This document shows positions 1 to 64,000 of a stretch of DNA of 64,000 nt, piece after piece. Every line of letters begins with the position of its first letter. Positions within the stretch are counted from its first letter, which is position 1. A program made the translations under genes and the position numbers. The notes under the pieces are model-generated. The model was not told the DNA's origin. It saw only the letters and a list, made by a program, of their open reading frames with translations, and did not search any database. This DNA comes from Botryllus schlosseri (Eukaryota), in assembly GCA_051294905.1 (NCBI GenBank), contig CM119375.1, positions 9,548,001 through 9,612,000 on the forward strand. Reading direction: 5' to 3'.

Positions 1-143
1 CTCTGTACAGTCGTCTTACACTCAAAACGAAAAGAGAGGACAAATTGCGAAAAAAGAGGACACGTAAACGTTTCTGGGATACATTTAAGTTTTATTGAGA
101 AAGATGATAAGTCCTGTTAAAAGGGGACATATTGTATCCCTGT
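1..143 (+). mobile_element. 3' part of a TAGGGTTACC-family hAT MITE, paralog of 55517-55866
   Basis: Window start aligns in direct orientation with ~55718-55866 (aaagagaggac..., catattgtatcc end), which belongs to an element beginning TAGGGTTACCATA at 55517. Confidence 0.6.
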
Positions 144-919
144 AACTATAGTATGGTATAACCGTGTCTAAACATGAGTTTATTTCAGCCCACTTCTTGT
201 TGTTCATACCCACTGTCCAGTCATCATTGTGCATTGTGTGCAGACTGCAGAGTCATAGTAAATATAAATTGCTCGATACGGGCGGCGTCATGCAATACAA
301 ATATTTGACCCCTGCACACGAGCCACAAGCATTATTATGAAAATTGCATTGCCGTTGAGCATATACTGTAATGTAATTGCATTCGAGGATGGTTAGACCG
401 ATCACGTTTTTTGAGGTTGTTGTACATATTTCTGGAATACTTTGGCAACATGGGCAGCACAGACACCACCTCAGCTCGATATTATCCATTGCATTGAAGC
501 AAAGCAGGTGAGTAAATTACGGTATCCTAATTTCTAGATGCAGTCAAATCATTTATAGGACTTTCATAACATGTCACAACTCATATGGTTGCGGTCTTAC
601 GTTTCCACTTTGGTAATCATCAGAATGGAACAATAATCCTGCTCAGTCGGCCACCACACTTCACATTTTATTTGTTGTTTGAATCACATAACATGTCACG
701 TTTCATTGAAAAAAGATAGCACTTCAAAATGTACTTGATGCAACTTTAGCGCTATATATTATGTGCTTTATGATCTACTTGCTGTAGTATGTGCCCTTTG
801 GATTACTAAATAATCTGACGTTCATGCCAGCCACCGTGCTGTCCTCGAAATGATACTAAAATCGCCTGACGTAGGCTACTCGACGACAGTTAGCCCGTTA
901 ATTCAAAACCAACACAATA

Positions 920-1255
920 TAGGGCTGTTCAAAAAAAACTTTTTTTCCTGAATCTTGCTGGTTACGTGATTAAATCGTTAGGTTGCCTTAAAAAACGACG
1001 CACACCAAATTTGAATTCATTCCAACCAATATTCGCGGATTTCGTAGAGTTTAGAGTAGAGTTGAGTTTACCCAAAAATGCAAAAAAAAATTATCAAATT
1101 TTACTGTCAACCCCATGAAATTGTTGCGCTGTCTTCAAAAACAAAGCAAAACAAATTTGACTCAATTCCAACCCGTAGAAGCCGAGTTATTTGAGTTTTT
1201 CTTTGAAAATTCGGGGATTATTATTGATCGGTGGATAATCCAAGAATTATCATCA
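920..1255 (+). mobile_element. TAGGGCTGTTCAAAAA-family non-autonomous element at the GH31 copy-1 deletion junction
   Basis: Reverse-oriented copies at ~16410-16718 and ~29085-29395. Homology with GH31 copy 2 stops exactly at its start and resumes at its end. Confidence 0.75.
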
Positions 1256-1598
1256 AGGCGCGCAGTGATTCAAAAGTATTGCTAACTTGCATACCAAAAA
1301 CCGTTATCAATATGAACTATTTCTTTCGATGGTAGGAAAGCTTCCTCTGTGAAACTCAATCATGGAACTGATTAATCATATTAGTCTTTTATCAGGGGTT
1401 CTTAACCAGTGTTCCAGGTGCCCCAGGAGTTTCCCATACATTAATGCACAACACCACACACAACTCATAAATATGATTTTTTTATGGATGACACGCCGGT
1501 TTTGGTCACTATTGGGTACAGGGAATGAAGAACTATTCATGCACAGCTCATGCACACTAAGCACATTTCATTTTATACGCCAGTTTAGATGGGTATTG

Positions 1599-1860
1599 AG
1601 AGAGATAGAGAGAGAGATATGATATTCTTTCTCGCCTGCACCATCGAGATGCTTTGGCGACGGAGTTGCGATACGGCCCCATGAGGTCATCTAGTCTGCG
1701 CCCCCGTTTTTTTTCTCCTCCATGCTATCCGTGATTGCTGAGCGCCTAGCAGGATAGCTGCGGATACCATTTTTCGAGTCTTTGGTATGAACCGGCCGGG
1801 GATCGAACCCACGACCTACCGCTCGAGAAGCCGGACGCATAACCATTACACTATCTCTTG
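1599..1860 (-). mobile_element. tRNA-derived SINE with Meta-like central domain and (TC)n tail
   Basis: Minus strand: A box TAGTGTAATGG, B box GGTTCGATCCC, then GGTTCATACCAAAGACTCGAAAAATGGTA...GGCGCTCAGCA, and a (TC)n tail. Absent from the paralogous intron of copy 2 (~61555-61565). A related copy is at 41873-42050. Confidence 0.8.
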
Positions 1861-2945
1861 TGTGGTAGATTTTCGTTTTGATGAAATGTTTCGGCTCTCG
1901 AAGAATTGCAGATTAGCGTACGTGTCACCCGGTCTAGTAAAAGTTAAGAAATAAGTCTTATGTGATAGTTGAAAGCACTGGTGGTGATAATTTAACGGAT
2001 ACCATTTACTTGGCTCATTCGTTTACCCTTTCACGTCGAATGCTGTTTGTCAAATCGGTGCACGCACTTCTGGTGACTCGTGGATTGTCTGATGTGCGTT
2101 GGGAGAAAGGAAATTTTTCGATACAATACAAATTCGTCAGAGAATCTCAAAACGTTTTGTTACAGTGCCTTTATAGTGTCTCAAGTAGATTACTCGAATC
2201 CGGCGGCCGCCAAGTGGTACACGACGCAGTTGGATCGTGCAATTAAGGCCGGATTTCGAGGTTTGGATATTTTAAATACTGTTTACGCTGTTCAAGAGTT
2301 CAAATTATTAACTTGAAATGTTAGTCAGACACAGTTGGTTTCCGTAGCGTTCTGGTGCATGTTGGCCCCTCGCATTCGCAACATGACCATTCGAGACATT
2401 TGATTTCAGCATGTTTATACTGGCTTTAGCAAATAAAACATTTGCTTATTTTAGAAAGGCTTCTTTTAAAAACACTTCAATAAACATATTTTAAACAAGT
2501 GGGTTTCCAACCTCGCATCGTTTTAACTGCAAGCCTACCAACAAGTCGACTTGGTCTTTGTTGTTTTCGTCGTCAAAGTCGAAACTTTTCATCCCCTGTA
2601 TCACACCGAAATGTCGTTGCCTGTTCAGGATGGATGTACGACTATGGAGAATACACACCGCCTGATTCCGTGTCATACGAAGGCCACGATGGGCTTTACA
2701 TGCACAATTTATTTCCTCTGCAGCATCAGAAAACATGTCACGACTATTTGGTGAGCAGATTCGGAAACTGGTGAGTAGCCTGTTGGTATACCTATAGATC
2801 GACGTCAATTCGACATCGAACACGATGCCGCCGAGGTATGGAACTACAACTACACTGCCATCTAGCGAATTTTTCGGTGTCGAATCATATCAGACACTAT
2901 TGTGAACGTAGTGTTACTGTGATTAAAGTACCAAGTACTACAGAC

Positions 2946-3144
2946 CGTTGTGTACCGACTATACGTTCATTGCATGACATATCTAGCTAGGGGGTCTCCC
3001 GTGGATTGCACATGTGACAGTCGGGGAGTCGAGCTGATGCGATACTGAAGTATGCACGGTATTCTGTAAATAGCAATATCTTGAATGTAAAAGACGCGTG
3101 TGTTCACTTGTCTAACTCCTTAGCAAGATAGTAAGGATAGAACA
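2946..3144 (+). repeat. 5' LTR
   Basis: (C/T)GTTGTGTACC...GATAGAACA. Matches 7415-7528 plus 9256-9345 with about 5 substitutions and one 5-nt indel. Confidence 0.95.
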
Positions 3145-3146
3145 AT

Positions 3147-3159
3147 TGGCGACGAGGAT
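3147..3159 (+). promoter_or_regulatory. Primer-binding site
   Basis: TGGCGACGAGGAT, 2 nt after the LTR end. Complementary to the 3' end ...ATCCTCGTCGCCA of tRNA-Ser(GCU) as I recall it. Confidence 0.8.
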
Positions 3160-3225
3160 TAAACTTGCCAAGTCAGTTGGATTACGATTTTGGCGGAAGA
3201 AGAATTGCTGAAGAACAGAGGAACA

Positions 3226-6200
3226 ATGGCTTCAACGGGTAAAGGTTTGTCTTACTTCAATACGAATAAAGCTGCTGGCTGGCCGAGCTGGATTGATAGA
3301 TTTGAGATTTGGATGGTGGCAGAGGGTATTACAGACCCTGGCAAGAAACGTGCAAAACTGCAACTGAGGCCGGCGAAGACGTGTATGGCATACTTAAGAC
3401 CTTGCCTGAGATTGAGGGGGATGAGGATGCGTATGTGAAGACTAAGAAGCAGCTTACGAACTATTTTATCCCGAAGCGGAAAAAAATCTTTGAAAGAGAC
3501 CTCTTCCGGCAAACAAGACAAAATGCTGGTGAGCCCATTCAATCGTACATTACGAGACTGAGGAAATTAGCTGCAACATGTCAGTTTCACAATACCGATG
3601 AAGAGATTGTGCAGCAGATAGTCTCTTGTGGTTGCGATTCTCGTGTTAGAGAGAAGGCACTGCGACGTGACATGTCTTTGCAGCAATTGTACGACTATGC
3701 ACAAAGTCTGGAACAATCAAGGCATCAATCGAGGCAGATTGAAAACCACCACCAAGAAGTGCCTGACGCACAGATGCAGGTAAATGCACAACGTCAAGCA
3801 GTGCCATCCGATGGCGAAAGTATGAACAAGCAGAGAAATTACGCTCACGCCTGTTTCCTATGTCGTAGTACAAAACTTTTTGCTCGGGCGTGCCCGACGT
3901 GCCCGTTCAAAGAAAAAGACTGTTCGTTTTGCGGAAGACGAGGGCACAGTGAGTGAGAAGGCTTGTTGTTCGAAAGATTCGAATCAATCTTATCGAGAAA
4001 CTGCTGGCTCAAGCAGCCAGAATAAAGTGAAAACGCTTGGAAGAGTACGATGACGGTGACTACCTGAATTCTATTGGCAAAGAAGAAAATGCAGATTCTG
4101 CTGATTTGGACTTGGGAGATACAAAGCCCTACTTCATTTATCTGGAAGTCGACAATAAACAGCAAGAGCTTGAATTGGATTGTGGTGCTGCTCTCACAGT
4201 GTATCCACAGCATGTCTTCAGAGAGTTGTGGCCCGATGCCCAACTGAAGGCGTTACCAAGGAAGCTTTATACTTACACGCGGCAACCACTGAAGGTCGCT
4301 GGATATAATATGGATGTGTAGGTAAGATATGGAAACTTTGCTGGATATTTGCCATTGATCGTTGTCGACATGCCCAATTTGTCTGAACGACCGTTGTTGG
4401 GTAGGAATTGGATAAGAAGCATCAAACCGAGTTGGATATCGATTGACAAAGTCGATGTACAGGCTGGAAAGTCTGATATGTATGTACAGCAGCTGCTGAA
4501 GAAATACCCTGGCATATCAACTCCTGGTTTAGGCTGTGCTAAGACGACAGCTAAGCTGGAGGTTAGTGAATCAGTATCTCCGAAGTTTTTCAAAGCTCGT
4601 CCTGTACCGTTAGCTTTGAAGGCTGCATATGATGCGGAGATTGACCGACAGGTCAAGATGGGAGTGCTGAAACCAGTGAAAACTGCAGATTGGGCTGCGC
4701 CAGTGGTTACAGTTGTGAAGTCTGATGGAAAGTCAGTGCGCTTGTGTGGGAGTGATGATCTTACAGTGAACAAAGCAAGTAAACTTGAACAGTATCCGCT
4801 ACCGAAAGTGGATGAACTGCTTACGACATTTGCTGATGGACAGAAATTCTCTGTTATTGACTTGAAGGAAGCTTATCTTCAGTTACCCTTGGCAGAAGAG
4901 AGTCAGAAGTACACCGTGATCAATACTGCTAAGGGGTTGTTTTCAACAAATCGTCTGGTATACGGAATATCCAGTGCTCCAGCGATATTTCAGCGGTATT
5001 TGGAAACACTGCTGAGTGGATTACCCCATGTGGGAGTTTTTCTGGATGATATTGGAGTCACAGGAAAAGACGATGCTGAGCACATGGCGAATTTGGAAGA
5101 AGTATTCAGACGATTGGAAGATGAAGGCTTGAAGATCAACACAGAGAAGTGTAAATGGATGGCTCCAGAGATCAAGTATCTGGGCTACAGAATTAGCAAA
5201 GATGGAGTGAGTCCGACCGAGGATAACTTGAAAGCAGTACTTGAGGCGCCAGAGCCTGAAAATGTTGCACAAGTACGATCCTATCTGGGATTGCTGAATT
5301 ATTATGGAAAGTTCATCAAGAACCTTTCGACGATTGCAGCACCTTTATACAGGCTGTTACGTGGTGATGTTAAATGGACTTGGGGCAAGGAAGAAAGAGA
5401 CGCTTTTGCTTCTACAAAGAAGTGCTTGTGTCGAGCGCCAGTCCTCGCTCATTTTGATATGAGTGCCGCAGTTATCGTTTCCGCAGATGCTTCGCCGTAT
5501 GGGGTTGGCGCGGTTTTGTCGATCGTTACTGATGGTGAAGAGGAAAGACCCGTTGCGTATGGCTCACGTTCCCTGACAAAGGCAGAACGCAATTATAGTC
5601 ATTTGGACCGAGAAGCGTTGGCATTGGTTTTTGCTGTGAAAAAGTTTCATTCATTCCTTTATGGAAGATCGTTTGCCCTTGTGACTGATCACAAACCTCT
5701 ATTGGGTTTGCTGGGCAAGGAAAAACCTCTTCCGGATAACGCATCTCCTCGGTTGATACGATGGAAAGTTCTACTTGATGGGCACGAGTACAAATTGGTT
5801 TATAAGCCAGGAGTCCAGCAAGCCAACAGCGATGCGTTGAGTAGACTGCCGCTGCCGGTGAATGGTAAAACAGAGCCATGTGGAGAAGTCGTGAAGTTGT
5901 TGTCAACTATGGATGCTCAGTTGATCAAGGCGGAAACCTTGCGAGCCTGTACGATGAAAGATCCTGTGTTGTCAGCAGCTGTGTCTTACAGCCAGAGAGG
6001 CTGGCCAAAAGCCTCGGACTCGGAATTTGAGTTGCATCCGTACAGAAATAAAGAAGCAGAACTGAGTGTTCATGAGGGATGTCTGTTTTGGGAGGCATAG
6101 TCGTTGTTCCTTCTCGATGCAGAAATGAGATGTTGATTCTGATGCATGATGGTCATCCTGGAATTTGTGCTATGAAGAAGATTGCACGCAGTTACGTGTG

Positions 6201-7270
6201 GTGGCCTGGATTAGATGCAGATATTGAAGATTTTGTGAAAAGCTGCAACCAGTGTCAACAGCTGAAACCGCAAGCTGCCAAGGTTCCTATGAGCTCATGG
6301 TCATACCCTGATGCGGTTTGGGAAAGAATTCATTTGGATTATTGTGGTCCGGTAGATGGGAAAATGCTGTTGATAGCGGTGGATGCATACAGCAAATGGC
6401 CGGAAGTTTATATAACAAATGGTGTTACCGCAGAAGAGGCTATTAACAGTATGCGAGGTGGTTTTGCGGCATTTGGTCTACCTTAAGTATGTGTTACGGA
6501 TAACGCAGGCTGTTTTGCTGGATCTGCATTTGCAGAGTTCATGAAGCTGAATGGGGTAAGGCATCTGTTTTCACCTCCTAGGCACCCTGCTTCTAACGGT
6601 CAGGCAGAGTCCATGGTTAAGCAGTGTAAACTTGGTTTGCAGAAGCAAAAAGCAGCGCCGTTGCAAGTGCGCTTACACCGTTGGCTTTTCCGTTATCGGA
6701 ATACACCTCACAGTTTTACTGGTCAAACGCCATCGGAAATGATGTATGGTCGAAAAATCAGGACTCACCTGGACTTGGCGGTCTCCTCATCTCGGTTTTC
6801 GAAACCAAGTACAATATTTAAACCGAGAGAAAGTCGGGTTTTCAAAGTTGGAGATCCTGTTTACCTTACTGAGATTGTTGGCTCTCGGTACAAATGGCTG
6901 CCTGGTACAGTTATGGCATGTGAAGGTCAATGTTGCAGGATTAAACTGAAAGATGGAAGATTTTTCAGACGACATTTGGATCATATTCGACCTCGCTATA
7001 CAGTCGAAGAAGAACAGGTTGTTCGTGACGAAATTGAAATTGAAGCCATTCCAGAACCGGTAGTGGAAAATGCAGAGAGAAGTTAACGAGTCTACTCCAT
7101 TGGAGTCCAGCAGTTCGAGTGAGGAGAGACAAGTTCCTGTTCCTACCTCGGATCGTGAGATTGAAATGATGAATGACGATGTGCGAGGACCTCCTTCATC
7201 TACTGGTGGCAGTTCTACGGTTACGAGATCGGGCAGGATCTGTAAACCTCCTGAAAGACTGAATCTCTGA
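3226..7270 (+). pseudogene. gag-pol polyprotein with frameshifts and stops
   Basis: Gag (FRQTRQNAGEPIQSYITRLRKLAATCQF, degenerate CCHC knuckles), protease LDCGAALTV, RT (WAAPVVTV, IDLKEAYLQL, FLDDI), RNase H DASPYGVGAVL, integrase HDGHPG..C..C, LDYCGP, TDN, SNGQAE. Split over six ORFs, with an in-frame TAA at 6484-6486. Confidence 0.95.
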
Positions 7271-7399
7271 TTTTTGATCTGGACTTTTTCTTTTCGTATT
7301 AGTTTGTCACCAGTGAGCGGTTTTTTGTGCCTTGTAAATGCTTGCTTGTGTGTTTTTATTTTAATTATTCTCTCTGTTGTTGTGGGTCTCTCATCCATT

Positions 7400-7414
7400 A
7401 AGGGGAGGAGGAGT
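7400..7414 (+). promoter_or_regulatory. Polypurine tract
   Basis: AAGGGGAGGAGGAGT directly before the 3' LTR. Confidence 0.85.
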
Positions 7415-7528
7415 TGTTGTGTACCGACTATACGTTCATTGCATGACATATCTAGCTAGTGGGTCTCCTGTGGATTGCACATGTGACAGTCGGGGAGTTG
7501 AGCTGATGCGATACTGAAGTATGCACGG

Positions 7529-9247
7529 TAGTGCGGGGCGGATCGACAAATTATTTGGTCCGACTCCACTCCGAGGCCGGATACTTGAAATGAGCGATAT
7601 CCAATCCAAAAAACTCCGATAATATTCATGTACGACTAGCTATTTCCAGTTAACTACAAAGGCAGTAGTAGGCAATGGGTTCAAGTTATATTGAAACAAA
7701 AGAAACATGGCATTGAAACTCACAGCTTTGTATGGAATATGAAAACTACACAAACACTACATAAACACTCCCAGGCTGGTATCGAATATAAAAAGACAAG
7801 GTAGGCTACATGGTAACAAAAACTCACAGGTTTGTATGGGATATGAAAACTACACTCACAGGCTGGTATCGAATTAATAATGAAAAGGTATACTATACGC
7901 GGTCAAAGACTTGCAACGAGATATTGCATCAGAAACTTTTTCTACCATGTCAGTATCAGACAGAACTATAGGGCAGTGACTATGCACGGACATCGAGGGC
8001 TGCAACGTGAGGTGCAGGACAGTCGACAACATGTGGCAAGCACATGTCAGTCTCTGATGTGTTGTCAGTGCAGGTCTTATATTGCTTGCGTCATCTGTTA
8101 CAAAATAACAGAAGTCTAGCATAGAGCTAGATAGTCCAATCTCAGTGCAACATTCCTGGATTTTATTTAGCAGATTTACACCTGATTTCTGCTCCTCCAA
8201 CTTTGTTGCAGATATTGCTACAGAGTGCAACTTTTCCTCGCGAATGTAATGGGCTGTCAGTGACATGTAATGTCTGCTTTTGACATCAACCCACATATCC
8301 GTGGTGAGCCCAATCATCCCATATTCGCCAGTAGTCGCTTTCACAATGATAGAAATTTTTTCCTTCTCCAGTGCAGCACGGCTTAGAACTTCCCTTTTAA
8401 CGGTATGTCTGGATGGGATTATTTCTTCTGCATTCATTCGACCATACACCGACCCTATATCCACAAATGTTTGAGCAAGTTCGACAAAATCATCACCCTC
8501 TAAAGATCGGAATGGTCTCAAATCCTTTACAATGAATGATGTGTGGCTGCTTTGAGCAATTGTACCTTGGCCTTAGTCGGAAGCGGAGCAGATTTTTTTT
8601 GTCAGGAAGGATGACATTGAACGTTGGCCCGCTGATGGTATGACTTTCGATACACTGGATCTGGTTTTGATATGAGTGGCTAAATGTGTTGTGCCACTGT
8701 TCTTTCTGTCATGCTTGAATGTCAAACCACAATGCCGGTAGAGAACAAATCCTGAGTAGTCACCGCCCTCCTCACTTCACTGGTGCCAGGGCCAGTTAGC
8801 AAGGCAAAACTCTTCCACACCTCACTTTTATTTCCCTTCACATCAACCGCGTTTGGTTTCCCTTCTTCATACAAGGCTTTTGCTATTTTCGATGATCTTA
8901 TAATACTAGGATTACCAGCCATCTCACTGCTCGCTAAGGAGACCCCGCATCGACCACATACAATGGAAACAAGGATGTTGGAGGTAATAAATGCTTAGTC
9001 ATATAATAAATGCTTCGATTGAATGAGTTAGCATAAATTAGGGTCATGGCTCAGTGATTTTACAGATATGGCTCGGCTATTTTCTCACTGTGGTCGGAAG
9101 TTACTATAGTCATGCTGTGGCCGGATCAAAAATATACTGATCCGGCTCCGGCTCCGGCCGTATCAGAAAAAATACTGATCCGGCCCGACCAAAATTGAAA
9201 AAATCCGGCCGGATATCCGATCCGGCTCCGGTCCATGCTCCGCACTA
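7529..9247 (-). mobile_element. hAT DNA transposon (Hermes/hobo-like), deletion derivative
   Basis: TIRs TAGTGCGG...CCGCACTA, perfect 8-bp TSD ATGCACGG (7521-7528 and 9248-9255), and TCCGG subterminal repeats at 9115-9240. Confidence 0.95.
7874..8922 (-). pseudogene. hAT transposase, C-terminally truncated
   Basis: BED-finger start KSEVWKSF, then KDLRPFRSLEGDDFVELAQTFVDIGSVYG (Hermes-like), GLTTDMW, FVTDDASNI and CACHML. The catalytic Glu region and dimerisation domain are missing, and there is a frameshift and a stop. Confidence 0.9.
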
Positions 9248-11566
9248 ATGCACGGTATTCTGTAAATAGCAATATCTTGAATGTAAAAGACGCGTGTGTT
9301 CACTTGTCTAAATCCTTAGCAAGATAGTAAGGATAGAAGAGAACACAGACATCCTACCAACCTTCACCATTCTTTAGGTTACCTACTGTGAATGTTCCAA
9401 CTTAGTTTTCATCAATTTTGATACATTGCGAGCATGCTATATTTTGCTTTGTGAACGGGTTATATTTTGTTTTAAGTTTCATATTACAACCATCCTTTCA
9501 GGCTGTAGCTGACTTGATGATCCCCCGATCCCTTCGCGACAGCCTGGTTCTGAATTGAATTATATAGACTTTGCTTTTTCATGTAGGCCTATCTATGTAT
9601 TTTCAATGTTCGCGGAACCGAATAAATTCTCTCTCTCTCCCTACCATCAACGTTGGAGAGGTTGCCAGAGATGTTCTATTTAGTCGATTTAGTCGTTTCG
9701 AAAAGTAGCTTTTTAAGCGACTTTTCTACCTATTTCTTAGGGATTTTAGAGATTTATAGCGATATTCGACATCATTTTTAAGGATTTTGGTCCATCCGGA
9801 GGTGGCAACACTGCGAACAGCGAAGGTTTTAGTACAACTATTTGATGGAATGCGCCAGATATATACTATGAAAGACGAGTTATTCTCAATTGAATATTTG
9901 TTAGTCTTAATACTAGGCCGTTTTTCGACTCTATTTTCACATTTCTTGAAAATGATAAGAAACTGCATATGATAGAGCTGAGTGGGGTAACATACTGTTT
10001 ACGACGAGTTTTTGTCTGGTACACAGTCCTATCTGAACATTATGACGCCATCTCAATTCACTACGTCACCATGGGTACGAAAAGTTGTCGGTCCACGGGA
10101 TCGGGTATGCAGGTACGGATATAACGTGAAGTATTCATAGTCTCATACTTCAGGTCATCCAAGTACGCCCCGGATTACGTTTTCTACGTGGGGTCCGGTT
10201 ATATCGGTTCTCAAAAGTACACATGGGCGCATTGGACCGGAGATCCTTCAGCTGATTGGAACAAAGCTAGCGGCTTACCTGTGCAGTTACAGGCTTCATT
10301 GAATTTAGCTAGGCCAAAACAAATGATAGTATTAGTAACCAAAGCTGGTCTGCAATGAAGTACTGGCTCATTTCCCGAGTACTTAACTAAGTACTTGTGA
10401 TGGTACTATAGGTATTCTGACTTATAATGGTATATCAACAGGCATATCCGGCATGCCGTTTTCGGGGTCGGATATCGGTGGCTTCGAATGGTTGACTGGT
10501 CCTGCTCCCAGCATGGAATTATGGGCACGGTGGACTCAATTAGGCTGCTTCAGTGGATTCATGCACGAACAAGGTCGAAAAAAGTCATGTTGAGTTTTCC
10601 TCATCTCGTCTCATACAGTTAGTCTCTAGGTGGAGGTAAAGGCATAGGAGACAAGACCCACATCTTCGACACCACCGTGGGAACGCCAATATGGGGGAAA
10701 TTTGCGAAACTACGGACCCAGCTTTCGCTGTACGCTTACAACGCGGCGCACCAAGCTAGAGATTCGGGCATACCGATCATGAGACATCACATTTTATCTT
10801 ACGAGAAAGATCGCGAAGCCGTGAAACAAGACTACCAGGTGATTAACGCCACCTGTAAACGATACAGAAGGTTCATTCAAATCCCGCCAAGTCTTATTAC
10901 CGTCATTTGTTTTCCGAAACATAGTCTTCTCTAAGTTTCGCTACAACTGATTGAGTGCTAATATATGTCATGCAATCCGACCTGTCATTAAGCAGCACAG
11001 CGCATGCATGGTTTTCATTGAATGCTGGAGACTGTATCGTCTGTACGCACAGTGTCTTGCATTCGACTACAGGCCTATAGAAACATTGATTTTTGTTCTG
11101 TGCTAAATGTTATTTCTCTTTGCATGGTTTATGTTTGGAGATTCCATCTTGGTCGCGCCTGTTGTAGCCGAGGGTGCTACTAAATGGTCGGTGTATCTGC
11201 CAAATATGCCGAATTTGTGGATTGATTTCAACGCTAATAGTAAATACATCGAGAAGGATGGAAGCTTTCGAATTGAATTCACGCGGTATTTACAGGGAGG
11301 AACGTAAGCTTTTAAAGGGCATTATGCCATCAAAGCAGTATGCGTAATTTTTTATTTCTGATTTCTGATTTCATATGCATGTACCATACGAATGGTCGCA
11401 TGTATCCTATTAAGGTGCAGTTTTGTATAATACTACTGTTCAGAAAAAGGTATTTGCTGGTGTCAAAGCCATCTTGTTCGATGTTCCGTGGTGATAATAT
11501 ATAGTATAGCCTCATCGGTAGCTAGAATTCCGACTTACATCTAACACAAAGCTATTAGCTAATAAC

Positions 11567-12435
11567 TAGGGCGGTTTTTTTTGACATGTCAAAATTTGTC
11601 AAAATTTTGTCAAAATTGTAGCGTTAGGTCAAAATTTGTCAAAATTTTTCATAAAGTCAAAAGTTTTTTGCCGTCTGCATTTCGTTCGTATCGTAGATTT
11701 TGCACTGTCGGTGAACTTATCATTTGATATTTTACAGCTTGTAGCCTATTTTATAGGCCTACGGATGTAAACGGCTATTTGTCTGCTCATTGTGAATCAT
11801 AAACGGTCAAATAAAACAAGTAGGTAAACATGGTGTTGGTCAACGTACCGCAACATCCTAACTGAAGAAAGACTTCTTGCGCATCGCATCATTTTTATAT
11901 TAAGAAGCGCTTGATGAAAAATTGTGATGTAGACAACATTGTCAGAATGAAGCAACACGGTTTGTCACCAGCAGTGTACGCACAACTTGAGTGTTGTCAG
12001 CCAACAACTGCTGCTGTTGAACGTCCTTGGCAAACTTCTTAGTAAGGACATGCACTTTCTACCCAAGAATGTAGGAAAGTATTTCTCGTTGTACTACGAA
12101 TTTTTTAAATTTTTTTCACCATAATACATATTGTAACCACTGGAATTCTTCATAGGGCCAGATTTCGTTAAAATATTGGTTTTTCCGTGTAAAATGTTGC
12201 ATGTTTCTAAGCCAAAAACGTTTTTTCATGCCAAACTACTTCGTTAGGATAGTCAGTTCCAACCAGAAATGAAGATAAGTGGTATAATTTTAACATTATG
12301 TGGGAAAACACCTAATTTGCATACGTTAAGTCAAAATTTGGTCAAAATTCATTTTGTTTAGGTCAAAAAAAGTCAAAATTTTAATTTTTTAGGTCAAAAT
12401 TTTCCTTTTTTTAGGTCAAAAAAAAAACCACCCTA
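11567..12435. mobile_element. hAT MITE (TAGGGCGGTTTT family)
   Basis: TIRs TAGGGCGGTTTTTT / AAAAAACCACCCTA, 8-bp TSD CTAATAAC, and GTCAAAATT subterminal repeats. Related copies at ~15631-15775 (partial) and ~54430-55237 (reverse). Confidence 0.9.
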
Positions 12436-14959
12436 CTAATAACTTTGTGTTGGATTTAAGTCGGAATTCTATTACATTCTAGCACACGTAAAGTCTCGGG
12501 GTAGCGGGCCTGCAAGGCCAGTGCGTGAGTGTGATTGGAACAACATCGAAATTCCGAAACATTTCAGTACTGTAGAGACATTGATGCGCCAGTCGAGGTC
12601 GTACCGGTATTCGTGAGGGCCGGTGACATCATAGTGACGACAGATCCCAGGGTACAGACACTGAGCGCGGCCTCGAATTCTTCCGTCCGCTCTTTTCAAT
12701 CGATGGACCATATCAGATACATTTTGGTAAGATGAATGGTTGTTTTGGTTTTACCTTAATGTTCGACCATCGACCCGATGACGACCTCACATTATTCACC
12801 TGTAGTGAGACGTTGTAGTGCCGATTATTTAGGCCTGCCGCTACTCATGCTTAAAGAAAAAGCATCAATAACTTGCATCGATCATTGGTAATTTTCGCTT
12901 GCGCTTCGCCTCATACCAGAGGTGATCAGTAATGAAATATTTTTCCTTTCTACTCTTCTACTTTCCAACATATCAAGTAGGTTTTGCATACTCAAGTGCT
13001 TTCAATCTATTTCCACGTATACCTATAACTACTCACATTATGCGCATTTCAATTGTGTAAACCAGAAAATACAGTTTAGTGATATACTTGTATCACTTTT
13101 ATCAGTGAAATTGTCATGAGAATTGGGCGAAAAGCCCCTGTATCATTCATGGTAACTTAATATGTTTTTTTAAATTGAACCTATTTGTACTGTCATTGGT
13201 CATTTTAGTTTGTCGCGAGGATACATCTTTCAATTTCGAATTTGTTCATCTCCGATTGATTGGTAAATATATGCGACCCTCTGACCAAACCTACAAATTA
13301 AAACTAGTTACTTGAGTACTGTTCAAATCTTACTTTTCTAATTCTACTTGAGGTCGAGTTGATATGTCTTTGAATGGAAATTGATGGCAGTACACTTTCT
13401 GTATTATCAACGCTGACTTCCTAAAACCACGTCCGCCTAAAACCAGCGATAGCTCGCATGTAATACAAAGTGAAGATGAAATAGAGAGGATTTACATCTG
13501 TCATTGTGCATTGGAATATAGGCTTGGCCGCTGACAGGTATCGATTGCGTGGCTGACGGAAGTCTGTACGATGGATCCGAATACGTGCTCTACTTCGGGA
13601 AAATACCTGGGGTGATTTGCGAGTTCTTAGCCCGGCATACGGCGAAGAACATCACACACAACGTTCAGATTGCGGGCCCATGGCTGTGTAAGCATGACCA
13701 ATTGCCCCTTTAGAGATAAACAATTAAATAAGGAACCATAGCCGAGTCTGTGTTTGTAAGACAACGAAAGTTCACCGAATTTACTGGTATACCGGTGCGT
13801 GGTTAAACGAATCTGATTAATATACGTCAATGAGATGAAGGATGCAGGTTGTTTTAACAAATATGCGGCAAATTTGAACTTCTATTGAAAATATATGTCC
13901 CCGGAAAACTTCATTACCACTTTTAAACACACTTTTTTCTGCTAACGATGTGGTATGTCTATGATCAATGATCATACCGTCATACGCAAATTTTATATTC
14001 ATTTCGTGACAATTAAAATCCGACATTTTGGGTTATTTCCCGGGTCATTTCAAATAAATCGTAACGTTACGCAACTGCAATCTAAAATGTTTCGGTATAT
14101 CTCGAAACAATCACTGTTTGGGCCGAATAAAGATTATTTTTACAGCCCAGTCTTCATGTTGATGTTTTATTGTCATTGCGAAGTTTCCATGGCATTTCAC
14201 CAATACTGTTTATCAAGCAACGTTGCAGCGCTGCAGTTTAAATACCAATGTTCTGCCGCGTGCGGGCGCTGCAAGTAACCAACCTATATGTCATTTCACA
14301 GCTGTACCACCCGGAGTTAGTTACAACCTCACCGACAAAAAGCTTGCTAACGCTGGTAGCGTTGAGAATTTACTATCGCGCGTCGACGACCCGTCCGTAT
14401 CAGAATGGTACTTCGATTCTGACATGAAGATGCTCCGCTCAAGATGGGACCCGACGTGTTCGACGTGATGCCACTGGATTATGTTTAACAGACCGCCGAT
14501 CTACAATGGCCCGTTGACAAACTGCTTTAGTTTCGAACGGCCTAGCAGAAATAAACTTCCTTCGTGATGAGGAGAACACGATTATAAATTGGTATTTCTT
14601 TACGTGCCGCATCATTTTACCCTGCTGTTCGCATCAGTACGGTGGAGCTCAGATTACAAAGGACACTACCATATTAAGATCGAAAACTGAACTGCGCGTA
14701 GCGCTAAGAAGATTTCAAGTATAATTCAAACCTCTCATTAATTAGGGAGTCATTCGTAAATTCAATTTGCATATTGACGGAAGCCAACATATCCTAATCG
14801 AATTAAGTGTTGACGACTGCATAATTTTCCTTCTATTGCCACTGATTGGCCACCCCCGGACTAATGGATCGATATTGGGGTTTGCTAGACACAATTTACT
14901 GGACAACTGTCTCTTCGTAAAGCTTGATCTTTTGGGGAGCTCGAAGTTTGTTTGTTGTC

Positions 14960-15200
14960 GTTTATGTGGTATTCATGGTGTTTGTCTACTACAATGGTCA
15001 TTTACACCAGGCCGATATTCCTTGTTTTTGATACCGTAACTGCCGACCTGTTACGCGGCTGATATGGCGAGGAGGAGCCTAGCTAGATAAACCTTCAACA
15101 CTTAGGTAGGAATTCTGGAGTCGACCTCGGTCGGACTTGAACCAACAATTCATTGGTGCTGTAGTAGTGGATTATACCACTACGCTATCTCGCCACCCTG
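14960..15200 (-). mobile_element. tRNA-derived SINE, family 2
   Basis: Minus strand GAGATAGCGTAGTGG (A box) and GGTTCAAGTCC (B box). Homologous bodies (agataaacct...attctgga.tcgacc) at ~40380-40700 and ~50315-50545, with (AAC)n-type tails. Confidence 0.7.
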
Positions 15201-16409
15201 GAGACCCGAAGTCGTAGTTTAAGCATAATATCAGTCTTGGCGGTTGTGGGCCATTGTACGTTAAGGCAATTTGCTTATTCATATCAGCAAATTCTTCCTC
15301 CATGGAATGATATTACCATCGCCGAAGCCGCATCAGCTAGTGAGGAATAGTGATATTGGACACAGGATAATCGCTTACTTTTAACAAAAATAACAACAGT
15401 GTGTTTAAACTCAAATAAATTTCAGCATTATAAAATGCTTTACTAAGCGTTCTTCATAAACTTCAAATCACGTCGCGGGCCGCGTGTTCGTGACTCCTGC
15501 AATAGAATAATGTAGATAGGTAATGATGACTCTATCTACTCAATAGCGGAACACCCACTGGGTGCAGCGCAGGGATTCGTGATGGGGGTCGCACATTCCG
15601 CTTTGTAATCATATTTATAAAACCCATACGTAGGGTGTTTTTTTTACATGCCACAAAAAGTCAAAATTAGGTCAAAATTGTAGCGTTGGGTCAAGAAATG
15701 GCAAAATTGTTTAGAAAGTTAAAACTTTTTAGAAACCTGCATTTCGTTTGTATCGTATATTTTGCACTGTCGGTGCCGACGGGCTGCAGGAAATTGACGA
15801 ACCATTGCGCGGGCCACTTGAATGTTAATGACCATTTTTAGTAGTCCGATAGGAGCAAGCTGGGTTAGGTAACAGTGAAAACAATACTAATCTTATTACG
15901 CATCAAATTCGATGTCATTTATGTATTGAAAACTTAGTGTACATTCATGTCCTTGCCGGGCGGAGCGCGAACATTTTTCAAAGTGAATAAATGATTTTGG
16001 CCAATAATATTGTTACTTGCATATATTTCGGGTCGCTTCTGTAAACCGTTGGGCTCAGGTTTCAAATACAGGACTATTAAGCTCCTGGGCATATCAATGT
16101 AGACAGTTTAGGACAACTTGCATCTATCATTTTGTGTCAATATTTCATATAGCCAAACGTTCTTTCTGCGAGCGCACCAGTGAAGTCGCATGTTAGACGA
16201 CACATTCTCTCATAGTTGCGAATATAGTTAGACTTAATTTTGTAAATTTAGCGTAGTTTTAATTCATATTTTTCAGGATGTGAAGCAATGTAAAAATCAA
16301 GATATCGAGCGTCATTAAATCGCGTCAGGCGTGAATAAAATTTTCAACTCAAATAAATCTGTCGCGGAAATATCTACGTTATGGGGGAAGGTACACCTAC
16401 CCTACGTAA

Positions 16410-16718
16410 ATCCTTGACTGGTGGATAATCCGAGGATTATCAACGAAAAACTCCAATAACTCCGCTTCTACTAGTTGGAATTGAGTCAAATTTGTTTTGC
16501 ATGGTCTCTGAAGACAGCTCAACAATTTCATGGGGTTGACAGAAAAAAAATTTTTTTTTTAATTTTCCTGTTTAAATTAAAAAATTCAATTGGATCTGCG
16601 GAGCCCTATACTTGTTAGAATTGATCCAAATTTGGTGTGAAGCGTTTTTTAGGATAACCTGACGATTTTAGAGGTGACCGGCTTGAATCGGGAAAAAAGC
16701 TATTTTTGAACAGCCCTA
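16410..16718 (-). mobile_element. TAGGGCTGTTCAAAAA-family element
   Basis: Reverse complement of 920-1250, ending TTTTTGAACAGCCCTA. Confidence 0.75.
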
Positions 16719-17411
16719 GTGCGGAGCTTAGAGGGAACATTGGACGTAAGGTAACTCTATCTCAACGTCGTAGCAGCAGGTTGTTGGTTGACTGGGCAAA
16801 AGTCAATGGAAATGCCGTGGGTTATTGCATCATAATGGAAATTACAGTCGTTTTTCCATGAGCGCACTCTGTTTTTACTCTAAGAATAATAGGCCTCCAT
16901 AAATATACTATATAGCCAGGATGCATCACTACATGTTACAATACCTAACAAATACATCGTTCGCGAAGAATCGAATCCGAAGAAAGCAGAACAGAGGGCC
17001 GAAAGGGTTCGCCGTGCGTTCATAAAATGCATTGCTATTAGTGACTTGGAAACAATAACAACAGAAAGAAAATTGCGCCACGGATCGATAGCCTGTTAAA
17101 GCATATAGGTGCTCACGGGCGAGATAAAAACATATTGCGAATGTAACACGAGAAATGGTCAAGTGATTGTGAGCCTCACAGCTCAATAGTGCCCTCGCTG
17201 GGGAGATTTTCCCCTCGTGTCTTGACAGTCTCTTGTTGAAGTTTAGTCGCTTGATTGCTTGTAATCTGATTGAATCAGGGATTGAAGCTGGACTTGATTT
17301 AGGGATACAATGTACTAATCGGCATTATTTGCATGTTCAAGTATTGTATAAGTTTAGGCCATCATTCAGGTGATTGTATTATTGTTTAGATTGTAAGTTT
17401 AGAGCGTAGAG

Positions 17412-18587
17412 CAGAGGTCTCAAACTCAAATGTGCTCGCGGGCCAGTTTTCCAGTTTTGACGACGCCGCGGGCCGCAGCATTTATCGGGATATTCTATGT
17501 ATTTCCAAGTAGGCCTTATTTGGCGGGAATGAATTTTTTTATTGAAAGTGATCCAAAAGACTGACAGTATCGTCAAATGTGATTTATAAATTCAGGCGTG
17601 GCACGAAAATAATCATCACATTTATAACTATTTGAATACAATTGTTGTTGTACTTGATGTATATTAATTATAAGATATAGCCACAATATGGGCGGACAAA
17701 TGTATGATGCCATCATAAAAGCTATCGGGTTATAATTTTGCAGCTACTATGAATATTTTGAATTTAACAGATTGATAATAGAGACTGATTTGATATCAAA
17801 ACATTTTTAGGTTGGGCATTGTAATTCCAATCCAGGATTCCGGTATGCTTCTGATAAGTAGGCTAATAATGTCATGGCCAAATATCTTCAAATATAGGAG
17901 CAGAAACAAATATAAATATAATATAAATATATTAATGAATGTGTCCTAGTGATTGAAATGTCGGGACGCCGAACGGGCCATTGTTGTTACATCGTTGGAG
18001 CGTACAACTATGGTACTCGGTACTTGTAAGTGCCCTTAATAACATGGTTTAGCGACCAAAGATGTAACTGACAGATTGCCAATGGTTACCAAAACTACTT
18101 GCTTAGTTCGCGAAATACCAAGCTGCGACCTTCTGATCTATTACTTTCCCCTGACACGCGATTAGTTTGTTGCGTCCATTGTTCTAACAAATTCACGGCA
18201 TTCCGAGTCACTCCGAGTCCACTCGAGTCATTTTCATTTTGCCATCGAGTTAGCCCGAGTCTGAGTAATTCTAAGAAAGGTCGCGTCCAAGTCCAACTCA
18301 CAAATTTCAGTCACGAATCGTTCAAGGGTCAGGTTTTGTCATCATGAACTGGAGATGTGGTGAAATAGTGAATCTTCCACTGCATGGTAGCGTTTGCAAT
18401 TGATGTGATAGTGAAGTTTGATGAATAGTTTCTGTCTTTCGGTGCAATTTAAGAGGTAATTTTGACTTTATAACCTGAAAAGATATATGTGACACTTGGG
18501 CCTATACATTGTCAACGTATTAAAAATCTAAAATGGCGTCGCGGGCCGCACAAAATGCTCTGGCGGGCCGCGTGTTTGAGACCTCTG
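17412..18587. mobile_element. Buster-type hAT MITE
   Basis: TIRs CAGAGGTCTCAAAC / GTTTGAGACCTCTG, TSD GCGTAGAG on both sides, and GCGGGCC subterminal motifs. Confidence 0.92.
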
Positions 18588-18876
18588 GCGTAGAGTGAAC
18601 TGTCGTTAACCGCTATTGTGACTATTGCCTCGCTGTTGACGTGATCTTTCTATATAGTAAATTTGTTATCCTATTCTGCAATTGTTTGAGTTACATTTGA
18701 CCGGGTCTGAAGCGGTAGGCTCGGATTGCTCAAATTTCGTCTCGAATGCTACCTCATGGGTAACAAGTGTATCGTCAATTCGTCATGCGCCACAATGGAT
18801 AGGCCTATACGTTAGTTACGCATTCCATAAAACAATTGCCCCAGTGATCTGCCAACCAGCTACTGCACTTATTCGT

Positions 18877-18910
<34 letters not shown>

Positions 18911-19062
18911 CTTTATTCGTATACATTACATATCAACATAACACTACAAAAATGTAACAGTGAAATGCGACATGCAAGGTAGACGGGAGGCTCGATATGA
19001 CATAGTCTTCAGAGCCGAGCCACCCGGGACAGGAGCAATTTTCACAGTCGATAACTAATAAG
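18877..19062 (-). mobile_element. Short retroposed 3' fragment with (TC)n tail, left arm only
   Basis: (GA)n at 18881-18908 followed by TTTATT, TSD ATAAG. The empty site is in the mirror arm at ~50125-50140. Confidence 0.65.
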
Positions 19063-19584
19063 GCCTGCGGACTGGAGAAGGTCCCTATAAACGCAAACCA
19101 AGATTGAAAAGGGCCCGAGTATGCTTTTCACTTCTGGTGAATACGTGTTACAACGTTTTATTTGTCGTGAAAAGTTTCACCAAAACTAAATATAAGATTG
19201 TTCTGACTGCAGTGAAGACGGCAATAATTACTCATTAATGGGTACCGCAAAAATTGGAGCTACGCAAAAGCACAACAGGGTCTAAATCGCTCTGAGGTGG
19301 TACGTATGATCCAATTCATAACAACATTCGCGAATCACTTCAACCTTTGGAAATGTCAAAAATGAAACGTTCAAAATAGAACTATTCTAAGATAGAAACC
19401 ACACTGTTGCGTTACCGTGCCAGCAAGTTACTTTTAATGTAACATATAGGTTTGCGGAGTGTTCAAGGCATATTCAAGCACGAACAGCACCACCAACTTC
19501 CTTCGAATTTCTTTTGTTTGTGATCACAAACGAGTACTCCTGAATATTTCCAGCTTATTTCGCTATACTAACCACCTCTACATT

Positions 19585-22500
19585 TTAGTAAAATTTTTCA
19601 CACAGGTAATGAAAGGTTTTACTGCAAATATTGTCGTTGAGCCTTTCATTTTGATTGTGATAGTTCACGAGTTCGACACATCTTTCAGGTGCTGTATCCG
19701 GTTGATTCGGTAACCAATCAGTGTTTTCTCTGTTGGACACCACCCCATCAAGCCAGACATAATGGTTCATGCGCTCCAGGTCATCCAGTCCGATCCAGAT
19801 GCTAGTCGATCCCGATGAATTCCGTACCACGGCCTTGACTTGTCTGCATTATAATTTCATCGATTTACCAGCCGGTGTATTACCGATTGAGCGTTCCTTC
19901 CTGGGTTACCATCAAACGCCATGTTGCCGGTAACAAATCTGCTAACAATGATTACACTGGGCAACAATTTTGAACGAAAAATTTGTTGACTTTGATTTTG
20001 CACTTGATTTAGGCAAATTTTGGCGTGCTGATTCCAAAAACGCCATTGGTTTTCTTCTATCACGTCAAGTTTTTGCTCTACGACATATGCCCAAAATATG
20101 CAAATTTTCACGGATTTAGCCATATAACTTTTCCATACCATATAAAAATCCACACTTTTTACCATATTAACTTATAGAGCCAAGGGCTCAATTAAATTAT
20201 GAAGAAAAAAAGGTACTGGTATCGATCTATAGGCCGATGGTTTCACCCATACTTGGTTAGAGGATGCAACCATCCGAGGATATTTCAGACACATATTTCA
20301 TGCAAACTGCAGGATATGGCAAAAAAATATACATTACATTTCATATCAGCTATAGGTCTAATGCCCCATTCAGCATAACATGTGTAACTTGATACTGATA
20401 TATTCTCGATAATTTGGATCAAGATGACGATCTTAGAGATAGCAGGCCTAATGATGAAGATTTGTCTCGAGTCAAAGTGTCCAATGACTCGAGATGAGTT
20501 GTGACTCGAAGGTAGTGACTTGATTCCAACACTTCCTGGTGTACAGTGTATAGTTGGGACGATGTAATTACGACGTACCGGTACCATGCTGTTAGTAAAA
20601 TTAGGACTAACGTGGATAGGAAAGCACCGCATCGGTACAAGTTTCATGACCGGGTGTGTCAGGGGGAAGCATGACACCTATTTACTTTTGTCCCGTTTTG
20701 ATTCTATCTACTCAATGGTGAATAAACGGCTTCATGTAACGGTAGAATGCTTCTTATGTAATTTAAAATCAATCACGTTATATCCTAAAGGCCAAGTCCA
20801 ATATTGTAATCGGTAATACGATCTCATGTCAGCAATGCCATCATAGCCTACCGCCTTTCGGTATTGGCTACGACGCTACGTCAACATTCGAAACGGAGAG
20901 GGGACCTTATAGGATTCAGATATCTTCCCGTGTGCTCTACCACATATTGTAATATTGAATACATAAATTGGATTTCAGGTTGTCTACTTATAGCAGGGGT
21001 GGGCAAACTTTTGAGCTCGCGGGCCGCATTCAACATCTCAATCCATTCGCGGGCCGCACTATTTAAAATTGGAATTATAAACCAAAACACAATAGTGGTA
21101 TTTGACTAGCCCATATAGTGAGGACATGGGGAAGCTTATTTAAAACAAACCAGGCATTGCTTTGATGATATCGTACATGCCTCAGAAACAGTGGCGAGAT
21201 TTCATAGGCTGCTCGACCTCCATAACCAATTTGTCAAAAACTATAGAGATGAAAGTCGGTGGTCCTGATTCTTAGAACAGGATTCAAATTTAAATCTGTC
21301 AGCAGCGATCTGTTCATAGATTTGCAAATTTCACTTTTGGTTTAGTTCAAGGACACACAATACTGACAGCATCATAACCATGTTAGCTTCAAACACGCTT
21401 CTTCTGTTTGTAGATAAATATATATACCCTAATTCTACGCATACAGAGAACGAATCTACCTAGACACGTGCGAATCGTTTTTATAAGCACATCACTGAAA
21501 TATTCAAAACTGGAGTGGCCAATCTGAAATCACACCCGTGATCCGAATTATGTCAATCTTTAAAATCGGGCTGTCGCGCCAGACATTAAACATAAAAAAT
21601 GATATAGGAAGCATTAACCTTAGAACAGTGGTTCTCAAACTTTGCAAGTCACGCCCCTTTATGATGGTGCAAGATTTCGTGTACCCCTTATCGTCATATC
21701 ACAAAACGTAACCAGGATCCTAGCAAACCTAACAGGTAGTTTGATGGCATGGAAGGCTACGAATGTGGAGTAGAGATTTTTAAATATAAAATTCAGACCA
21801 AATACACAGCAATATTTTGCGTATTGAATGTAAATCGCGCGGAGCGCGAAAAGAATATTCAGTTGATCTCAGCTTCGCGCCCCTCTTCAGATGCTTTCAC
21901 ACCCTCAAGGGGGCGCGCCCCCCAGTTTGCAACCCACTTCCTTAAAATTAGCATGATGAAATATACTAAAAAGTTCAATCAAGTCCCAGCATTAATTCGA
22001 TTTTTAGTACGCATTTTATCAATATTTTTATTAAGGTTCTTTAGACGCTCGCGGGCCGCACAGAACGGTGTTGTGGGCCGCATGCGGCCCGCGGGCCGTA
22101 GTTTGCCCACCCCTGACTTATAGGATGTATATTTTATAGGTAAACTACGGGGTATATGAAAACGGTCTCGAGCCATCCCGAACTACCTTTTTGTCATTTC
22201 CTTTCGAAATGTTAAGTTCGAGTTCAAAGTGAATTCCTAACGACAGGCTCACCTCCTTCGATATACCCTGTATAAAAGTTATTGGCGACGCAGGTATCGC
22301 AATAACCAACATCCGTACCAGTTTAAACTATGGACATCGATACGAATTTGAGTCAGTCCGAAACAATATGCTGCAGCATCGTGATATGCGCTGCGGAGAA
22401 AGTCACAAAACCGGTGTCTTCGCCAAACGGTTAGATCTCAGGATTGTTCAGTGTTTGTCGCTTTCCAGTGTGGAGTCGAGACGTTCGATTCCGTGATAAG

Positions 22501-25141
22501 ATAGTTTGATGTAACTTTAATGGTGATATGTGCAATTTGCATATCTCTCTATCTCGACGGTCGGCTGACTTCCCTTTGTGTATAAGTAAACAATGTTTAT
22601 GGTACGGTCACATATCGTTTATGGTCTATTCACATTGAAACCATCATACATCAGGCTTTCGGGGGTCAGATAAAATGGCCTAGCGGCTAACATTTGTCCC
22701 ACGGTGACTAGTGTCACAGCCCTGACTTCTAATACACTGGTCTACAAATTTCAATTTTTTTTCAGGTTTGGGTTTTGACAACTGATTTTGGCAAATTTTG
22801 GGGCCTTGAATCCTAAAATGGCCTCAGATTTTCTGCATCACATCACGTTTTTGAGATATGAAATATCCCTAATTTTTGAACAAAATCAATTTTTGACCCC
22901 CCCTCTACTTTCAAAACAAGGAATTCCGATGCAATAAATACTGTTTTATCTGTAATAATCCAGATTTAATTAGCAAACTAGCATTCTATATTAGATTCAC
23001 ACAAATTTGCGTTGTACGACATATTCCCTTCATAACATCAGTTGACAACTATATAAAGTTCGATCTCGGCGTGACTGCTGGACCGTGATGTTTTTGTGGA
23101 AATGTCAATACATTACAGCTCCATTACGGTGGCGTTCTGAAGAAAACGGCTGCGGCCAATTTTTTTTTCGTTTCGCCCTTCAGTTTGAGACCACATCATT
23201 TGAGTGCAGGACTCCTTTAACTGTTTCTGAACTCGCCCTGCCCAAGTCCCTGTCTTCAGAATTTCTGCACTTCATCGGAATGTGTATATGCATATTGTGT
23301 GAACTGTAAGCTATAATTCCGATAATACCTTGGTACTGTCCTATCGACATGTTCGTCAGCATATTGTAGCGTTTGATTTCATTATGGTTGCTTTTTTGCG
23401 TGACTATTTTTTATGCCAGGGCATGAAATTTTAATAAAGACAACGCTAATTTGTGTGAATCTAATATAGAATGCTTCTTTGCTAATGAAAGATAGATTAT
23501 TGCAGGTAAATCAGTATTTATTGTATCACAATTCCTTGTTTTGACAACAGTGGGGGGTAAACCATTCATATTTTTTTAAATTAGCGATATTTCATATCTC
23601 AAAAACGTGATGTGATAGAGAAAATCTGAGGTCATTTTCGGATTCAAGGCCCCAAAATTAGCCAAAACCTGTTGTCAAAAAAACCCAAACCTGAAATTTT
23701 GTGTATACCAGTGTTATCGATGAAGGGGTAGCGAGGGTAGGCTTGTGTCATCTGGATACTTACTCCCTCACATGTGGAATACGCATGCCAACACACGCGA
23801 GAGTCGCCTGGACGGCTTCGCATGCCGCCCTCGCCTGTTGATATGTCTTTGCCTCTTTGAATAACTGGTAGCCGTAAATGTTTGATCCGTAAGATATCCA
23901 TTTCCAATCTCGATGCGTCAATAAGTCGAACATCATTAACTCTGAAGAATAGTTGTGCACTATTGCAACACGAAAGAAATGTAATGAGAGCGCATGCGAA
24001 GTAGTTATTAACCGATATTCCTATTTATAAGATGAACCCTCAAAATCACCATACATTACGAAGCTTACTGCGTTGAAAACTTAATCATACATCGCTGTTC
24101 GTTGCTGATGGACAAAGATGCCTAGGTCAGAAATAACGTATTTGTACTATTTAAGGGTAACCAAGAGGGTATTATAACTCGGATTATTATTTTTAAAGAA
24201 ACCGAATAGCTTAGGTAATTGGTTTTCATACTGTTATTGTTGATGGCAGCCTGGTCAATTCTAAGTTGTACAAATTTAAAGATGTAGAATTGCATTGGTA
24301 CTACAACATCCTGATCGCATAAAATGCGCAATAGTCTACTAAAGTCAGATGATGTTAACAATACGCCGAGGAGATACTGACTTCGCACAAGCGTGACGCG
24401 GATGCTACGAACGGAACAAGAAGACCAATATTTTCACAGGTTTCAGGAAGCACTGCGCCCTAAATATCATGTGATATCAAATTAGAGAGAAAATCGGGAA
24501 ATTATATTTGACCGCAGTCAGTTTCGCCAGATAGTCGCCATAACGGAACTGAAAGTAAAAGATAATTCAAACTATCCCCACGCTAGCTGCACAAATATAT
24601 TTCAATGGTGGCAGCCTGTTTGGGATCCGTTGGCTTAGGTAGATTAACAATGTACATTGTTGTAGACATCAAAATCGTTTTAACCAATTGTAATTCGACT
24701 ATACCGTCATCTCTTACCCGCGTACATTTCAAACGCTTTGTTATGTTCAAGTCGTTCTGGACCGCATTTATTACTGCTTCCTGTATTCCTGTTTCTAAGT
24801 AGAAGGTTCACACATTTCTGATTCGAATTGACTATATAGCCTGATTGACTAGTTTGACTATTTCGGGATACATTACTTTGTGACGTCGCTAGTTCGGAGC
24901 AGTCGCACATTCCAGACTCCCCCTTTTCTCCTTTGCTCCCATTGATACCGATTCGGCCATCTCGTCCAGGTTCCCCTGCATTTCCTTGGCTTCCTTTGAT
25001 TCCGGCCTTGCCTGGTCGTCCAGGAGGCCCGATGATCTGCTCAGTATCATCCTGATCGCAGCAGCAATGTCCGTGAACGAGACGAAGGAACGATAGGTAT
25101 GTTAAAAGGACAAGGACCAGGTGACGTAGCATCTCAGACAT
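19585..25141 (-). CDS. Collectin-like lectin A (signal peptide, CCC, 13 Gly-X-Y, C-type lectin domain with QPD)
   Basis: Inferred exons 25141-24877, 24404-24378 (27-nt micro-exon, least certain), 23941-23764 and 19843-19585. GT-AG splice phases are compatible and give an open frame ending LCEKFY*. Canonical CTLD cysteines, IWIGLDD, WLPNQPD, LND. Confidence 0.88.
20994..22115. mobile_element. Buster-type hAT MITE with a nested MITE at 21626-21939
   Basis: TIRs CAGGGGTGGGCAAAC / GTTTGCCCACCCCTG, TSD ACTTATAG. The nested element CAGTGGTTCTCAAAC has TSD CCTTAGAA/CCTTAAAA. Confidence 0.9.
22735..23713. mobile_element. CACTGG-ended element with long imperfect terminal inverted repeats (mirror 46775-47753)
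   Basis: CACTGGTCTACAAATTT...AAATTTTGTGTATACCAGTG ends, with >150 bp of inverted subterminal homology. TSD unclear. Confidence 0.65.
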
Positions 25142-26183
25142 ATCTGACCTATGCAGCCTCAATGTAACGTGGCTGTGACCTGATTCAGGCTGCCCTGCTC
25201 GTTTATATGTAACTAGTGTTGCTATGCATTTTTTCAAATTACTCTCTCCCTTGAGAATTCGAGACTAACGTTTTCAAACAATTAGAGCCATTAATATAAG
25301 CTTTTTTCCTTGTTGACATGAATTATTATCCACAATTAATCTCTATTTATGTCCACATGATATGCCGGAACGTGGTATTGTCGGCACCATCCACATGAAA
25401 TAACTATTTTCTGTTAATGTTTTTAAATATCCAATTTGAATTTACATTTAAAACGAAAATATGTCCTAAACGATTTTTAAAGGATTAATTTTGAACGCGT
25501 GTGCTTTGTTGCTGCTACTACTTCAAATTGGGTCCATGTGACAGTCTCAGTTCCGGGTGCAATGATCACAGGCATAGCAAAAAGGGAGGGGTGGTAGGAA
25601 ATTATGGGAGAGTGGGCAATACCAGGGAGTCGAAATGCAATATTGGAGCCCTGGCTGCAAGATAACTTCATTTATAATTACTCCCAACGGGAGATGAGCG
25701 AAATACGTAGTTTTGCATTTAAAACAAAAATCAATTTAAAACAAACATGTTTAAAACAGGGTCATAATTTAAAACATGTTTTTTGTTGTTTTTTAGACAC
25801 GACGTCGATTATTTTCAATCGTGACGCCGCAATGGGCTGACATCGTTACATGGTTTCTTAAGAATTACAATTGAAAATATAGCTTTCAGTACAACATCCA
25901 TTGTAGTAGAAAATTTAATAAACTAGAAGACTTTTCGGGTGCCTCTTTTCAAGAGTCAACGGCAGAAAAAATTACTACAATGAGTGTTGCATTGAAAGCT
26001 ATATTCAAGTTCTGTACCACGGACCGGCTATTTAATTGAAAATATAGGGTAAATATGGATCATTTGGCGAGTTTCCGAGTCGTCTTCACCGGACCACAAA
26101 ACCTCTTTTACCAGGACTACATCGTCATGCAGCATTTTTTACGGTCAGCGGTCATCATCATCATAACATTAATTCCGACACAG

Positions 26184-26608
26184 CAGTGGTTCCCAACCGG
26201 TGGGGAATTGTCCATGCCCACTAGAGGGGAACAGACGCATTTGCAAAATAACTACATGCAATATATACATATGTACGGAGGCATAACACCACGATGACGG
26301 TTACTAGCTCACTGCTCTGGAATATGCGTAGGTAATTTTAACGCGTGTTGTCCACAAAAACTCATTTCGAACTCTGAATAACCAATATTGGGCACACAAA
26401 CACATTTACTAGATACGCAAGAATTTTTATGTTGCAGTAACAGGCGATTGTTCACTTCAACAGTCAGACGTTGCGAAACAAAGTCTAACCGAATTTTATT
26501 GGATGGAGGATTTCAAGTGTTCAATAGCGGGATTTTAGTTTGTAGGGAATAAAAGGAACTGAAAAAATCAGAAGTGGGGAATGAAGGAAAAAAGGTTGGG
26601 AACCACTG
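26184..26608. mobile_element. Buster-type hAT MITE (mirror 44009-44457)
   Basis: TIRs CAGTGGTTCCCAACC / GGTTGGGAACCACTG, degenerate TSD. Confidence 0.8.
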
Positions 26609-26707
26609 CAATACAGTGATATATAACTACATGTTATAATTGTTGAACCGACGACGATTTCGCGGGCTCCAGCCATTCCATGTCGTATACGTCGACTATA
26701 TCTAGAG

Positions 26708-27572
26708 CGGTGGTTCTCAACCTTTTTGTCTTCGCGGGCCCCTTTTGCACCTTAACCCCCCAAGTTTTAGTAAATATTTAGGTCAATAATAGTGCAAGCA
26801 TCATTTGACTTGTGCAAATACTAACTGCATGGTAGTAATCAACAGCAATAAAATGATTTTTCTTGAAAATAACATCGTAATATTTATATAGAAAGTGGGA
26901 AAACTTTTATTATTTCAAAGCGAATTCTGTAGCTGCGCGCGTTTCTTGAAATACGCGGCTGAATGATGAAAATCCGCGCCGTCGATTTGATATGTGCGAG
27001 TGCCGAAATACATTTCCACAAAGATGTTGGCGAATGTGATAATAATGCGTAACGCACCCGACGACACCTTCGGGTATTTGATCGCAAGTTGCAACATATA
27101 TCACACCAGAATTGAGAAGATATTGTTAATGAACATATAACGCCCAGCCTCGTCGTTTCTATCCATCAACCCATCAGTTCTTTTCAATATATCGCAATCC
27201 TGTGGTGTAATGATTTGATAATAATTTCAATAATACGGTGATGATGAAAAATGAAGTTATTCTGGAAAAGCGGTTATGTTTATCAAAGGAGAATATGGTT
27301 TTTGCAAACAAATCTTTCCAAAACCCAAACAAAACATCTCTAAACATTATGTTTAGACTATTGGCAATTAAAATGAGTTTGCACAGAATAATATTGCATA
27401 CTAGATGGCCATTCTGTTTATGTGGATCCCGAAGATTAAGCAGTTGTAGCGAAACTGCCTCGTGATGTCTCTTATTAAAAAATATACAAGCTAGGTTATC
27501 AATCACTTTGCAAATTTGGAGGCTCGCGGACCCCCTGAAACTGATTCGCGGACCCCCGGTTGAGAACCGTTG
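26708..27572. mobile_element. Buster-type hAT MITE (mirror 43136-43909)
   Basis: TIRs CGGTGGTTCTCAACC / GGTTGAGAACCGTTG, TSD ATCTAGAG/ATCTCGAA. Confidence 0.8.
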
Positions 27573-28007
27573 ATCTCGAATTCTTATACTACATCTTTTT
27601 GCATACAATATTATACAACTTTTTAAAAATATAATTATTTTTAACGACATGTGTTTTGAAACACCTCTTGTTTCAAATGCAGCCGTAGATATATACGACT
27701 GCATCCAGTCTCTCTTCTGACCAGCTTCCTCGCAACCATTTCCCCGATGCGTCCCAGCTGGCTAATCGACTGCAGTTTCTGTTGTAGGTTTGGTATTTCT
27801 GGTCATTAGACAGATCTTTGTTATTTGATTCCTTATCAGTCGACTTTTAACATGACCCTATTTCACTTTAGGTTTTTTTAAGATACCGAAGTTTGACAAT
27901 ATGTCTGCTCACGTAACGATAATTTGTTGATAGCCAATGCCAACGCGAGCGATAGATGAGATAATTATAGATATGTGGCGATTGGCTAGCACTTTCATTG
28001 CTTATAC

Positions 28008-28880
28008 CAGTGGTTCTTAACCTGGGGGTAATTACCCCCAAAGGGGTAATTTCCAATTTTAGGGGGGTAATTCAAATTTACATTTTTATAAACTTGCACT
28101 GAAATATTTTCAAACGTAAATACGAATGTAGGCTAACATATAATTTTGTGAGCTTGTATATATTTTGTTTCACTTAACACACCATGCCTGCTGTGATATC
28201 ATAGTAAACGCTAGTGGTTATAAACAACAGGGTCTAATCTAGTTTAGTATAGTGCTAGGTAAGTCCAATTTATTTTGCAGTACTGCGGATCATATAATGT
28301 TAAGCATGCTGGCAAATTGAAAGACAACCAGGGGCGTCTATAGGTTCAGCTTTAACCCTATAATGCAGCAACAATATCGTAGAAATATAGTTGCTAGTAT
28401 TGAAAAGTGAAGTGGTCTAGCCAGAAAAATTAGGTTCGACATTAAAATGCCTTCCAAGAAACGAGGGGAAGATATTGGAACTTTTTGGGTTCGCCTTCAA
28501 AATGAGTAACCAATCTTCGTCATAATGGCATTGAACTTTATGATTGAATTTCCTTCAACTTGATGTGAAATAGGATTTTCTGCAACGGTATCTATCAAAA
28601 GGAAATATCGAAATAAGTCTGCGATTGACAATTACATCAGTCTATTATCCTCCCATTTTGGTAGATGTGACCACTTGATACCGGTTACACAAAAACAGCA
28701 TCAGCCTTTGACTGGATATTCCAACAGGCATTTCAGTGTACATTGTGACGTCACCTCGCGTTATTTTACAATTAATTAGGTGCAAGCTGCAGCCGAATTT
28801 GTTATTTTTTGAAAAGGGGTAATTGCATCTCCTCATTTTCTTCTTGGGGGTAAAGATATGAAAAAGGCTAAGACCCACTG
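28008..28880. mobile_element. Buster-type hAT MITE, left arm only
   Basis: TIRs CAGTGGTTCTTAACC / GGCTAAGACCCACTG, perfect TSD GCTTATAC. No counterpart in the right arm. Confidence 0.88.
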
Positions 28881-29084
28881 GCTTATACTACCTAATTCTT
28901 CGTCGATCTGAGGCATGTTGTTTGGTAACCTTTAGCGTAATAATGATTTATTGATAGCCATTACCAATACGGGCGCGAGTTGGGAGAATGATCGATATGC
29001 GGGGATCGACCTCACTTTCATCGATACTAATGCAGTATTTATGCTGACCGATTCTTTGTTTATTTATTATAGTTGTGCTCACCG

Positions 29085-29395
29085 TAAATACTATTTTATT
29101 CAAATCCAAATTTTTCGACGGCAATAACTCCGCTTCCACTGGTTGGAATTGAACCACATTTTGTGAGAATCGTTTCTATAGACAGCCTAACACTTTCATG
29201 GGGTGAACAGAAAATTTTCAAATTTTTTATTATTTATTTTTATATAATAAATAGAAACTTTCTTCTCCTGTAGCAAAGCGGTTACTGGCTGGAATTGAAC
29301 CAAATTTTGTGTGTAGGCTTAAATTAGGCAGCCTAACAATTTTATCAAGTAGCCAGTACGATTTGAGAAAAAAAGTCATTTTTGAAGAGCCCTAA
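29085..29395 (-). mobile_element. TAGGGCTGTTCAAAAA-family element
   Basis: Homologous to 16440-16718, ending TTTTTGAAGAGCCCTA. Confidence 0.7.
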
Positions 29396-31095
29396 TGTAC
29401 ATTGCCGAGAATGTATGTTACCAAGAATGCTATTACCGAGAATGGACATTGACATTACATTACACTTTCAGACAATGCTGTGATTTGATTCATAGATATT
29501 TCATATGCATTAACTTACATAGGCTAGCATAGTGGAAAATAGAATCAAAACTATAACTCTATTTGACAAATTAACTATTAATGGCAAGGAGCGTATAATT
29601 TCAGTACTCGAAAAAATCGTCTCGGTGCTCGAAGCATTGTGTGCAGCTGGGGCCCCGGCCCAGCCCCCCATATATTTTTAGTGGCAATAAGTACATCGCA
29701 TCCACATTCACAAAGAGGGAAATCTCTTCTTTCCAAATGCCTTGAGTAGGTCCCGTTGTCTAAGTACTGCAACTGCAATTCGGATTCATGAGTGCCATTC
29801 CTTCGTTCACCGCGTCAGAAGAACGCCTTCAGCGACAAAGAAACCGCAACAGCTACTGACAGCTATGCTAAATGAATCAGAGTGACCTCAGTAATCTCAG
29901 CTAAACTCGGTGTTGATTTGAACAGATAGTTTCGCTACATTACAGATACCTCTCAGAATGATTTTTTATACGATATGCAATATTCCAGATCAACCTCAGA
30001 GCTCAATTGTCTCTTCGCTCATCACCACAATGGTTTGCAGGAACATGTTCGTTACATTCCTGATCGTTCTCAGACCGATTATGCAAAACTCTGACCGAAG
30101 GCTATTCATATAAACATACCGTAGCGTACATCTGAAGTACATCTGAAGATATTACGGCTGACGTGAAAGATGTTGAAAATGCATATGAATTAAGTTTGCA
30201 AGTTTTATTTTTGTGTCTCTGACATGGGCTATGACTGCATAACAGAAAAAAGGACTCAATATACATATGTTTCCGAATAAGTATGTATGAAAGCTATTCA
30301 TGAGAACAAACTGTAACTGTTTATGACTAATAGATCGGTAGATATCGCGGTATATGTGTGACGATACGCTCAAAGTGACGAGGGCAGCAGCAATCAGTTA
30401 ATAAAACTTTTTACAAAGGTGATGAAAGGTTAAACTGTAAAAATTATCGTTTAGCTTTTGATTAACAGAGTTCATTAGTTCGACACATCTTTCAGATGCT
30501 GTATTCGGTTCGGTCGATGACCAATCAGTGTTTTCTCTGGTGGACACCACCCCATCAAGCCGGACATATTGGCCCTTGCGCTCCAGGTCATTCAGTCCGA
30601 TTCAGATACCTCCCGATCCCGATGACCGCACTATACCTTGGATTTTACACTTCTGTATCAGAATTTCATCGGTTTACCGTTCTATATATATAACCCAGTT
30701 CAGCCCTGGTATACATCTACATAAAAAATGATATAGTTGACTCGTTGGTGGATATTTGGAAAATACGCGATTTTCATTTACAACGCCCTTATAAATGGCG
30801 CCTGGATAGGCCTATTTTATCAAAATACTTACTCCCGCACAGCTGGAATACGCATTCCTACGCACGCGAGCGTCGACTGGGCAGCTTCGCATGCCACCCT
30901 CGCCTCCTGATAGGTTTTTCCCTCCTGAAATAGCTTGTAGCCGTATATGTTTAATTCGTGAGATATCCATGTCCAATCTCGATGCGTTAATATTTCAATC
31001 GTCATCAACTCTGCATAACAGTTACGTATTTCACATATTAGCATGAACGAAAAGTAATGTAATGAATCTGGCGATACAATACTTACCATATAGAC

Positions 31096-32114
31096 CAGGG
31101 GTCGGGAACCTTTTTCGTCCGAAGAGCCATACTGACCCTATATTTGCCATTTTAACTCCCAAAGAGCCATACATTTTAATCAAATACTACGTCACAATTG
31201 TAGAATCGTGACGTCATGGTAGCGCCACACATGGGATTCCTCGTTTGCACCGTATATTATCTGTAACAACTCGTACTAATCATGCTAAACATTATCACTA
31301 CACAGCAGCATACATAACCACTGTAATGTGTGATGCGTCAGTGACGTGGTGTCAGAGGATGCACGTGAGGCAGTGCCTTACCTGTCTACTAGATTTTGAA
31401 TATTTTTACTACGAAATTCACAACTTGTCTATTTATTGTTCGAAAATATAGCGTGACAGGAGAGGTAAGGCATTGGTAAGGCACGGCCGGGATTAGCGTA
31501 GCGCAATTGATCATGACTATCATAAAATTTATAAAAACTGATAAATAATCGAATGTAATTGTCGAGTCCGATTCGATTTCTCAATTCTCAAAGTACTCGG
31601 TGGTAACACAACGTTGTGCCACACGCCTACATTTGAACAGCAACTACAAAGCAACTACGATACGTTGAATTTGTAAATGTAAATGTCACTATCACGTCAG
31701 TTCACTGCTCGCCGTAGATCAAGAAGACAATGTGCATTTGAAAACTGCATTGTCACATAGGCGTCGCCTTGTCTGCTATTTTCATTGATCAATCAAGGTA
31801 TCGTGCAATTCGAGATTTGGAATCGGATACATCCAAATTCGGGAGTGATATTAGTCGCAGGCGAGACAGCAACTTAAATTTGAAGATTTTGAAAAGGGGT
31901 CCGAGCCCCTAACCGCGAATACGCAAATGTATTAACCTCTCAAGGGCATATTTATACTGTCACAAAAATATTTGTACTGGTCGTGTTGAAGATTTATTAA
32001 CAAATTGCTGCAATATTGATAAATGAAGCACATATATAAAAGTTTCGCAAAGAGCCATACTTTATGCCCAACATAGCCATATATGGCTCGCGAGCCATAG
32101 GTTCCCGACCACTG
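31096..32114. mobile_element. Buster-type hAT MITE (mirror 37128-38146)
   Basis: TIRs CAGGGGTCGGGAACC / GGTTCCCGACCACTG, TSD ATATAGAC. Confidence 0.92.
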
Positions 32115-32202
32115 ATATAGACCTACTTCTCTCGATGAAGTCAGTCCTACAAATCATTATGATTACCAAAACTTACCCCGCTGAATTTGGATCCTTATAA
32201 AG

Positions 32203-32680
32203 CAGGGGCGGGCAATTTCTCCATTCAGCGGGCAGGATATAGGAAAATTAAGTACTCGGCGGGCCGGATTGCTGAATCGATACATTATTCGCTCATTTAT
32301 CCTCATATGCAAGGAATAAATCGTATTTAATGAATGATGTATTTTACCGACATCAATGTCACTTCAAGGCCATATCTCGCCGAACACAATGTGGCAAAGA
32401 ACTTCTCTTTAATCAACACACGATGCAATCCCTAATTAAGATTTCGTGGCGTTCGATAAGCCCGGTTCCCCAAATTTACCACGAAATCAATTCAGTAGGG
32501 TTGAGTATATGGTAAATGCCGATAATGCAAATCTTCTCGTTTTGACGAACAAGCTCTACTCTCGCCCGCTGCGCACACACTCATATATTATTTCATACAG
32601 TCACTAAAATTTGACGTCATGTAAGACGGGAAACTGTCCACGGGCCGGATGGCCCGCGGGCCGTATTTTGCCCGCCCCTG
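32203..32680. mobile_element. Buster-type hAT MITE (mirror 36562-37039; partial relative at ~39147-39330)
   Basis: TIRs CAGGGGCGGGCAA / TTGCCCGCCCCTG, near-match TSD. Confidence 0.85.
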
Positions 32681-33114
32681 TTATCAAAGATGTTGCTAGA
32701 TTTACTGTTGTAACGTATTTCTACCTTTAGCTATTATTAGTTATCATCGGGCCGCATTATTTTTGGCATATCACAAAAATACCAAAAATAGCTTATTTTT
32801 GACATTTTGCAGATTTTATTTTCGCAAGATTTGGCATCACCAGGAATATATATTTGTATACTCGAATTAACGTTGTAAAACGCTATGTAGTGTAATCTAT
32901 CATATTAAACGAAAGTTGCAAAACGTGCACTATCCACTTCGTGTCATCAAACCGCGGTATAGTAAAAACCGAATTGACAACGGTGTTGGAAAGTCAATTC
33001 ACCCAATACAAAACAGACCGACTGCTTTTGCAATATCTAATTCGAATAGTGATTCGAAATGCATTCATAATTACCTGGATTCACATTTGAATCACAGCCC
33101 TTCACTCTCTAACC

Positions 33115-34255
33115 CAGGGGTTCTCAGCCGTTTCTTGGCCGTGGCCCATTTTCCGGTTTAAAAATGTGCTGTGGCCCACCTGATATCTTAGAGTCATAAT
33201 CTTGTTTAATGCGTGGTCATGGACAGCGCCGATATGCCTATTTCTCTAATATGTGCGCATTTTTCTTTAACTGATGATATTTAAATCTCGATCTCTCGGG
33301 ATATGAAATCGCGCGAAGCGCGAAAAAAGAATTTCAAGTTGAATAAATATCCTCCAACAAAAGATCAACGAAATAATCTTGGGCCCTTCGAGTTCCCCCA
33401 ATTCGGGGTGTGGGTGCGGCAGTTACGGCTCTGGTAGATCATAAGCTAAAACTCCTAAGTAGATTATTTTCGTCCGCTGCTCCATTCGCGTCGCGAAACA
33501 CAATGATCAGATCCCCGCACTGCGTGATTGGGACTTTAGTGATCAATATGCATGATGTACTTTGTATGTCTTGCACCAAAACAACTTAAGTTGCGATGTC
33601 AGAATATTCAATCCAATGATACAATCTATTCCTGTGACTCTTTCATTATGTACAATGATTTCCAGGCCGGACATTTTAAACCGACTTCAAAGATTAATGC
33701 GCTCCGATAAATCCTCAATCCATTAAGATTCGTTGCGGTGGTGCAGTATACCTCCACCAGAAGTTGCTAATAATTTGCAATTACGTCTATTTGTAGCTTA
33801 CAATAATACGGCCGGCCAAAGTACAGTAAATCTGTACATCAATTGCACTTCATTGCGAGTTCATTGTATACCCCTTTCAACGGCATACGACATATGACCC
33901 CGCCGGAATACCTGGTTACTTCAGCATTATATTCCAGTTATTATACGCTTGAAATTATTTTAGTTGCTGTTAGCCGTAGGTTGTCGTATCCAGTAGAAAA
34001 AGCCACCGTTTCTCCCTAACGTTTTCGATTTGTACATGCTGACTTCATACGTGCCACTACGTCTAATCAGAGTCGGATGAAAAGCTTTATGTAGCCTACG
34101 TATAATTATATAATACGAATATATTTTTAGCGAATAACATAAGAAATATAACTAAGCTTACATTAATTCTGAAATTTTCTTAATAGCTCTGTGGCCCACC
34201 TCAAAATGCTCTGTGGCCCACCAGTGGGCCATGGCCCACCCTTTGAGAACCCCTG
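33115..34255. mobile_element. Buster-type hAT MITE (mirror 34987-36127)
   Basis: TIRs CAGGGGTTCTCA / GAGAACCCCTG, TSD CTCTAACC (GGTTAGAG on the mirror copy). Confidence 0.9.
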
Positions 34256-34481
34256 CTCTAACCAATGGTTAAAAATCACGAGTGGCTTTAATATTCAACA
34301 TAATATGAAAAAATATCCAAAGGACAAACAAAAAAACAAAAAAGTACTCAATGTTCGCAGGCCTGTATATAGTAGGCATTGAGGGGGGTTACTTCTTGGC
34401 GACTGAGGCATTCTGCACTGTGTAAATGTGTAAGTGTAGCTTAATTGTTCACGGATGAAACTAAATCCCTATTGTCTAGGG

Positions 34482-34760
34482 CAGGGGTGTCAAACTCAAA
34501 TTGCGTCGCGGGCCGGATTCAAGCCTTCAAATCGCTCGCGGGCCGGATCAATCAACAGATTCCAAAATGTTCCTCATGCTCTTGCTTTTCACTAGATTAA
34601 AAGCATATATATATAAAGCAAATACATATATATATATGCTTTTAATCTAGTGAAAAGCAAGAGCATGAGGAACATTTTGGAATCTGTTGATTGATCCGGC
34701 CCGCGAGCGATTTGAAGGCTTGAATCCGGCCCGCGACGCAATTTGAGTTTGACACCCCTG
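34482..34760. mobile_element. One hAT MITE end duplicated head-to-head at the palindrome axis
   Basis: CAGGGGTGTCAAACTC...(AT)n | 11-nt spacer | mirror image. The flanks GTCTAGGG and CCCTAGAC are inverted rather than direct, so this is not an intact insertion. Confidence 0.8.
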
Positions 34761-36546
34761 CCCTAGACAATAGGGATTTAGTTTCATCCGTGAACAATTA
34801 AGCTACACTTACACATTTACACAGTGCAGAATGCCTCAGTCGCCAAGAAGTAACCCCCCTCAATGCCTACTATATACAGGCCTGCGAACATTGAGTACTT
34901 TTTTGTTTTTTTGTTTGTCCTTTGGATATTTTTTCATATTATGTTGAATATTAAAGCCACTCGTGATTTTTAACCATTGGTTAGAGCAGGGGTTCTCAAA
35001 GGGTGGGCCATGGCCCACTGGTGGGCCACAGAGCATTTTGAGGTGGGCCACAGAGCTATTAAGAAAATTTCAGAATTAATGTAAGCTTAGTTATATTTCT
35101 TATGTTATTCGCTAAAAATATATTCGTATTATATAATTATACGTAGGCTACATAAAGCTTTTCATCCGACTCTGATTAGACGTAGTGGCACGTATGAAGT
35201 CAGCATGTACAAATCGAAAACGTTAGGGAGAAACGGTGGCTTTTTCTACTGGATACGACAACCTACGGCTAACAGCAACTAAAATAATTTCAAGCGTATA
35301 ATAACTGGAATATAATGCTGAAGTAACCAGGTATTCCGGCGGGGTCATATGTCGTATGCCGTTGAAAGGGGTATACAATGAACTCGCAATGAAGTGCAAT
35401 TGATGTACAGATTTACTGTACTTTGGCCGGCCGTATTATTGTAAGCTACAAATAGACGTAATTGCAAATTATTAGCAACTTCTGGTGGAGGTATACTGCA
35501 CCACCGCAACGAATCTTAATGGATTGAGGATTTATCGGAGCGCATTAATCTTTGAAGTCGGTTTAAAATGTCCGGCCTGGAAATCATTGTACATAATGAA
35601 AGAGTCACAGGAATAGATTGTATCATTGGATTGAATATTCTGACATCGCAACTTAAGTTGTTTTGGTGCAAGACATACAAAGTACATCATGCATATTGAT
35701 CACTAAAGTCCCAATCACGCAGTGCGGGGATCTGATCATTGTGTTTCGCGACGCGAATGGAGCAGCGGACGAAAATAATCTACTTAGGAGTTTTAGCTTA
35801 TGATCTACCAGAGCCGTAACTGCCGCACCCACACCCCGAATTGGGGGAACTCGAAGGGCCCAAGATTATTTCGTTGATCTTTTGTTGGAGGATATTTATT
35901 CAACTTGAAATTCTTTTTTCGCGCTTCGCGCGATTTCATATCCCGAGAGATCGAGATTTAAATATCATCAGTTAAAGAAAAATGCGCACATATTAGAGAA
36001 ATAGGCATATCGGCGCTGTCCATGACCACGCATTAAACAAGATTATGACTCTAAGATATCAGGTGGGCCACAGCACATTTTTAAACCGGAAAATGGGCCA
36101 CGGCCAAGAAACGGCTGAGAACCCCTGGGTTAGAGAGTGAAGGGCTGTGATTCAAATGTGAATCCAGGTAATTATGAATGCATTTCGAATCACTATTCGA
36201 ATTAGATATTGCAAAAGCAGTCGGTCTGTTTTGTATTGGGTGAATTGACTTTCCAACACCGTTGTCAATTCGGTTTTTACTATACCGCGGTTTGATGACA
36301 CGAAGTGGATAGTGCACGTTTTGCAACTTTCGTTTAATATGATAGATTACACTACATAGCGTTTTACAACGTTAATTCGAGTATACAAATATATATTCCT
36401 GGTGATGCCAAATCTTGCGAAAATAAAATCTGCAAAATGTCAAAAATAAGCTATTTTTGGTATTTTTGTGATATGCCAAAAATAATGCGGCCCGATGATG
36501 ACTAATAATAGCTAAAGGTAGAAATACGTTACAACAGTAAATCTAG

Positions 36547-38845
36547 CAACATCTTTGATAACAGGGGCGGGCAAAATACGGCCCGCGGGCCATCCGGCCC
36601 GTGGACAGTTTCCCGTCTTACATGACGTCAAATTTTAGTGACTGTATGAAATAATATATGAGTGTGTGCGCAGCGGGCGAGAGTAGAGCTTGTTCGTCAA
36701 AACGAGAAGATTTGCATTATCGGCATTTACCATATACTCAACCCTACTGAATTGATTTCGTGGTAAATTTGGGGAACCGGGCTTATCGAACGCCACGAAA
36801 TCTTAATTAGGGATTGCATCGTGTGTTGATTAAAGAGAAGTTCTTTGCCACATTGTGTTCGGCGAGATATGGCCTTGAAGTGACATTGATGTCGGTAAAA
36901 TACATCATTCATTAAATACGATTTATTCCTTGCATATGAGGATAAATGAGCGAATAATGTATCGATTCAGCAATCCGGCCCGCCGAGTACTTAATTTTCC
37001 TATATCCTGCCCGCTGAATGGAGAAATTGCCCGCCCTTGCTTTATAAGGATCCAAATTCAGCGGGGTAAGTTTTGGTAATCATAATGATTTGTAGGACTG
37101 ACTTCATCGAGAGAAGTAGGTCTATATCAGTGGTCGGGAACCTATGGCTCGCGAGCCATATATGGCTCTGTTGGGCATAAAGTATGGCTCTTTGCGAAAC
37201 TTTTATATATGTGCTTCATTTATCAATATTGCAGCAATTTGTTAATAAATCTTCAACACGACCAGTACAAATATTTTTGTGACAGTATAAATATGCCCTT
37301 GAGAGGTTAATACATTTGCGTATTCGCGGTTAGGGGCTCGGACCCCTTTTCAAAATCTTCAAATTTAAGTTGCTGTCTCGCCTGCGACTAATATCACTCC
37401 CGAATTTGGATGTATCCGATTCCAAATCTCGAATTGCACGATACCTTGATTGATCAATGAAAATAGCAGACAAGGCGACGCCTATGTGACAATGCAGTTT
37501 TCAAATGCACATTGTCTTCTTGATCTACGGCGAGCAGTGAACTGACGTGGAAGTGACATTTACATTTACAAATTCAACGTATCGTAGTTGCTTTGTAGTT
37601 GCTGTTCAAATGTAGGCGTGTGGCACAACGTTGTGTTACCGCCGAGTACTTTGAGAATTGAGAAATCGTATCGGACTCGACAATTTCATTCGATTATTTA
37701 TCAGTTTTTATAAATTTTATGATAGTCATGATCAATTGCGCTACGCTAATCCCGGCCGTGCCTTACCAATGCCTTACCTCTCCTGTCACGCTATATTTTC
37801 GAACAATAAATAGACAAGTTGTGATTTTCGTAGTAAAAATATTCAAAATCTAGTAGACAGGTAAGGCACTGCCTCACGTGCATCCCCTGACACCACGTCA
37901 CTGACGCATCACACATTACAGTGGTCATGTATTCTGCTGTGTAGTGATAATGTTTAGCATGATTAGTACGAGTTGTTACAGATAATATACGGTGCAAACG
38001 AGGAATCCCATGTGTGGCGCTACCATGACGTCACCATTCTACAATTGTGACGTAGTATTTGATTAAAATGTATGGCTCTTTGGGAGTTAAAAGGGAAAAT
38101 ATAGGGTCAGTATGGCTCTTCGGACGAAAAAGGTTCCCGATCCCTGGTCTATATGGTAAGTATTGTATCGCCAGATTCATTACATTACTTTTCGTTCATG
38201 CTAATATGTGAAATACGTAACTGTTATGCAGAGTTGATGACGATTGAAATATTGACGCATCGAGATTGGACATGGATATCTCACGAATTAAACATATACG
38301 GCTACAAGCTATTTCAGGAGGGAAAAACCTATCAGGAGGCGAGGGTGGCATGCGAAGCTGCCCAGTCGACGCTCGCGTGCGTAGGAATGCGTATTCCAGC
38401 TGTGCGGGAGAAAGTATTTTGATAAAATAGGCCTATTCAGGCGCCATTTATAAGGGCGTTGTAAATGAAAATCGCGTATTTTCCAAATATCCACCAACGA
38501 GTCAACTATATCATTTTTTATGTAGATGTATACCAGGGCTGAACTGGGTTATATATAGAGAACGGTAAACCGATGAAATTCTGATACAGAAGTGTAAAAT
38601 CCAAGGTATAGTGCGGTCATCGGGATCGGGAGGTATCTGGATCGGACTGAATGACCTGGAGCGCAAGGGCCAATATGTCCGGCTTGATGGAGTGGTGTCC
38701 ACCAGAGAAAACACTGAATGGTCATCGACCGAACCGAATACAGCATCTGAAAGATGTGTCGAACTGATGAACTCTGTTAATGAAAAGCTAAACGATAATT
38801 TTTGCAGTAAAATCTTTCAGTACCTTTGTGAAAAAGTTTTATTAA
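36547..38845 (+). pseudogene. EPN-type C-type lectin C-right, 5'-truncated
   Basis: Micro-exons 36547-37065 and 37096-38155 (each split by a MITE), CTLD exons 38232-38409 (donor mutated to gaaagt) and 38590-38845 (shared 5' frameshift, private +1 near the stop). Motif WSSTEPNTASERCVEL..LNDNFC. Confidence 0.85.
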
Positions 38846-41237
38846 CTGATCGCTGCTTCCCTCGTCACTTTGAGCGTATTTGTCACACATATACCGCGAT
38901 ATATACCGATCTATTAGTCATAAACAGTTAAAGTTTGTTCTCATGAATAGCTTTCATACATACTTATTCGGAAACTTATGTATATTGAGTCCTTTCTTCT
39001 GTTATGCGATCAATGCCGATGTCAGAGACACAAAAATAAAACTTGCAAACTAATTTCATACGCATTTTCAACATCTTTCACATCAGCCGTAATATCTTCA
39101 GATGTACTCAACTTACTGATCATAGACATGTACGGTATGTTTATATCAGGGGCGGGCAACTTCTCCAGTCTGCGGGCCGGATATAGGAAAATTAGGTACT
39201 TGGCGGGCCGAATTTCTAGATCGATACATTATCCGCCCATTTAGCCATATATACAATAAGGAATAAATCGTATTTAATGAATGTATTTTAACAACAGCAA
39301 TATCATTTCAAAGCCAATTCTCGTCGATAATGAAGGCGTTCTTCTGGCGCGGTGAACGAAGGAATGGCACTCATGAATCCGAATTGCAGTTGCAGTACTT
39401 AAACAAAGGGGCCTACACAAGGCATTTGGGGAGGAGAGATTTCCCTCTCTGTGAATATGGATGCGATGTAGGCCTACTCATTGCCACTAAAAATCTATGG
39501 ACGGCTGGACACAATGCTTCGAGTACCGAGACGATTTTTTTCGAGAACTGAAATTATACGCTCCTTGCCATAAATAGTTAATTTGTCAAATAGAGTTATA
39601 GTTTTGATTCTATTTTCCACTATGCTAGCCTTGAAACCGAGATTGGTCGTATCGCAGCACACGAACCGCAGTACAAAGCTATGTAAGTTAATGTAAATGA
39701 AATATCTGTGAATCAACCCACAGCAATGTCTGAAAGTGCGTGAAAGAGTTATGGTCGAAAAATACAAAATTATTTTCAATGTGATGTAGAACTAGGACTG
39801 ATGTTCCTTGCGGTGTCACAAATGGTAATTATTTGAACTTCCCACTTTCTTACATGCTGTTATCTCATCAAAAAGAGTGATACTCGAACACTCGACCCGA
39901 CCCGAAGCCTTACTCGATCCAAGGTCGAATTATCCAGGCAATAAATTTTGCCCAGCTCTAGATATGTGATATGATATCCGTAGACAACTTTATGTTGTCT
40001 TGGTGTGCAAAACACGGATGGGGACGTTTATTTAACTCTTTGTTGAGACCAGGATCATTAGATTCGAACTAAGTAACACTAACGAATATCCAAAAAAGAC
40101 GTATAATATTTTATATATTCGAGCAGACGGCAATTTATATGCAGAGGTAGTTAGTGTGGCTAGATAAGCTAGCAATTTTTGGGAGTACTCATATGTCACC
40201 ACTATAGAGACAGAGGGAAATTCAAAGAAAAAGAAAGGTGGTGGTTCTATTTGTGTTTGAGTACACGCTGATCAGAACACTCCAAACACCATACGTAACC
40301 TTGAATACAGTCATTTGCTGGGGAACGCTACATTGTGGTTTCGTTTTTTTGACTTGGGCTGCCTTGGCCACTATCTCTGGTTTGCTGGGGTTATTGTTGT
40401 TGTTGTTTTTGGTATTCGTGGTATTTGTCGACTACTGTGGTTATTTCCACCGGTTCAATAGTCTTTAGTATTATGCCGTATCTGCCGACTTGTAGCACCG
40501 ACCATTTCTAGGCTTTTTTAAAGACGCCGCTTACGCGGATCAGATGGCGTGGAGGAACTTAGATAAACCTCCAACCCTTGTGAAGCAATTCTGGAATCGA
40601 CCTTGGTCGGAACCTATTGGTTTTGCAGCTGTGGATCCACTATGTCTGGCTTGACGGGGGAAAATAGAGGAAACACTATATGGTATCGCGGTTAGCCGAG
40701 CTCAGAGTATGTACGATCACTACGATGTGGCCAAATCGTCCAATTAAAAGAAAGTATGGGGGTTTAACGATAATGCGTGCGGCGGAACCTTGCGCTATCT
40801 CTGTGAAAAATATCATTAATTATACGCAGACGTGCATTCTTAGGCTCATTCACGGCACAGCCTTGTTGTACTTTTTCCGACCATTCAAGTAGTTTACCTA
40901 ACTTGCACCATTTACTCGCGTGGCTTTACTTTTATACTACTTGGATTTTGAATGGTCTTTGAAATGAACTAACTCATTTTTCACATTTAGCCGCGTAACC
41001 CTCGGATGGATTCAAGTCATTCATAATAGCGTAATCACTAGGGTTGAACACAATAATTCGAGTATACTCCAATTCGAATCGGGTATATTAATTATAATGT
41101 GGAGCGGTCAGAGATTATGTTTTCAAGTACTGAATTATTAGATGATATTTTCCACCATAGAAGCCTGGAGGAACATATTGTAATTGTGAAACTTGTCGCC
41201 GTCTATTGAGAAATAAAAGTTGTCAGAGCGTCATTAC

Positions 41238-41510
41238 TAGGGCAAGTTTTTGCAACTTTCGCCACTTTTTTTTACAACTTCCGGCAGCTTCCTAAATACT
41301 CGTAAGATATGTAGAAGGATGTTTTAAGCTGTTTGAAGGAATCTTATAGTGCAACATTTTGCAACTTTTTCGATTTTTCATGATAGTATTTTTGATTTTG
41401 GTGAAATACACGGCCAAATTCGACTGAAATATATGCAACTTTTTACTGCAACTTTTTTCAAAAATAAATGCAACTTTCCACGGATTTAACTGCAACAAAA
41501 ACTTGCTCTA
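41238..41510. mobile_element. hAT MITE
   Basis: TIRs TAGGGCAAGTTTTTG / CAAAAACTTGCTCTA, TSD GTCATTAC, and TGCAAC internal repeats. Confidence 0.88.
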
Positions 41511-41872
41511 GTCATTACACATGACTGAGTATGTTCGTTTACGTAGAGTTTGTTTGAACACTTGTTAACGTTTCGTTCTGTACTTCTCCTAAGACGATCC
41601 TCCGCCATTAGAACTATACTCCAGTGAGAAAAGCGAGCTCATAATTATATCTTGAATAAATCACAGTGTTCCGTCGAGAATTGTGTTCTTCGCCAATTCG
41701 TGGTAAAGTAGGCTACATTACGGTTTTGATGGCGCTTCTTGGCCGTTGGCACAACTTCACGACTATACTGAGACTCGCTGTGACGAATAAAATTTAAATA
41801 GAGTCCCAATGTCCATATCACAACTTGCAGGAATCAAGGGTGCCTTTGGATTCCGCCGGATGGTACTATCTC

Positions 41873-42050
41873 CGACGAGATGGCCTAATGGAGAAGCGCC
41901 CGGCTTCTTAAAGGTTATAGGTCGTGGTTTCAATCCTTGGTCGGGTCGAACCAAATACATGATTGGTAAAAGTGTTATCCATGGCTTCCCCGCTTGGCAC
42001 TCAGCATTTCCGGCATAGCATGGATGGTGGTGCAGGAATTAGAAAGCTCT
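41873..42050 (+). mobile_element. tRNA-derived Meta-like SINE, internally deleted
   Basis: TGGCCTAATGG (A box), GGTTTCAATCC (B box) and GCTTGGCACTCAGCA. Same family as 1599-1860. Confidence 0.7.
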
Positions 42051-42224
42051 ACGAGGGTATTTCGGCACCTTCTATGAACGACGGTATATGCAGATTGCAG
42101 ATCCTGCACGCATGGTATGCATATGCAGTTATACAGATTGTGTGTATGTGTATCATCGTGTCCGGTCAATACCGAGTGCCAATTCTCAGGAATGAATTTC
42201 TCGACAACGTCCGTCTCAGTAAAT

Positions 42225-42420
42225 TAGATTCTCGACATTGTCCATTCCCAGTATTGTCCATTCTCTCTAATACCCATTCACGGTAATATACATTCTCGTC
42301 AATGTCCATTCTCGGTAATAGCATTCATGGTAATATACATTCTCGCCAATGTCCATACTCGGTAATAGCATTCTCGGCAATGTACATTCTCGGTAATGGT
42401 GTTCTCGTTCATATTCGGTA
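42225..42420 (+). repeat. Degenerate CATTCTCGGTAAT/CATTCTCG tandem repeat (shorter mirror at ~29395-29460)
   Basis: About ten CATTCTC-containing units visible. Confidence 0.75.
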
Positions 42421-45334
42421 TGCTAACCTCGATTCTTTGGAGATTATTGCTCGCAAACGAACCTTAAAAGGTTCTTCACGTATGTACATTTTTTGAATTT
42501 CGATATTAACGTGGATTATCGAGCTACATACCTGTTATAGGCACTGTATTAGTATCGATGACAGTGAAGTCGATTCCAGCATATCAATCATTCTCCCATC
42601 TCGCGCCCGTGTTGGTAATGGCTATCAATAAATCATTATTACGCTTAAGGTTAGCAAACAACATGCCTCCGATCGACGAAGAATTAGTAGTAGCAATGAA
42701 AGTGCTAGCCGATCGCCATATATCTATAATTATCTCATCTATCGCTCGCGTTGGCATTGACTATCAACAAATTATCGTTACGTGAGCAGACATACTGTCA
42801 AACTTCGGTATCTTACAAAAACCCAAAACGAAAGTGGGTCATGCTAAAAGTCGACTGATAAGGAATCAAATACCAAAGATCTGTCTATAATGGCTATGAA
42901 TACCAAAACTACAACAGAAACTGCAGACGATAAGCGAGCTGGGACGAATCGAGGAAATAGTTGCGAGGAGCTGGTCAGAAGAGAGGCTGGGGGCAGTCGT
43001 ATATATCTACGGCTGCATTTGAAACAAGAGGTGTTTCAAAACACATGTCATTAAAAATAATTATATTTTTAAAAAGTTGTATAATATTGTATGCAAAAAG
43101 ATGTAGTATAAGCATTCGAACCACATACAATAGATCAGCGGTTCTCAACTTGAATTTTTTTTAAATTAGAGAAATCGCGAGGCAGTTTCGCTACATAACT
43201 GCTTAATCTTCGGGATCCACATAAACAGAATGGCCATCTAGTGTGAAATATTATTCTGTGCAAACTCCTTTTAATTGCCAATAGCCTAAACATAATGTTT
43301 AGAGATGTTTTGTTTGGGTTTTGGAAAGATTTGTTTGTAAAAACCGTATTCTTCTTTGATATACATAACCGCTACTCCAGAATAACTTCATTTTTCATCA
43401 TCACCGTGCTATTGAAATTATTATCAAATCAATACATCACAAGATTGCGATATAATGAAAAGAACTGATGGGTTGATAGATAGAAACGACTAGGCTGGAC
43501 GTTATATGTTCATTAACAATATGTTTCTCAATTATGGTACAAAATATGTTGCAACTTGCGATCAAATACCCGAAGTTGTCGTCGGATGCGTTACGCATTA
43601 TTATCATATTCGCCAACATCTTTGTAGAGATGGATTTCGGCACTCGTTCATATCAAATCGTTCATTCATCACTCAGCCGCGTATTTCAAGAAACGCGCGC
43701 AGCTACAGAATTCGCTTAGAAACAATAAAAGTTTTCCCACTTTCTATATAAATATTATGATGTTATTTTCAAGAAAAATCATTTTATTGCTGTTTATTGC
43801 TACCATGCAGTTAGTATTTACATAAGACAAATGACGCTTATATCTACTAAAACTTGGGGGGTTAAGGTGCAAAAGGGGTCCGCGAAGACAAAAAGGCTGA
43901 GAACCACTGCACTAGATATAGTCGACTTATACGACATGGAATGGTTGGAGCCCGCGAAATCATCGTCGGTTTGACAATTATAACATGTAGTTATATATCA
44001 CAGCATCGCAGTGGTTCCCAACCTTTTTTCCTTCGTTCCCCACTTCTGATTTTTTCAGTTACTTTTATTCCCTACAAACTAAAATCTCTCTATTGAAAAC
44101 TTGAAATCCTCCATCCAATAAAATTCGGTTAGACTTTGTTTCGCTGAGTCTTGCCGTTGGCGAGAACAATCGCCTTTTGTTGCAACATAAAACTTCCTGT
44201 GTATCTACTAAATGTGTTTGTGAGCCCAATATTGGTTTTCCAGAGTTCGAAATGAGTTTTTGTGGACAACACGCGTTAAAATTACCTACGCATATTCCAG
44301 AGCAGTGAACTAGTAACCGTCATCGTGGTGTTATGTCTCCGCACATATATGTATTTGTATATATTGCATGTAGTTATTTTGCATTTGCGTCTATTCCCCA
44401 GCAGATATCTCTGAATTCCCCACTAGTGGGTAATTCCTCGCCGGTTGGGAACCACTGCTGTATCGGAATTGATGTCTGATGAGTATGATGACCGCTGACC
44501 GTACAAATGCTGCATGACGAGGTATTCCTGGTAAAAGAGATGTTGATAGTTCGGTGAAGACGGCTCGGAAACCTCTTTCACCAAAAGAGCCATATTGACC
44601 CTATATTCGCAAATGCAATTCTTAAGAAACCGTATAATAATATCAATCCATTGTGGCGTCAAAATTGAAAATTCCCGACGTCTTGGCTAAAAAAACAATA
44701 AAAAAACATGTTTTAAATAAGGACCTTGTTTTAAACATATTTGTTTTAAATTGATTTTTGTTTTAAATACAAAACAACGTAGTTCGCTCATCTCCGGTTG
44801 GGAGTAACTCTAAATGAACTTATCTTGCAGTCAGGGCTCCAATATTTCATTTCGACTCCCTGGTATTGCCCACTCGCCCATAATTTCCTACCACCCCTCC
44901 CTTTTTGCTATGCCTGTGATCATTGCAGCCGGAACTGAGACTGTCACATGGACTCAATTTGAGGTAGCAGCAGCAACAAAGCACACGCTTTCAAAATTAA
45001 TCCTTTAAAAATCGTTTAGGACATATTTTCGTTTTAAATATAAATTCAAATTGGATATTTAAAAACATTAACAGAAAATAGTCATTTCATGTGACTGCTG
45101 CCGACAATACCACGTTCCGGCATATCATGTGAACATAAATAGGGATTAATTGTGGATAATAATTCATGTCAACAAGGAAAGAAGCTTATATTAATTGTTT
45201 CAAAACGTTAGTCTCGAATTCCCAAGGGAGAGAGTAATTTGAAAAAATGCATAGCAACACTAGTTACATATAAACGGGCAGGGCAGTCTGAATTCGGTCA
45301 CTGCCACGTTACATTGAGGGTGCATAGGTCAGAT

Positions 45335-48300
45335 ATGTCTGAGATGCTACGTTACCTGGTCATTGTCCTTTTGACATACGAATCGTTCCTTCATCTCGTT
45401 CACGGACATTGCTGCTGCGATCAGGAGGATAGTGAGCAGATCATCGGACCTCCTGGACGACCAGGTAAGGCCGGAATCAAAGGAAGCCAAGGAAATGCCG
45501 GGAAACCAGGAAGAGATGGCCGAATCGGTATCAATGGGAGCAAAGGAGAAAAGGGGGAGTCTGGAATGTGCGACTGCTCCGAACTAGCGACGTCACAAAG
45601 TAATGTATCCCGAAATAGTCAAACTAGTCAATCAGGCTATATAGTCAATTCGAATCAGAAATGTGTGAACCTTCTACTTAGAAACAGGAATACAGGAAGC
45701 AGTATTAAATGCGGTCCAGAACGACTTGAGCATAACAAAGCGTTTGAAATGTACGCGGGTAAGAGATGATGGTATAGTCGAATTACAATTGGTTAAAACG
45801 ATTTTGATGTCTACAACAATGTACATTGTTAATCTACCTAAGCCAACGGATGCCAAACAGGCTGCCACCATTGAAATATATTTGTGCAGCTAGCGTGGGG
45901 ATAGTTTGAATTATCTTTTACCTCCAGTTCCGTTATGGCGACTATCTGGCGAAACTGACTGCGGTCAAATATAATTTCCCGATTTTCTCTCTAATTTGAT
46001 ATCACATGATATTTAGGGCGCAGTGCTTCCTGAAACCTGTAAAAATATTGATCTTCTTGTTCCGTTCGTAGCATCCGCGTCACGCTTGTGCGAAGTCAGT
46101 ATCTCCTCGGCGTATTGTTAACATCATCTGACTTTAGTAGACTATTGCGCATTTTATGCGATCAGGATGTTGTAGTACCAATGCAATTCTACATCTTTAA
46201 ATTTGTACAACTTAGAATTGACCAGGGCTGTTCAAGGGGCGCCATCAACAATAATAGTATGAAAACCACTTACCTAAGCTATTCGGTTTCTTTAAAAATA
46301 ATAATCCGAGTTATAATACCCTCTTGGTTACCCTTAAATAGTACAAATACGTTATTTCTGACCTAGGCATCTTTGTCCATCAGCAACGAACAGCGATGTA
46401 TAATTAAGTTTTCAACGCAGTAAGCTTCGTAATGTATGGTGATTTCGAGGGTTCATCTTATAAATAGGAATATCGGTTAAAAACTACTTCGCATGCGCTC
46501 TCATTACATTTCTTTCGTGTTGCAATAGTGCACAACTATTCTTCAGAGTTAATGATGTTCGACTTATTGACGCATCGAGATTGGAAATGGATATCTTACG
46601 GATCAAACATTTACGGCTACCAGTTATTCAAAGAGGCAAAGACATATCAACAGGCGAGGGCGGCATGCGAAGCCGTCCAGGCGACTCTCGCGTGTGTTGG
46701 CATGCGTATTCCACATGTGAGGGAGTAAGTATCCAGATGACACAAGCCTACCCTCGCTACCCCTTTATCGATAACACTGGTATACACAAAATTTCAGGTT
46801 TGGGTTTTTTTGACAACAGGTTGTGGCTAATTTTGGGGCCTTGAATCCGAAAATGACCTCAGATTTTCTCCATCATATCACGTTTTTGAGATATGAAATA
46901 TCGCTAATTATAAAAAAAATATGAATTGTTTACCCCCCTCTGTTGTCAAAACAAGGAATTCTGATACAATAAATACTGATTTACCTGCAATAATCTAGCT
47001 TTAATTACCAAAGAAGCATTCTATATTAGATTCACACAAATTAGCGTTGTCTTTATTAAAATTTCATGCCCTGGCATAAAAAATAGTCACGCAAAAGATC
47101 AACCATAATGAAATCAAACGCTACAATATGATGACGAACATGTCGATAGGACAGTACCAAGGTATTATCGGAATTATAGCTTACAGTTCACACAATATGC
47201 ATATACACATTCCAATGAAGTGCAGAAATTCTGAAGACAGGGACTTGGGCAGGGCGAGTTCAGAAACAGTTAAAGGAGCCCTGCACTCAAATGATGTGGT
47301 CTCAAACTGAAGGGCGAAACGAAAAAAAAATTGGCCGCAGCCGTTTTCTTCAGAACGCCACCGTAATGGAGCTGTAATGTATTGAAATTTCCACAAAAAC
47401 ATCACGGTCGAGCAGTTAAGCCGAGATCGAACTTTATATAGTTGTCAACAGATGTTATGAAGTGAATATGTCGTACAACGCAAATTTGTGTGAATCTAAT
47501 ATAGAATGCTTGTTTGCTAATTAAATCTGGATTATTACAGATAAAACAGTATTTATTGCATCGGAATTGCTTGTTTTGAAAGTAGAGGGGGTTCAAAAAT
47601 TGATTTTTTTCAAAAATTAGGGATATTTCATATCTCAAAAACGTGATGTGATGCAGAAAATCTGAGGCCATTTTAGGATTCAAGGCCCCAAAATTAGCCA
47701 AAATCAGTTGTCAAAACCCAAACCTGAAAAAAATTGAAATTTGTAGACCAGTGTATTAGAAGTCAGGGCTGTGACACTAGTCACCGTGGGACAAATGTTA
47801 GCCACTAGGCCATTTTATCTGACCCCAGAAAGTCTGGTGTATGATGGTTTCAATGTGAATAGACCATAAACGATATGTGACCGTACCATAAACATTGTTT
47901 ACTTAAACACAAAGGGAAGTCAGCCGACCGTCGAGATAGAGAGATATGCAAATTGCACATATCACCATTAAAGTTACATCAAACTATCTTATCATGGAAT
48001 CGAACGTCTCGACTCCACACTGGAAAGCGACAAACACTGAACAATCCTGAGATCTAACCGTTTGGCGAAGACACCGGTTTTGTGACTTTCTCCGCAACGC
48101 ATATCACGATGCTGCAACATATTGTTTCGGACTGACTCAAATTCGTATCGTTGTCCATAGTTTAAACTGGTACGGATGTTGGTTATTGCGCTACCTGCGT
48201 CGCCAATAACTTTTATACAGGGTATATCGCATGAGGTGAGCCTGTCGTTAGGAATTCACGGCGGTATAGGCTACGATGGCATTGCTGACATGAGATCGTA

Positions 48301-49599
48301 TTACCGATAACAATATTGGACTTGGCCTTTAGGATATAACGTGATTGATTTTAAATTACATAAGAAGCATTCCACCGGTACATGAGGCCGATTATTCACC
48401 ATTGACAAGATAGAATCAAAACGGGACAAAAGTAACAAGGTGTCATGATTCCCCCTGACACACCCGGTAATGAAACTTGTACCGATGCGGTGCTTTCCTA
48501 ACCACGCCCGTCCTAGTTTTACTACCAGCATGGTACGCCGTACTTACATCGTCCCAACTATACACTGTACGCCAGGCAGTGTTGGGATCAAGTCACTACC
48601 TTCGAGTCACAAGTCATCTCGAGTCATTGGACACTTTGACTCGAGACAAATCTTCATCATTAGGCCTGCTATCTCTAAGATCGTCATCTTGATCCAAATT
48701 ATCGAGAATATATCAGTTTCAAGTTACACATGATATGTTGAATGGGGCATTAGACCTATAGCTGATATGAAATGTAATGTATATTTTTTTGCCATATCCT
48801 GCAGTTTGCATGAAATATGTGTCTGAAATATCCTCGGATGGTTGCATCCTCTAACCAAGAATGGGTGAAAACATCGGCCTAGATCGATACCAGTACCTTT
48901 TTTCTTCATAATTTAATTGATCCCTTGGCTCTATAAGTTAATATGGTAAAAAGTGTGGATTTTTATATGGTATGGAAAAGTTGTATGGCTAAATTCGTGA
49001 CAATTTGCATATTTTGGGCATATGTCGTAGAGCAAAAACTTGACGTGGTAGAAGAAAACCAATGGCGTTTTTAGAATCAGCACGCCAAAATTTGCCTAAA
49101 TCAAGTGCAAAATCAAAGTCAACAAATTTTTCGTTCAAAATTGTTGCCCAGTGTAATCATTGTTAGCAGATTTGTTACCGGCAACATGGCGTTTGATGGT
49201 AACCCAAGAACGCTCAATTGGTAATACACTGGTGACTGAAGTATAAATAAGTGAGGAGTGAGATATCCCACAATTTAACGTCAGTGATGAAATAACCAAA
49301 TTTATATATAGGCTGGTAAATCGATGAAATTATAATGCAGACGTGTCAAGGCCGAGGTACGGAAATCATCGGGCTCGACTAGCATCTGGATCGGACTGGA
49401 TGACCTGGAGCGCATGAATCATTATGTCTGGCTTGATGGGGTGGTATCCAACAGAGAAAACACTGATTGGTTACCGAATCAACCGGATACACCAGAGGAA
49501 AGATGTGTCGAACTCGTGAACTATCACAATCACAATAGAATGCTCAACGACAATACTTGCAGTAAAACCTTTCATTACCTGTGTGAAAAATTTTACTAA
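45335..49599 (+). CDS. Collectin-like lectin B (inverted paralog of A, QPD-type)
   Basis: Inferred exons 45335-45599, 46072-46098, 46547-46724 and 49341-49599, giving an open frame. Same architecture as A. Confidence 0.88.
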
Positions 49600-50643
49600 A
49601 ATGTAGAGGTGGTTAGTATAGCGAAATAGGCTAGAAAATTTCAGGAGTAGGCCTACTCGTTTGTGATCACAAACAGAAGAAATTTCAAAGGAAGTTGGTG
49701 GTGCTGTTCGTGCTTGAATATGCCTTGAACACTCCGCAAACATATGTTACATTGAAAGTAACTTGCCGGCACGGTAGCGCAACAGTGTGGTTTCTATGTT
49801 AGAATACTTCTATTTCGAACGTTTCATTTTTGACATTTCCAAGGGTTGGAGTGATTCGCGAATGTTTTTATGAATTGAATCATATGTACCACCGCAGAGC
49901 GATTTAGACCCTGTTGTGCTTTTGCGTAGTTCTAATTTTTGAGGTACCCATTAATGAGTAATTATTGCCGTCTTCACTGCAGTCAGAACAATCTTATATT
50001 TAGTTTTGGTCAAACTTTTCACGACAAATAAAACGTGATGTGTGACACGTATTCACCAGAAGGGAAAAGCATACTCGGGCCCTTTTCAATCTTGGTTTGC
50101 GTTTATAGGGACCTTCTCCAGTAGGCAGGCCTTATAAGAATAAGTGCAGTAGCTGGTTGGCAAATCGCTGGGGCAATTGTTTTATGTAATGCGTAACTAA
50201 CGTATATCCACTGTGGCGCATGACGATACACTTGTTAGTGTTACCCATGAGGTAGTATTCGAAACGACATTTGAGCAACTGCTGCGTAGCAATACCCGAA
50301 CTTGTCTCTAGACAAGTTGATGTTGTTTGTGGTAGCCTATTCTTAGTGATTCTCGACTGCAATGATCATTTACACCAGGCCGATATTCTTTCTTTTTATT
50401 CCGTATAGCTTCCTACGTATAGCACGACCCACTTCTAGGGTTTTTGAGATACCGCTTACGCGGATCAGACGGTGATGAGGAGCCTAGATAAATCTCCAAC
50501 ACTGGGGAATGGATTCTGGAGTCAAACTCGGAGGGCCATTCTAAAAGTTGCCAGATACAGAATCTTGAAAGGAATATCGGTATTATGTAAATGACCACGA
50601 AAAACACCATGAATTCAACAACAACAACCACTGCGGGTTAGAC

Positions 50644-51652
50644 TAGGGTTACCATATTTTGGAAATCTGAGAAGAGGACACTTTTTCCAAATTTTCAGAC
50701 TCGCAATACAGGAGGAAAATCCTGAAAAATGGTAAATTTGTAGCACTTCATGGTAGTCGGTTGACTATAAAAACGTCAACTTTCTGGCTCAGCTCCCGAA
50801 ATAGCCGGCGGAGCGTTACTTCAGTGCTCCCTGCTCATTTACTGTATCTCAGTCGAATTTTTGCCCTATATTCAACCAAAACTCTCAAAAAAGAGGACAT
50901 ATTGGCGTCATCCGAGGACACTTTTTAAAAAGTCAAAAGAGGACAAATGCTCTTAAAAGAGGACGTATGGTAACCCTAGGTTAGACAGGGTTACCATATT
51001 TTGGAGTCGGAAAAGTAGGACACTTTTACCAAATGAGAAAAGTTAATTGATCAAGACTGAAAACAGCCGATTTCGCTATTTATGCTTTAAAATTTGGCGA
51101 GTTGACTAAAAATAAGGTCATCACTTTCGTTCGACTTCCGGTTTGCACACCTTTTACTTCAATTTAGTGGTGTTGACTCCAAAAAAGGTCGTCATTTTCG
51201 ATCGAAACACAAATGTCCCGCTCGAACGTCGTTCTTTGCTATTTAGCGTCAGATAAGCCCATTTTCACTAGAATCTAGCCATTATCTTAGCTGTGAAAGC
51301 TGTAAAGGAGGACGAATTGCCAAAAAGGAGCACATTTAGTCGTGCTTTAGGAGGATTCGTCCTCCTTTTTCAGGTTTTTGAAAATGCCCTCCGAGGACGC
51401 CCTCCTTATTGGCAATTCGTTTTCCTTTACCGCTTTTAGAGCTAAGATAATCGATAGAAGCGAGTGAAAATGGGCATAAATGACGCTAAATAGGAAATTC
51501 GTGGATCGATCGAAAGCGACCACCTTTCTTCTAGTCAACCCACCAATTTTTTCGGCAAAAAAGCGTAATCAGATGATTTCAGTTTTGATCAACTAACTTT
51601 TCTGATTTGGTAAAGGTGTTCTCCTTTCCCGATTCCAAATATGGTAACCCTA
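50644..51652. mobile_element. Two adjacent TAGGGTTACCATA-family hAT MITEs (50644-50978 and 50987-51652)
   Basis: TIRs TAGGGTTACCATA / TATGGTAACCCTA. The first element has TSD GGTTAGAC. AGAGGAC subterminal motifs. Confidence 0.85.
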
Positions 51653-51876
51653 ACGTAGTGTGGAAAGTCTAGGTTATTAGATGTATTTTAACTCAGATAT
51701 GAGTTAGAGCAGCCTCTCTTGTCTGGCATGAATGTAAATGAAGTATTTGAGGAGCCGGGTTACTGGATGTCACGATGTGTTTCAAAATAATGACTAGTCG
51801 CAAAGGCCGTGTCTGATTTGTTTGCAAAGGGAGGATTAAATACACCTTCCTCATCCCTGGCCGACAACCTATAAGG

Positions 51877-52521
51877 CAGTGGTCACCAACACTCGGCCCG
51901 CGGGCCACATACGGCCCGCGAGGTCATGTTTAGCGGCCCGCGATCTGATTTCAGAAGAACGCTAATTGAAGCTATTCTCCTGTGTCCAGCATCGCTATTC
52001 CTCACGAGCTGAAACCACTTTCGTGATGGCAACAGCATTCCATCGGGAGAGAATCAGCTGATATGAATGCACAATGGGAATGATCATATTGCCTTGATGC
52101 GCAATGGCTGGCACTGCCAAGACCGAAACGGCTTAGAGGGCTTCCCCTCAAGATCAGGCTTTACCAGGAGATAGTGTTTCAGCTAGTACCGTGTGTAGCT
52201 AACCCCCAGATTCATTAGCCGCTGAAAAGTGTTTTCTGCAGGTATCGTGCGCAACTCACAGATCAAAATAAAATGAAATTGATTAACATGATATTTTTGT
52301 TGAATTTTTATTTCATTAATAAAATATTAATTCTTTTGCTGGAAATATGCCTTTTGCTCATGTTAGAGAACACAGTGTTGTACTAACGTAACGATTTAAA
52401 AACGTGGTTCCTAAATGTGTGGCCTATTTTATCGCGATATTGCATGTTTGCGGCCCGCGGTCTATGCGAAATTTGAAAAGTGACCCGTGACCCGCGACCC
52501 GCTTTGAGTTGGCAACCCCTG
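51877..52521. mobile_element. Buster-type hAT MITE
   Basis: TIRs CAGTGGTCACCAAC / GTTGGCAACCCCTG, TSD CTATAAGG. Confidence 0.88.
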
Positions 52522-52809
52522 CTATAAGGACTCGCTATAATGTACGTTTTGGTCGTTGCCTAGCTTAAACGATGGTTCTATATATTTGCTTGATTAAAGT
52601 CCTTGGTTGCATCAATTTAGGCTTCTCGAGGAGCTTACCAACTGGAATTGAGACTACTTCCTCCATTTCTTTGCTTCCTATAATCCGAGCCAACCCCTTG
52701 AGACCCGGTCAAATGTAACTCAATCAATTGAAGAATAGGATAACAAATTTACTACATAGAAAGATCATGTCAACATCGAGTCAATAATAGTCACAAATCC
52801 ATGCTAAAC

Positions 52810-53620
52810 CGCCTTCTGTTTGTCTACATACTGAAGGCTAATGACATGGTATTTTTGGTAGCCACATGACATGACTATTTTCTGTGAATGTTTGAAAATA
52901 ATCGAATTGAATTATTACTTGTTTCAAAATAAAACATGAACGCTATAAAGGGTTGTAATTTAAAAGTGTGCTCTCTTTCTTTCGTAAACAACCAATTAGA
53001 TCTTCAGACGTTTGATGGCCGTACGTAAAGAAGACGCTCAGGAAGACTAGCACTAGCTTCTATGTCAATGTTGCTACTATAAGGTTGGATTTAAAACAAA
53101 TGGTTGTTGAAAAATATGTGTTAAACAAAACCCTTTTAAAAAAATTTCAAGTTTTATAATTATGCCATTATTGTGTAAATACTTTCCAAAAAACATGTTG
53201 TATGAGCCTACGGACGATTACCACTTGATGTAGCCGACGTATACGATGTGGGATGGTTGGGACCCTCGAAATAGTCAGTTCAACAGCTATAGTACGTAGA
53301 TATATATAATTGGTGCGGAATGAATGTTCTGATGATGATGGCCGCCGACCGTTAAATTGATGCATGACGATGTAGTCCTGGCAAAGGATATTTTTGGACC
53401 GGATTGGAACCCTATTTCGTCAAAGGAGCTATATTTACCCTATATTTTCAATTTTCAATGCCAATACTCTATGACGTCACAATTGAATATCCGTGACGTC
53501 ATCGATTTAGAAAAAGCAATAAAAAACTTGTTTTAAACAATTGATTTTTGTCTTAAATGCGACCCTAGTTGCTACTTCAATTTGGCTCCATGTGACGTCT
53601 CAGCTTTGGTTGCCCAAGCA
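52810..53620 (-). other. Orphan paralog of the collectin 5'-flanking region, with an internal inversion
   Basis: 52860-52990 and 53570-53610 match 25390-25550 directly (ccacatga...actattttctgt.aatg; ctacttcaa.ttgg.tccatgtgac). 53360-53560 matches 25730-26130 in reverse. Confidence 0.65.
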
Positions 53621-55516
53621 AAGGCATAAATTACAATTTGGATGTGGCGGTGAAACATTTTGGGTTGGATGGCGAGTCTATATTAACAATGGGATGACGT
53701 AGTGTGACAATTCCCTTCGAAATACTTGGGATGACTTGACTCAAGTCTAAATACACAGCGACTCGAAATTAATTTAGACTTGTTGATCCCCACAATGCCT
53801 TCAATTTGAAACAATTTAAAACGTGAAAAGAATGTGTATAGTTAGTCTTCTAAAACTATGGAAGTATATGTGAAAGTAGCCTACAAAGTTATCAATGAGT
53901 CAGTCGTAGACGTAGACAAATATCCCTCTGGAGCACGTGAATATAAGTGGAAGTAGGCTACTTCGTTACTGATCCCCGTTGTTGCACTAGTACTTCAACA
54001 AGCCAGTTTCAATCTTGTGCGGCCGCAATGATAACTTGAAACGATAAATTTTCCGATTCCAATCACATTCAGAATTCAGATTTGTGACTTATGCAGAAAA
54101 TCTTTTAGATCACGTTACCTGGGATAGTTGATATAGTTGTTGATTCCAGCACCTCCAAATGAAGCGAAAGTTCAACCGTGTGGCAATAACAAGACACATG
54201 TCGATGTAATCACTATTGCTTTACATATACGCCTTCGAAGCCTGCCCAATCGACGAAGAGTAGGCTATGCTGTGATGTCGTCATATCAACATGTTTACAT
54301 CGGCGTGCAACTACACTATATGTCAAGACTTTACCGTGTAAGCGCTGCAGACTCTACGTTCAGTTATTCCGCAATTAGATAATAATAACCTCCGTGTATA
54401 TACATATAGCTTAAACATATATCCAATGCTTCAGTATATTCATATTCAGGCATATATAAATGCATTGATTACTTTTACAGTGGCACAAATGTGCGATAAC
54501 TGCCATAACTCTTCATTTCTGGTTGGAACTGTCTGTCCTTACGAAGTAGTTTGGCCTGAAAAAGCTTATTTGACTTGAAAACTGACAAACTTTTACATGA
54601 AAAAAACTTCATTTTAACGAAATCTGGTCATGTGAAGAATTCCACGCATTATGGCAGAAATAATTAAAATTTGCTGTAGTACAATGCAAGATATTTTCCT
54701 ACATTCTCGGGTAGAAAGTGTCAGTCCTTACTAAGTAGCTTGCCAAGAATGGAGAAGGAACGTTCAACAGCAGCAGTTATTGGCTGAGAACACTGAAGTT
54801 GTGCGTATATACACCGCTGGTGGCACACAGTGTTGCTTCATTCTGACAATGGTGTCTATGTCACAATTTTTCATTATGCGCTTCTTGATGTAAGAACCAT
54901 GCAAGGCCCACGCAGTCTTGCTTCAGTTAGGATATTGCGGTACGTTGAGCATAACACTATGACCACCTATTTGTTTCATTTGAATGTTTATGCTTCACAA
55001 TGAGCAGACAATGGGCCGTCTACAACGGTAGGTCTCTACAGCGGTAGGTTTATAAAGCAAGCTACAAGCTGTAAAATGTCAAACGATAAGTTCACCGACA
55101 GTGTAAAATCTACAATACAAACGAAATGCAGGTTGCAAAAAAATTTCTACTTTGTAAAAACTTTTGACATTTTTTGACCTAACGTTACAATTTTGACATA
55201 ATTTTGACTTTTTTTGACATGTCAAAAAAATCGCCATAGGTATATCCATTATCCATCCCTATCACGCCCACCGAATGGAAATGTTCATTGTTCACCACCC
55301 TTGTACGGAAGTTCAGAACACTGGTTTCGCGCAAAATAAGGAACATCGACGGAATCTTGGTACCACTCTCGTGACATCTATACGATGTACTAATCGGATG
55401 AGGAACACTGTTTTGCCAATACGACATGTATGTGTATTCCCGGCCAAAATTATACCAACGCGTCCAACGGATTCCGATTCAATACAATTTCAATTGTAAC
55501 ATTACAAAAATGCTAT

Positions 55517-55866
55517 TAGGGTTACCATATTTTAAGTTCCGAAAATAGCACACTTTTTTCAGACTACAATAGGAGAAATATTGAGATAAAATAAAAGCTG
55601 GGTTTCCACGGACAGTTCCCGTTCTTTTGACCTTTTTTTAGTCAACCTCCACGGCAGTTCCAGAAAGAGCCGACTTACACGTGTAGTTTGTGGCGATTTG
55701 ACCTTTTTAAGTCGTCTCTGTATAATCGTCTTACTCTCAAAACGAAAAGAGAGGACTAATTGCGAAAGAAGAGGACACATAAACGTTCTCGGATATATTT
55801 TTAAGTTTTATTGAAAAATATGACAGGTCCTCGTAAATGAGGGCTTAATGGCATATTGTATCCCTT
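55517..55866. mobile_element. TAGGGTTACCATA-family hAT MITE upstream of GH31 copy 2
   Basis: Left TIR intact, degenerate right end, shared with the window start. Confidence 0.7.
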
Positions 55867-56098
55867 TAACTAGTATGGTATAACCGTGTCTAAGCATGAG
55901 TTTCTCTCAGCCCACTTCTTGTTCATGTCCACTGTGCAGTCATCATTGTGCATTGTGTTCCGAGTCATAGTAAATATAAATTGCTCGATACGGGCGGCGT
56001 CATGCAATACAAATATTTGACACCTGCACAAGAGTCACAAGCATTATTATGAACATTGCATTGCGGTTGAGCATACTGTAATGTAATTGCATTCGAGG

Positions 56099-59000
56099 AT
56101 GGTTAGACCGATTACGTTTTTAGAGGTCGTTGTACTTCTTTCTGTAATGATATGCGCAACATGGGCAGCACAGACACCACCTCAGCACGACATTATCCAT
56201 TACATTGAAGCAAGACAGGTGAGTACATTACGGTCTCCTAATTGCTAAATGGTAATAATTACTTTGGTCGACGGCTTATAGAAATGTTGAATGAAATGAA
56301 GTCAAATCATTTATTGGGTATTTCATGACCACCCACTACATGCTACTTCGAGGCATCATCAAGTGTCGATCAAAGCATTCAAGTTGAAATAATATGTAAA
56401 CCATATATCGTCAACTACACGTTGGCATGTCACAACTCACTCACATAGATGCGGTTTTACGTTTCCACTTTGCTAATCATCGTAAGGAAACAATAATCCT
56501 GTTCAGTCGACCACCACACTTTCCATTTTGTTCATCGTTTGAAGCACAAAACATGTCGCGTTTCATGTAAAAAAGATAGCACTTCAAAATGTCCCTGATG
56601 CTGATTTAGCACTATCTATTATGTGCTTTATGATCTACTTCCTATATTATGTGCTCTATGATCTATGTGCTGCAGCGGCTACGTGCTTCGGTATGATATG
56701 GATTACTAAAAAATCTGGCGTATGTCAGCCGCCTGCTGTCCTCGAAATTATAATAAAATCGCCTGCGACGACACTTACCCCGTTAATTCGAAACCATCAC
56801 AATATAAAATTGTATTACAAACGAAACAATTGACGTGCATACTTTTAGGTAGGTTATTAAGGTTATCAACAAAATACGCTTGAAGACATGAAATTTAAAA
56901 AAAACAATGACTTCTAGATAGACGCCGAGTAGTCGCCAGGATAAAAACAATTACCGAATTGTAAAACAAAAGGGCTCAACAACACTGGTTTGATACGAGA
57001 AATTGCACAATATATATATATACCACGCCAGAATTATAACTCCAATACGCAAAAGGCGGCACGGAGTCCAGATATAAGGAACAGATAAGCGAAACTATAT
57101 CGGAAAACATTGTGGGAAGACTTACAATACCAGATTACTTACACGATAGTGGCAAATGCATTGTGTAGTGAAAAAATGTCTATAGTATAATCAAATCTAT
57201 TGTTCAGGTGACCCCATTTGCGCTGCCCATGACTACGACGACGTAAAAATTATGCTATATACCTAATGTACACACTGAAAAGATTTTTCAATGTACAATA
57301 CAGGATGCGAACCACGTTTACATATACGGAGGAAACCTGACAATAATCGTCGACAGACATCCGTGGAGACTCGCCATATACGACAACACAACCCGAAAGT
57401 TATACGTACAAGAGGCTGAAGAATCTTCCAAACGATTGGTTGGTGTATAATATATCGTTTATTTGGATTCTAGCGTGTGCTGGAAAATAATACAATAGGT
57501 CAGCGAATCCAGTTTCGAATTTTCTGGATATATATTTCCTTACAGCAAGTTTGACAATTAGATTTCGCCCAGTATTTCGTCTAGTATCGTCTCGACTCCA
57601 TCCAATATTTTTATGCTGGATTGAATTGAATAAAGGTATATAGTTTCTCATTTATCACCGTCCAAACCGTAACCATAAATGAGAATATGTAAATACTTGG
57701 TAAATCTATTTGCTACGAGCATTCGTTTGAAAGGGATACGGGCGATGGGACGGAAAATACTTGGACATATATCAAGGATACCTGCTGCGTTTGGGTGGCA
57801 TAGTCGAATGGCACCATGCTACAGACGCCTCCTTAAAAAGCACAATGCCTGGACCGAAAGGTAATGTTTTTTGTAGGCTTTACTGAACATTTGCACATAG
57901 ACGAATTGCACATCTGGTTTGAGATCAAAATTCTTTCTTCTGTTTCGATGTTACTTATAGGCCATAAGGCAATTCAAATATCATGAATCATAATTGCAAT
58001 ATCAAGCAGACTGATACGGTGCCCAAACAATCAGATGTATACTGGAAGTATAGAAAACTAGTCAATTATAGTAAGAATATAATTGATTTCAGTCCATACA
58101 AAATTATAATTTGCGAACAAACAGAAGCATATTGGGATGGTGAGGTTCACGTTCGCGTTCTGTGTGTGAACTTCGGAAATTGAGAGGTTCACGTTCACAA
58201 ACGAACCTGGGTAGGTTCTGCACTGTGAACCTTTTCATATATTACAATTTTCTCTTCATTATAATATCTTTGGTTGAAATGTCTTGCATGTCAACTGCGG
58301 GATACTCTACGCCTGGCGCTGGCAGCATATCAAAATCAACGCTATAAACGAGCATGCACATTGACAATCACAAAAATCTTTCCTGCTTCGTTAAAACAGT
58401 TTGCTCGAAATATACAGCTTTCCGTTTGTGAAGTTTTAATGGCTCTCTGCTGTGAGTTTGACCCGCAATCACACAACATTAAGATTGGAATACACTACGT
58501 GTAGGTAGTCAGCGAATGATTCTTATTCAATCAATCAATAAAATTGATATCATTGTCTGATGTAAAAAATCTAACAGGCGTGCGGAGTCGATCTTGATTT
58601 CGTATGTCTATTGTGTAATAAAAACCAAATCTGTGCGATTGGGGTGTTGGCTACTGCTGTAGTGTACAACTTTTTAAAGTAATATCGGTAGCAAGTACAG
58701 AAACCCGTTTTACACTCTGCTCGATATCAACGTAGCAATATTCACACGCCGAATACATTGTTCAGTCTGGCCTAGACCGTTAAGGCTTAACCTTATATTC
58801 GCTTGCAAGTATCCTCGGCGAAATTGTCGGCAAAGCGACGGAAGATATTTGTTTTATGGGATTATGATATCATTTGATTTCCCCAGTTGATACATTTGGC
58901 GACGTTTAAAATGTCAATATGTACTTCAGCATTGTGGAATTATGTGGCCCGAGTCGTCGCTAGGTATCGTGTACAACTGTAAATCGATATTGGCTATAAC

Positions 59001-62000
59001 TTCACTGAAATGTAGGGTTGAAATTAGTAATATAACGTCACGTGACATCATGAGGTTTCGTTATTTGCGTTCTCACAGAACCTTTCAAAAAGGTTCGCGT
59101 TCACACGAACCTGAACCTTGCAGAGGTTCATCATCATCATTGGTTTATTAGCAATTTTATCAGTTCAATACACCACAAAAATGCGATACAATGAAAAGAA
59201 AGGAAGATGTCGAAGCGACTAGGAGTTGTCTATGGAATCGGACACCCACCTTGGCCCTAATGAGCTACAAGTATTTTTAATATAGGAATAGTTTGAAAAG
59301 TAATCAAGTTTGTTTAGACTTAAGGCTGTAGTGCACAACGTACGTACAATGTACTCGTTATTTATTGTGCAGTGTATACATGTACCGTGTCTGTAGCCAA
59401 CATCTGGAGTATATATCTCTACAGGAGCCCCAGTATCTGCAACCATCGAAGTCGAGACATCGTCCAATGGAAAGCTACTCGTGACATTCGAGAACTTTGA
59501 TGAGAGACAGGTTTCGATCCGCACTGAATTACAAAATCCCGGAGAGAAGTACACGCGCCAAAATCAAAATCAGGATAATTCTGCCAATGACAAACCACCT
59601 TGACGTTTCAGCAATCGCATAGGTTGGGGTTATCTAACGCCAGACGCCGACGAAGCGTTTTACGGATTTGGAGAGCGGTTCACGGGAGCGAACCAGCGGG
59701 GTCACAAAGTCGGTTCCTGGCTCGAGGATGGGGGATGGGGGCTCGGAAAATTCGACCCTACCGGTAAAATACGCGTGAGTATCGTTGAAGTACTTACTGT
59801 TGTGTTAACAAAGCTGAGCTAGAACTCCGCCAAATGTACAGGTGCCAAAAGGGGAGCGTTCTACGTACGTTCCCATGCCTCTTTTTATATCATCCAAAGG
59901 TTACGGAATGCAGCTCGATATGTTTCACAGGTGAACTCTGAACAGATATTCAATTCGGCCTACTCAAAATTAACGGGGACAAAGCCTAAATTTTCGAAAT
60001 TTACAATTCGCATATTATTATTTATCCTTCTTGGTTGCTCATGCTAAGCCTTTCGACATAGGTTGGCGAAAATGTAAGTATTTAGTAATAGCAGGCAACT
60101 TCAGGAAAGTAGAACTAGATAAGGCATAGACTACATATGTGCATGAGCAATTGCTCAAAGGCTGACCGTATACCTCATAATATTCTGACGATTAAGTACT
60201 GAAAGCAGAGTGTAATAGTTTTCAGGACATGTAACAATTGACTTTGACCTTATTGGATTTCCTTATTGAAGTGTACAAAGATATCATCCCTTTGTTATGT
60301 AGAGATTCGGGTATTGGTGTCTCGTTGGTTGGTCATTTTCTCTCTTTATCGCAGGAGCGTGTTCGATTCAAAAACGTCCAACAAGCACATGCACATCATG
60401 GCGGAAACGCATTATATGAACCTTACGATCTTCTGCAAAAATTCTATTAAGGTATTGGAAATGTGGTACCAATAACGAATACACTGATATAGGTATAGGT
60501 AGATGTGCTGACCCTCATCGATACATTGGACCATTAGGTTATCAGTCGCTGTATCATAAGCGTAAATATATACTGACAAGTATTTCAGGATACCTTTACG
60601 GCCATGTCACGAAAGAATGGCAAATCCTTGATCCCTCCGCTATGGGCATTCGGACCGTGGAATCAACTTGCCGATGAGGAGTCAGGAGTATCGACTCTGG
60701 ACCGGGCCAAGTAAGACGTCCTTTGCACGCAGTATGCGCCTGCAAATTGTTCAAATATATTTACCACTCGAATCAAAGAATTCCTTATGAATTTTGCGTT
60801 TTACAGACAGATGCTTTTTGACCAAGATATTCCGTTTTCCCATTGCGTAAACACTGTTCACTACTTTCCTAACGGAGATGGCACTAAAGCAGAAGACGCA
60901 GCCAGAATAACAGTAAGTATCAAGCCATGCAGAGCAAATCGAATTTAACAATTTACCAACCATACACAAAACATCCACAAATTACATACGTAATGAATGT
61001 TTTATCTTCTACAGGAGCTGAATAAAGATCTGTTAAACCTCGGTATCAAGGTATATAGAGTTCTCACATTGGTGCAATGACACGAAGAATAAAATACGAA
61101 AATTTCATAGTCGACGGCATATTTCAACGCGATGCTTTCACAAGAATGGAACGAGACCTACGAATACGCCGCTCGACAGGGTTACTTTTACAAAACCAAG
61201 GACGGAAAGCCATACAATTATTCCTATGAAGGCGCGCGGTAATTCAAAAGTATAGCTAACTTGCATTTCATAAATCGTTATCAATATGAACTATTTCTTT
61301 TAATGGTAGGAGAGCTTCCTCTGTGAAACTCATCATGAAACTGATCAATCATATAAGTATTTTATCAGGAGCCAAGGGACCCCAGGGGTTTCCCGGAGTT
61401 TAATACACACACTCAACTCATAAATATGCTTTTTGATGACACGCCCTGTTTGGTCATCATCGGCTACAGGGAATGAAAAATTATTTCCGTGATTTCGTTC
61501 TTTTAGCACCGGGTTGATTCCAAGTTCATTTTGTAAGCCAGTTTAATTGTGTATTGTGGTCAGTTTTTGTTTTGATGACACATTTGGCCTACCGACGAAT
61601 CGCAGATTAGCGTAAGTGTTACTAAGGTCAGTAAAAGTTAAGAAATAAGTATTATGTGATAGTTGGAAGCACTGGTGATGACAATTTAACGGATACCATT
61701 TACTGAGCTTATTCGTTTACCATTTCACGTAAAAAGTTGTTTGTCAAATCGGTGAACGCACTTCCGGTGACTCGTGGGTTGTCTGGTGTGCGTTGGGAGA
61801 AAGTAAATTTTACAACACAATGCGAATTCGTCAGAGAACCTTAAAACTTTTGTTACAGTGCATTTAAAGTGTCTCAAGTAGATTACTCGAATCCTGCGGC
61901 CGCCAAGTGGTACACGACGCAGTTGGATCGTGCAATTAAAGCCGGGTTCCGAGGTTTGGAAATTTTAAATACTGTTTACGCTCGAGTTCAAATTATTAAT

Positions 62001-62477
62001 TAGAAATGGAGTAGTTAGAGACAGTTGGTTTCCGTATTTCCGTATTGCGTTCTAGTGCATGTTGAAATCCTGCCTTCGCAACATGACCATTTTAGAATAC
62101 TTGGGCGATTTTGACATATTTATACTGGCTCTGAAAAATGAAGGATTTGCGTATTTTTAAAAGGCTTCTTTTAAAACATTTCCTTAAACATATTTTTAAA
62201 AAGTATGGTTTGAACAACGCTTCGTTTTAACTGCAAGCCTACAAACATGTCCACGGCGTCTTTAGTGTTTGGGTCGTCAAAATCGCAACTTTTCATCCCC
62301 TGTATCATACCGAAACGTCTGCTTTGCCTGTTCAGGCTGGATGTACGACTATGGAGAATACACACCGCCTGATTCCGTGTCATACGAAGGTCACAATGGG
62401 CTTTACATGCACAATTTATTTCCTCTGCAGTATCAGAAAACATGTCACGACTATTTGGTGAGCAGATTCGGAAACTG
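56099..62477 (+). CDS. Secreted GH31 glycosidase (YihQ-like group), copy 2; continues beyond the window
   Basis: Inferred exons: 56099-56218 (MVRPITFLEVVVLLSVMICATWAAQ, signal peptide), 57734-57860 (tentative), 59425-59548, 59612-59774 (EAFYGFGERF..NQRG..W.EDGG), 59842-59930 (TYVPMPLFISSKGYG), 60355-60451, 60589-60710 (PPLWAFGPW), 60807-60912, 61015-61050, 61111-61238, 61859-61953 (VDYSNPAAAKWY), 62336-62477 (GWMYDYGEY). Phases are compatible with one open frame. Confidence 0.88.
58135..59135. mobile_element. Probable non-autonomous DNA transposon with GGTTCAC/GAACC subterminal repeats
   Basis: Clusters of GGTTC/GAACC motifs at both ends. TIR and TSD not cleanly identified. Confidence 0.45.
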
Positions 62478-62926
62478 GTGAGTATTATGTTGGTAGGTAG
62501 ATCGTAGATGTCAATTCAGCGATCAATACGATGCAAATATGTGGCACAGGAACTACACTACCCTCTAGCGGATTGCTCATTGTCGAATCACAGTAGGCGT
62601 TGCATTTATCAGACGCTATTGTGAACGTGGTGTTGAGAGTGAGACTCGAATAAACTTGGCTTCACCATTTTACCGCTAGTCTGAAGACAAGAAAGATAAT
62701 AGTTCGCTATGATATCGAGAAACTTTCATATAGTTTTGTGATCAAAAACGTTATGACTGTGATCCGAAACATTCTTTTGCAAAAGCCAATCCAGAAATCA
62801 AAAGTTGCTTGGAAAAAAGATCTTCAATTTGTATAATGTCATGAAACAAGTGTTAAAATACTGCATTCAGCCCAATATCAACGTTGGATGGGGTTGTCAG
62901 GGGTGTTATATTTCTTCTCTATTTAG

Positions 62927-63330
62927 TCCACTGGTTCCCAGCGTATGCGCTATCGCCCCCCAGTGGGCGATTTTTAGAAACAGTGGTGGCGGGCGAAAAT
63001 AACGAACGGGGCAAATGGGAGGCGAAAGCGTACGTAGGGGGCTGTATTTACCTAATCGGCACGAAATGCACAAGAAAAACGGGTTATTCTGGATCTGCAT
63101 AGAAAGTTAACTAAAAAAAGGCACTCACACCAATTATACGTGCAGATTATGTCTTTCGGGATTAATGTCAGAAAATGACCTTTTTTTATGGTCAATTCAC
63201 CAGCGATCAGAGTATAGTTGTGTGAAATTTCCCGTTTATATGTCTTCTTTTTCGGTTCCGAAAATATGGAGCTAAAATTTGCGTCGAACTTGATAAGGGG
63301 GCGACGAGCCGAAAAAGGTTAAGAACCATA
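62927..63330. mobile_element. Buster-type hAT MITE, GH31 copy 2 only
   Basis: CACTGGTTCCCA...GGTTAAGAACCA. The empty site ATTTAGTCGATTTAGTC is in copy 1 at ~9678-9700. Confidence 0.7.
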
Positions 63331-63635
63331 GTCGATTTAGTCGATTCGAAAAACAGCTTTTCAGCGATTTTTATAACTATTTTCCGGGATATAGAGATAT
63401 AGCTGGCGATTTCCAGCACCATGCAGTTTTAAGGATTTTGGTCCATCCGGAGTTGGCAACACTGCTAAAGTATTTATTAGAATGCGTCAGGTATGTACTT
63501 TGAAAGACGAATTATTTTCAAATGAATACTTGTTAATCTTGACACCAGGCCAGTTTTTCGACTCAGTTTCTATTTTCACGCCATCTCTTGAAAATATCGA
63601 GGAACGGAATATTATAGAGCAGGGTCTGGTAACAT

Positions 63636-64000
63636 TAGGGTAACCATATTTTGAGGTCCGGAAAAGAGGACACTTGTTACAAATCACAAAACTGATGATA
63701 TCGGATGAGAAAACTGGCAATTTAAAAACTTCACGGTAAATACTTTTGTATTGACTAAAAAAATGGCATTTTTACAACTCATATCTCTAAAAACCCGCTC
63801 GAACGTAAATTAGGTCTTTATTACCGATTATTTCTTTAGTCAACCTTGCTGTTACTGCCGGCGAAATTCAGATTTCGCGTCATTTATGTCGTTTTTTAAC
63901 TGTGCCTGTAATATTACGTGGCTGTCGGAGCTATAAATAAGGATGAATTGCCTAAAAGGAGGGCATTTGGGCGAACTTGCAGGACATTTTCGATTTCCTG
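63636..64000. mobile_element. TAGGGTAACCATA-family hAT MITE, truncated by the window end
   Basis: TAGGGTAACCATATTTTGAGGTCCGGAAAAGAGGACAC start. Body similar to 50987-51652. Confidence 0.75.

What the first reader, a model, noticed from the sequence alone, without database searches (positions are those of the whole stretch)
18616..52796. 34-kb lectin-bearing palindrome with an 11-bp spacer and identity that decays outward from the axis
Seen in sequence: the arms look identical from ~32800 to the axis, show about 3 substitutions in 32000-32800 and about 2% divergence near 31300, reach roughly 90-95% near 30100-30500, and beyond that carry arm-specific indels and TE insertions. One duplication event should give roughly uniform divergence. 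Inference: the arms are being homogenised by intrachromosomal arm-to-arm conversion or re-folding that is strongest near the hairpin, as established for mammalian Y palindromes, but here on a divergently transcribed innate-immune gene pair. An 11-bp spacer with kilobases of perfect arms should also extrude cruciforms and make the locus a rearrangement hotspot, which could generate lectin diversity.
Basis: partly seen in the sequence, partly recalled or inferred. Interest (0 to 1): 0.85.

Follow-up and report, generated by a model that had tools for sequence, protein, structure and literature searches.

The report
Fold-back lectin palindrome with homogenised centre
Two collectin-like lectin genes lie in an old 34-kb inverted duplication; its centre was re-made by a DNA fold-back inside a broken transposon and is now almost identical on both sides, but no sequencing read could be checked across the join.

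Summary
The inner arms, 30403-34615 and 34627-38839, flank an 11-nt spacer. Outward from the axis, arm differences are 0 in 1873 nt, then 3 in 1050, then 21 in 1217, then about 7%.

The decay is stepped and stops at about 4.1 kb. Further out divergence is a mosaic: 7-13% at 6.5-9 kb, then only 1.2-1.5% over intron 1 and exon 2 of the intact lectin genes, then 2-9%.

The axis is not a self-palindromic MITE. It is a breakpoint in an ~850-bp hAT-type element: only the first ~157 nt survive, mirrored, and the strand turns back at a self-complementary (TA)5 with an 11-nt loop. This matches short-loop fold-back priming.

A 1.16-kb hAT element with its 8-bp target duplication sits on both arms. It is only 2.1% from its nearest genomic copy, against dS about 0.08 for the old duplication. 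So it was copied from one arm to the other later.

The homogenised centre holds transposons and a truncated lectin fragment, not the intact genes.

Read-level proof failed: read laying was lost to a filter, and no run was listed for the junction. I put about 0.6 on the full account. An in-vitro snap-back at the innermost centre remains the main rival. This is a new member of a known kind.

The parts
18616..34615 (-). Left arm of the inverted duplication. Its genes read away from the axis.
   Evidence: Collinear BLAST chain against the reverse complement of the right arm. Homology starts abruptly at 18616.
34627..52796 (+). Right arm of the inverted duplication. It is about 2.2 kb longer than the left arm because of arm-specific transposon insertions.
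   Evidence: The flanks beyond 18616 and 52796 are not mirror images of each other.
34616..34626 (+). 11-nt asymmetric spacer, the hairpin loop. It continues the left-arm copy of the truncated hAT element, with (TA)5 tracts on both sides.
   Evidence: The loop variant occurs only once in the 495-Mb assembly. The central 301 nt fold as DNA at -193.5 kcal/mol with an 11-nt loop.
34482..34626 (+). TE-C: the first ~145-157 nt of an ~850-bp non-autonomous hAT-like element, cut off at the axis. The remaining ~700 nt and the 3' terminal repeat are absent from the window.
   Evidence: Intact family members are 839-865 bp with 8-bp target duplications. Other copies match one arm only. No remainder was found in the window.
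34627..34760 (-). Mirror copy of the TE-C 5' end on the right arm.
32743..34615 (.). Zone 0, left side: 1873 nt perfectly identical to 34627-36499.
34627..36499 (.). Zone 0, right side.
31693..32742 (.). Zone 1, left side (mirror 36500-37549): 3 mismatches in 1050 nt, 0.29%.
30476..31692 (.). Zone 2, left side (mirror 37550-38766): 21 mismatches in 1217 nt, 1.7%. The outer edge is sharp and lies inside the inner lectin-domain last exon.
33108..34266 (+). TE-B: a 1.16-kb non-autonomous hAT element with an 8-bp target-site duplication. The mirror copy is at 34976-36134.
   Evidence: At least 40 genomic copies. Terminal repeats and the target duplication were seen, and other copies have their own target duplications. 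The nearest copy, L005, is 97.9% identical, 24 differences in 1161 nt.
31100..32120 (.). TE-A: member of an older multi-copy repeat family. The mirror copy is at 37122-38142.
   Evidence: one copy at 94% identity and dozens at 75-86%.
30401..31029 (-). Inner truncated collectin-like fragment, left arm. It has exon-2-like and exon-3-like parts only, with an EPN motif. A stop replaces the Trp of WIGL and a conserved Cys is changed to Tyr. No collagen exon is present.
38213..38835 (+). Inner truncated collectin-like fragment, right arm. The WIGL Trp and the Cys are intact, but the C-terminal frame differs. No collagen exon is present.
19588..25141 (-). Outer collectin-like gene, left arm. Exon 1 is 25141-~24707 (signal-like start, Cys cluster, 13 Gly-X-Y triplets). 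Exon 2 is 23969-23766. Exon 3 is 19842-19588 (lectin domain, QPD motif). All three pieces are open.
   Evidence: Pfam Collagen E=4e-8 and Lectin_C E=1.7e-9. Splice reading by eye. tblastn.
45335..49596 (+). Outer collectin-like gene, right arm. Exon 1 is 45335-~45769, exon 2 is 46519-46722, exon 3 is 49342-49596. All three pieces are open.
   Evidence: amino-acid identity to the left copy is 94.5% in exon 1, 100% in exon 2 and 89.4% in exon 3; dS is 0.076 in exon 1, 0 in exon 2 and 0.082 in exon 3.
23516..24715 (.). Second low-divergence island (mirror about 45768-46967): 1.5% over the end of exon 1, intron 1 and exon 2. It includes a 284-nt perfect run.
   Evidence: 18 mismatches in 1200 nt, against 6.1% just inward. 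A perfect run this long has p=0.006 under uniform placement.
20856..22228 (.). Insertion present on the left arm only: a ~1.1-kb multi-copy repeat.
39740..42297 (.). Stretch present on the right arm only; part of it is multi-copy repeats.
50279..52681 (.). Stretch present on the right arm only, made of several multi-copy repeats.

Best explanation
This is a genuine germline palindrome built in at least two stages.

(1) An old inverted duplication placed two copies of a lectin segment head to head. Synonymous divergence of about 0.08 dates it. Each copy holds an intact collectin-like gene and a truncated paralogue. The arms then diverged and picked up their own transposons.

(2) hAT elements later inserted near the centre. 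A break then left a 3' single strand ending inside one of them. That strand snapped back on a self-complementary (TA)5 tract, leaving an 11-nt loop, and primed synthesis along its own arm. The new strand rejoined the old opposite arm by homology. This deleted the rest of the transposon and the former centre. It also copied arm-specific sequence, including the 1.16-kb hAT element with its target duplication, onto the other arm.

(3) The same hairpin geometry has since re-copied the centre repeatedly. This could happen by snap-back priming after nearby breaks, or by mismatch repair in extruded stems. The probability falls with distance from the loop, which gives steps of 0%, 0.3% and 1.7% before the old ~7%.

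(4) An ordinary interstitial conversion separately homogenised intron 1 and exon 2 of the intact genes.

Shown directly: the structure, the truncated element, the age order and the mosaic of divergence. Inferred: the fold-back mechanism, the recurrent events anchored at the centre, and that a native molecule carries the junction.
For: Structure and steps:
- Structure and divergence steps.

The junction is a rearrangement breakpoint, not the structure of a mobile element:
- Intact family members are 839-865 bp with 8-bp target duplications and terminal repeats of about 15 nt.
- Only their first ~157 nt are present here, on both arms.
- None of the other 39 scored genomic copies is palindromic.

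The junction has the form of a short-loop hairpin:
- The strand turns back next to a self-complementary (TA)5 with an 11-nt loop.
- Yeast fold-back inversions use loops under 15 nt and stems from 4 nt (PMC7467729).

Age order:
- TE-B differs from its nearest copy at 24 of 1161 sites, 2.1%.
- Old-arm dS is 0.076-0.082 and non-genic divergence is 7-9%.
- TE-B, with its target duplication, is nevertheless identical on both arms, so it was transferred after the duplication.

The outer duplication is not a mis-join:
- The window has no N.
- The flanks beyond the arms are unrelated to each other.
- No third copy or haplotig of the unique inner DNA exists in the assembly.

Conversion happens independently of the axis:
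- A conversion island lies 10-11 kb from the axis. This shows arm-to-arm conversion at this locus where no centre artefact could reach.

The junction is not a template-then-complement read-through:
- That would give a zero-spacer palindrome that also mirrors the 11 nt. Here the 11 nt occur once (inference).
Against:
- A search of public runs with the 65-nt junction (3 sampled words) listed none. The best four runs of the species hold 45-55% of the words of the inner 8.4 kb. This is a weak negative: there were few words, they sit next to a mutable (TA)n tract, and hairpin nodes may be trimmed from contigs.
- A 4.2-kb, 99.2%-identical palindrome with an 11-nt spacer is expected to be unstable in vivo (review PMC7999016; small spacers are least stable, PMC8327919).
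- The step from 0 to 0.29% is only borderline (p=0.046). Repeated re-copying rests mainly on the 0.29% against 1.7% step.
- The sequence of the transposon copy before the event is unknown, so the true stem or microhomology length cannot be stated.
Confidence: 0.62

Rival explanations
1. The outer inverted duplication and most of the inner arms are real, but the immediate centre is an artefact. This covers the 11-nt spacer, the mirrored transposon stub and up to 1.9 kb of perfect identity. A polymerase-made snap-back molecule from library preparation or amplification would have been used by the assembler to bridge a poorly covered true spacer.
For: - No public run was listed for the junction words.
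- No read could be checked.
- Microhomology fold-back chimeras are a known product of in-vitro polymerases (my own knowledge, not tested here).
- The perfect zone is exactly the part that one molecule could supply.
Against: - The trend towards identity is already present in sequence that must be real, because the arms still differ there (0.29% and 1.7% zones).
- No alternative continuation, orphan spacer contig or second copy of the loop variant exists in the assembly.
- A chimeric long read of typical length would give a perfect zone of several kb, not 1.87 kb. Its outer half would then mismatch true right-arm reads (inference).
- The junction negative is weak, because even the best runs hold only about half of the region's words.
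Confidence: 0.22
2. The whole right arm is the other haplotype of a single-copy locus, falsely joined in inverted orientation in a very heterozygous genome. The arm differences are then allelic.
For: - Arm divergence of 3-9% with transposon indels is in the range reported for allelic divergence in some marine invertebrates (my own knowledge).
- Other individuals of the species hold only 27-29% of the region's words.
Against: - There is no gap or N at either end.
- The sequence beyond 52796 is not the mirror of the sequence before 18616, so a second exact mis-join at the arm end would be needed.
- The model does not predict identity rising to 100% at the join.
- The mosaic includes a 284-nt perfect run around exon 2, flanked by 6% divergence. 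This fits paralogue conversion better.
Confidence: 0.04
3. There is no continuing conversion. The pattern comes from a few nested, discrete fold-back duplications of different ages, each replacing the centre once, followed by ordinary divergence.
For: - The profile is stepped with sharp edges, especially at about 4.14 kb.
- One fold-back junction is visible.
Against: - Only one junction exists, so each later event would have to reuse the same loop. That is in effect conversion anchored at the centre.
- The island at 10-11 kb cannot be made this way.
Confidence: 0.1

Closest known systems
Large sex-chromosome palindromes of primates and mice, kept alike by arm-to-arm gene conversion (PMC3723533, PMC8327919, bioRxiv 10.1101/800185)
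   Same: - Multi-kb inverted arms carry a gene pair.
- Arm-to-arm sequence transfer is demonstrated indirectly.
- Structural change is concentrated at the centre of symmetry, and small spacers are the least stable.
   Different: - Those arms are more than 99% identical along their whole length, with spacers of kilobases. Here only the inner 4.1 kb exceeds 98%, the rest is 87-97%, and the spacer is 11 nt.
- This locus carries secreted lectin genes rather than testis genes. Whether this chromosome is an autosome was not determined.
- Keyword searches found no mention of a centre-to-edge identity gradient (for 'gradient'; for arm-position terms only).
Fold-back inversions (inverted duplications) primed from short-loop single-strand hairpins after a double-strand break, as seen in yeast, human germline and tumours (PMC7467729, PMC3907307, PMC10622511)
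   Same: - The inverted junction has a loop under 15 nt beside a short self-complementary tract.
- Sequence distal to the breakpoint is lost.
   Different: - Experimental events usually yield dicentric or terminally deleted chromosomes and further rearrangement.
- Here the product is interstitial and stable enough to be assembled, presumably because an older inverted copy provided homology for rejoining (inference).
Palindromic rDNA minichromosome of Tetrahymena and induced yeast palindromes formed from short inverted repeats next to a break (recalled from memory, not checked here)
   Same: A giant palindrome with a short non-palindromic centre that derives from a pre-existing short inverted repeat.
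   Different: Those are programmed or selected amplification products. This is a chromosomal two-copy locus with old, diverged outer arms.
Collectins (collagen-containing C-type lectins such as mannose-binding lectin)
   Same: An N-terminal Cys cluster, 13 Gly-X-Y triplets, and a C-type lectin domain with WIGL and a QPD sugar-binding motif.
   Different: - The collagen stalk is short.
- Orthology to vertebrate collectins was not tested, and a homology search with exon 1 found nothing.
- The inner paralogue carries EPN instead of QPD and lacks the collagen exon.

Membership tests
Palindrome homogenised by arm-to-arm gene conversion | Inverted arms of many kb around a short non-duplicated spacer | tested here: met
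   Arms are 16.0 and 18.2 kb with an 11-nt spacer.
Palindrome homogenised by arm-to-arm gene conversion | Arm identity above 99% along the arms | tested here: not met
   Only the inner 4.1 kb is 99.4% identical. The outer blocks are 87-97%.
Palindrome homogenised by arm-to-arm gene conversion | Evidence that sequence moved between arms after the duplication | tested here: met
   The mirrored hAT element is 2.1% from its nearest copy against an arm dS of 0.08. Divergence is heterogeneous at p down to 4e-10, and there is a conversion island in the gene.
Palindrome homogenised by arm-to-arm gene conversion | Concerted evolution seen in orthologous palindromes, or shared paralogous variants in populations | not testable with these tools
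   No relatives of this genome are available (header). Read laying was lost.
Fold-back inversion by short-loop hairpin priming | Head-to-head junction with a loop under 15 nt | tested here: met
   The loop is 11 nt. The class definition is in PMC7467729.
Fold-back inversion by short-loop hairpin priming | Short inverted repeat or microhomology at the turn in the sequence before the event | tested here: inconclusive
   A (TA)5 self-complementary tract sits at the turn. The sequence of this transposon copy before the event is unknown. Family members read ...ATACA then C or T at that point, which allows 1-2 nt or more of pairing.
Fold-back inversion by short-loop hairpin priming | Loss of the sequence distal to the breakpoint | tested here: met
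   About 700 nt of the ~850-bp element, including its 3' terminal repeat, are missing from the window.
Self-palindromic hAT MITE at the axis (companion note s1-301027) | The element family itself consists of two long terminal inverted repeats around an AT tract | tested here: not met
   Family members are 839-865 bp with terminal repeats of about 15 nt. Every other scored copy matches one arm only.
Assembly or read artefact (template-complement or missing-adapter palindrome) | Zero spacer or adapter at the axis, with arms perfect for a read-scale length | tested here: not met
   The 11-nt asymmetric spacer comes from the element, and the perfect zone is only 1873 nt. This does not exclude a polymerase snap-back artefact.
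Assembly or read artefact (any kind) | No native read crosses the axis; halved depth | tested here: inconclusive
   Read laying failed. No run was listed for the 3 junction words. There was no hit in metagenome contigs.
Collectin-like C-type lectin | Collagen-like Gly-X-Y region plus a C-type lectin domain in one gene | tested here: met
   Pfam Collagen E=4.2e-8 on exon 1 and Lectin_C E=1.7e-9 on exon 3. Both arm copies are open in all three exon pieces. The splicing is inferred, with no RNA evidence.

The most novel reading that the evidence does not exclude
A germline palindrome that renews itself from its own hairpin. After breaks near the centre, the resected strand snaps back on the 11-nt loop and re-copies its own arm outward. 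This would produce a conversion probability that falls with distance from the axis, a conversion gradient anchored at the centre. No such gradient came up in keyword searches of three sex-chromosome palindrome papers. It would also explain how a near-spacerless multi-kb palindrome persists in an animal genome.
Probability: 0.3. Interest if true: 0.65.

Novelty: new member of a known kind. Interest (0 to 1): 0.45.

Why it matters
If the junction is real, this locus is a natural example of a short-loop fold-back inversion fixed in an animal germline. Its breakpoint can be read to the base inside a datable transposon.

It sits on an older inverted duplication that supplies an internal clock. That clock makes a rarely measurable quantity visible: how arm-to-arm homogenisation depends on distance from the centre of symmetry.

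It would also be a test case for how long a multi-kb palindrome with almost no spacer can survive in vivo.

For lectin biology the consequence is modest. The intact collectin-like pair lies outside the homogenised centre. The two copies have diverged most in the sugar-binding exon (dN/dS 0.75, from only 16 substitutions).

If the centre is an artefact, the case is a useful warning about snap-back joins inside real inverted repeats.

Tried and rejected
Steps that gave nothing:
No depth, spanning-read or joint evidence exists.
- The second run search, with the 65-nt junction, listed no run. I treat this as weak evidence: there were only 3 words, they lie next to a (TA)n tract, and the best runs hold only about half of the region's words.
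- A junction pattern with a variable (TA)n gap found nothing in metagenome contigs.
- Exact-product look-ups found nothing on record, both for an ORF crossing the axis and for collectin exon 1.
- A homology search with exon 1 gave no hit at E<=0.001.

Ideas rejected:
- The axis as a self-palindromic MITE.
- A single duplication with uniform ageing.
- Monotonic decay over the whole 34 kb.
- A template-then-complement read-through artefact, because the 11-nt loop is present once and not mirrored.
- A third copy or haplotig elsewhere in the assembly.
- The rest of the truncated element sitting at the exit junction.

Not attempted:
- Polarising the 34 inner differences or testing GC bias, because there are too few sites and no close outgroup.

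Earlier scan notes list other palindromes in this genome, mostly built by transposons. None was checked here.

Full report
**Observation**

The window has no N. An inverted repeat runs from 18616 to 52796 around an 11-nt spacer at 34616-34626. The inner arms, 30403-34615 and 34627-38839, align without gaps for 4213 nt with 34 mismatches. The mismatches are a mix of transitions and transversions.

The first mismatch is 1874 nt from the axis. The next two are at 2411 and 2542 nt. From 2924 nt mismatches become frequent.

| Distance from axis | Mismatches / aligned nt | Divergence |
|---|---|---|
| 1-1873 nt | 0 / 1873 | 0% |
| 1874-2923 nt | 3 / 1050 | 0.29% |
| 2924-4140 nt | 21 / 1217 | 1.7% |
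| 4141-5800 nt | 66 / 929 | 7.1% |

Source.

Uniform placement of the mismatches is excluded (5e-7). The 0.29% to 1.7% step (p=7e-4) and the 1.7% to 7% step (p=4e-10) are solid. The 0 to 0.29% step is borderline (p=0.046).

Beyond about 4.1 kb the divergence does not keep rising.

| Distance from axis | Divergence |
|---|---|
| 6.5-9 kb | 7-13% |
| 9.9-11.1 kb | 1.2-1.5% |
| out to 12.4 kb | 2-3% |
| 13.5-15.5 kb | 4-5% |
| arm end | 8.8% |

The trough at 9.9-11.1 kb covers the end of exon 1, intron 1 and exon 2 of the intact lectin genes. It contains a 284-nt perfect run (p=0.006). Exon 2 has no difference at all, whereas exons 1 and 3 have dS of 0.076 and 0.082.

So the arms are a mosaic. 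The old background is about 8%. There is one interstitial conversion island, and one large stepped homogenised block that abuts the axis.

**Content of the arms**

Each arm carries an apparently intact collectin-like gene that reads away from the axis. Its parts are:
- Exon 1: a hydrophobic start, a Cys cluster and 13 Gly-X-Y triplets (Pfam Collagen, E=4e-8).
- Exon 2: the first part of the lectin domain.
- Exon 3: the rest of the lectin domain, with WIGL and a QPD motif (Pfam Lectin_C, E=1.7e-9).

The two copies are 94.5%, 100% and 89.4% identical in protein across the three pieces. Exon 3 has 12 non-synonymous against 4 synonymous changes.

Nearer the axis each arm has a second, truncated paralogue. 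It has exon-2-like and exon-3-like parts only, an EPN motif and no collagen exon. The left copy has a stop in place of the WIGL tryptophan and a Cys changed to Tyr. The right copy is open there.

The rest of the inner 4.1 kb is mostly transposons:
- an old repeat at 31100-32120;
- a 1.16-kb non-autonomous hAT element at 33108-34266, with terminal repeats and an 8-bp target-site duplication;
- the stub at the axis.

So the homogenised centre contains no intact gene. Stretches present on only one arm further out are multi-copy repeats.

**The axis**

The 134 nt on each side of the spacer belong to a repeat family. I first tested whether this family is a self-palindromic MITE. It is not.
- Every other scored copy in the genome matches one arm only.
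- Intact members are 839-865 bp with terminal repeats of about 15 nt and clean 8-bp target duplications.

Here only the first ~157 nt are present. The 11-nt spacer continues the element on the left arm. Directly after it, the sequence turns into the reverse complement at a (TA)5 tract, which is its own complement. The other ~700 nt of the element are nowhere in the window. The loop variant is unique in the assembly.

This is the signature of a strand that snapped back and primed on itself. Yeast fold-back inversions use hairpins with loops under 15 nt and stems from 4 nt (PMC7467729). The central 301 nt fold as a perfect DNA hairpin at -193.5 kcal/mol.

**Order of events**

The mirrored 1.16-kb hAT copy differs from its closest relative (locus L005) at 24 of 1161 sites, which is 2.1%. 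If it had been present before the old duplication it should have accumulated at least about 4% on its own lineage. This follows from an arm-to-arm neutral divergence of about 8%.

It therefore inserted after the duplication. It is now on both arms, target duplication included, with no difference between them. Sequence has thus been copied from one arm to the other across at least the first 1.5 kb.

The axis junction cuts another hAT copy whose closest relatives are 96-97% identical. This also suggests a junction younger than the old duplication, but only 132-135 nt are compared. The present centre therefore looks secondary: it overwrote whatever lay between the old arms.

**Mechanism proposed (inference)**

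A break near the centre left a 3' tail that folded on the (TA)5 tract and copied its own arm outward. It then re-annealed with the older, homologous opposite arm. That rescued the chromosome from the dicentric fate usual for fold-back products.

Once the loop existed, any later break within resection range of it could repeat the process. Mismatches in extruded or lagging-strand hairpin stems could also be repaired. Both routes favour sequence close to the loop and would give the nested steps seen here.

The island in the gene body shows that ordinary interstitial conversion between the arms also occurs.

**Is the junction real?**

Arguments against a gross mis-join:
- There is no gap.
- The flanks are unrelated: 1-18615 is not the mirror of 52797-64000.
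- There is no third copy of the unique inner DNA.
- The conversion island lies far from the axis.

Argument against a template-then-complement or missing-adapter read: the 11 nt are present once, not mirrored.

What remains possible is a polymerase-made snap-back molecule that bridged a real but different centre.

The junction query listed no public run. Metagenome and exact-product look-ups were empty.

The run result is weak. It rests on three words beside a mutable (TA)n tract. In addition, even the best runs of this species hold only 45-55% of the words of the inner 8.4 kb.

Even if the centre is an artefact, the arms are real from 1874 nt outward and already show the rise in identity towards the centre.

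| Reading | Weight |
|---|---|
| Full account (real palindrome, fold-back origin, arm-to-arm conversion) | 0.62 |
| Nested discrete fold-backs without ongoing conversion (centre still real) | 0.10 |
| Artefactual centre | 0.22 |
| False join of two haplotypes | 0.04 |

The centre is therefore real as assembled with a weight of about 0.72.

**Comparison and novelty**

Arm-to-arm conversion in large palindromes, and instability at their centres, are established (PMC3723533, PMC8327919). Fold-back inversions from short-loop hairpins are also established (PMC7467729, PMC3907307).

This locus is a new member of those kinds. Two features are less usual:
- a datable fold-back junction superimposed on an older inverted duplication;
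- an identity profile anchored at the centre. Keyword searches of the palindrome papers found no mention of such a gradient (for 'gradient'; for arm-position terms only).

Claims about cruciform extrusion, hotspot behaviour and generation of lectin diversity remain untested. The most homogenised part carries no intact lectin gene.

Noticed in passing
window 1-2788 and 55716-62495: These two stretches form a direct repeat at 80-89% identity in several blocks. The start of the window holds a partial paralogue of the GH31-type gene that lies right of the palindrome, so the palindrome sits between two direct copies of that gene.
   Followed up: no
window 19588-19842 versus 49342-49596: The sugar-binding exon of the two intact lectin genes has 12 non-synonymous against 4 synonymous differences (dN/dS about 0.75). 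The changes lie near the QPD motif and the following loop, while exon 2 is identical. This suggests relaxed or diversifying selection, but the counts are small.
   Followed up: partly
window 30401-30595 and 38596-38835: The inner truncated paralogues carry an EPN (mannose-type) motif, whereas the outer genes carry QPD (galactose-type). The left copy is disabled by a stop at the WIGL tryptophan and the right copy is open there.
   Followed up: partly
window 22760-23015 versus 23440-23696, mirrored at 46792-47050 versus 47475-47729: A local inverted repeat of about 257 nt at 85-87% identity lies inside the intron between exons 2 and 3 of each intact lectin gene. It is probably a small fold-back element.
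   Followed up: no
window 17412-18590: A hAT-like element related to the one at the axis ends about 28 nt outside the left outer boundary of the palindrome at 18616. Weak matches to the family's terminal regions lie at 17412-17444 and 18532-18587.
   Followed up: no
window 33108-34266; loci L003-L010: The 1.16-kb hAT family has at least 40 copies at about 93% identity, each with its own 8-bp target duplication. The window copy lacks a ~92-nt internal segment that most copies have.
   Followed up: partly
window 26034-26181 versus 53313-53453: A weak inverted match at 79% identity links the region upstream of the left lectin gene to sequence just beyond the right arm end. This is the 'orphan upstream region' of the companion note.
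   Followed up: no

What the first reader, a model, noticed from the sequence alone, without database searches (positions are those of the whole stretch)
19585..49599. Collectin twins: one CTLD exon is 100% identical while the sugar-binding exon diverges at the ligand loops
Seen in sequence: the 178-nt first CTLD exons (23764-23941 and 46547-46724) are nucleotide-identical. The 259-nt second CTLD exons differ at 9 codons non-synonymously but only 3 purely synonymously. Six of the 9 changes lie directly after QPD (T-AP vs T-PE) and around LND (QNER-LND-NI vs HNRM-LND-NT), and several are multi-nucleotide changes. Established knowledge: these segments form Ca2+ site 2 and the carbohydrate-binding surface. 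Inference: diversifying selection on ligand specificity alongside conversion or constraint on the scaffold exon.
Basis: partly seen in the sequence, partly recalled or inferred. Interest (0 to 1): 0.7.

Follow-up and report, generated by a model that had tools for sequence, protein, structure and literature searches.

The report
Inverted collectin-like gene pair, partly homogenised
Two sea-squirt immune-lectin genes sit head-to-head on the arms of an inverted duplication; a gene-conversion patch has made their middle identical, their ends keep older differences, and this ordinary pattern shows no significant sign of selection for new sugar specificities.

Summary
Exons 23764-23941 and 46547-46724 are identical, but as reverse complements. 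The third exons differ at 9 non-synonymous and 3 synonymous codons, and 6 of the 9 lie beside QPD and LND.

The genes (A, minus strand; B, plus strand) are three-exon, 233-aa collectin-like lectins. Each has a signal peptide, a CCC motif, about 14 Gly-X-Y repeats and a QPD C-type lectin domain. They lie on the outer arms of a roughly 31-kb inverted duplication in an eight-copy ascidian gene cluster.

The identical exon is part of a 284-bp perfect run that reaches into both introns. That run sits inside a low-divergence tract (0-2.5%) with a sharp 5' edge at 45512/45513. Baseline divergence between the arms is about 8%. Scaled to outgroup paralogs, about 27 differences are expected in codons 60-148 and 1 is seen (P about 1e-10). 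This points to gene conversion, not constraint on the exon.

Exon 3 is no more diverged than its non-coding flanks, and its dN/dS is 0.75. The ligand loops evolve near omega 1 across the whole subfamily, against 0.29 for the scaffold. My M1a-versus-M2a test is not significant. Multi-nucleotide changes are as common in the introns.

Diversifying selection is therefore unsupported but not excluded. Reading A and B as alleles is unlikely. This is a new member of a known kind.

The parts
45335..45599 (+). Gene B exon 1: signal peptide, CCC motif, about 14 Gly-X-Y repeats (45446-45571), CxC, short neck. Donor is CAAA|GTAATG.
   Evidence: ORF and sequence. Gly-X-Y scan. Pfam Collagen 31.6 bits against a cut-off of 27.2. 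An RNA-derived contig of run X10 joins 45599 directly to 46547 (table 8, record 1). The same donor is conserved in paralogs P3, P4, P5 and P8.
46547..46724 (+). [quoted passage not shown] Exact reverse complement of 23764-23941.
   Evidence: Splice sites CAG| and |GTAAGT.
49341..49599 (+). Gene B exon 3: second half of the lectin domain (WIGL, QPD-TPE-E, HNRM-LND-NT) plus the stop codon.
   Evidence: Pfam Lectin_C E = 1.3e-12.
24877..25141 (-). Gene A exon 1. Eight amino-acid differences from B, all in codons 7-57.
23764..23941 (-). Gene A exon 2, identical to B exon 2.
19585..19843 (-). Gene A exon 3 (QPD-TAP-E, QNER-LND-NI) plus the stop codon.
45513..48260 (.). Low-divergence (converted) tract on the B arm; the partner on the A arm is 24963 down to about 22229. 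Divergence is 0% in exon 1 3' part, 1.6% in intron 1, 0% in exon 2 and 2.5% in intron 2a. The 5' edge at 45512/45513 is sharp and the 3' side decays gradually (4% in intron 2b).
46482..46765 (.). The 284-bp perfect-identity run (partner 23723-24006). It holds exon 2 plus 65 nt and 41 nt of intron.
19055..28002 (.). Outer left arm of the inverted duplication, carrying gene A. Weaker homology continues to about 18616.
   Evidence: Self-BLAST. MAFFT identity profile.
42692..50138 (.). Outer right arm, carrying gene B. Weaker homology resumes at 52682-52796 after a repeat-rich insertion.
   Evidence: Repeat depth in bins 50201-51200.
30136..39108 (.). Inner near-perfect palindrome, with its centre near 34622 in an AT-rich tract and a spacer of about 10 nt. 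There are no mismatches for about 1.9 kb on each side, then divergence rises to 5-6% at the outer ends.
30313..31010 (-). Copy C: an EPN-type lectin-domain relic (exon-2-like 30833-31010, exon-3-like from 30652 downward). It has a +2 frameshift, a TGA at 30602-30604 in WIGL, a Cys-to-Tyr change and no exon 1. It is a pseudogene.
38232..38931 (+). Copy D: an EPN-type lectin-domain copy (exon-2-like 38232-38409, exon-3-like 38590-38931). The canonical donor is changed from GT to GA. A donor 4 nt downstream would restore the frame. No exon 1 was found.
20856..22228 (.). 1.37-kb insertion in intron 2 of A that is absent from B.

Best explanation
A and B are two real paralogous genes for secreted, short-stalk collectin-like C-type lectins of an ascidian. 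Each is 233 aa, with a signal peptide, a CCC motif, about 14 Gly-X-Y repeats, a short neck and a QPD-type lectin domain. They lie head-to-head on the outer arms of an old inverted segmental duplication whose neutral divergence is about 8%.

After the duplication, one or more arm-to-arm gene-conversion events overwrote a tract running from the middle of exon 1 through intron 1 and exon 2 into intron 2. That is why exon 2, and 106 nt of intron around it, are identical. The two ends of the gene lie outside or at the fading edge of the tract and keep the older divergence. These ends are the signal peptide and N-terminus, and exon 3 with the 3' flank.

Within exon 3 the amino-acid differences pile up in the loops around Ca2+ site 2. 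Those loops are the least constrained part of the domain throughout this eight-copy subfamily (omega about 1.2, against about 0.3 for the scaffold). Directional selection need not be invoked.

Shown here: the gene structures, the inverted arrangement, the divergence mosaic, the excess homogeneity and the omega values. Inferred: conversion as the mechanism, relaxed constraint as the cause of loop divergence, and the proteins' lectin function.
For: - Inverted arms and a nested palindrome.
- Intact three-exon reading frames with conserved splice sites in A, B and four upstream paralogs.
- A spliced exon 1-exon 2 contig in run X10.
- Pfam Lectin_C and Collagen hits. The nearest named proteins are Styela clava 'collectin-10/11-like', at up to 45% identity (42-45% for the closest clusters).
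- The divergence mosaic by feature: 8% upstream, 7.9% in exon 1 5' part, 0%, 1.6%, 0%, 2.5%, 4.0%, 4.8%, 8.0%, 5.1%.
- The best low-divergence segment has a likelihood ratio of 103.
- The perfect run includes intron sequence.
- Outgroup-scaled expectation of 26.6 differences in codons 60-148 against 1 observed, P about 8e-11.
- Exon 3 omega of 0.75; scaffold 0.25; loop 4.1, not significant.
- Family maximum-likelihood omega of 1.24 for the loop, 0.29 for the scaffold and 0.45 for the N-terminus plus collagen.
- M1a vs M2a not significant.
- Clustered mismatches are equally common in non-coding DNA.
- Two loci rather than alleles: in runs X3 and X5 there are exactly two sequence classes over the 3' region. 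One is 0-2% from B and the other 5-6% from B with indels. Contigs that run into the unique flank have the depth of one class. The arms also carry different large insertions and end in different flanks.
Against: - A is the only candidate donor for the tract and no conversion event is observed directly. A later partial re-duplication would leave a similar mosaic.
- The 3' decay of identity is gradual, so one event with clean ends does not fit. Several events, or conversion followed by new mutation, must be assumed.
- If nucleotides are counted and the local 5.1% flank is taken as neutral, the loop has more changes than expected (9 in 66 non-synonymous sites, P = 0.006). The excess disappears if codons are counted as events (P = 0.12) or if the 8% baseline is used (P = 0.09).
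- With ten invariant positions inside the loop segment, a segment-wide omega of 1.2 implies omega above 1 at the variable positions. Six sequences cannot test that.
- No raw DNA reads were available, so copy number rests on contig depths. Those are only indicative.
- Expression of B itself is not shown. Raw RNA reads in X23 carry only the A-type or ancestral letters at 45427, 45503 and 45508.
Confidence: 0.68

Rival explanations
1. One reading: gene conversion or constraint keeps the scaffold exon identical, while positive diversifying selection drives the Ca2+-site-2 loops of A and B towards different glycan specificities.
For: - Non-synonymous codons are concentrated in the loop segment (6 of 27 vs 3 of 58, P = 0.026).
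- Loop pairwise omega is 4.1 and family loop omega is 1.24, even with ten invariant positions inside the segment.
- The primary motif itself switches among paralogs: QPD, QPS, EPS and EPN.
- Both A and B carry derived loop changes when polarised with outgroups.
- Both loop types are present in an independent sample: X5 has C and G at 49492 at equal depth.
Against: - No test reaches significance: exon 3 omega 0.75; loop omega P = 0.34; loop omega not different from 1 (2dlnL = 0.2); M1a vs M2a 2dlnL = 2.5, with no site above posterior 0.82.
- Exon 3 is as diverged as the surrounding non-coding DNA.
- Multi-nucleotide clusters are a general feature of the arm alignment.
- The signal peptide and N-terminus have as many replacements as the loops.
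- The B-type CCAGAG letters were not seen in X3 or X10. Contigs can drop variants, so this is weak.
Confidence: 0.2
2. A and B are the two haplotypes of one locus, and the inverted duplication is an assembly artefact, either a fold-back or a haplotig inserted in reverse.
For: - The inner palindrome has almost no spacer and is perfectly identical for 1.9 kb on each side of its centre, as a fold-back chimera would be.
- Ascidians can be very heterozygous (established knowledge).
- Only contigs were available for the DNA runs, not raw reads, so copy number could not be measured.
Against: - There are no gaps in the window.
- The arms end in different sequence on the two sides, and each carries its own kilobase-scale insertions.
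- Arm divergence of 5-12% with many indels is several-fold above the 0-2% distance between the assembly and other individuals' B-like contigs in the same region (table 8).
- A-like and B-like classes co-occur in X3, X5 and X10 as well as in the assembly.
- Flank contigs have the depth of one class and half the depth of the collapsed stretches in both X3 and X5.
- C and D differ by function-relevant changes (a stop codon, a donor site) that grade with distance from the centre.
Confidence: 0.07
3. Exon 2 is identical only because purifying selection on the scaffold removes all changes, with no conversion involved.
For: Exon 2 and the scaffold have low omega in the family (0.17-0.54 pairwise; 0.29 by maximum likelihood).
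Against: - Synonymous sites and 106 nt of flanking intron are also identical.
- Introns 1 and 2a are at 1.6-2.5% against an 8% baseline.
- Exon 2 dS to outgroups is the highest of the three exons (0.58-0.73).
- 11.3 synonymous differences are expected in codons 60-148 and 1 is seen.
- An expressed A-like contig of another sample differs at 6 of the 178 exon 2 positions.
Confidence: 0.03

Closest known systems
Ascidian collectin-like / MBL-like lectins (Styela clava 'collectin-10/11-like' predicted proteins; Styela plicata collectin-like protein; Ciona MBL-like collectin)
   Same: The architecture matches: signal peptide, Cys-rich N-terminus, short collagen stalk and C-terminal C-type lectin domain. 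The best full-length relatives are Styela clava predicted proteins, at up to 45% identity (42-45% for the closest clusters). Ascidian collectins are reported as inducible humoral lectins of the lectin complement pathway (PMC5465252).
   Different: Identity is at most 45%, so this eight-copy subfamily is lineage-specific. The stalk is very short (about 14 triplets). The motif is QPD with LND instead of EPN with WND. Binding, oligomerisation and MASP interaction were not tested here.
Vertebrate collectins (MBL, SP-A, SP-D, CL-K1/collectin-11)
   Different: Orthology is not shown. Among solved structures, collectin-11 (E about 4e-7) ranks below MRC2, the mannose receptor, DCIR and snake QPD lectins. 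The neck is very short and no coiled-coil was tested.
Polyandrocarpa lectin TC14 and snake-venom Gal-specific C-type lectins (1BYF/1TLG, 1JZN, 5F2Q)
   Same: These are C-type lectin domains with non-EPN motifs that match at E of 1e-7 to 1e-8. The snake lectins share QPD with A and B.
   Different: These lectins have no collagen stalk. Similarity is at the domain level only.
Palindromes with arm-to-arm gene conversion (primate and mouse sex-chromosome palindromes)
   Same: Inverted arms carry a gene pair, arm identity is locally raised by conversion, and multi-kilobase tracts are involved (PMC3723533 and PMC8600007, listed).
   Different: This one is small (about 31 kb), in an immune-lectin cluster and on a chromosome of unknown type. 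Identity is patchy (88-100%) rather than above 99% throughout. The central spacer is only about 10 nt.
Concerted evolution alongside divergence at binding sites in immune multigene families (NK-complex C-type lectin receptors, MHC)
   Same: The mosaic of homogenised segments and divergent ligand-contact segments between neighbouring paralogs is the classic pattern (papers listed, for example PMC2910302 and PMC12674619).
   Different: In those families selection at contact sites is statistically documented. Here it is not.

Membership tests
C-type lectin domain (Pfam PF00059), Ca2+-dependent sugar-binding type | Significant match to the Lectin_C profile over the whole domain | tested here: met
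   E = 1.3e-12, 48.8 bits against a cut-off of 22.6, profile positions 2-107 of 107. 45 solved lectin-domain chains match at E < 1e-5.
C-type lectin domain (Pfam PF00059), Ca2+-dependent sugar-binding type | Conserved cysteines, the WIGL motif, and the Ca2+-site-2 ligands (E/Q-P-N/D, downstream Glu, (W)ND) | tested here: met
   WIGL, QPD, E-RC and LND-N-x-C are present in A and B. C129, C203, C221, C229, W164-I-G, P196 and D218 are invariant or nearly so in a 37-sequence alignment. Trp of WND is replaced by Leu.
C-type lectin domain (Pfam PF00059), Ca2+-dependent sugar-binding type | Actual Ca2+-dependent carbohydrate binding, with galactose-type preference for QPD | not testable with these tools
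   Needs recombinant protein.
Collectin (collagenous C-type lectin) | Secretory signal and a Cys-rich N-terminal segment | tested here: met
   The N-terminus is hydrophobic (MSEMLRYLVIVLLTY...), followed by HCCC. No signal-peptide predictor was run.
Collectin (collagenous C-type lectin) | Collagen-like Gly-X-Y region | tested here: met
   13-14 uninterrupted triplets at 45446-45571 and 24905-25030. Pfam Collagen 31.6 bits against a cut-off of 27.2.
Collectin (collagenous C-type lectin) | Alpha-helical coiled-coil neck that trimerises the lectin domains | not tested
   With the RNA-supported donor at 45599, about 20 residues lie between the last Gly-X-Y and the lectin domain. No coiled-coil prediction or fold was obtained.
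Collectin (collagenous C-type lectin) | Orthology with vertebrate collectin genes | tested here: inconclusive
   Sources name the nearest Styela proteins 'collectin-10/11-like'. Solved collectin-11 is only a mid-ranking hit. No phylogeny was made.
Gene-conversion tract between paralogs | A segment of significantly lower divergence with a sharp boundary, regardless of coding status | tested here: met
   Likelihood ratio of 103 for the best segment. The edge at 45512/45513 separates 7.9% from 0%. Introns are included.
Gene-conversion tract between paralogs | Homogeneity not explained by a locally low rate (outgroup-scaled comparison) | tested here: met
   26.6 differences expected against 1 observed, P about 8e-11. 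Synonymous only: 11.3 expected against 1.
Gene-conversion tract between paralogs | Shared polymorphism or exchanged variants between the two loci in a population | tested here: inconclusive
   Logan contigs collapse simple variants, so the mixed A-type and B-type letters seen in X3 and X5 cannot be interpreted.
Positively selected (diversifying) ligand-binding site | dN/dS significantly above 1 at the site, by pairwise or site models | tested here: not met
   Exon 3 omega 0.75. Loop omega 4.1, P = 0.34. Family loop omega 1.24, not different from 1. M1a vs M2a 2dlnL = 2.5. Power is low with six sequences.
Positively selected (diversifying) ligand-binding site | Excess of replacement over neutral divergence of adjacent non-coding DNA | tested here: inconclusive
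   P ranges from 0.006 to 0.47, depending on the baseline (5.1% or 8.3%) and on whether nucleotides or codon events are counted.

The most novel reading that the evidence does not exclude
The inverted arrangement might work as a device that separates two fates within one gene pair. Arm-to-arm conversion would keep the stalk, neck and scaffold half of the lectin domain identical, so that A and B chains could co-assemble. Selection would stop conversion short of the loop-coding 3' half of exon 3. That would maintain two QPD-type binding surfaces (TAPE...QNER...I vs TPEE...HNRM...T) with different fine specificity. All this sits in a cluster whose members already toggle between QPD, QPS, EPS and EPN.
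Probability: 0.12. Interest if true: 0.5.

Novelty: new member of a known kind. Interest (0 to 1): 0.27.

Why it matters
The finding adds an annotated, RNA-supported gene model for a lineage-specific cluster of eight short-stalk collectin-like lectins in an ascidian. Their sugar-binding motif varies (QPD, QPS, EPS, EPN), which is useful for work on the origin of the lectin complement pathway in chordates.

It is also a compact example of how a conversion patch can produce an 'identical exon beside a divergent exon' picture that looks like selection. The practical lesson is to compare a divergent exon with its own introns and flanks before invoking diversifying selection.

Nothing here changes current understanding of lectin or palindrome evolution.

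Tried and rejected
- The long exon 1 model (donor at 45758, 286 aa), which I used first, was rejected. An RNA-derived contig joins 45599 to 46547, and the other paralogs have stops after that donor.
- Micro-conversion from another paralog as the source of the multi-nucleotide loop changes: the genome has only eight exon 3 copies, all in this cluster. None carries B's CCAGAG or A's or B's version of the loop before LND.
- A copy-number test by read depth was not possible. All DNA holders are kept as contigs only.
- I first read the uniformly A-type letters in X3, and the mixed letters in X5, as homogenisation within each individual. I withdrew this because Logan contigs collapse simple variants (tool note).
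- Exact look-ups of the A and B 61-aa exon 3 reading frames in public contigs found nothing. A word-based protein search with the exon 3 peptide also found nothing. The whole-protein word search found only one unrelated collagen/C1q protein.
I did not resend it, so loop positions rest on sequence alignment to solved lectin domains and on textbook knowledge.
- Site models: my own M0, M1a and M2a implementation on six paralogs gave no signal. Recombination among paralogs and the small sample make this a weak test in either direction.
- Complex prediction was not used. No binding claim is made.
Full report
**1. The observation**

The two 178-nt exons are identical, but as reverse complements. 23764-23941 read on the minus strand equals 46547-46724 on the plus strand. 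The identity does not stop at the exon. The perfect run is 284 bp (46482-46765 = 24006-23723) and includes 65 nt of intron 1 and 41 nt of intron 2.

The 259-nt last exons (19585-19843 minus; 49341-49599 plus) differ at 16 nucleotides in 12 codons. Nine codons are non-synonymous and three synonymous. Three codons carry two or three changes.

**2. What is there**

A self-comparison shows a nested inverted duplication.
- The outer arms are 19055-28002 and 50138-42692, at 88-96% identity. Weaker homology reaches 18616 and 52796.
- The inner block 30136-39108 is a 98.8% self-complementary palindrome. Its centre is near 34622 in an AT-rich tract, with a spacer of about 10 nt.
- Gene A (minus strand) and gene B (plus strand) lie head-to-head on the outer arms.

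The gene model has three exons. For B these are 45335-45599, 46547-46724 and 49341-49599. For A they are 25141-24877, 23941-23764 and 19843-19585.

I first used a longer exon 1 with its donor at 45758. That model was wrong. A contig of run X10 joins 45599 directly to 46547 (table 8, record 1). The CAAA|GT donor is conserved in all paralogs, whose frames close soon after it.

The 233-aa product has these parts:
- a hydrophobic N-terminus;
- an HCCC motif;
- 13-14 Gly-X-Y triplets (Pfam Collagen above its cut-off);
- a short neck;
- a C-type lectin domain (Pfam Lectin_C, E = 1.3e-12) with WIGL, QPD, the downstream Glu and LND.

Solved lectin domains match at E down to 2e-13. They include MRC2, the mannose receptor, DCIR, snake QPD lectins, collectin-11 and the ascidian lectin TC14.

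An exhaustive HMMER search gives Styela clava 'collectin-10/11-like' predicted proteins as the nearest full-length relatives, at up to 45% identity (42-45% for the closest clusters). Collectin-like lectins are already described in Styela plicata, Ciona and Botryllus (PMC5465252).

**3. The subfamily**

The genome holds only eight copies of this exon 3, all within about 107 kb of one contig. Their order is P4, P3, P8, P5, A and C on the minus strand, then D and B on the plus strand.

P3, P4, P5 and P8 have intact three-exon frames of 231-235 aa. The primary sugar motif differs among copies:
- A and B: QPD
- P3: QPS
- P4 and P5: EPS
- P8, C and D: EPN

C and D, on the inner palindrome, have no exon 1 and share a +2 insertion in exon 3. 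C also has a TGA in WIGL and a Cys-to-Tyr change, so it is a pseudogene. In D the canonical donor GT has become GA. The same change removes an in-frame TAA, so a donor 4 nt downstream would restore the frame.

**4. Why exon 2 is identical**

Divergence along the arms is a mosaic:

| Feature (B coordinates) | Divergence |
|---|---|
| Upstream | 7.8-8.5% |
| Exon 1, 5' part | 7.9% |
| Exon 1, 3' part | 0% |
| Intron 1 | 1.6% |
| Exon 2 | 0% |
| Intron 2, first 1.5 kb | 2.5% |
| Intron 2, remainder | 4.0% |
| Exon 3, 5' part | 4.8% |
| Exon 3, 3' part | 8.0% |
| 3' flank | 5.1% |

The 5' edge is abrupt. There are 14 differences in 178 nt up to 45512, then none for 192 nt.

Against the whole-arm rate of 5%, a perfect run of 284 bp has P = 0.0004. 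Inside the local 2% block it is unremarkable (P = 0.13). The thing to explain is therefore the block, not the exon.

Constraint cannot explain the block. Introns share the low divergence. Exon 2 is also the fastest exon at synonymous sites when A or B is compared with P3, P5 or P8 (dS 0.58-0.73). Scaling by those outgroups, codons 60-148 should show about 26.6 differences, 11.3 of them synonymous. One is observed (P about 8e-11).

The most economical cause is arm-to-arm gene conversion after an older duplication. This is the known behaviour of inverted repeats (papers listed). The inner palindrome shows the same process in another form. It has no mismatches for 1.9 kb on either side of the centre, then a steady rise to 5-6%.

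An A-like expressed contig from another sample differs from the assembly at 6 of the 178 exon 2 positions. The exon is therefore not invariant in the species.

**5. Why exon 3 differs**

Exon 3 lies where the converted tract has faded. Its divergence equals that of the non-coding DNA around it.

Pairwise values for A against B:

| Segment | dN | dS | omega | Note |
|---|---|---|---|---|
| Exon 3, whole | 0.061 | 0.082 | 0.75 | Fisher P = 0.75 against omega = 1 |
| Scaffold part | - | - | 0.25 | |
| Loop segment (QPD to LND+2, 27 codons) | - | - | 4.1 | only 0.5 synonymous differences; P = 0.34 |

The loop segment behaves the same way in every paralog pair, with omega between 0.65 and 1.4.

A codon model (GY94) fitted to the six intact genes gives these values:

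| Partition | omega |
|---|---|
| Loop segment | 1.24 |
| Lectin-domain scaffold | 0.29 |
| N-terminus plus collagen | 0.45 |

The loop value is not different from 1 (2dlnL = 0.2), but it is clearly above 0.3 (2dlnL = 13.3).

My own M1a and M2a implementation gives 2dlnL = 2.5. The best site posterior is 0.82.

The multi-nucleotide changes are not special either. 41% of non-coding mismatches in the arms have a neighbour within 3 nt, against 56% in exon 3 (P = 0.30). The random expectation is 26%.

Polarising with outgroups shows derived replacements on both lineages, and as many in the signal peptide and N-terminus as in the loops.

The simplest reading is relaxed constraint on the loops, acting on a part of the gene that conversion has not recently reached.

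Selection at a few loop positions is not excluded. Ten positions in the segment are invariant, so the variable positions must average an omega above 1. Counted by nucleotides against the 5.1% flank, the loop excess has P = 0.006. Counted as codon events, or against the 8% baseline, it is not significant.

**6. Alleles or paralogs**

No raw DNA reads were available, so the depth test I wanted could not be done properly. What the contigs do show favours two loci.
- In X3 and in the independent X5 there are two sequence classes over 49567-49923. One is 0-2% from B. The other is 5-6% from B and has indels.
- Both letters occur at 49492 in X5, at equal depth.
- Both letters occur at 49374 in X10.
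- Contigs running into the unique right flank have the depth of one class, which is half the depth of stretches where the classes collapse.

The arms also have different kilobase insertions (20856-22228 in A; 50278-52682 beside B) and different outer flanks, and the window has no gaps. I put the artefact-or-allele reading at about 7%.

Expression: a spliced A/B-type transcript exists (X10). In the raw RNA run X23, however, reads at 45427, 45503 and 45508 carry only A-type or ancestral letters. Most laid reads come from other paralogs. Expression of B itself is not shown.

**7. Comparison with what is known, and verdict**

By architecture these genes are collectin-like. Orthology to vertebrate collectins is not established. 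The neck, oligomerisation, MASP docking and sugar binding are untested.

The evolutionary pattern is a conversion patch beside older divergence, with most replacements in ligand loops. This is the familiar pattern of clustered immune lectin and receptor genes. Its setting on a small palindrome resembles arm-to-arm conversion in sex-chromosome palindromes.

I classify it as a new member of a known kind. Interest is modest.

Noticed in passing
window 30136-39108 (centre about 34622): The inner palindrome shows a divergence gradient. There are no mismatches for about 1.9 kb on each side of the centre, then 1, 2, 4, 6 and up to 13-14 mismatches per 250 bp towards the outer ends. The spacer is only about 10 nt, inside an AT-rich tract. 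This could reflect centre-biased conversion, a young fold-back event, or an assembly fold-back. No read-level check was possible.
   Followed up: partly
window 38409-38413 (D) vs 30829-30833 (C): C and D share a +2 insertion in exon 3 that breaks the frame under canonical splicing. In D a single T-to-A change turns the donor GT into GA and also turns an in-frame TAA into AAA. A donor 4 nt downstream would then give an intact EPN-type lectin-domain frame. C keeps GT and TAA and has an extra TGA. This looks like a compensatory rescue in one arm only, but neither copy has an exon 1.
   Followed up: partly
C5:9490692-9545097 (loci L009-L015), upstream of the window: Four further intact paralogs (P4, P3, P8, P5) lie on the minus strand. 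Their sugar motifs are EPS, QPS, EPN and EPS. The collagen motif is PGKAGP in P5 and P8, and PGKAGI in A, B, P3 and P4. P8 has a 9-nt deletion in exon 2.
   Followed up: partly
exon 2 and exon 3 alignments of the eight copies: Similarity among paralogs is a mosaic. The first 30-45 nt of exon 2 of A and B are closer to P8, C and D (83-89%) than to P3-P5 (71-82%). In the middle of exon 3 (WIGL...NTDW), B is 98% identical to P3, as close as it is to A. This suggests older exchanges across the cluster.
   Followed up: partly
window 47201-47800, 48401-49200, 50201-51200: Contig depth is extremely high (10^4-10^5) in all DNA runs. Intron 2 of B and its 3' flank are therefore full of high-copy repeats. 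A has an extra 1.37-kb insertion at 20856-22228.
   Followed up: no
window 50037: All three contig runs (X3, X5, X10) lack 4 letters that the assembly has here. This is either a private allele or a small assembly error.
   Followed up: no
window 52682-52796 and 53316-53453: Beyond the repeat block, the right flank resumes homology to the left arm end (18616-18727, 89.6%, inverted) and to A's upstream region (26034-26177, 79%, inverted). No collectin exon follows.
   Followed up: no
window 1-540 / 55716-56251; 1861-2915 / 61555-62634; 11562-12275 / 55243-54510: Further dispersed repeats at 78-87% identity lie between the window ends. They are probably transposable elements.
   Followed up: no

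Follow-up and report, generated by a model that had tools for sequence, protein, structure and literature searches.

We identified what appears to be a tandem pair of genes for a GH31 retaining alpha-glycosidase of the secretory pathway in a 64,000-nucleotide stretch of Botryllus schlosseri DNA (hereafter, the window). The pair likely represents an old, vertically inherited subfamily of animals and other eukaryotes in which the SQ-recognition residues are replaced, and therefore the enzyme would not be a sulfoquinovosidase. We assign this reading a probability of about 0.8. The downstream gene (copy 2) would be the expressed member of the pair and the upstream gene (copy 1) a pseudogene.

Copy 2 lies on the + strand and is represented in the window by its first 13 exons. 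These extend from the ATG (exon 1) through exon 13 (56099-62477), which is exactly the span delimited in an initial annotation of this DNA. All of the introns between them are GT-AG. Eleven of the 12 splice joints are seen as joints in public RNA data (runs X1, X5, and X15). The twelfth is represented by an RNA contig that ends at exon 12 and whose loose end, after 61954, continues into exon 13. Copy 2 is transcribed and spliced, and the part of it inside the window is intact. The gene extends past the end of the window, its 3' half lying outside, and exon 14 and those following were not found on either strand of the window. No intact gene lies wholly inside the window.

Exon 1 (56099-56218) encodes a hydrophobic, signal-peptide-like N-terminus (MVRPITFLEVVVLLSVMICATWA/AQ) and is connected to exon 2 by the RNA joint 56214>57300 (cut +4, run X1). 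Hydropathy exceeds 2 across residues 4-24, with no second TM-like segment; together with the similar N-termini of orthologues, this hydropathy suggests that the product is secreted. The N-terminal beta-sandwich domain is encoded in exon 2 (57304-57438; HMM match, RNA joints on both sides). Exon 3 (57734-57860) is bounded by the joints 57437>57733 and 57858>59423, both GT..AG, and the acceptor of exon 4 (59425-59548) is fixed by an RNA joint. A candidate acceptor for exon 4 at 59434 was dropped, since the RNA joint places it at 59425. Exon 5 (59612-59774; HMM, RNA) encodes FYGFGERF and matches Pfam Gal_mutarotas_2. Exon 6 (59842-59930) has an HMM match and, like exon 7 (60355-60451), RNA joints. 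The TIM barrel starts in exon 8 (60589-60710; HMM, RNA) with GRSLIPPxWxFGPWNQ, and exon 9 (60807-60912; RNA) carries HYFP (60859-60870) at the place of the YihQ R301/W304 sulfonate loop. Exon 10 (61015-61050) is a 36-nt micro-exon with RNA joints 60912>61015 and 61048>61109; the same micro-exon is present in Styela, amphioxus, and sponge. Exon 11 (61111-61238) is supported by HMM and RNA and exon 12 (61859-61953) by the joint 61237>61858, while exon 13 (62336-62477) contains the catalytic nucleophile Asp in GWMYDYGEY (62335-62361).

Copy 1 (1-14488), also on the + strand, is by its sequence a recently decayed pseudogene. DNA alignment with copy 2 places a 1-nt deletion, and hence a frameshift, in the signal-peptide region of its exon 1 relic (389-507). 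At 921-1252, approximately 4.4 kb containing exons 2-11 (56806-61226 in copy 2) is gone in a blastn comparison of the two copies. These exons were sought elsewhere on both strands of the window, and no further GH31 pieces were found. Exon 12 (2166-2260) has six synonymous differences from copy 2, and exon 13 (2629-2770) retains GWMYDYGEY (2628-2654). In intron 13, a stretch of about 6.8 kb (2915-9681) has no counterpart in copy 2 and appears as a gap in the alignment of the two copies; Pfam matches identify LTR-retrotransposon gag, RT-RNaseH, and integrase ORFs within this intron (3309-7086).

The 3' half of copy 1 carries further lesions. Exon 14 (10154-10308) encodes GSQKY (10206-10220) and the acid/base Asp in WTGDPSADW (10233-10259). 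Its donor after 10308 is CT, not GT; Styela has G/GTgagg at the same position and phase. Exon 15 (10442-10573) includes SDIGGF (10468-10485), where Phe replaces Y508 of YihQ, and exon 16 (10630-10838) has an HMM match. Exon 17 (11128-11303), which begins with FMFGDSILVAPV (11128-11163), is not preceded by an AG acceptor (...ttgcatgg/TTTATG, versus ttttag/TACATG in Styela). It is followed by exon 18 (12576-12726; HMM match) and exon 19 (13522-13687), which encodes the distal C-terminal domain. In the last exon (14302-14488), comparison with the Styela C-terminus shows that the reading frame shifts near 14433-14437; the conserved strand at the C-terminus (LKMGPDVFDVMPLDYV, then a stop) lies in another frame, at 14438-14488. 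The motifs quoted in the initial annotation are all present but are split over the two copies: GWMYDYGEY occurs in both, HYFP in copy 2, and GSQKY, WTGDPSADW, SDIGGF, and FMFGDSILVAPV in copy 1. That annotation only hinted at the copy 1 origin of the C-terminal part and did not recognize copy 1 as a pseudogene.

Alternatively, the lesions of copy 1 could be assembly or haplotype artefacts, in which case the window would hold two working genes. The exons are still open, and exons 12-13 are 95.8% identical between the copies, compared with 82% for introns, with eight of the ten exon differences synonymous. Because of this pattern, copy 1 may have been functional until recently, or some of the apparent lesions may be assembly errors. 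However, the lesions are five in number, independent, and of differing kinds (two 1-nt frameshifts, the 4.4 kb ten-exon deletion, a donor +1 G>C change, and a lost acceptor AG), and splice-site substitutions are untypical of assembly errors. The stretch of about 6.8 kb with retrotransposon ORFs that is missing from copy 2 likewise speaks against a working gene. We consider two working genes improbable, and treat copy 1 as a decayed copy.

Joining the exons of the two copies yields a composite protein of 878 amino acids from 20 exons, matching both the Styela gene (20 exons) and the initial estimate of about 20. The C-terminal 384 residues of the composite are taken from pseudogene copy 1; the Styela orthologue was used in its place for HMM-library, structure, and database searches. 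The composite is 67% identical to the Styela clava 'sulfoquinovosidase-like' protein (P0208), with 64-66% in the two halves, and 26% identical to E. coli YihQ. Single exons match YihQ structures with E-values of 1e-5 to 1e-6. Window exons match Pfam families PF13802, PF01055, and PF21365 (GH31 N-terminal, TIM-barrel, and C-terminal) with E-values down to 1e-12, and the Styela orthologue passes the gathering scores of all three. This match to GH31 is, at the level of sequence, far beyond chance. Both catalytic residues (YihQ D405, the nucleophile, and D472, the acid/base) are Asp in the composite and in every clade member aligned. The gene had been described as an intron-rich animal GH31 with a signal-peptide-like N-terminal segment, and this description holds.

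An AF2 model of the Styela orthologue (pLDDT 89.8) matched more than 500 GH31 structures. Its best superpositions are with sulfoquinovosidases, namely those of E. coli, A. tumefaciens, and E. rectale and BmSQase (TM 0.84-0.87, rmsd 3.3-4.8 A, 21-23% identity). The core fold is thus predicted to be closest to that of the YihQ sulfoquinovosidases, with the catalytic Asp pair kept. In sequence searches against the PDB, YihQ/YicI-type GH31s give E-values of 1e-45 to 1e-37, compared with 1e-18 to 1e-13 for GAA, GANAB, and MYORG. The initial annotation had held that the gene tracks YihQ much better than GAA, GANAB, or MYORG. Both sequence and predicted fold are indeed much closer to the YihQ/YicI type than to these enzymes, but YihQ is not the sole closest relative by sequence, as FjDex31A and YicI score approximately the same.

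The product appears to be a member of an old, uncharacterised GH31 subfamily of animals and other eukaryotes, and not a sulfoquinovosidase. The YihQ motifs cited in the initial annotation (GWMADFGEYLP, GSQKY..WAGDQNVDW, YLLGRDILVAPV, AQDW, RVMW, and DIGGY) proved right in alignments with PDB 5aed and E. coli K-12 yihQ, and alignment with YihQ confirms that the sulfonate-binding residues are absent. In place of the sulfonate triad R301/W304/Y508, the clade has a deleted loop (a gap at R301), Phe, and Phe. Q288 (or an E/K pair) for O4 and H537 are also lacking, with Thr at 288, Ser at 262 (Gln in YihQ), and Gln at 537. Q288, R301, W304, Y508, and H537 are missing throughout the clade. The sulfonate site is predicted to be occupied by the HFFP loop and Phe, so that no cationic pocket would be left. 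H537 is substrate-binding in YihQ, and its clade-wide replacement by Gln could mean an unusual glycone.

The NCBIfam YihQ equivalog model NF007746 has a curated cut-off of 553 bits. YihQ itself scores 1247 bits and a Diadema protein (P0188) 897 bits, compared with 271 for Styela, 265 for Haliotis, and 330 for the bacterial protein P0018. NF007746 is the best-scoring NCBIfam model for the Styela orthologue, yet this score is under the cut-off. Diadema P0188 is a true animal sulfoquinovosidase that keeps all of the functional residues, including R/W/Y. In the tree, it forms a separate clade with YihQ (100/100), and the clade of the window gene lies elsewhere. We reject sulfoquinovosidase function on three grounds: the residues, the score under the HMM cut-off, and the position in the tree.

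It is very improbable that the enzyme is a divergent sulfoquinovosidase in which other residues bind the sulfonate, as the name 'sulfoquinovosidase-like' implies. NCBI applies this name to the Styela, Haliotis, and Branchiostoma orthologues, sulfoquinovosidases have the nearest core fold, and the host animals feed on SQDG-rich algae. However, of the seven residues given as necessary for sulfoquinovosidase function (bioRxiv 10.64898/2026.02.11.705467), five are replaced or deleted, the R301-W304 loop is wholly missing, and there is no basic residue at an equivalent aligned position. Also against this possibility are the YihQ model score under the cut-off and the existence of a separate, true animal sulfoquinovosidase clade with all seven residues (Diadema P0188).

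An ML tree unites the sequences of sponges, molluscs, amphioxus, and tunicates in a single clade (100/100), with chordates grouped at 98/94. The animals sit in a 22-row clade (99/97) that also contains metagenome rows and three protists with names. Of the metagenome rows, three were checked and lie on eukaryote-like contigs; the rows nearest animals are on contigs of this kind. Sequences from bacterial contigs branch off one step farther out. The closest sequence to the animals is that of Pharyngomonas (91/87) rather than that of the holozoan Pigoraptor. Deep branching among eukaryotes is poorly resolved. The introns give a second line of evidence. All 19 have a counterpart in Styela, although one is displaced by three alignment columns, and 12 positions are common to the window gene, Branchiostoma, and the sponge Amphimedon. 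Any bacterial transfer would therefore predate animals. The subfamily was found in sponges, molluscs, cephalochordates, tunicates, and several protists, and has bacterial relatives. In homologue searches it was absent in vertebrates and not found in arthropods, and a second search seeded with Styela returned no additional animal phyla. In Styela, the locus has GET4 and RAD51 upstream; synteny with it was sought, and the window shows none. Literature searches returned nothing on this GH31 clade.

The gene thus appears to have been inherited vertically within animals and not recently taken from bacteria. We reject recent horizontal transfer on the tree and intron data. The initial annotation had proposed that an animal lineage laterally acquired a bacterial YihQ-type gene and domesticated it with a signal peptide and introns. 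The closest solved structures and the closest named HMM are bacterial, proteins from bacterial MAGs (for example P0018 and P0091) are 40-42% identical, about as similar as amphioxus is to abalone, and vertebrates lack the family, with none found in arthropods in our searches. We nevertheless give this proposal scarcely any credence. The animal sequences are monophyletic with strong support (100/100), an outcome that the initial annotation had itself named as refuting its proposal, and they roughly follow the species tree; the 12 intron positions, including that of the 36-nt micro-exon, are common to the gene, Styela, amphioxus, and sponge; and protist homologues lie between animals and bacteria. 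These data contradict any transfer later than the origin of animals.

A much older event has slightly less than an even chance. A transfer between bacteria and early eukaryotes, in either direction, could have been followed by vertical descent with many losses, and the 'bacterial-type' character would then be real but very old. In the tree, bacterial-contig sequences (the P0018 group, P0107, and the Myxococcota P0114 group) surround the 22-row clade of animal, protist, and eukaryote-like sequences (99/97), and the distribution of this clade among eukaryotes is patchy, comprising Holozoa, a heterolobosean, and unnamed protists. However, the root of the tree was placed arbitrarily, on alpha-xylosidases, and many metagenome rows are of unknown origin. 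Relationships among the eukaryotes also depart from the species tree, and could equally well reflect transfer from one eukaryote to another or hidden paralogy. An ancient transfer is compatible with, and not opposed to, an old subfamily inherited vertically.

The enzyme would cleave a neutral, alpha-linked glycoside of the glucoside or xyloside type by the double-displacement mechanism that is standard in GH31, and is probably a secreted or lysosomal digestive enzyme. It is possible, although rather unlikely, that the clade (HFFP / GWMYDYGEY / DIGGF-x-W / [RH]-[DE]-Q) is a GH31 subfamily with an undescribed glycone or linkage specificity, kept as a secreted digestive enzyme by marine filter feeders, grazers, and phagotrophic protists for an algal or bacterial alpha-glycoside. 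If so, the present 'sulfoquinovosidase-like' annotation would be wrong. We judge the gene to be an ordinary member, inherited vertically, of a GH31 subfamily that is uncharacterised and to which automatic annotation gives that label. A 2026 preprint argues that aquatic invertebrates use true sulfoquinovosidases to digest algal sulfolipid (bioRxiv 10.64898/2026.02.11.705467). Two YihQ-like GH31 clades coexist in animals, only one of which has the sulfonate pocket, and this distinction keeps the clade described here out of any tally of sulfolipid-degrading capacity. It also disposes of an attractive but mistaken example of gene transfer from bacteria to animals, and marks an old, uncharacterised animal glycosidase family, lost in vertebrates, for biochemical testing.

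The closest known relatives of the window gene are the orthologues from Styela (XP_039260778.2), Branchiostoma, Haliotis, Lottia, Patella, Ostrea, Amphimedon, and Ephydatia, all of which are predicted and uncharacterised. Identity is 64-67% to Styela over the full length and 46-50% to the others. The Styela gene has the same exon structure as the composite. The orthologues share the domain order (signal peptide, N-terminal beta-sandwich, TIM barrel, and proximal and distal C-terminal domains) and the active-site signature HFFP, GWMYDYGEY, WTGDPSxDW, DIGGF, and MHEQG. Nothing of substance differs, although the Haliotis gene is intronless. Sulfoquinovosidases (E. coli YihQ, 5aed/5oht; A. tumefaciens SmoI, 5ohs; BmSQase, 8r56; and the animal clade of bioRxiv 10.64898/2026.02.11.705467) resemble the window clade in GWMxDxGEY and WxGDxxxDW. 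However, the window clade has about 150 additional residues that form a distal C-terminal domain, is 26% identical, and occupies a separate tree clade. The Flavobacterium johnsoniae dextranase FjDex31A (6jr6), C. japonicus transglucosylase Agd31B (4b9y), and E. coli alpha-xylosidase YicI (1we5) have E-values equal or similar to those of YihQ (1e-45 to 1e-37) and, like the window clade, have all four GH31 domains, the distal C-terminal one among them. In contrast, their structural alignments show 17-18% identity with a global rmsd of about 9 A, and the nucleophile-strand motif of the xylosidases is KTDFGE. GAA, GANAB, GANC, MGAM, and SI (subfamily-1 type) and MYORG belong to the same family and have the same catalytic mechanism, but all of these enzymes are much more remote: in the PDB search, E-values are 1e-20 to 1e-11 for GAA, GANAB, MGAM, and SI and 1e-13 for MYORG, with matches over the C-terminal half only.

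The window consists of animal DNA (free of assembly gaps, GC content about 40%) and carries two tandem copies of a GH31 gene on the same strand. The gene belongs to an uncharacterised GH31 subfamily, in which it is an ordinary member passed on by vertical descent, and it adjoins its own recently dead duplicate. The initial annotation's observation of a GH31 gene resembling YihQ, the Escherichia coli sulfoquinovosidase, was confirmed. The exons match all three Pfam GH31 domains, the downstream copy (copy 2) has RNA-supported exon joints, and the C-terminal motifs quoted there trace to the upstream copy (copy 1), which spans positions 1 to about 14488.

Copy 2 starts with an ATG at 56099, and 13 exons were modelled to 62477 by scoring all GT/GC-AG combinations against an HMM of homologues. 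We compared public RNA data with the region 56090-62089, taking two RNA runs (X1 and X5) as contigs and a third (X15) as raw reads. These data give plus-strand joints, all with GT..AG introns, at 56218/57304 (exons 1/2), 57438/57734 (2/3), 57860/59425 (3/4), 59548/59612 (4/5), 59774/59842 (5/6), 59930/60355 (6/7), 60451/60589 (7/8), 60710/60807 (8/9), 60912/61015 (9/10), 61050/61111 (10/11) and 61238/61859 (11/12), and an RNA contig ending at 61954 runs on from exon 12 into the first letters of exon 13. The exon 4 acceptor is placed at 59425 by RNA rather than at 59434 as in the HMM model; the other modelled sites are upheld. Copy 2 is thus an expressed gene whose transcripts are correctly spliced. 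The rest of its exons fall past position 64000, outside the window, and no counterpart of exon 14 was found in 62478-64000. Within intron 3, RNA depth over 58090-59290 runs into the thousands (maximum word depth about 14,000 at 59090-59289, against about 30-75 in exons), with many loose ends and variant letters. This segment has the look of an interspersed repeat, SINE or MITE-like, that is expressed at many loci and does not belong to the gene.

Copy 1 is a pseudogene. Exon 1 has a 1-nucleotide deletion within the signal-peptide region, and copy 1 lacks a stretch of about 4.4 kb that in copy 2 holds exons 2-11; a search of both strands found no GH31 pieces for these exons elsewhere in the window. 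Intron 13 contains a stretch of about 6.8 kb (2915-9681) without counterpart in copy 2, inside which lie retrotransposon ORFs (gag, RT-RNaseH and integrase, 3309-7086). The exon 14 donor reads G/CT where the orthologue of the tunicate Styela clava has G/GT at the same position and phase, and exon 17 lacks its AG acceptor. A frameshift near 14433-14437 interrupts the last exon, beyond which the conserved C-terminal strand is read in a different frame as far as a stop at 14488. The decay looks recent, since exons 12-13 of the two copies are 95.8% identical and the flanking introns 82%, and eight of the ten exonic differences are synonymous. Since copy 1 supplied its C-terminal half, the joined protein described initially is a composite of one live and one dead gene; as assembled here it has 878 amino acids and 20 exons. 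The Styela orthologue is 64-66% identical to each half, and the composite can still serve to represent the family.

Upstream of copy 2 lies a repeat of about 730 bp (54510-55243) that recurs inverted, inside or after copy 1, at 12275-11562 and 15775-15626 (78-85% identity) and is probably a transposable element. Between the copies lie two oppositely oriented 176-amino-acid ORFs with collagen triple-helix repeats (24707-25237, minus strand; 45239-45769, plus strand), an arrangement that would fit inverted duplication of a gene of collectin-like type.

Relatives were sought by phmmer with the nucleophile exon against 1.84 billion representatives, by cluster look-ups and by two homologue searches. 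Named relatives occur in Styela clava, three Branchiostoma species, four Haliotis species, Lottia, two Patella species, Ostrea, the sponges Amphimedon and Ephydatia, the holozoan Pigoraptor and the heterolobosean Pharyngomonas; metagenome sequences are also numerous. In a maximum likelihood tree of 47 rows (LG+C20; ultrafast bootstrap/SH-aLRT), the composite is sister to Styela (100/100), amphioxus groups with tunicates (98/94), and sponges, molluscs and chordates form one animal clade (100/100). This clade is nested within a 22-row clade (99/97) together with Pigoraptor, Pharyngomonas, a transcript of a third protist and metagenome sequences, of which three have eukaryote-type contig neighbours (DOT1 and GOST; MULE transposase; dynein-like AAA genes). 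Three homologues from compact bacterial contigs (P0018, P0091 and P0107) fall outside the 22-row clade, and YihQ forms a separate, distant clade with a protein of the sea urchin Diadema antillarum.

Introns of Styela, Branchiostoma and Amphimedon were mapped from genomic loci. All 19 introns of the composite match Styela (one off by three alignment columns), and 12 positions, including those of a 36-nucleotide micro-exon, are common to the Botryllus gene and all three of these animals; the gene already had introns in the last ancestor that sponges share with chordates. The 100/100 animal clade and the 12 introns shared with a sponge refute the initial proposal of lateral acquisition for any date later than the origin of animals. 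Tree and introns together gave the outcome named in advance as refuting that proposal, a strongly supported, vertically inherited metazoan GH31 clade. Bacteria and early eukaryotes may have exchanged the gene at an older date, in a direction that only a properly rooted tree could show. Sponge, amphioxus and tunicate orthologues have 19-24 introns, whereas that of Haliotis rubra (QXJH01000269.1, 1001-3583) is one unbroken ORF of 860 codons, which suggests retrocopy replacement or wholesale intron loss in the abalone lineage. Two unrelated eukaryote-like (protist-like) contigs carry, only a few kb from the GH31 homologue, a gene for aldose 1-epimerase (mutarotase; L008, 77-949; L006, 6292-6759), and a functional link to release of an alpha-anomeric sugar is possible.

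Several animal orthologues carry the NCBI name 'sulfoquinovosidase-like'. Sulfoquinovosidases require Q288 (or a K/E pair), R301, W304, Y508 and H537 in addition to the catalytic D405 and D472 (bioRxiv 10.64898/2026.02.11.705467). Aligned with YihQ of E. coli K-12, the composite and the whole clade keep both aspartates, and Q262, Q288, R301, W304, Y508 and H537 correspond to S, T, a gap, F, F and Q. No R301 loop is present, H-[YF]-[FL]-P standing in its place, and the earlier claim that the sulfonate pocket is lacking is confirmed. Against the YihQ equivalog model NF007746 (cut-off 553 bits), Styela reaches 271 bits and Haliotis 265. With these residues replaced or lost and its orthologues under the cut-off, the enzyme is predicted not to be a sulfoquinovosidase. 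In contrast, the Diadema protein (P0188, XP_071501018.1) keeps seven of seven key residues and scores 897 bits, which marks it as a putative true YihQ-type enzyme and agrees independently with the claim that animal sulfoquinovosidases exist (bioRxiv 10.64898/2026.02.11.705467). Animals thus have two YihQ-like clades, one of true sulfoquinovosidases and the present one. That preprint retained only sequences grouping with YihQ and keeping the key residues, and mentions neither sponges nor tunicates among these (bioRxiv 10.64898/2026.02.11.705467).

The N-terminus is a predicted typical signal-peptide-like segment (hydropathy above 2 over residues 4-24, with no other hydrophobic segments); orthologue N-termini are similar, and the protein has nine N-x-S/T sequons. 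Because both catalytic aspartates and the GH31 barrel are present, the product should be a secretory-pathway retaining alpha-glycosidase. With phenylalanine and the HFFP loop predicted to fill the sulfonate site, a neutral glycone is more likely to be favoured. A putative digestive role would fit the filter-feeding, grazing and phagotrophic habits of the hosts.

Among solved structures, sequence search ranks FjDex31A, sulfoquinovosidases and YicI about equally (1e-45 to 1e-37), ahead of GANAB and GAA (about 1e-18) and MYORG (about 1e-13); YihQ itself is 26% identical to the composite. Sulfoquinovosidases also give the best superposition on the structure that AlphaFold predicts for the Styela protein (pLDDT 89.8), with TM 0.84-0.87, rmsd 3.3-4.8 Å and 21-23% identity, so the protein was correctly said to track YihQ better than other animal GH31s. 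Full four-domain enzymes such as FjDex31A and Agd31B cover the extra distal C-terminal domain of this predicted structure, at an rmsd of about 9 Å. Glutamine at 537 throughout the clade, together with the invariant histidine and proline of HFFP, would set this pocket apart from those of all characterised GH31 enzymes.
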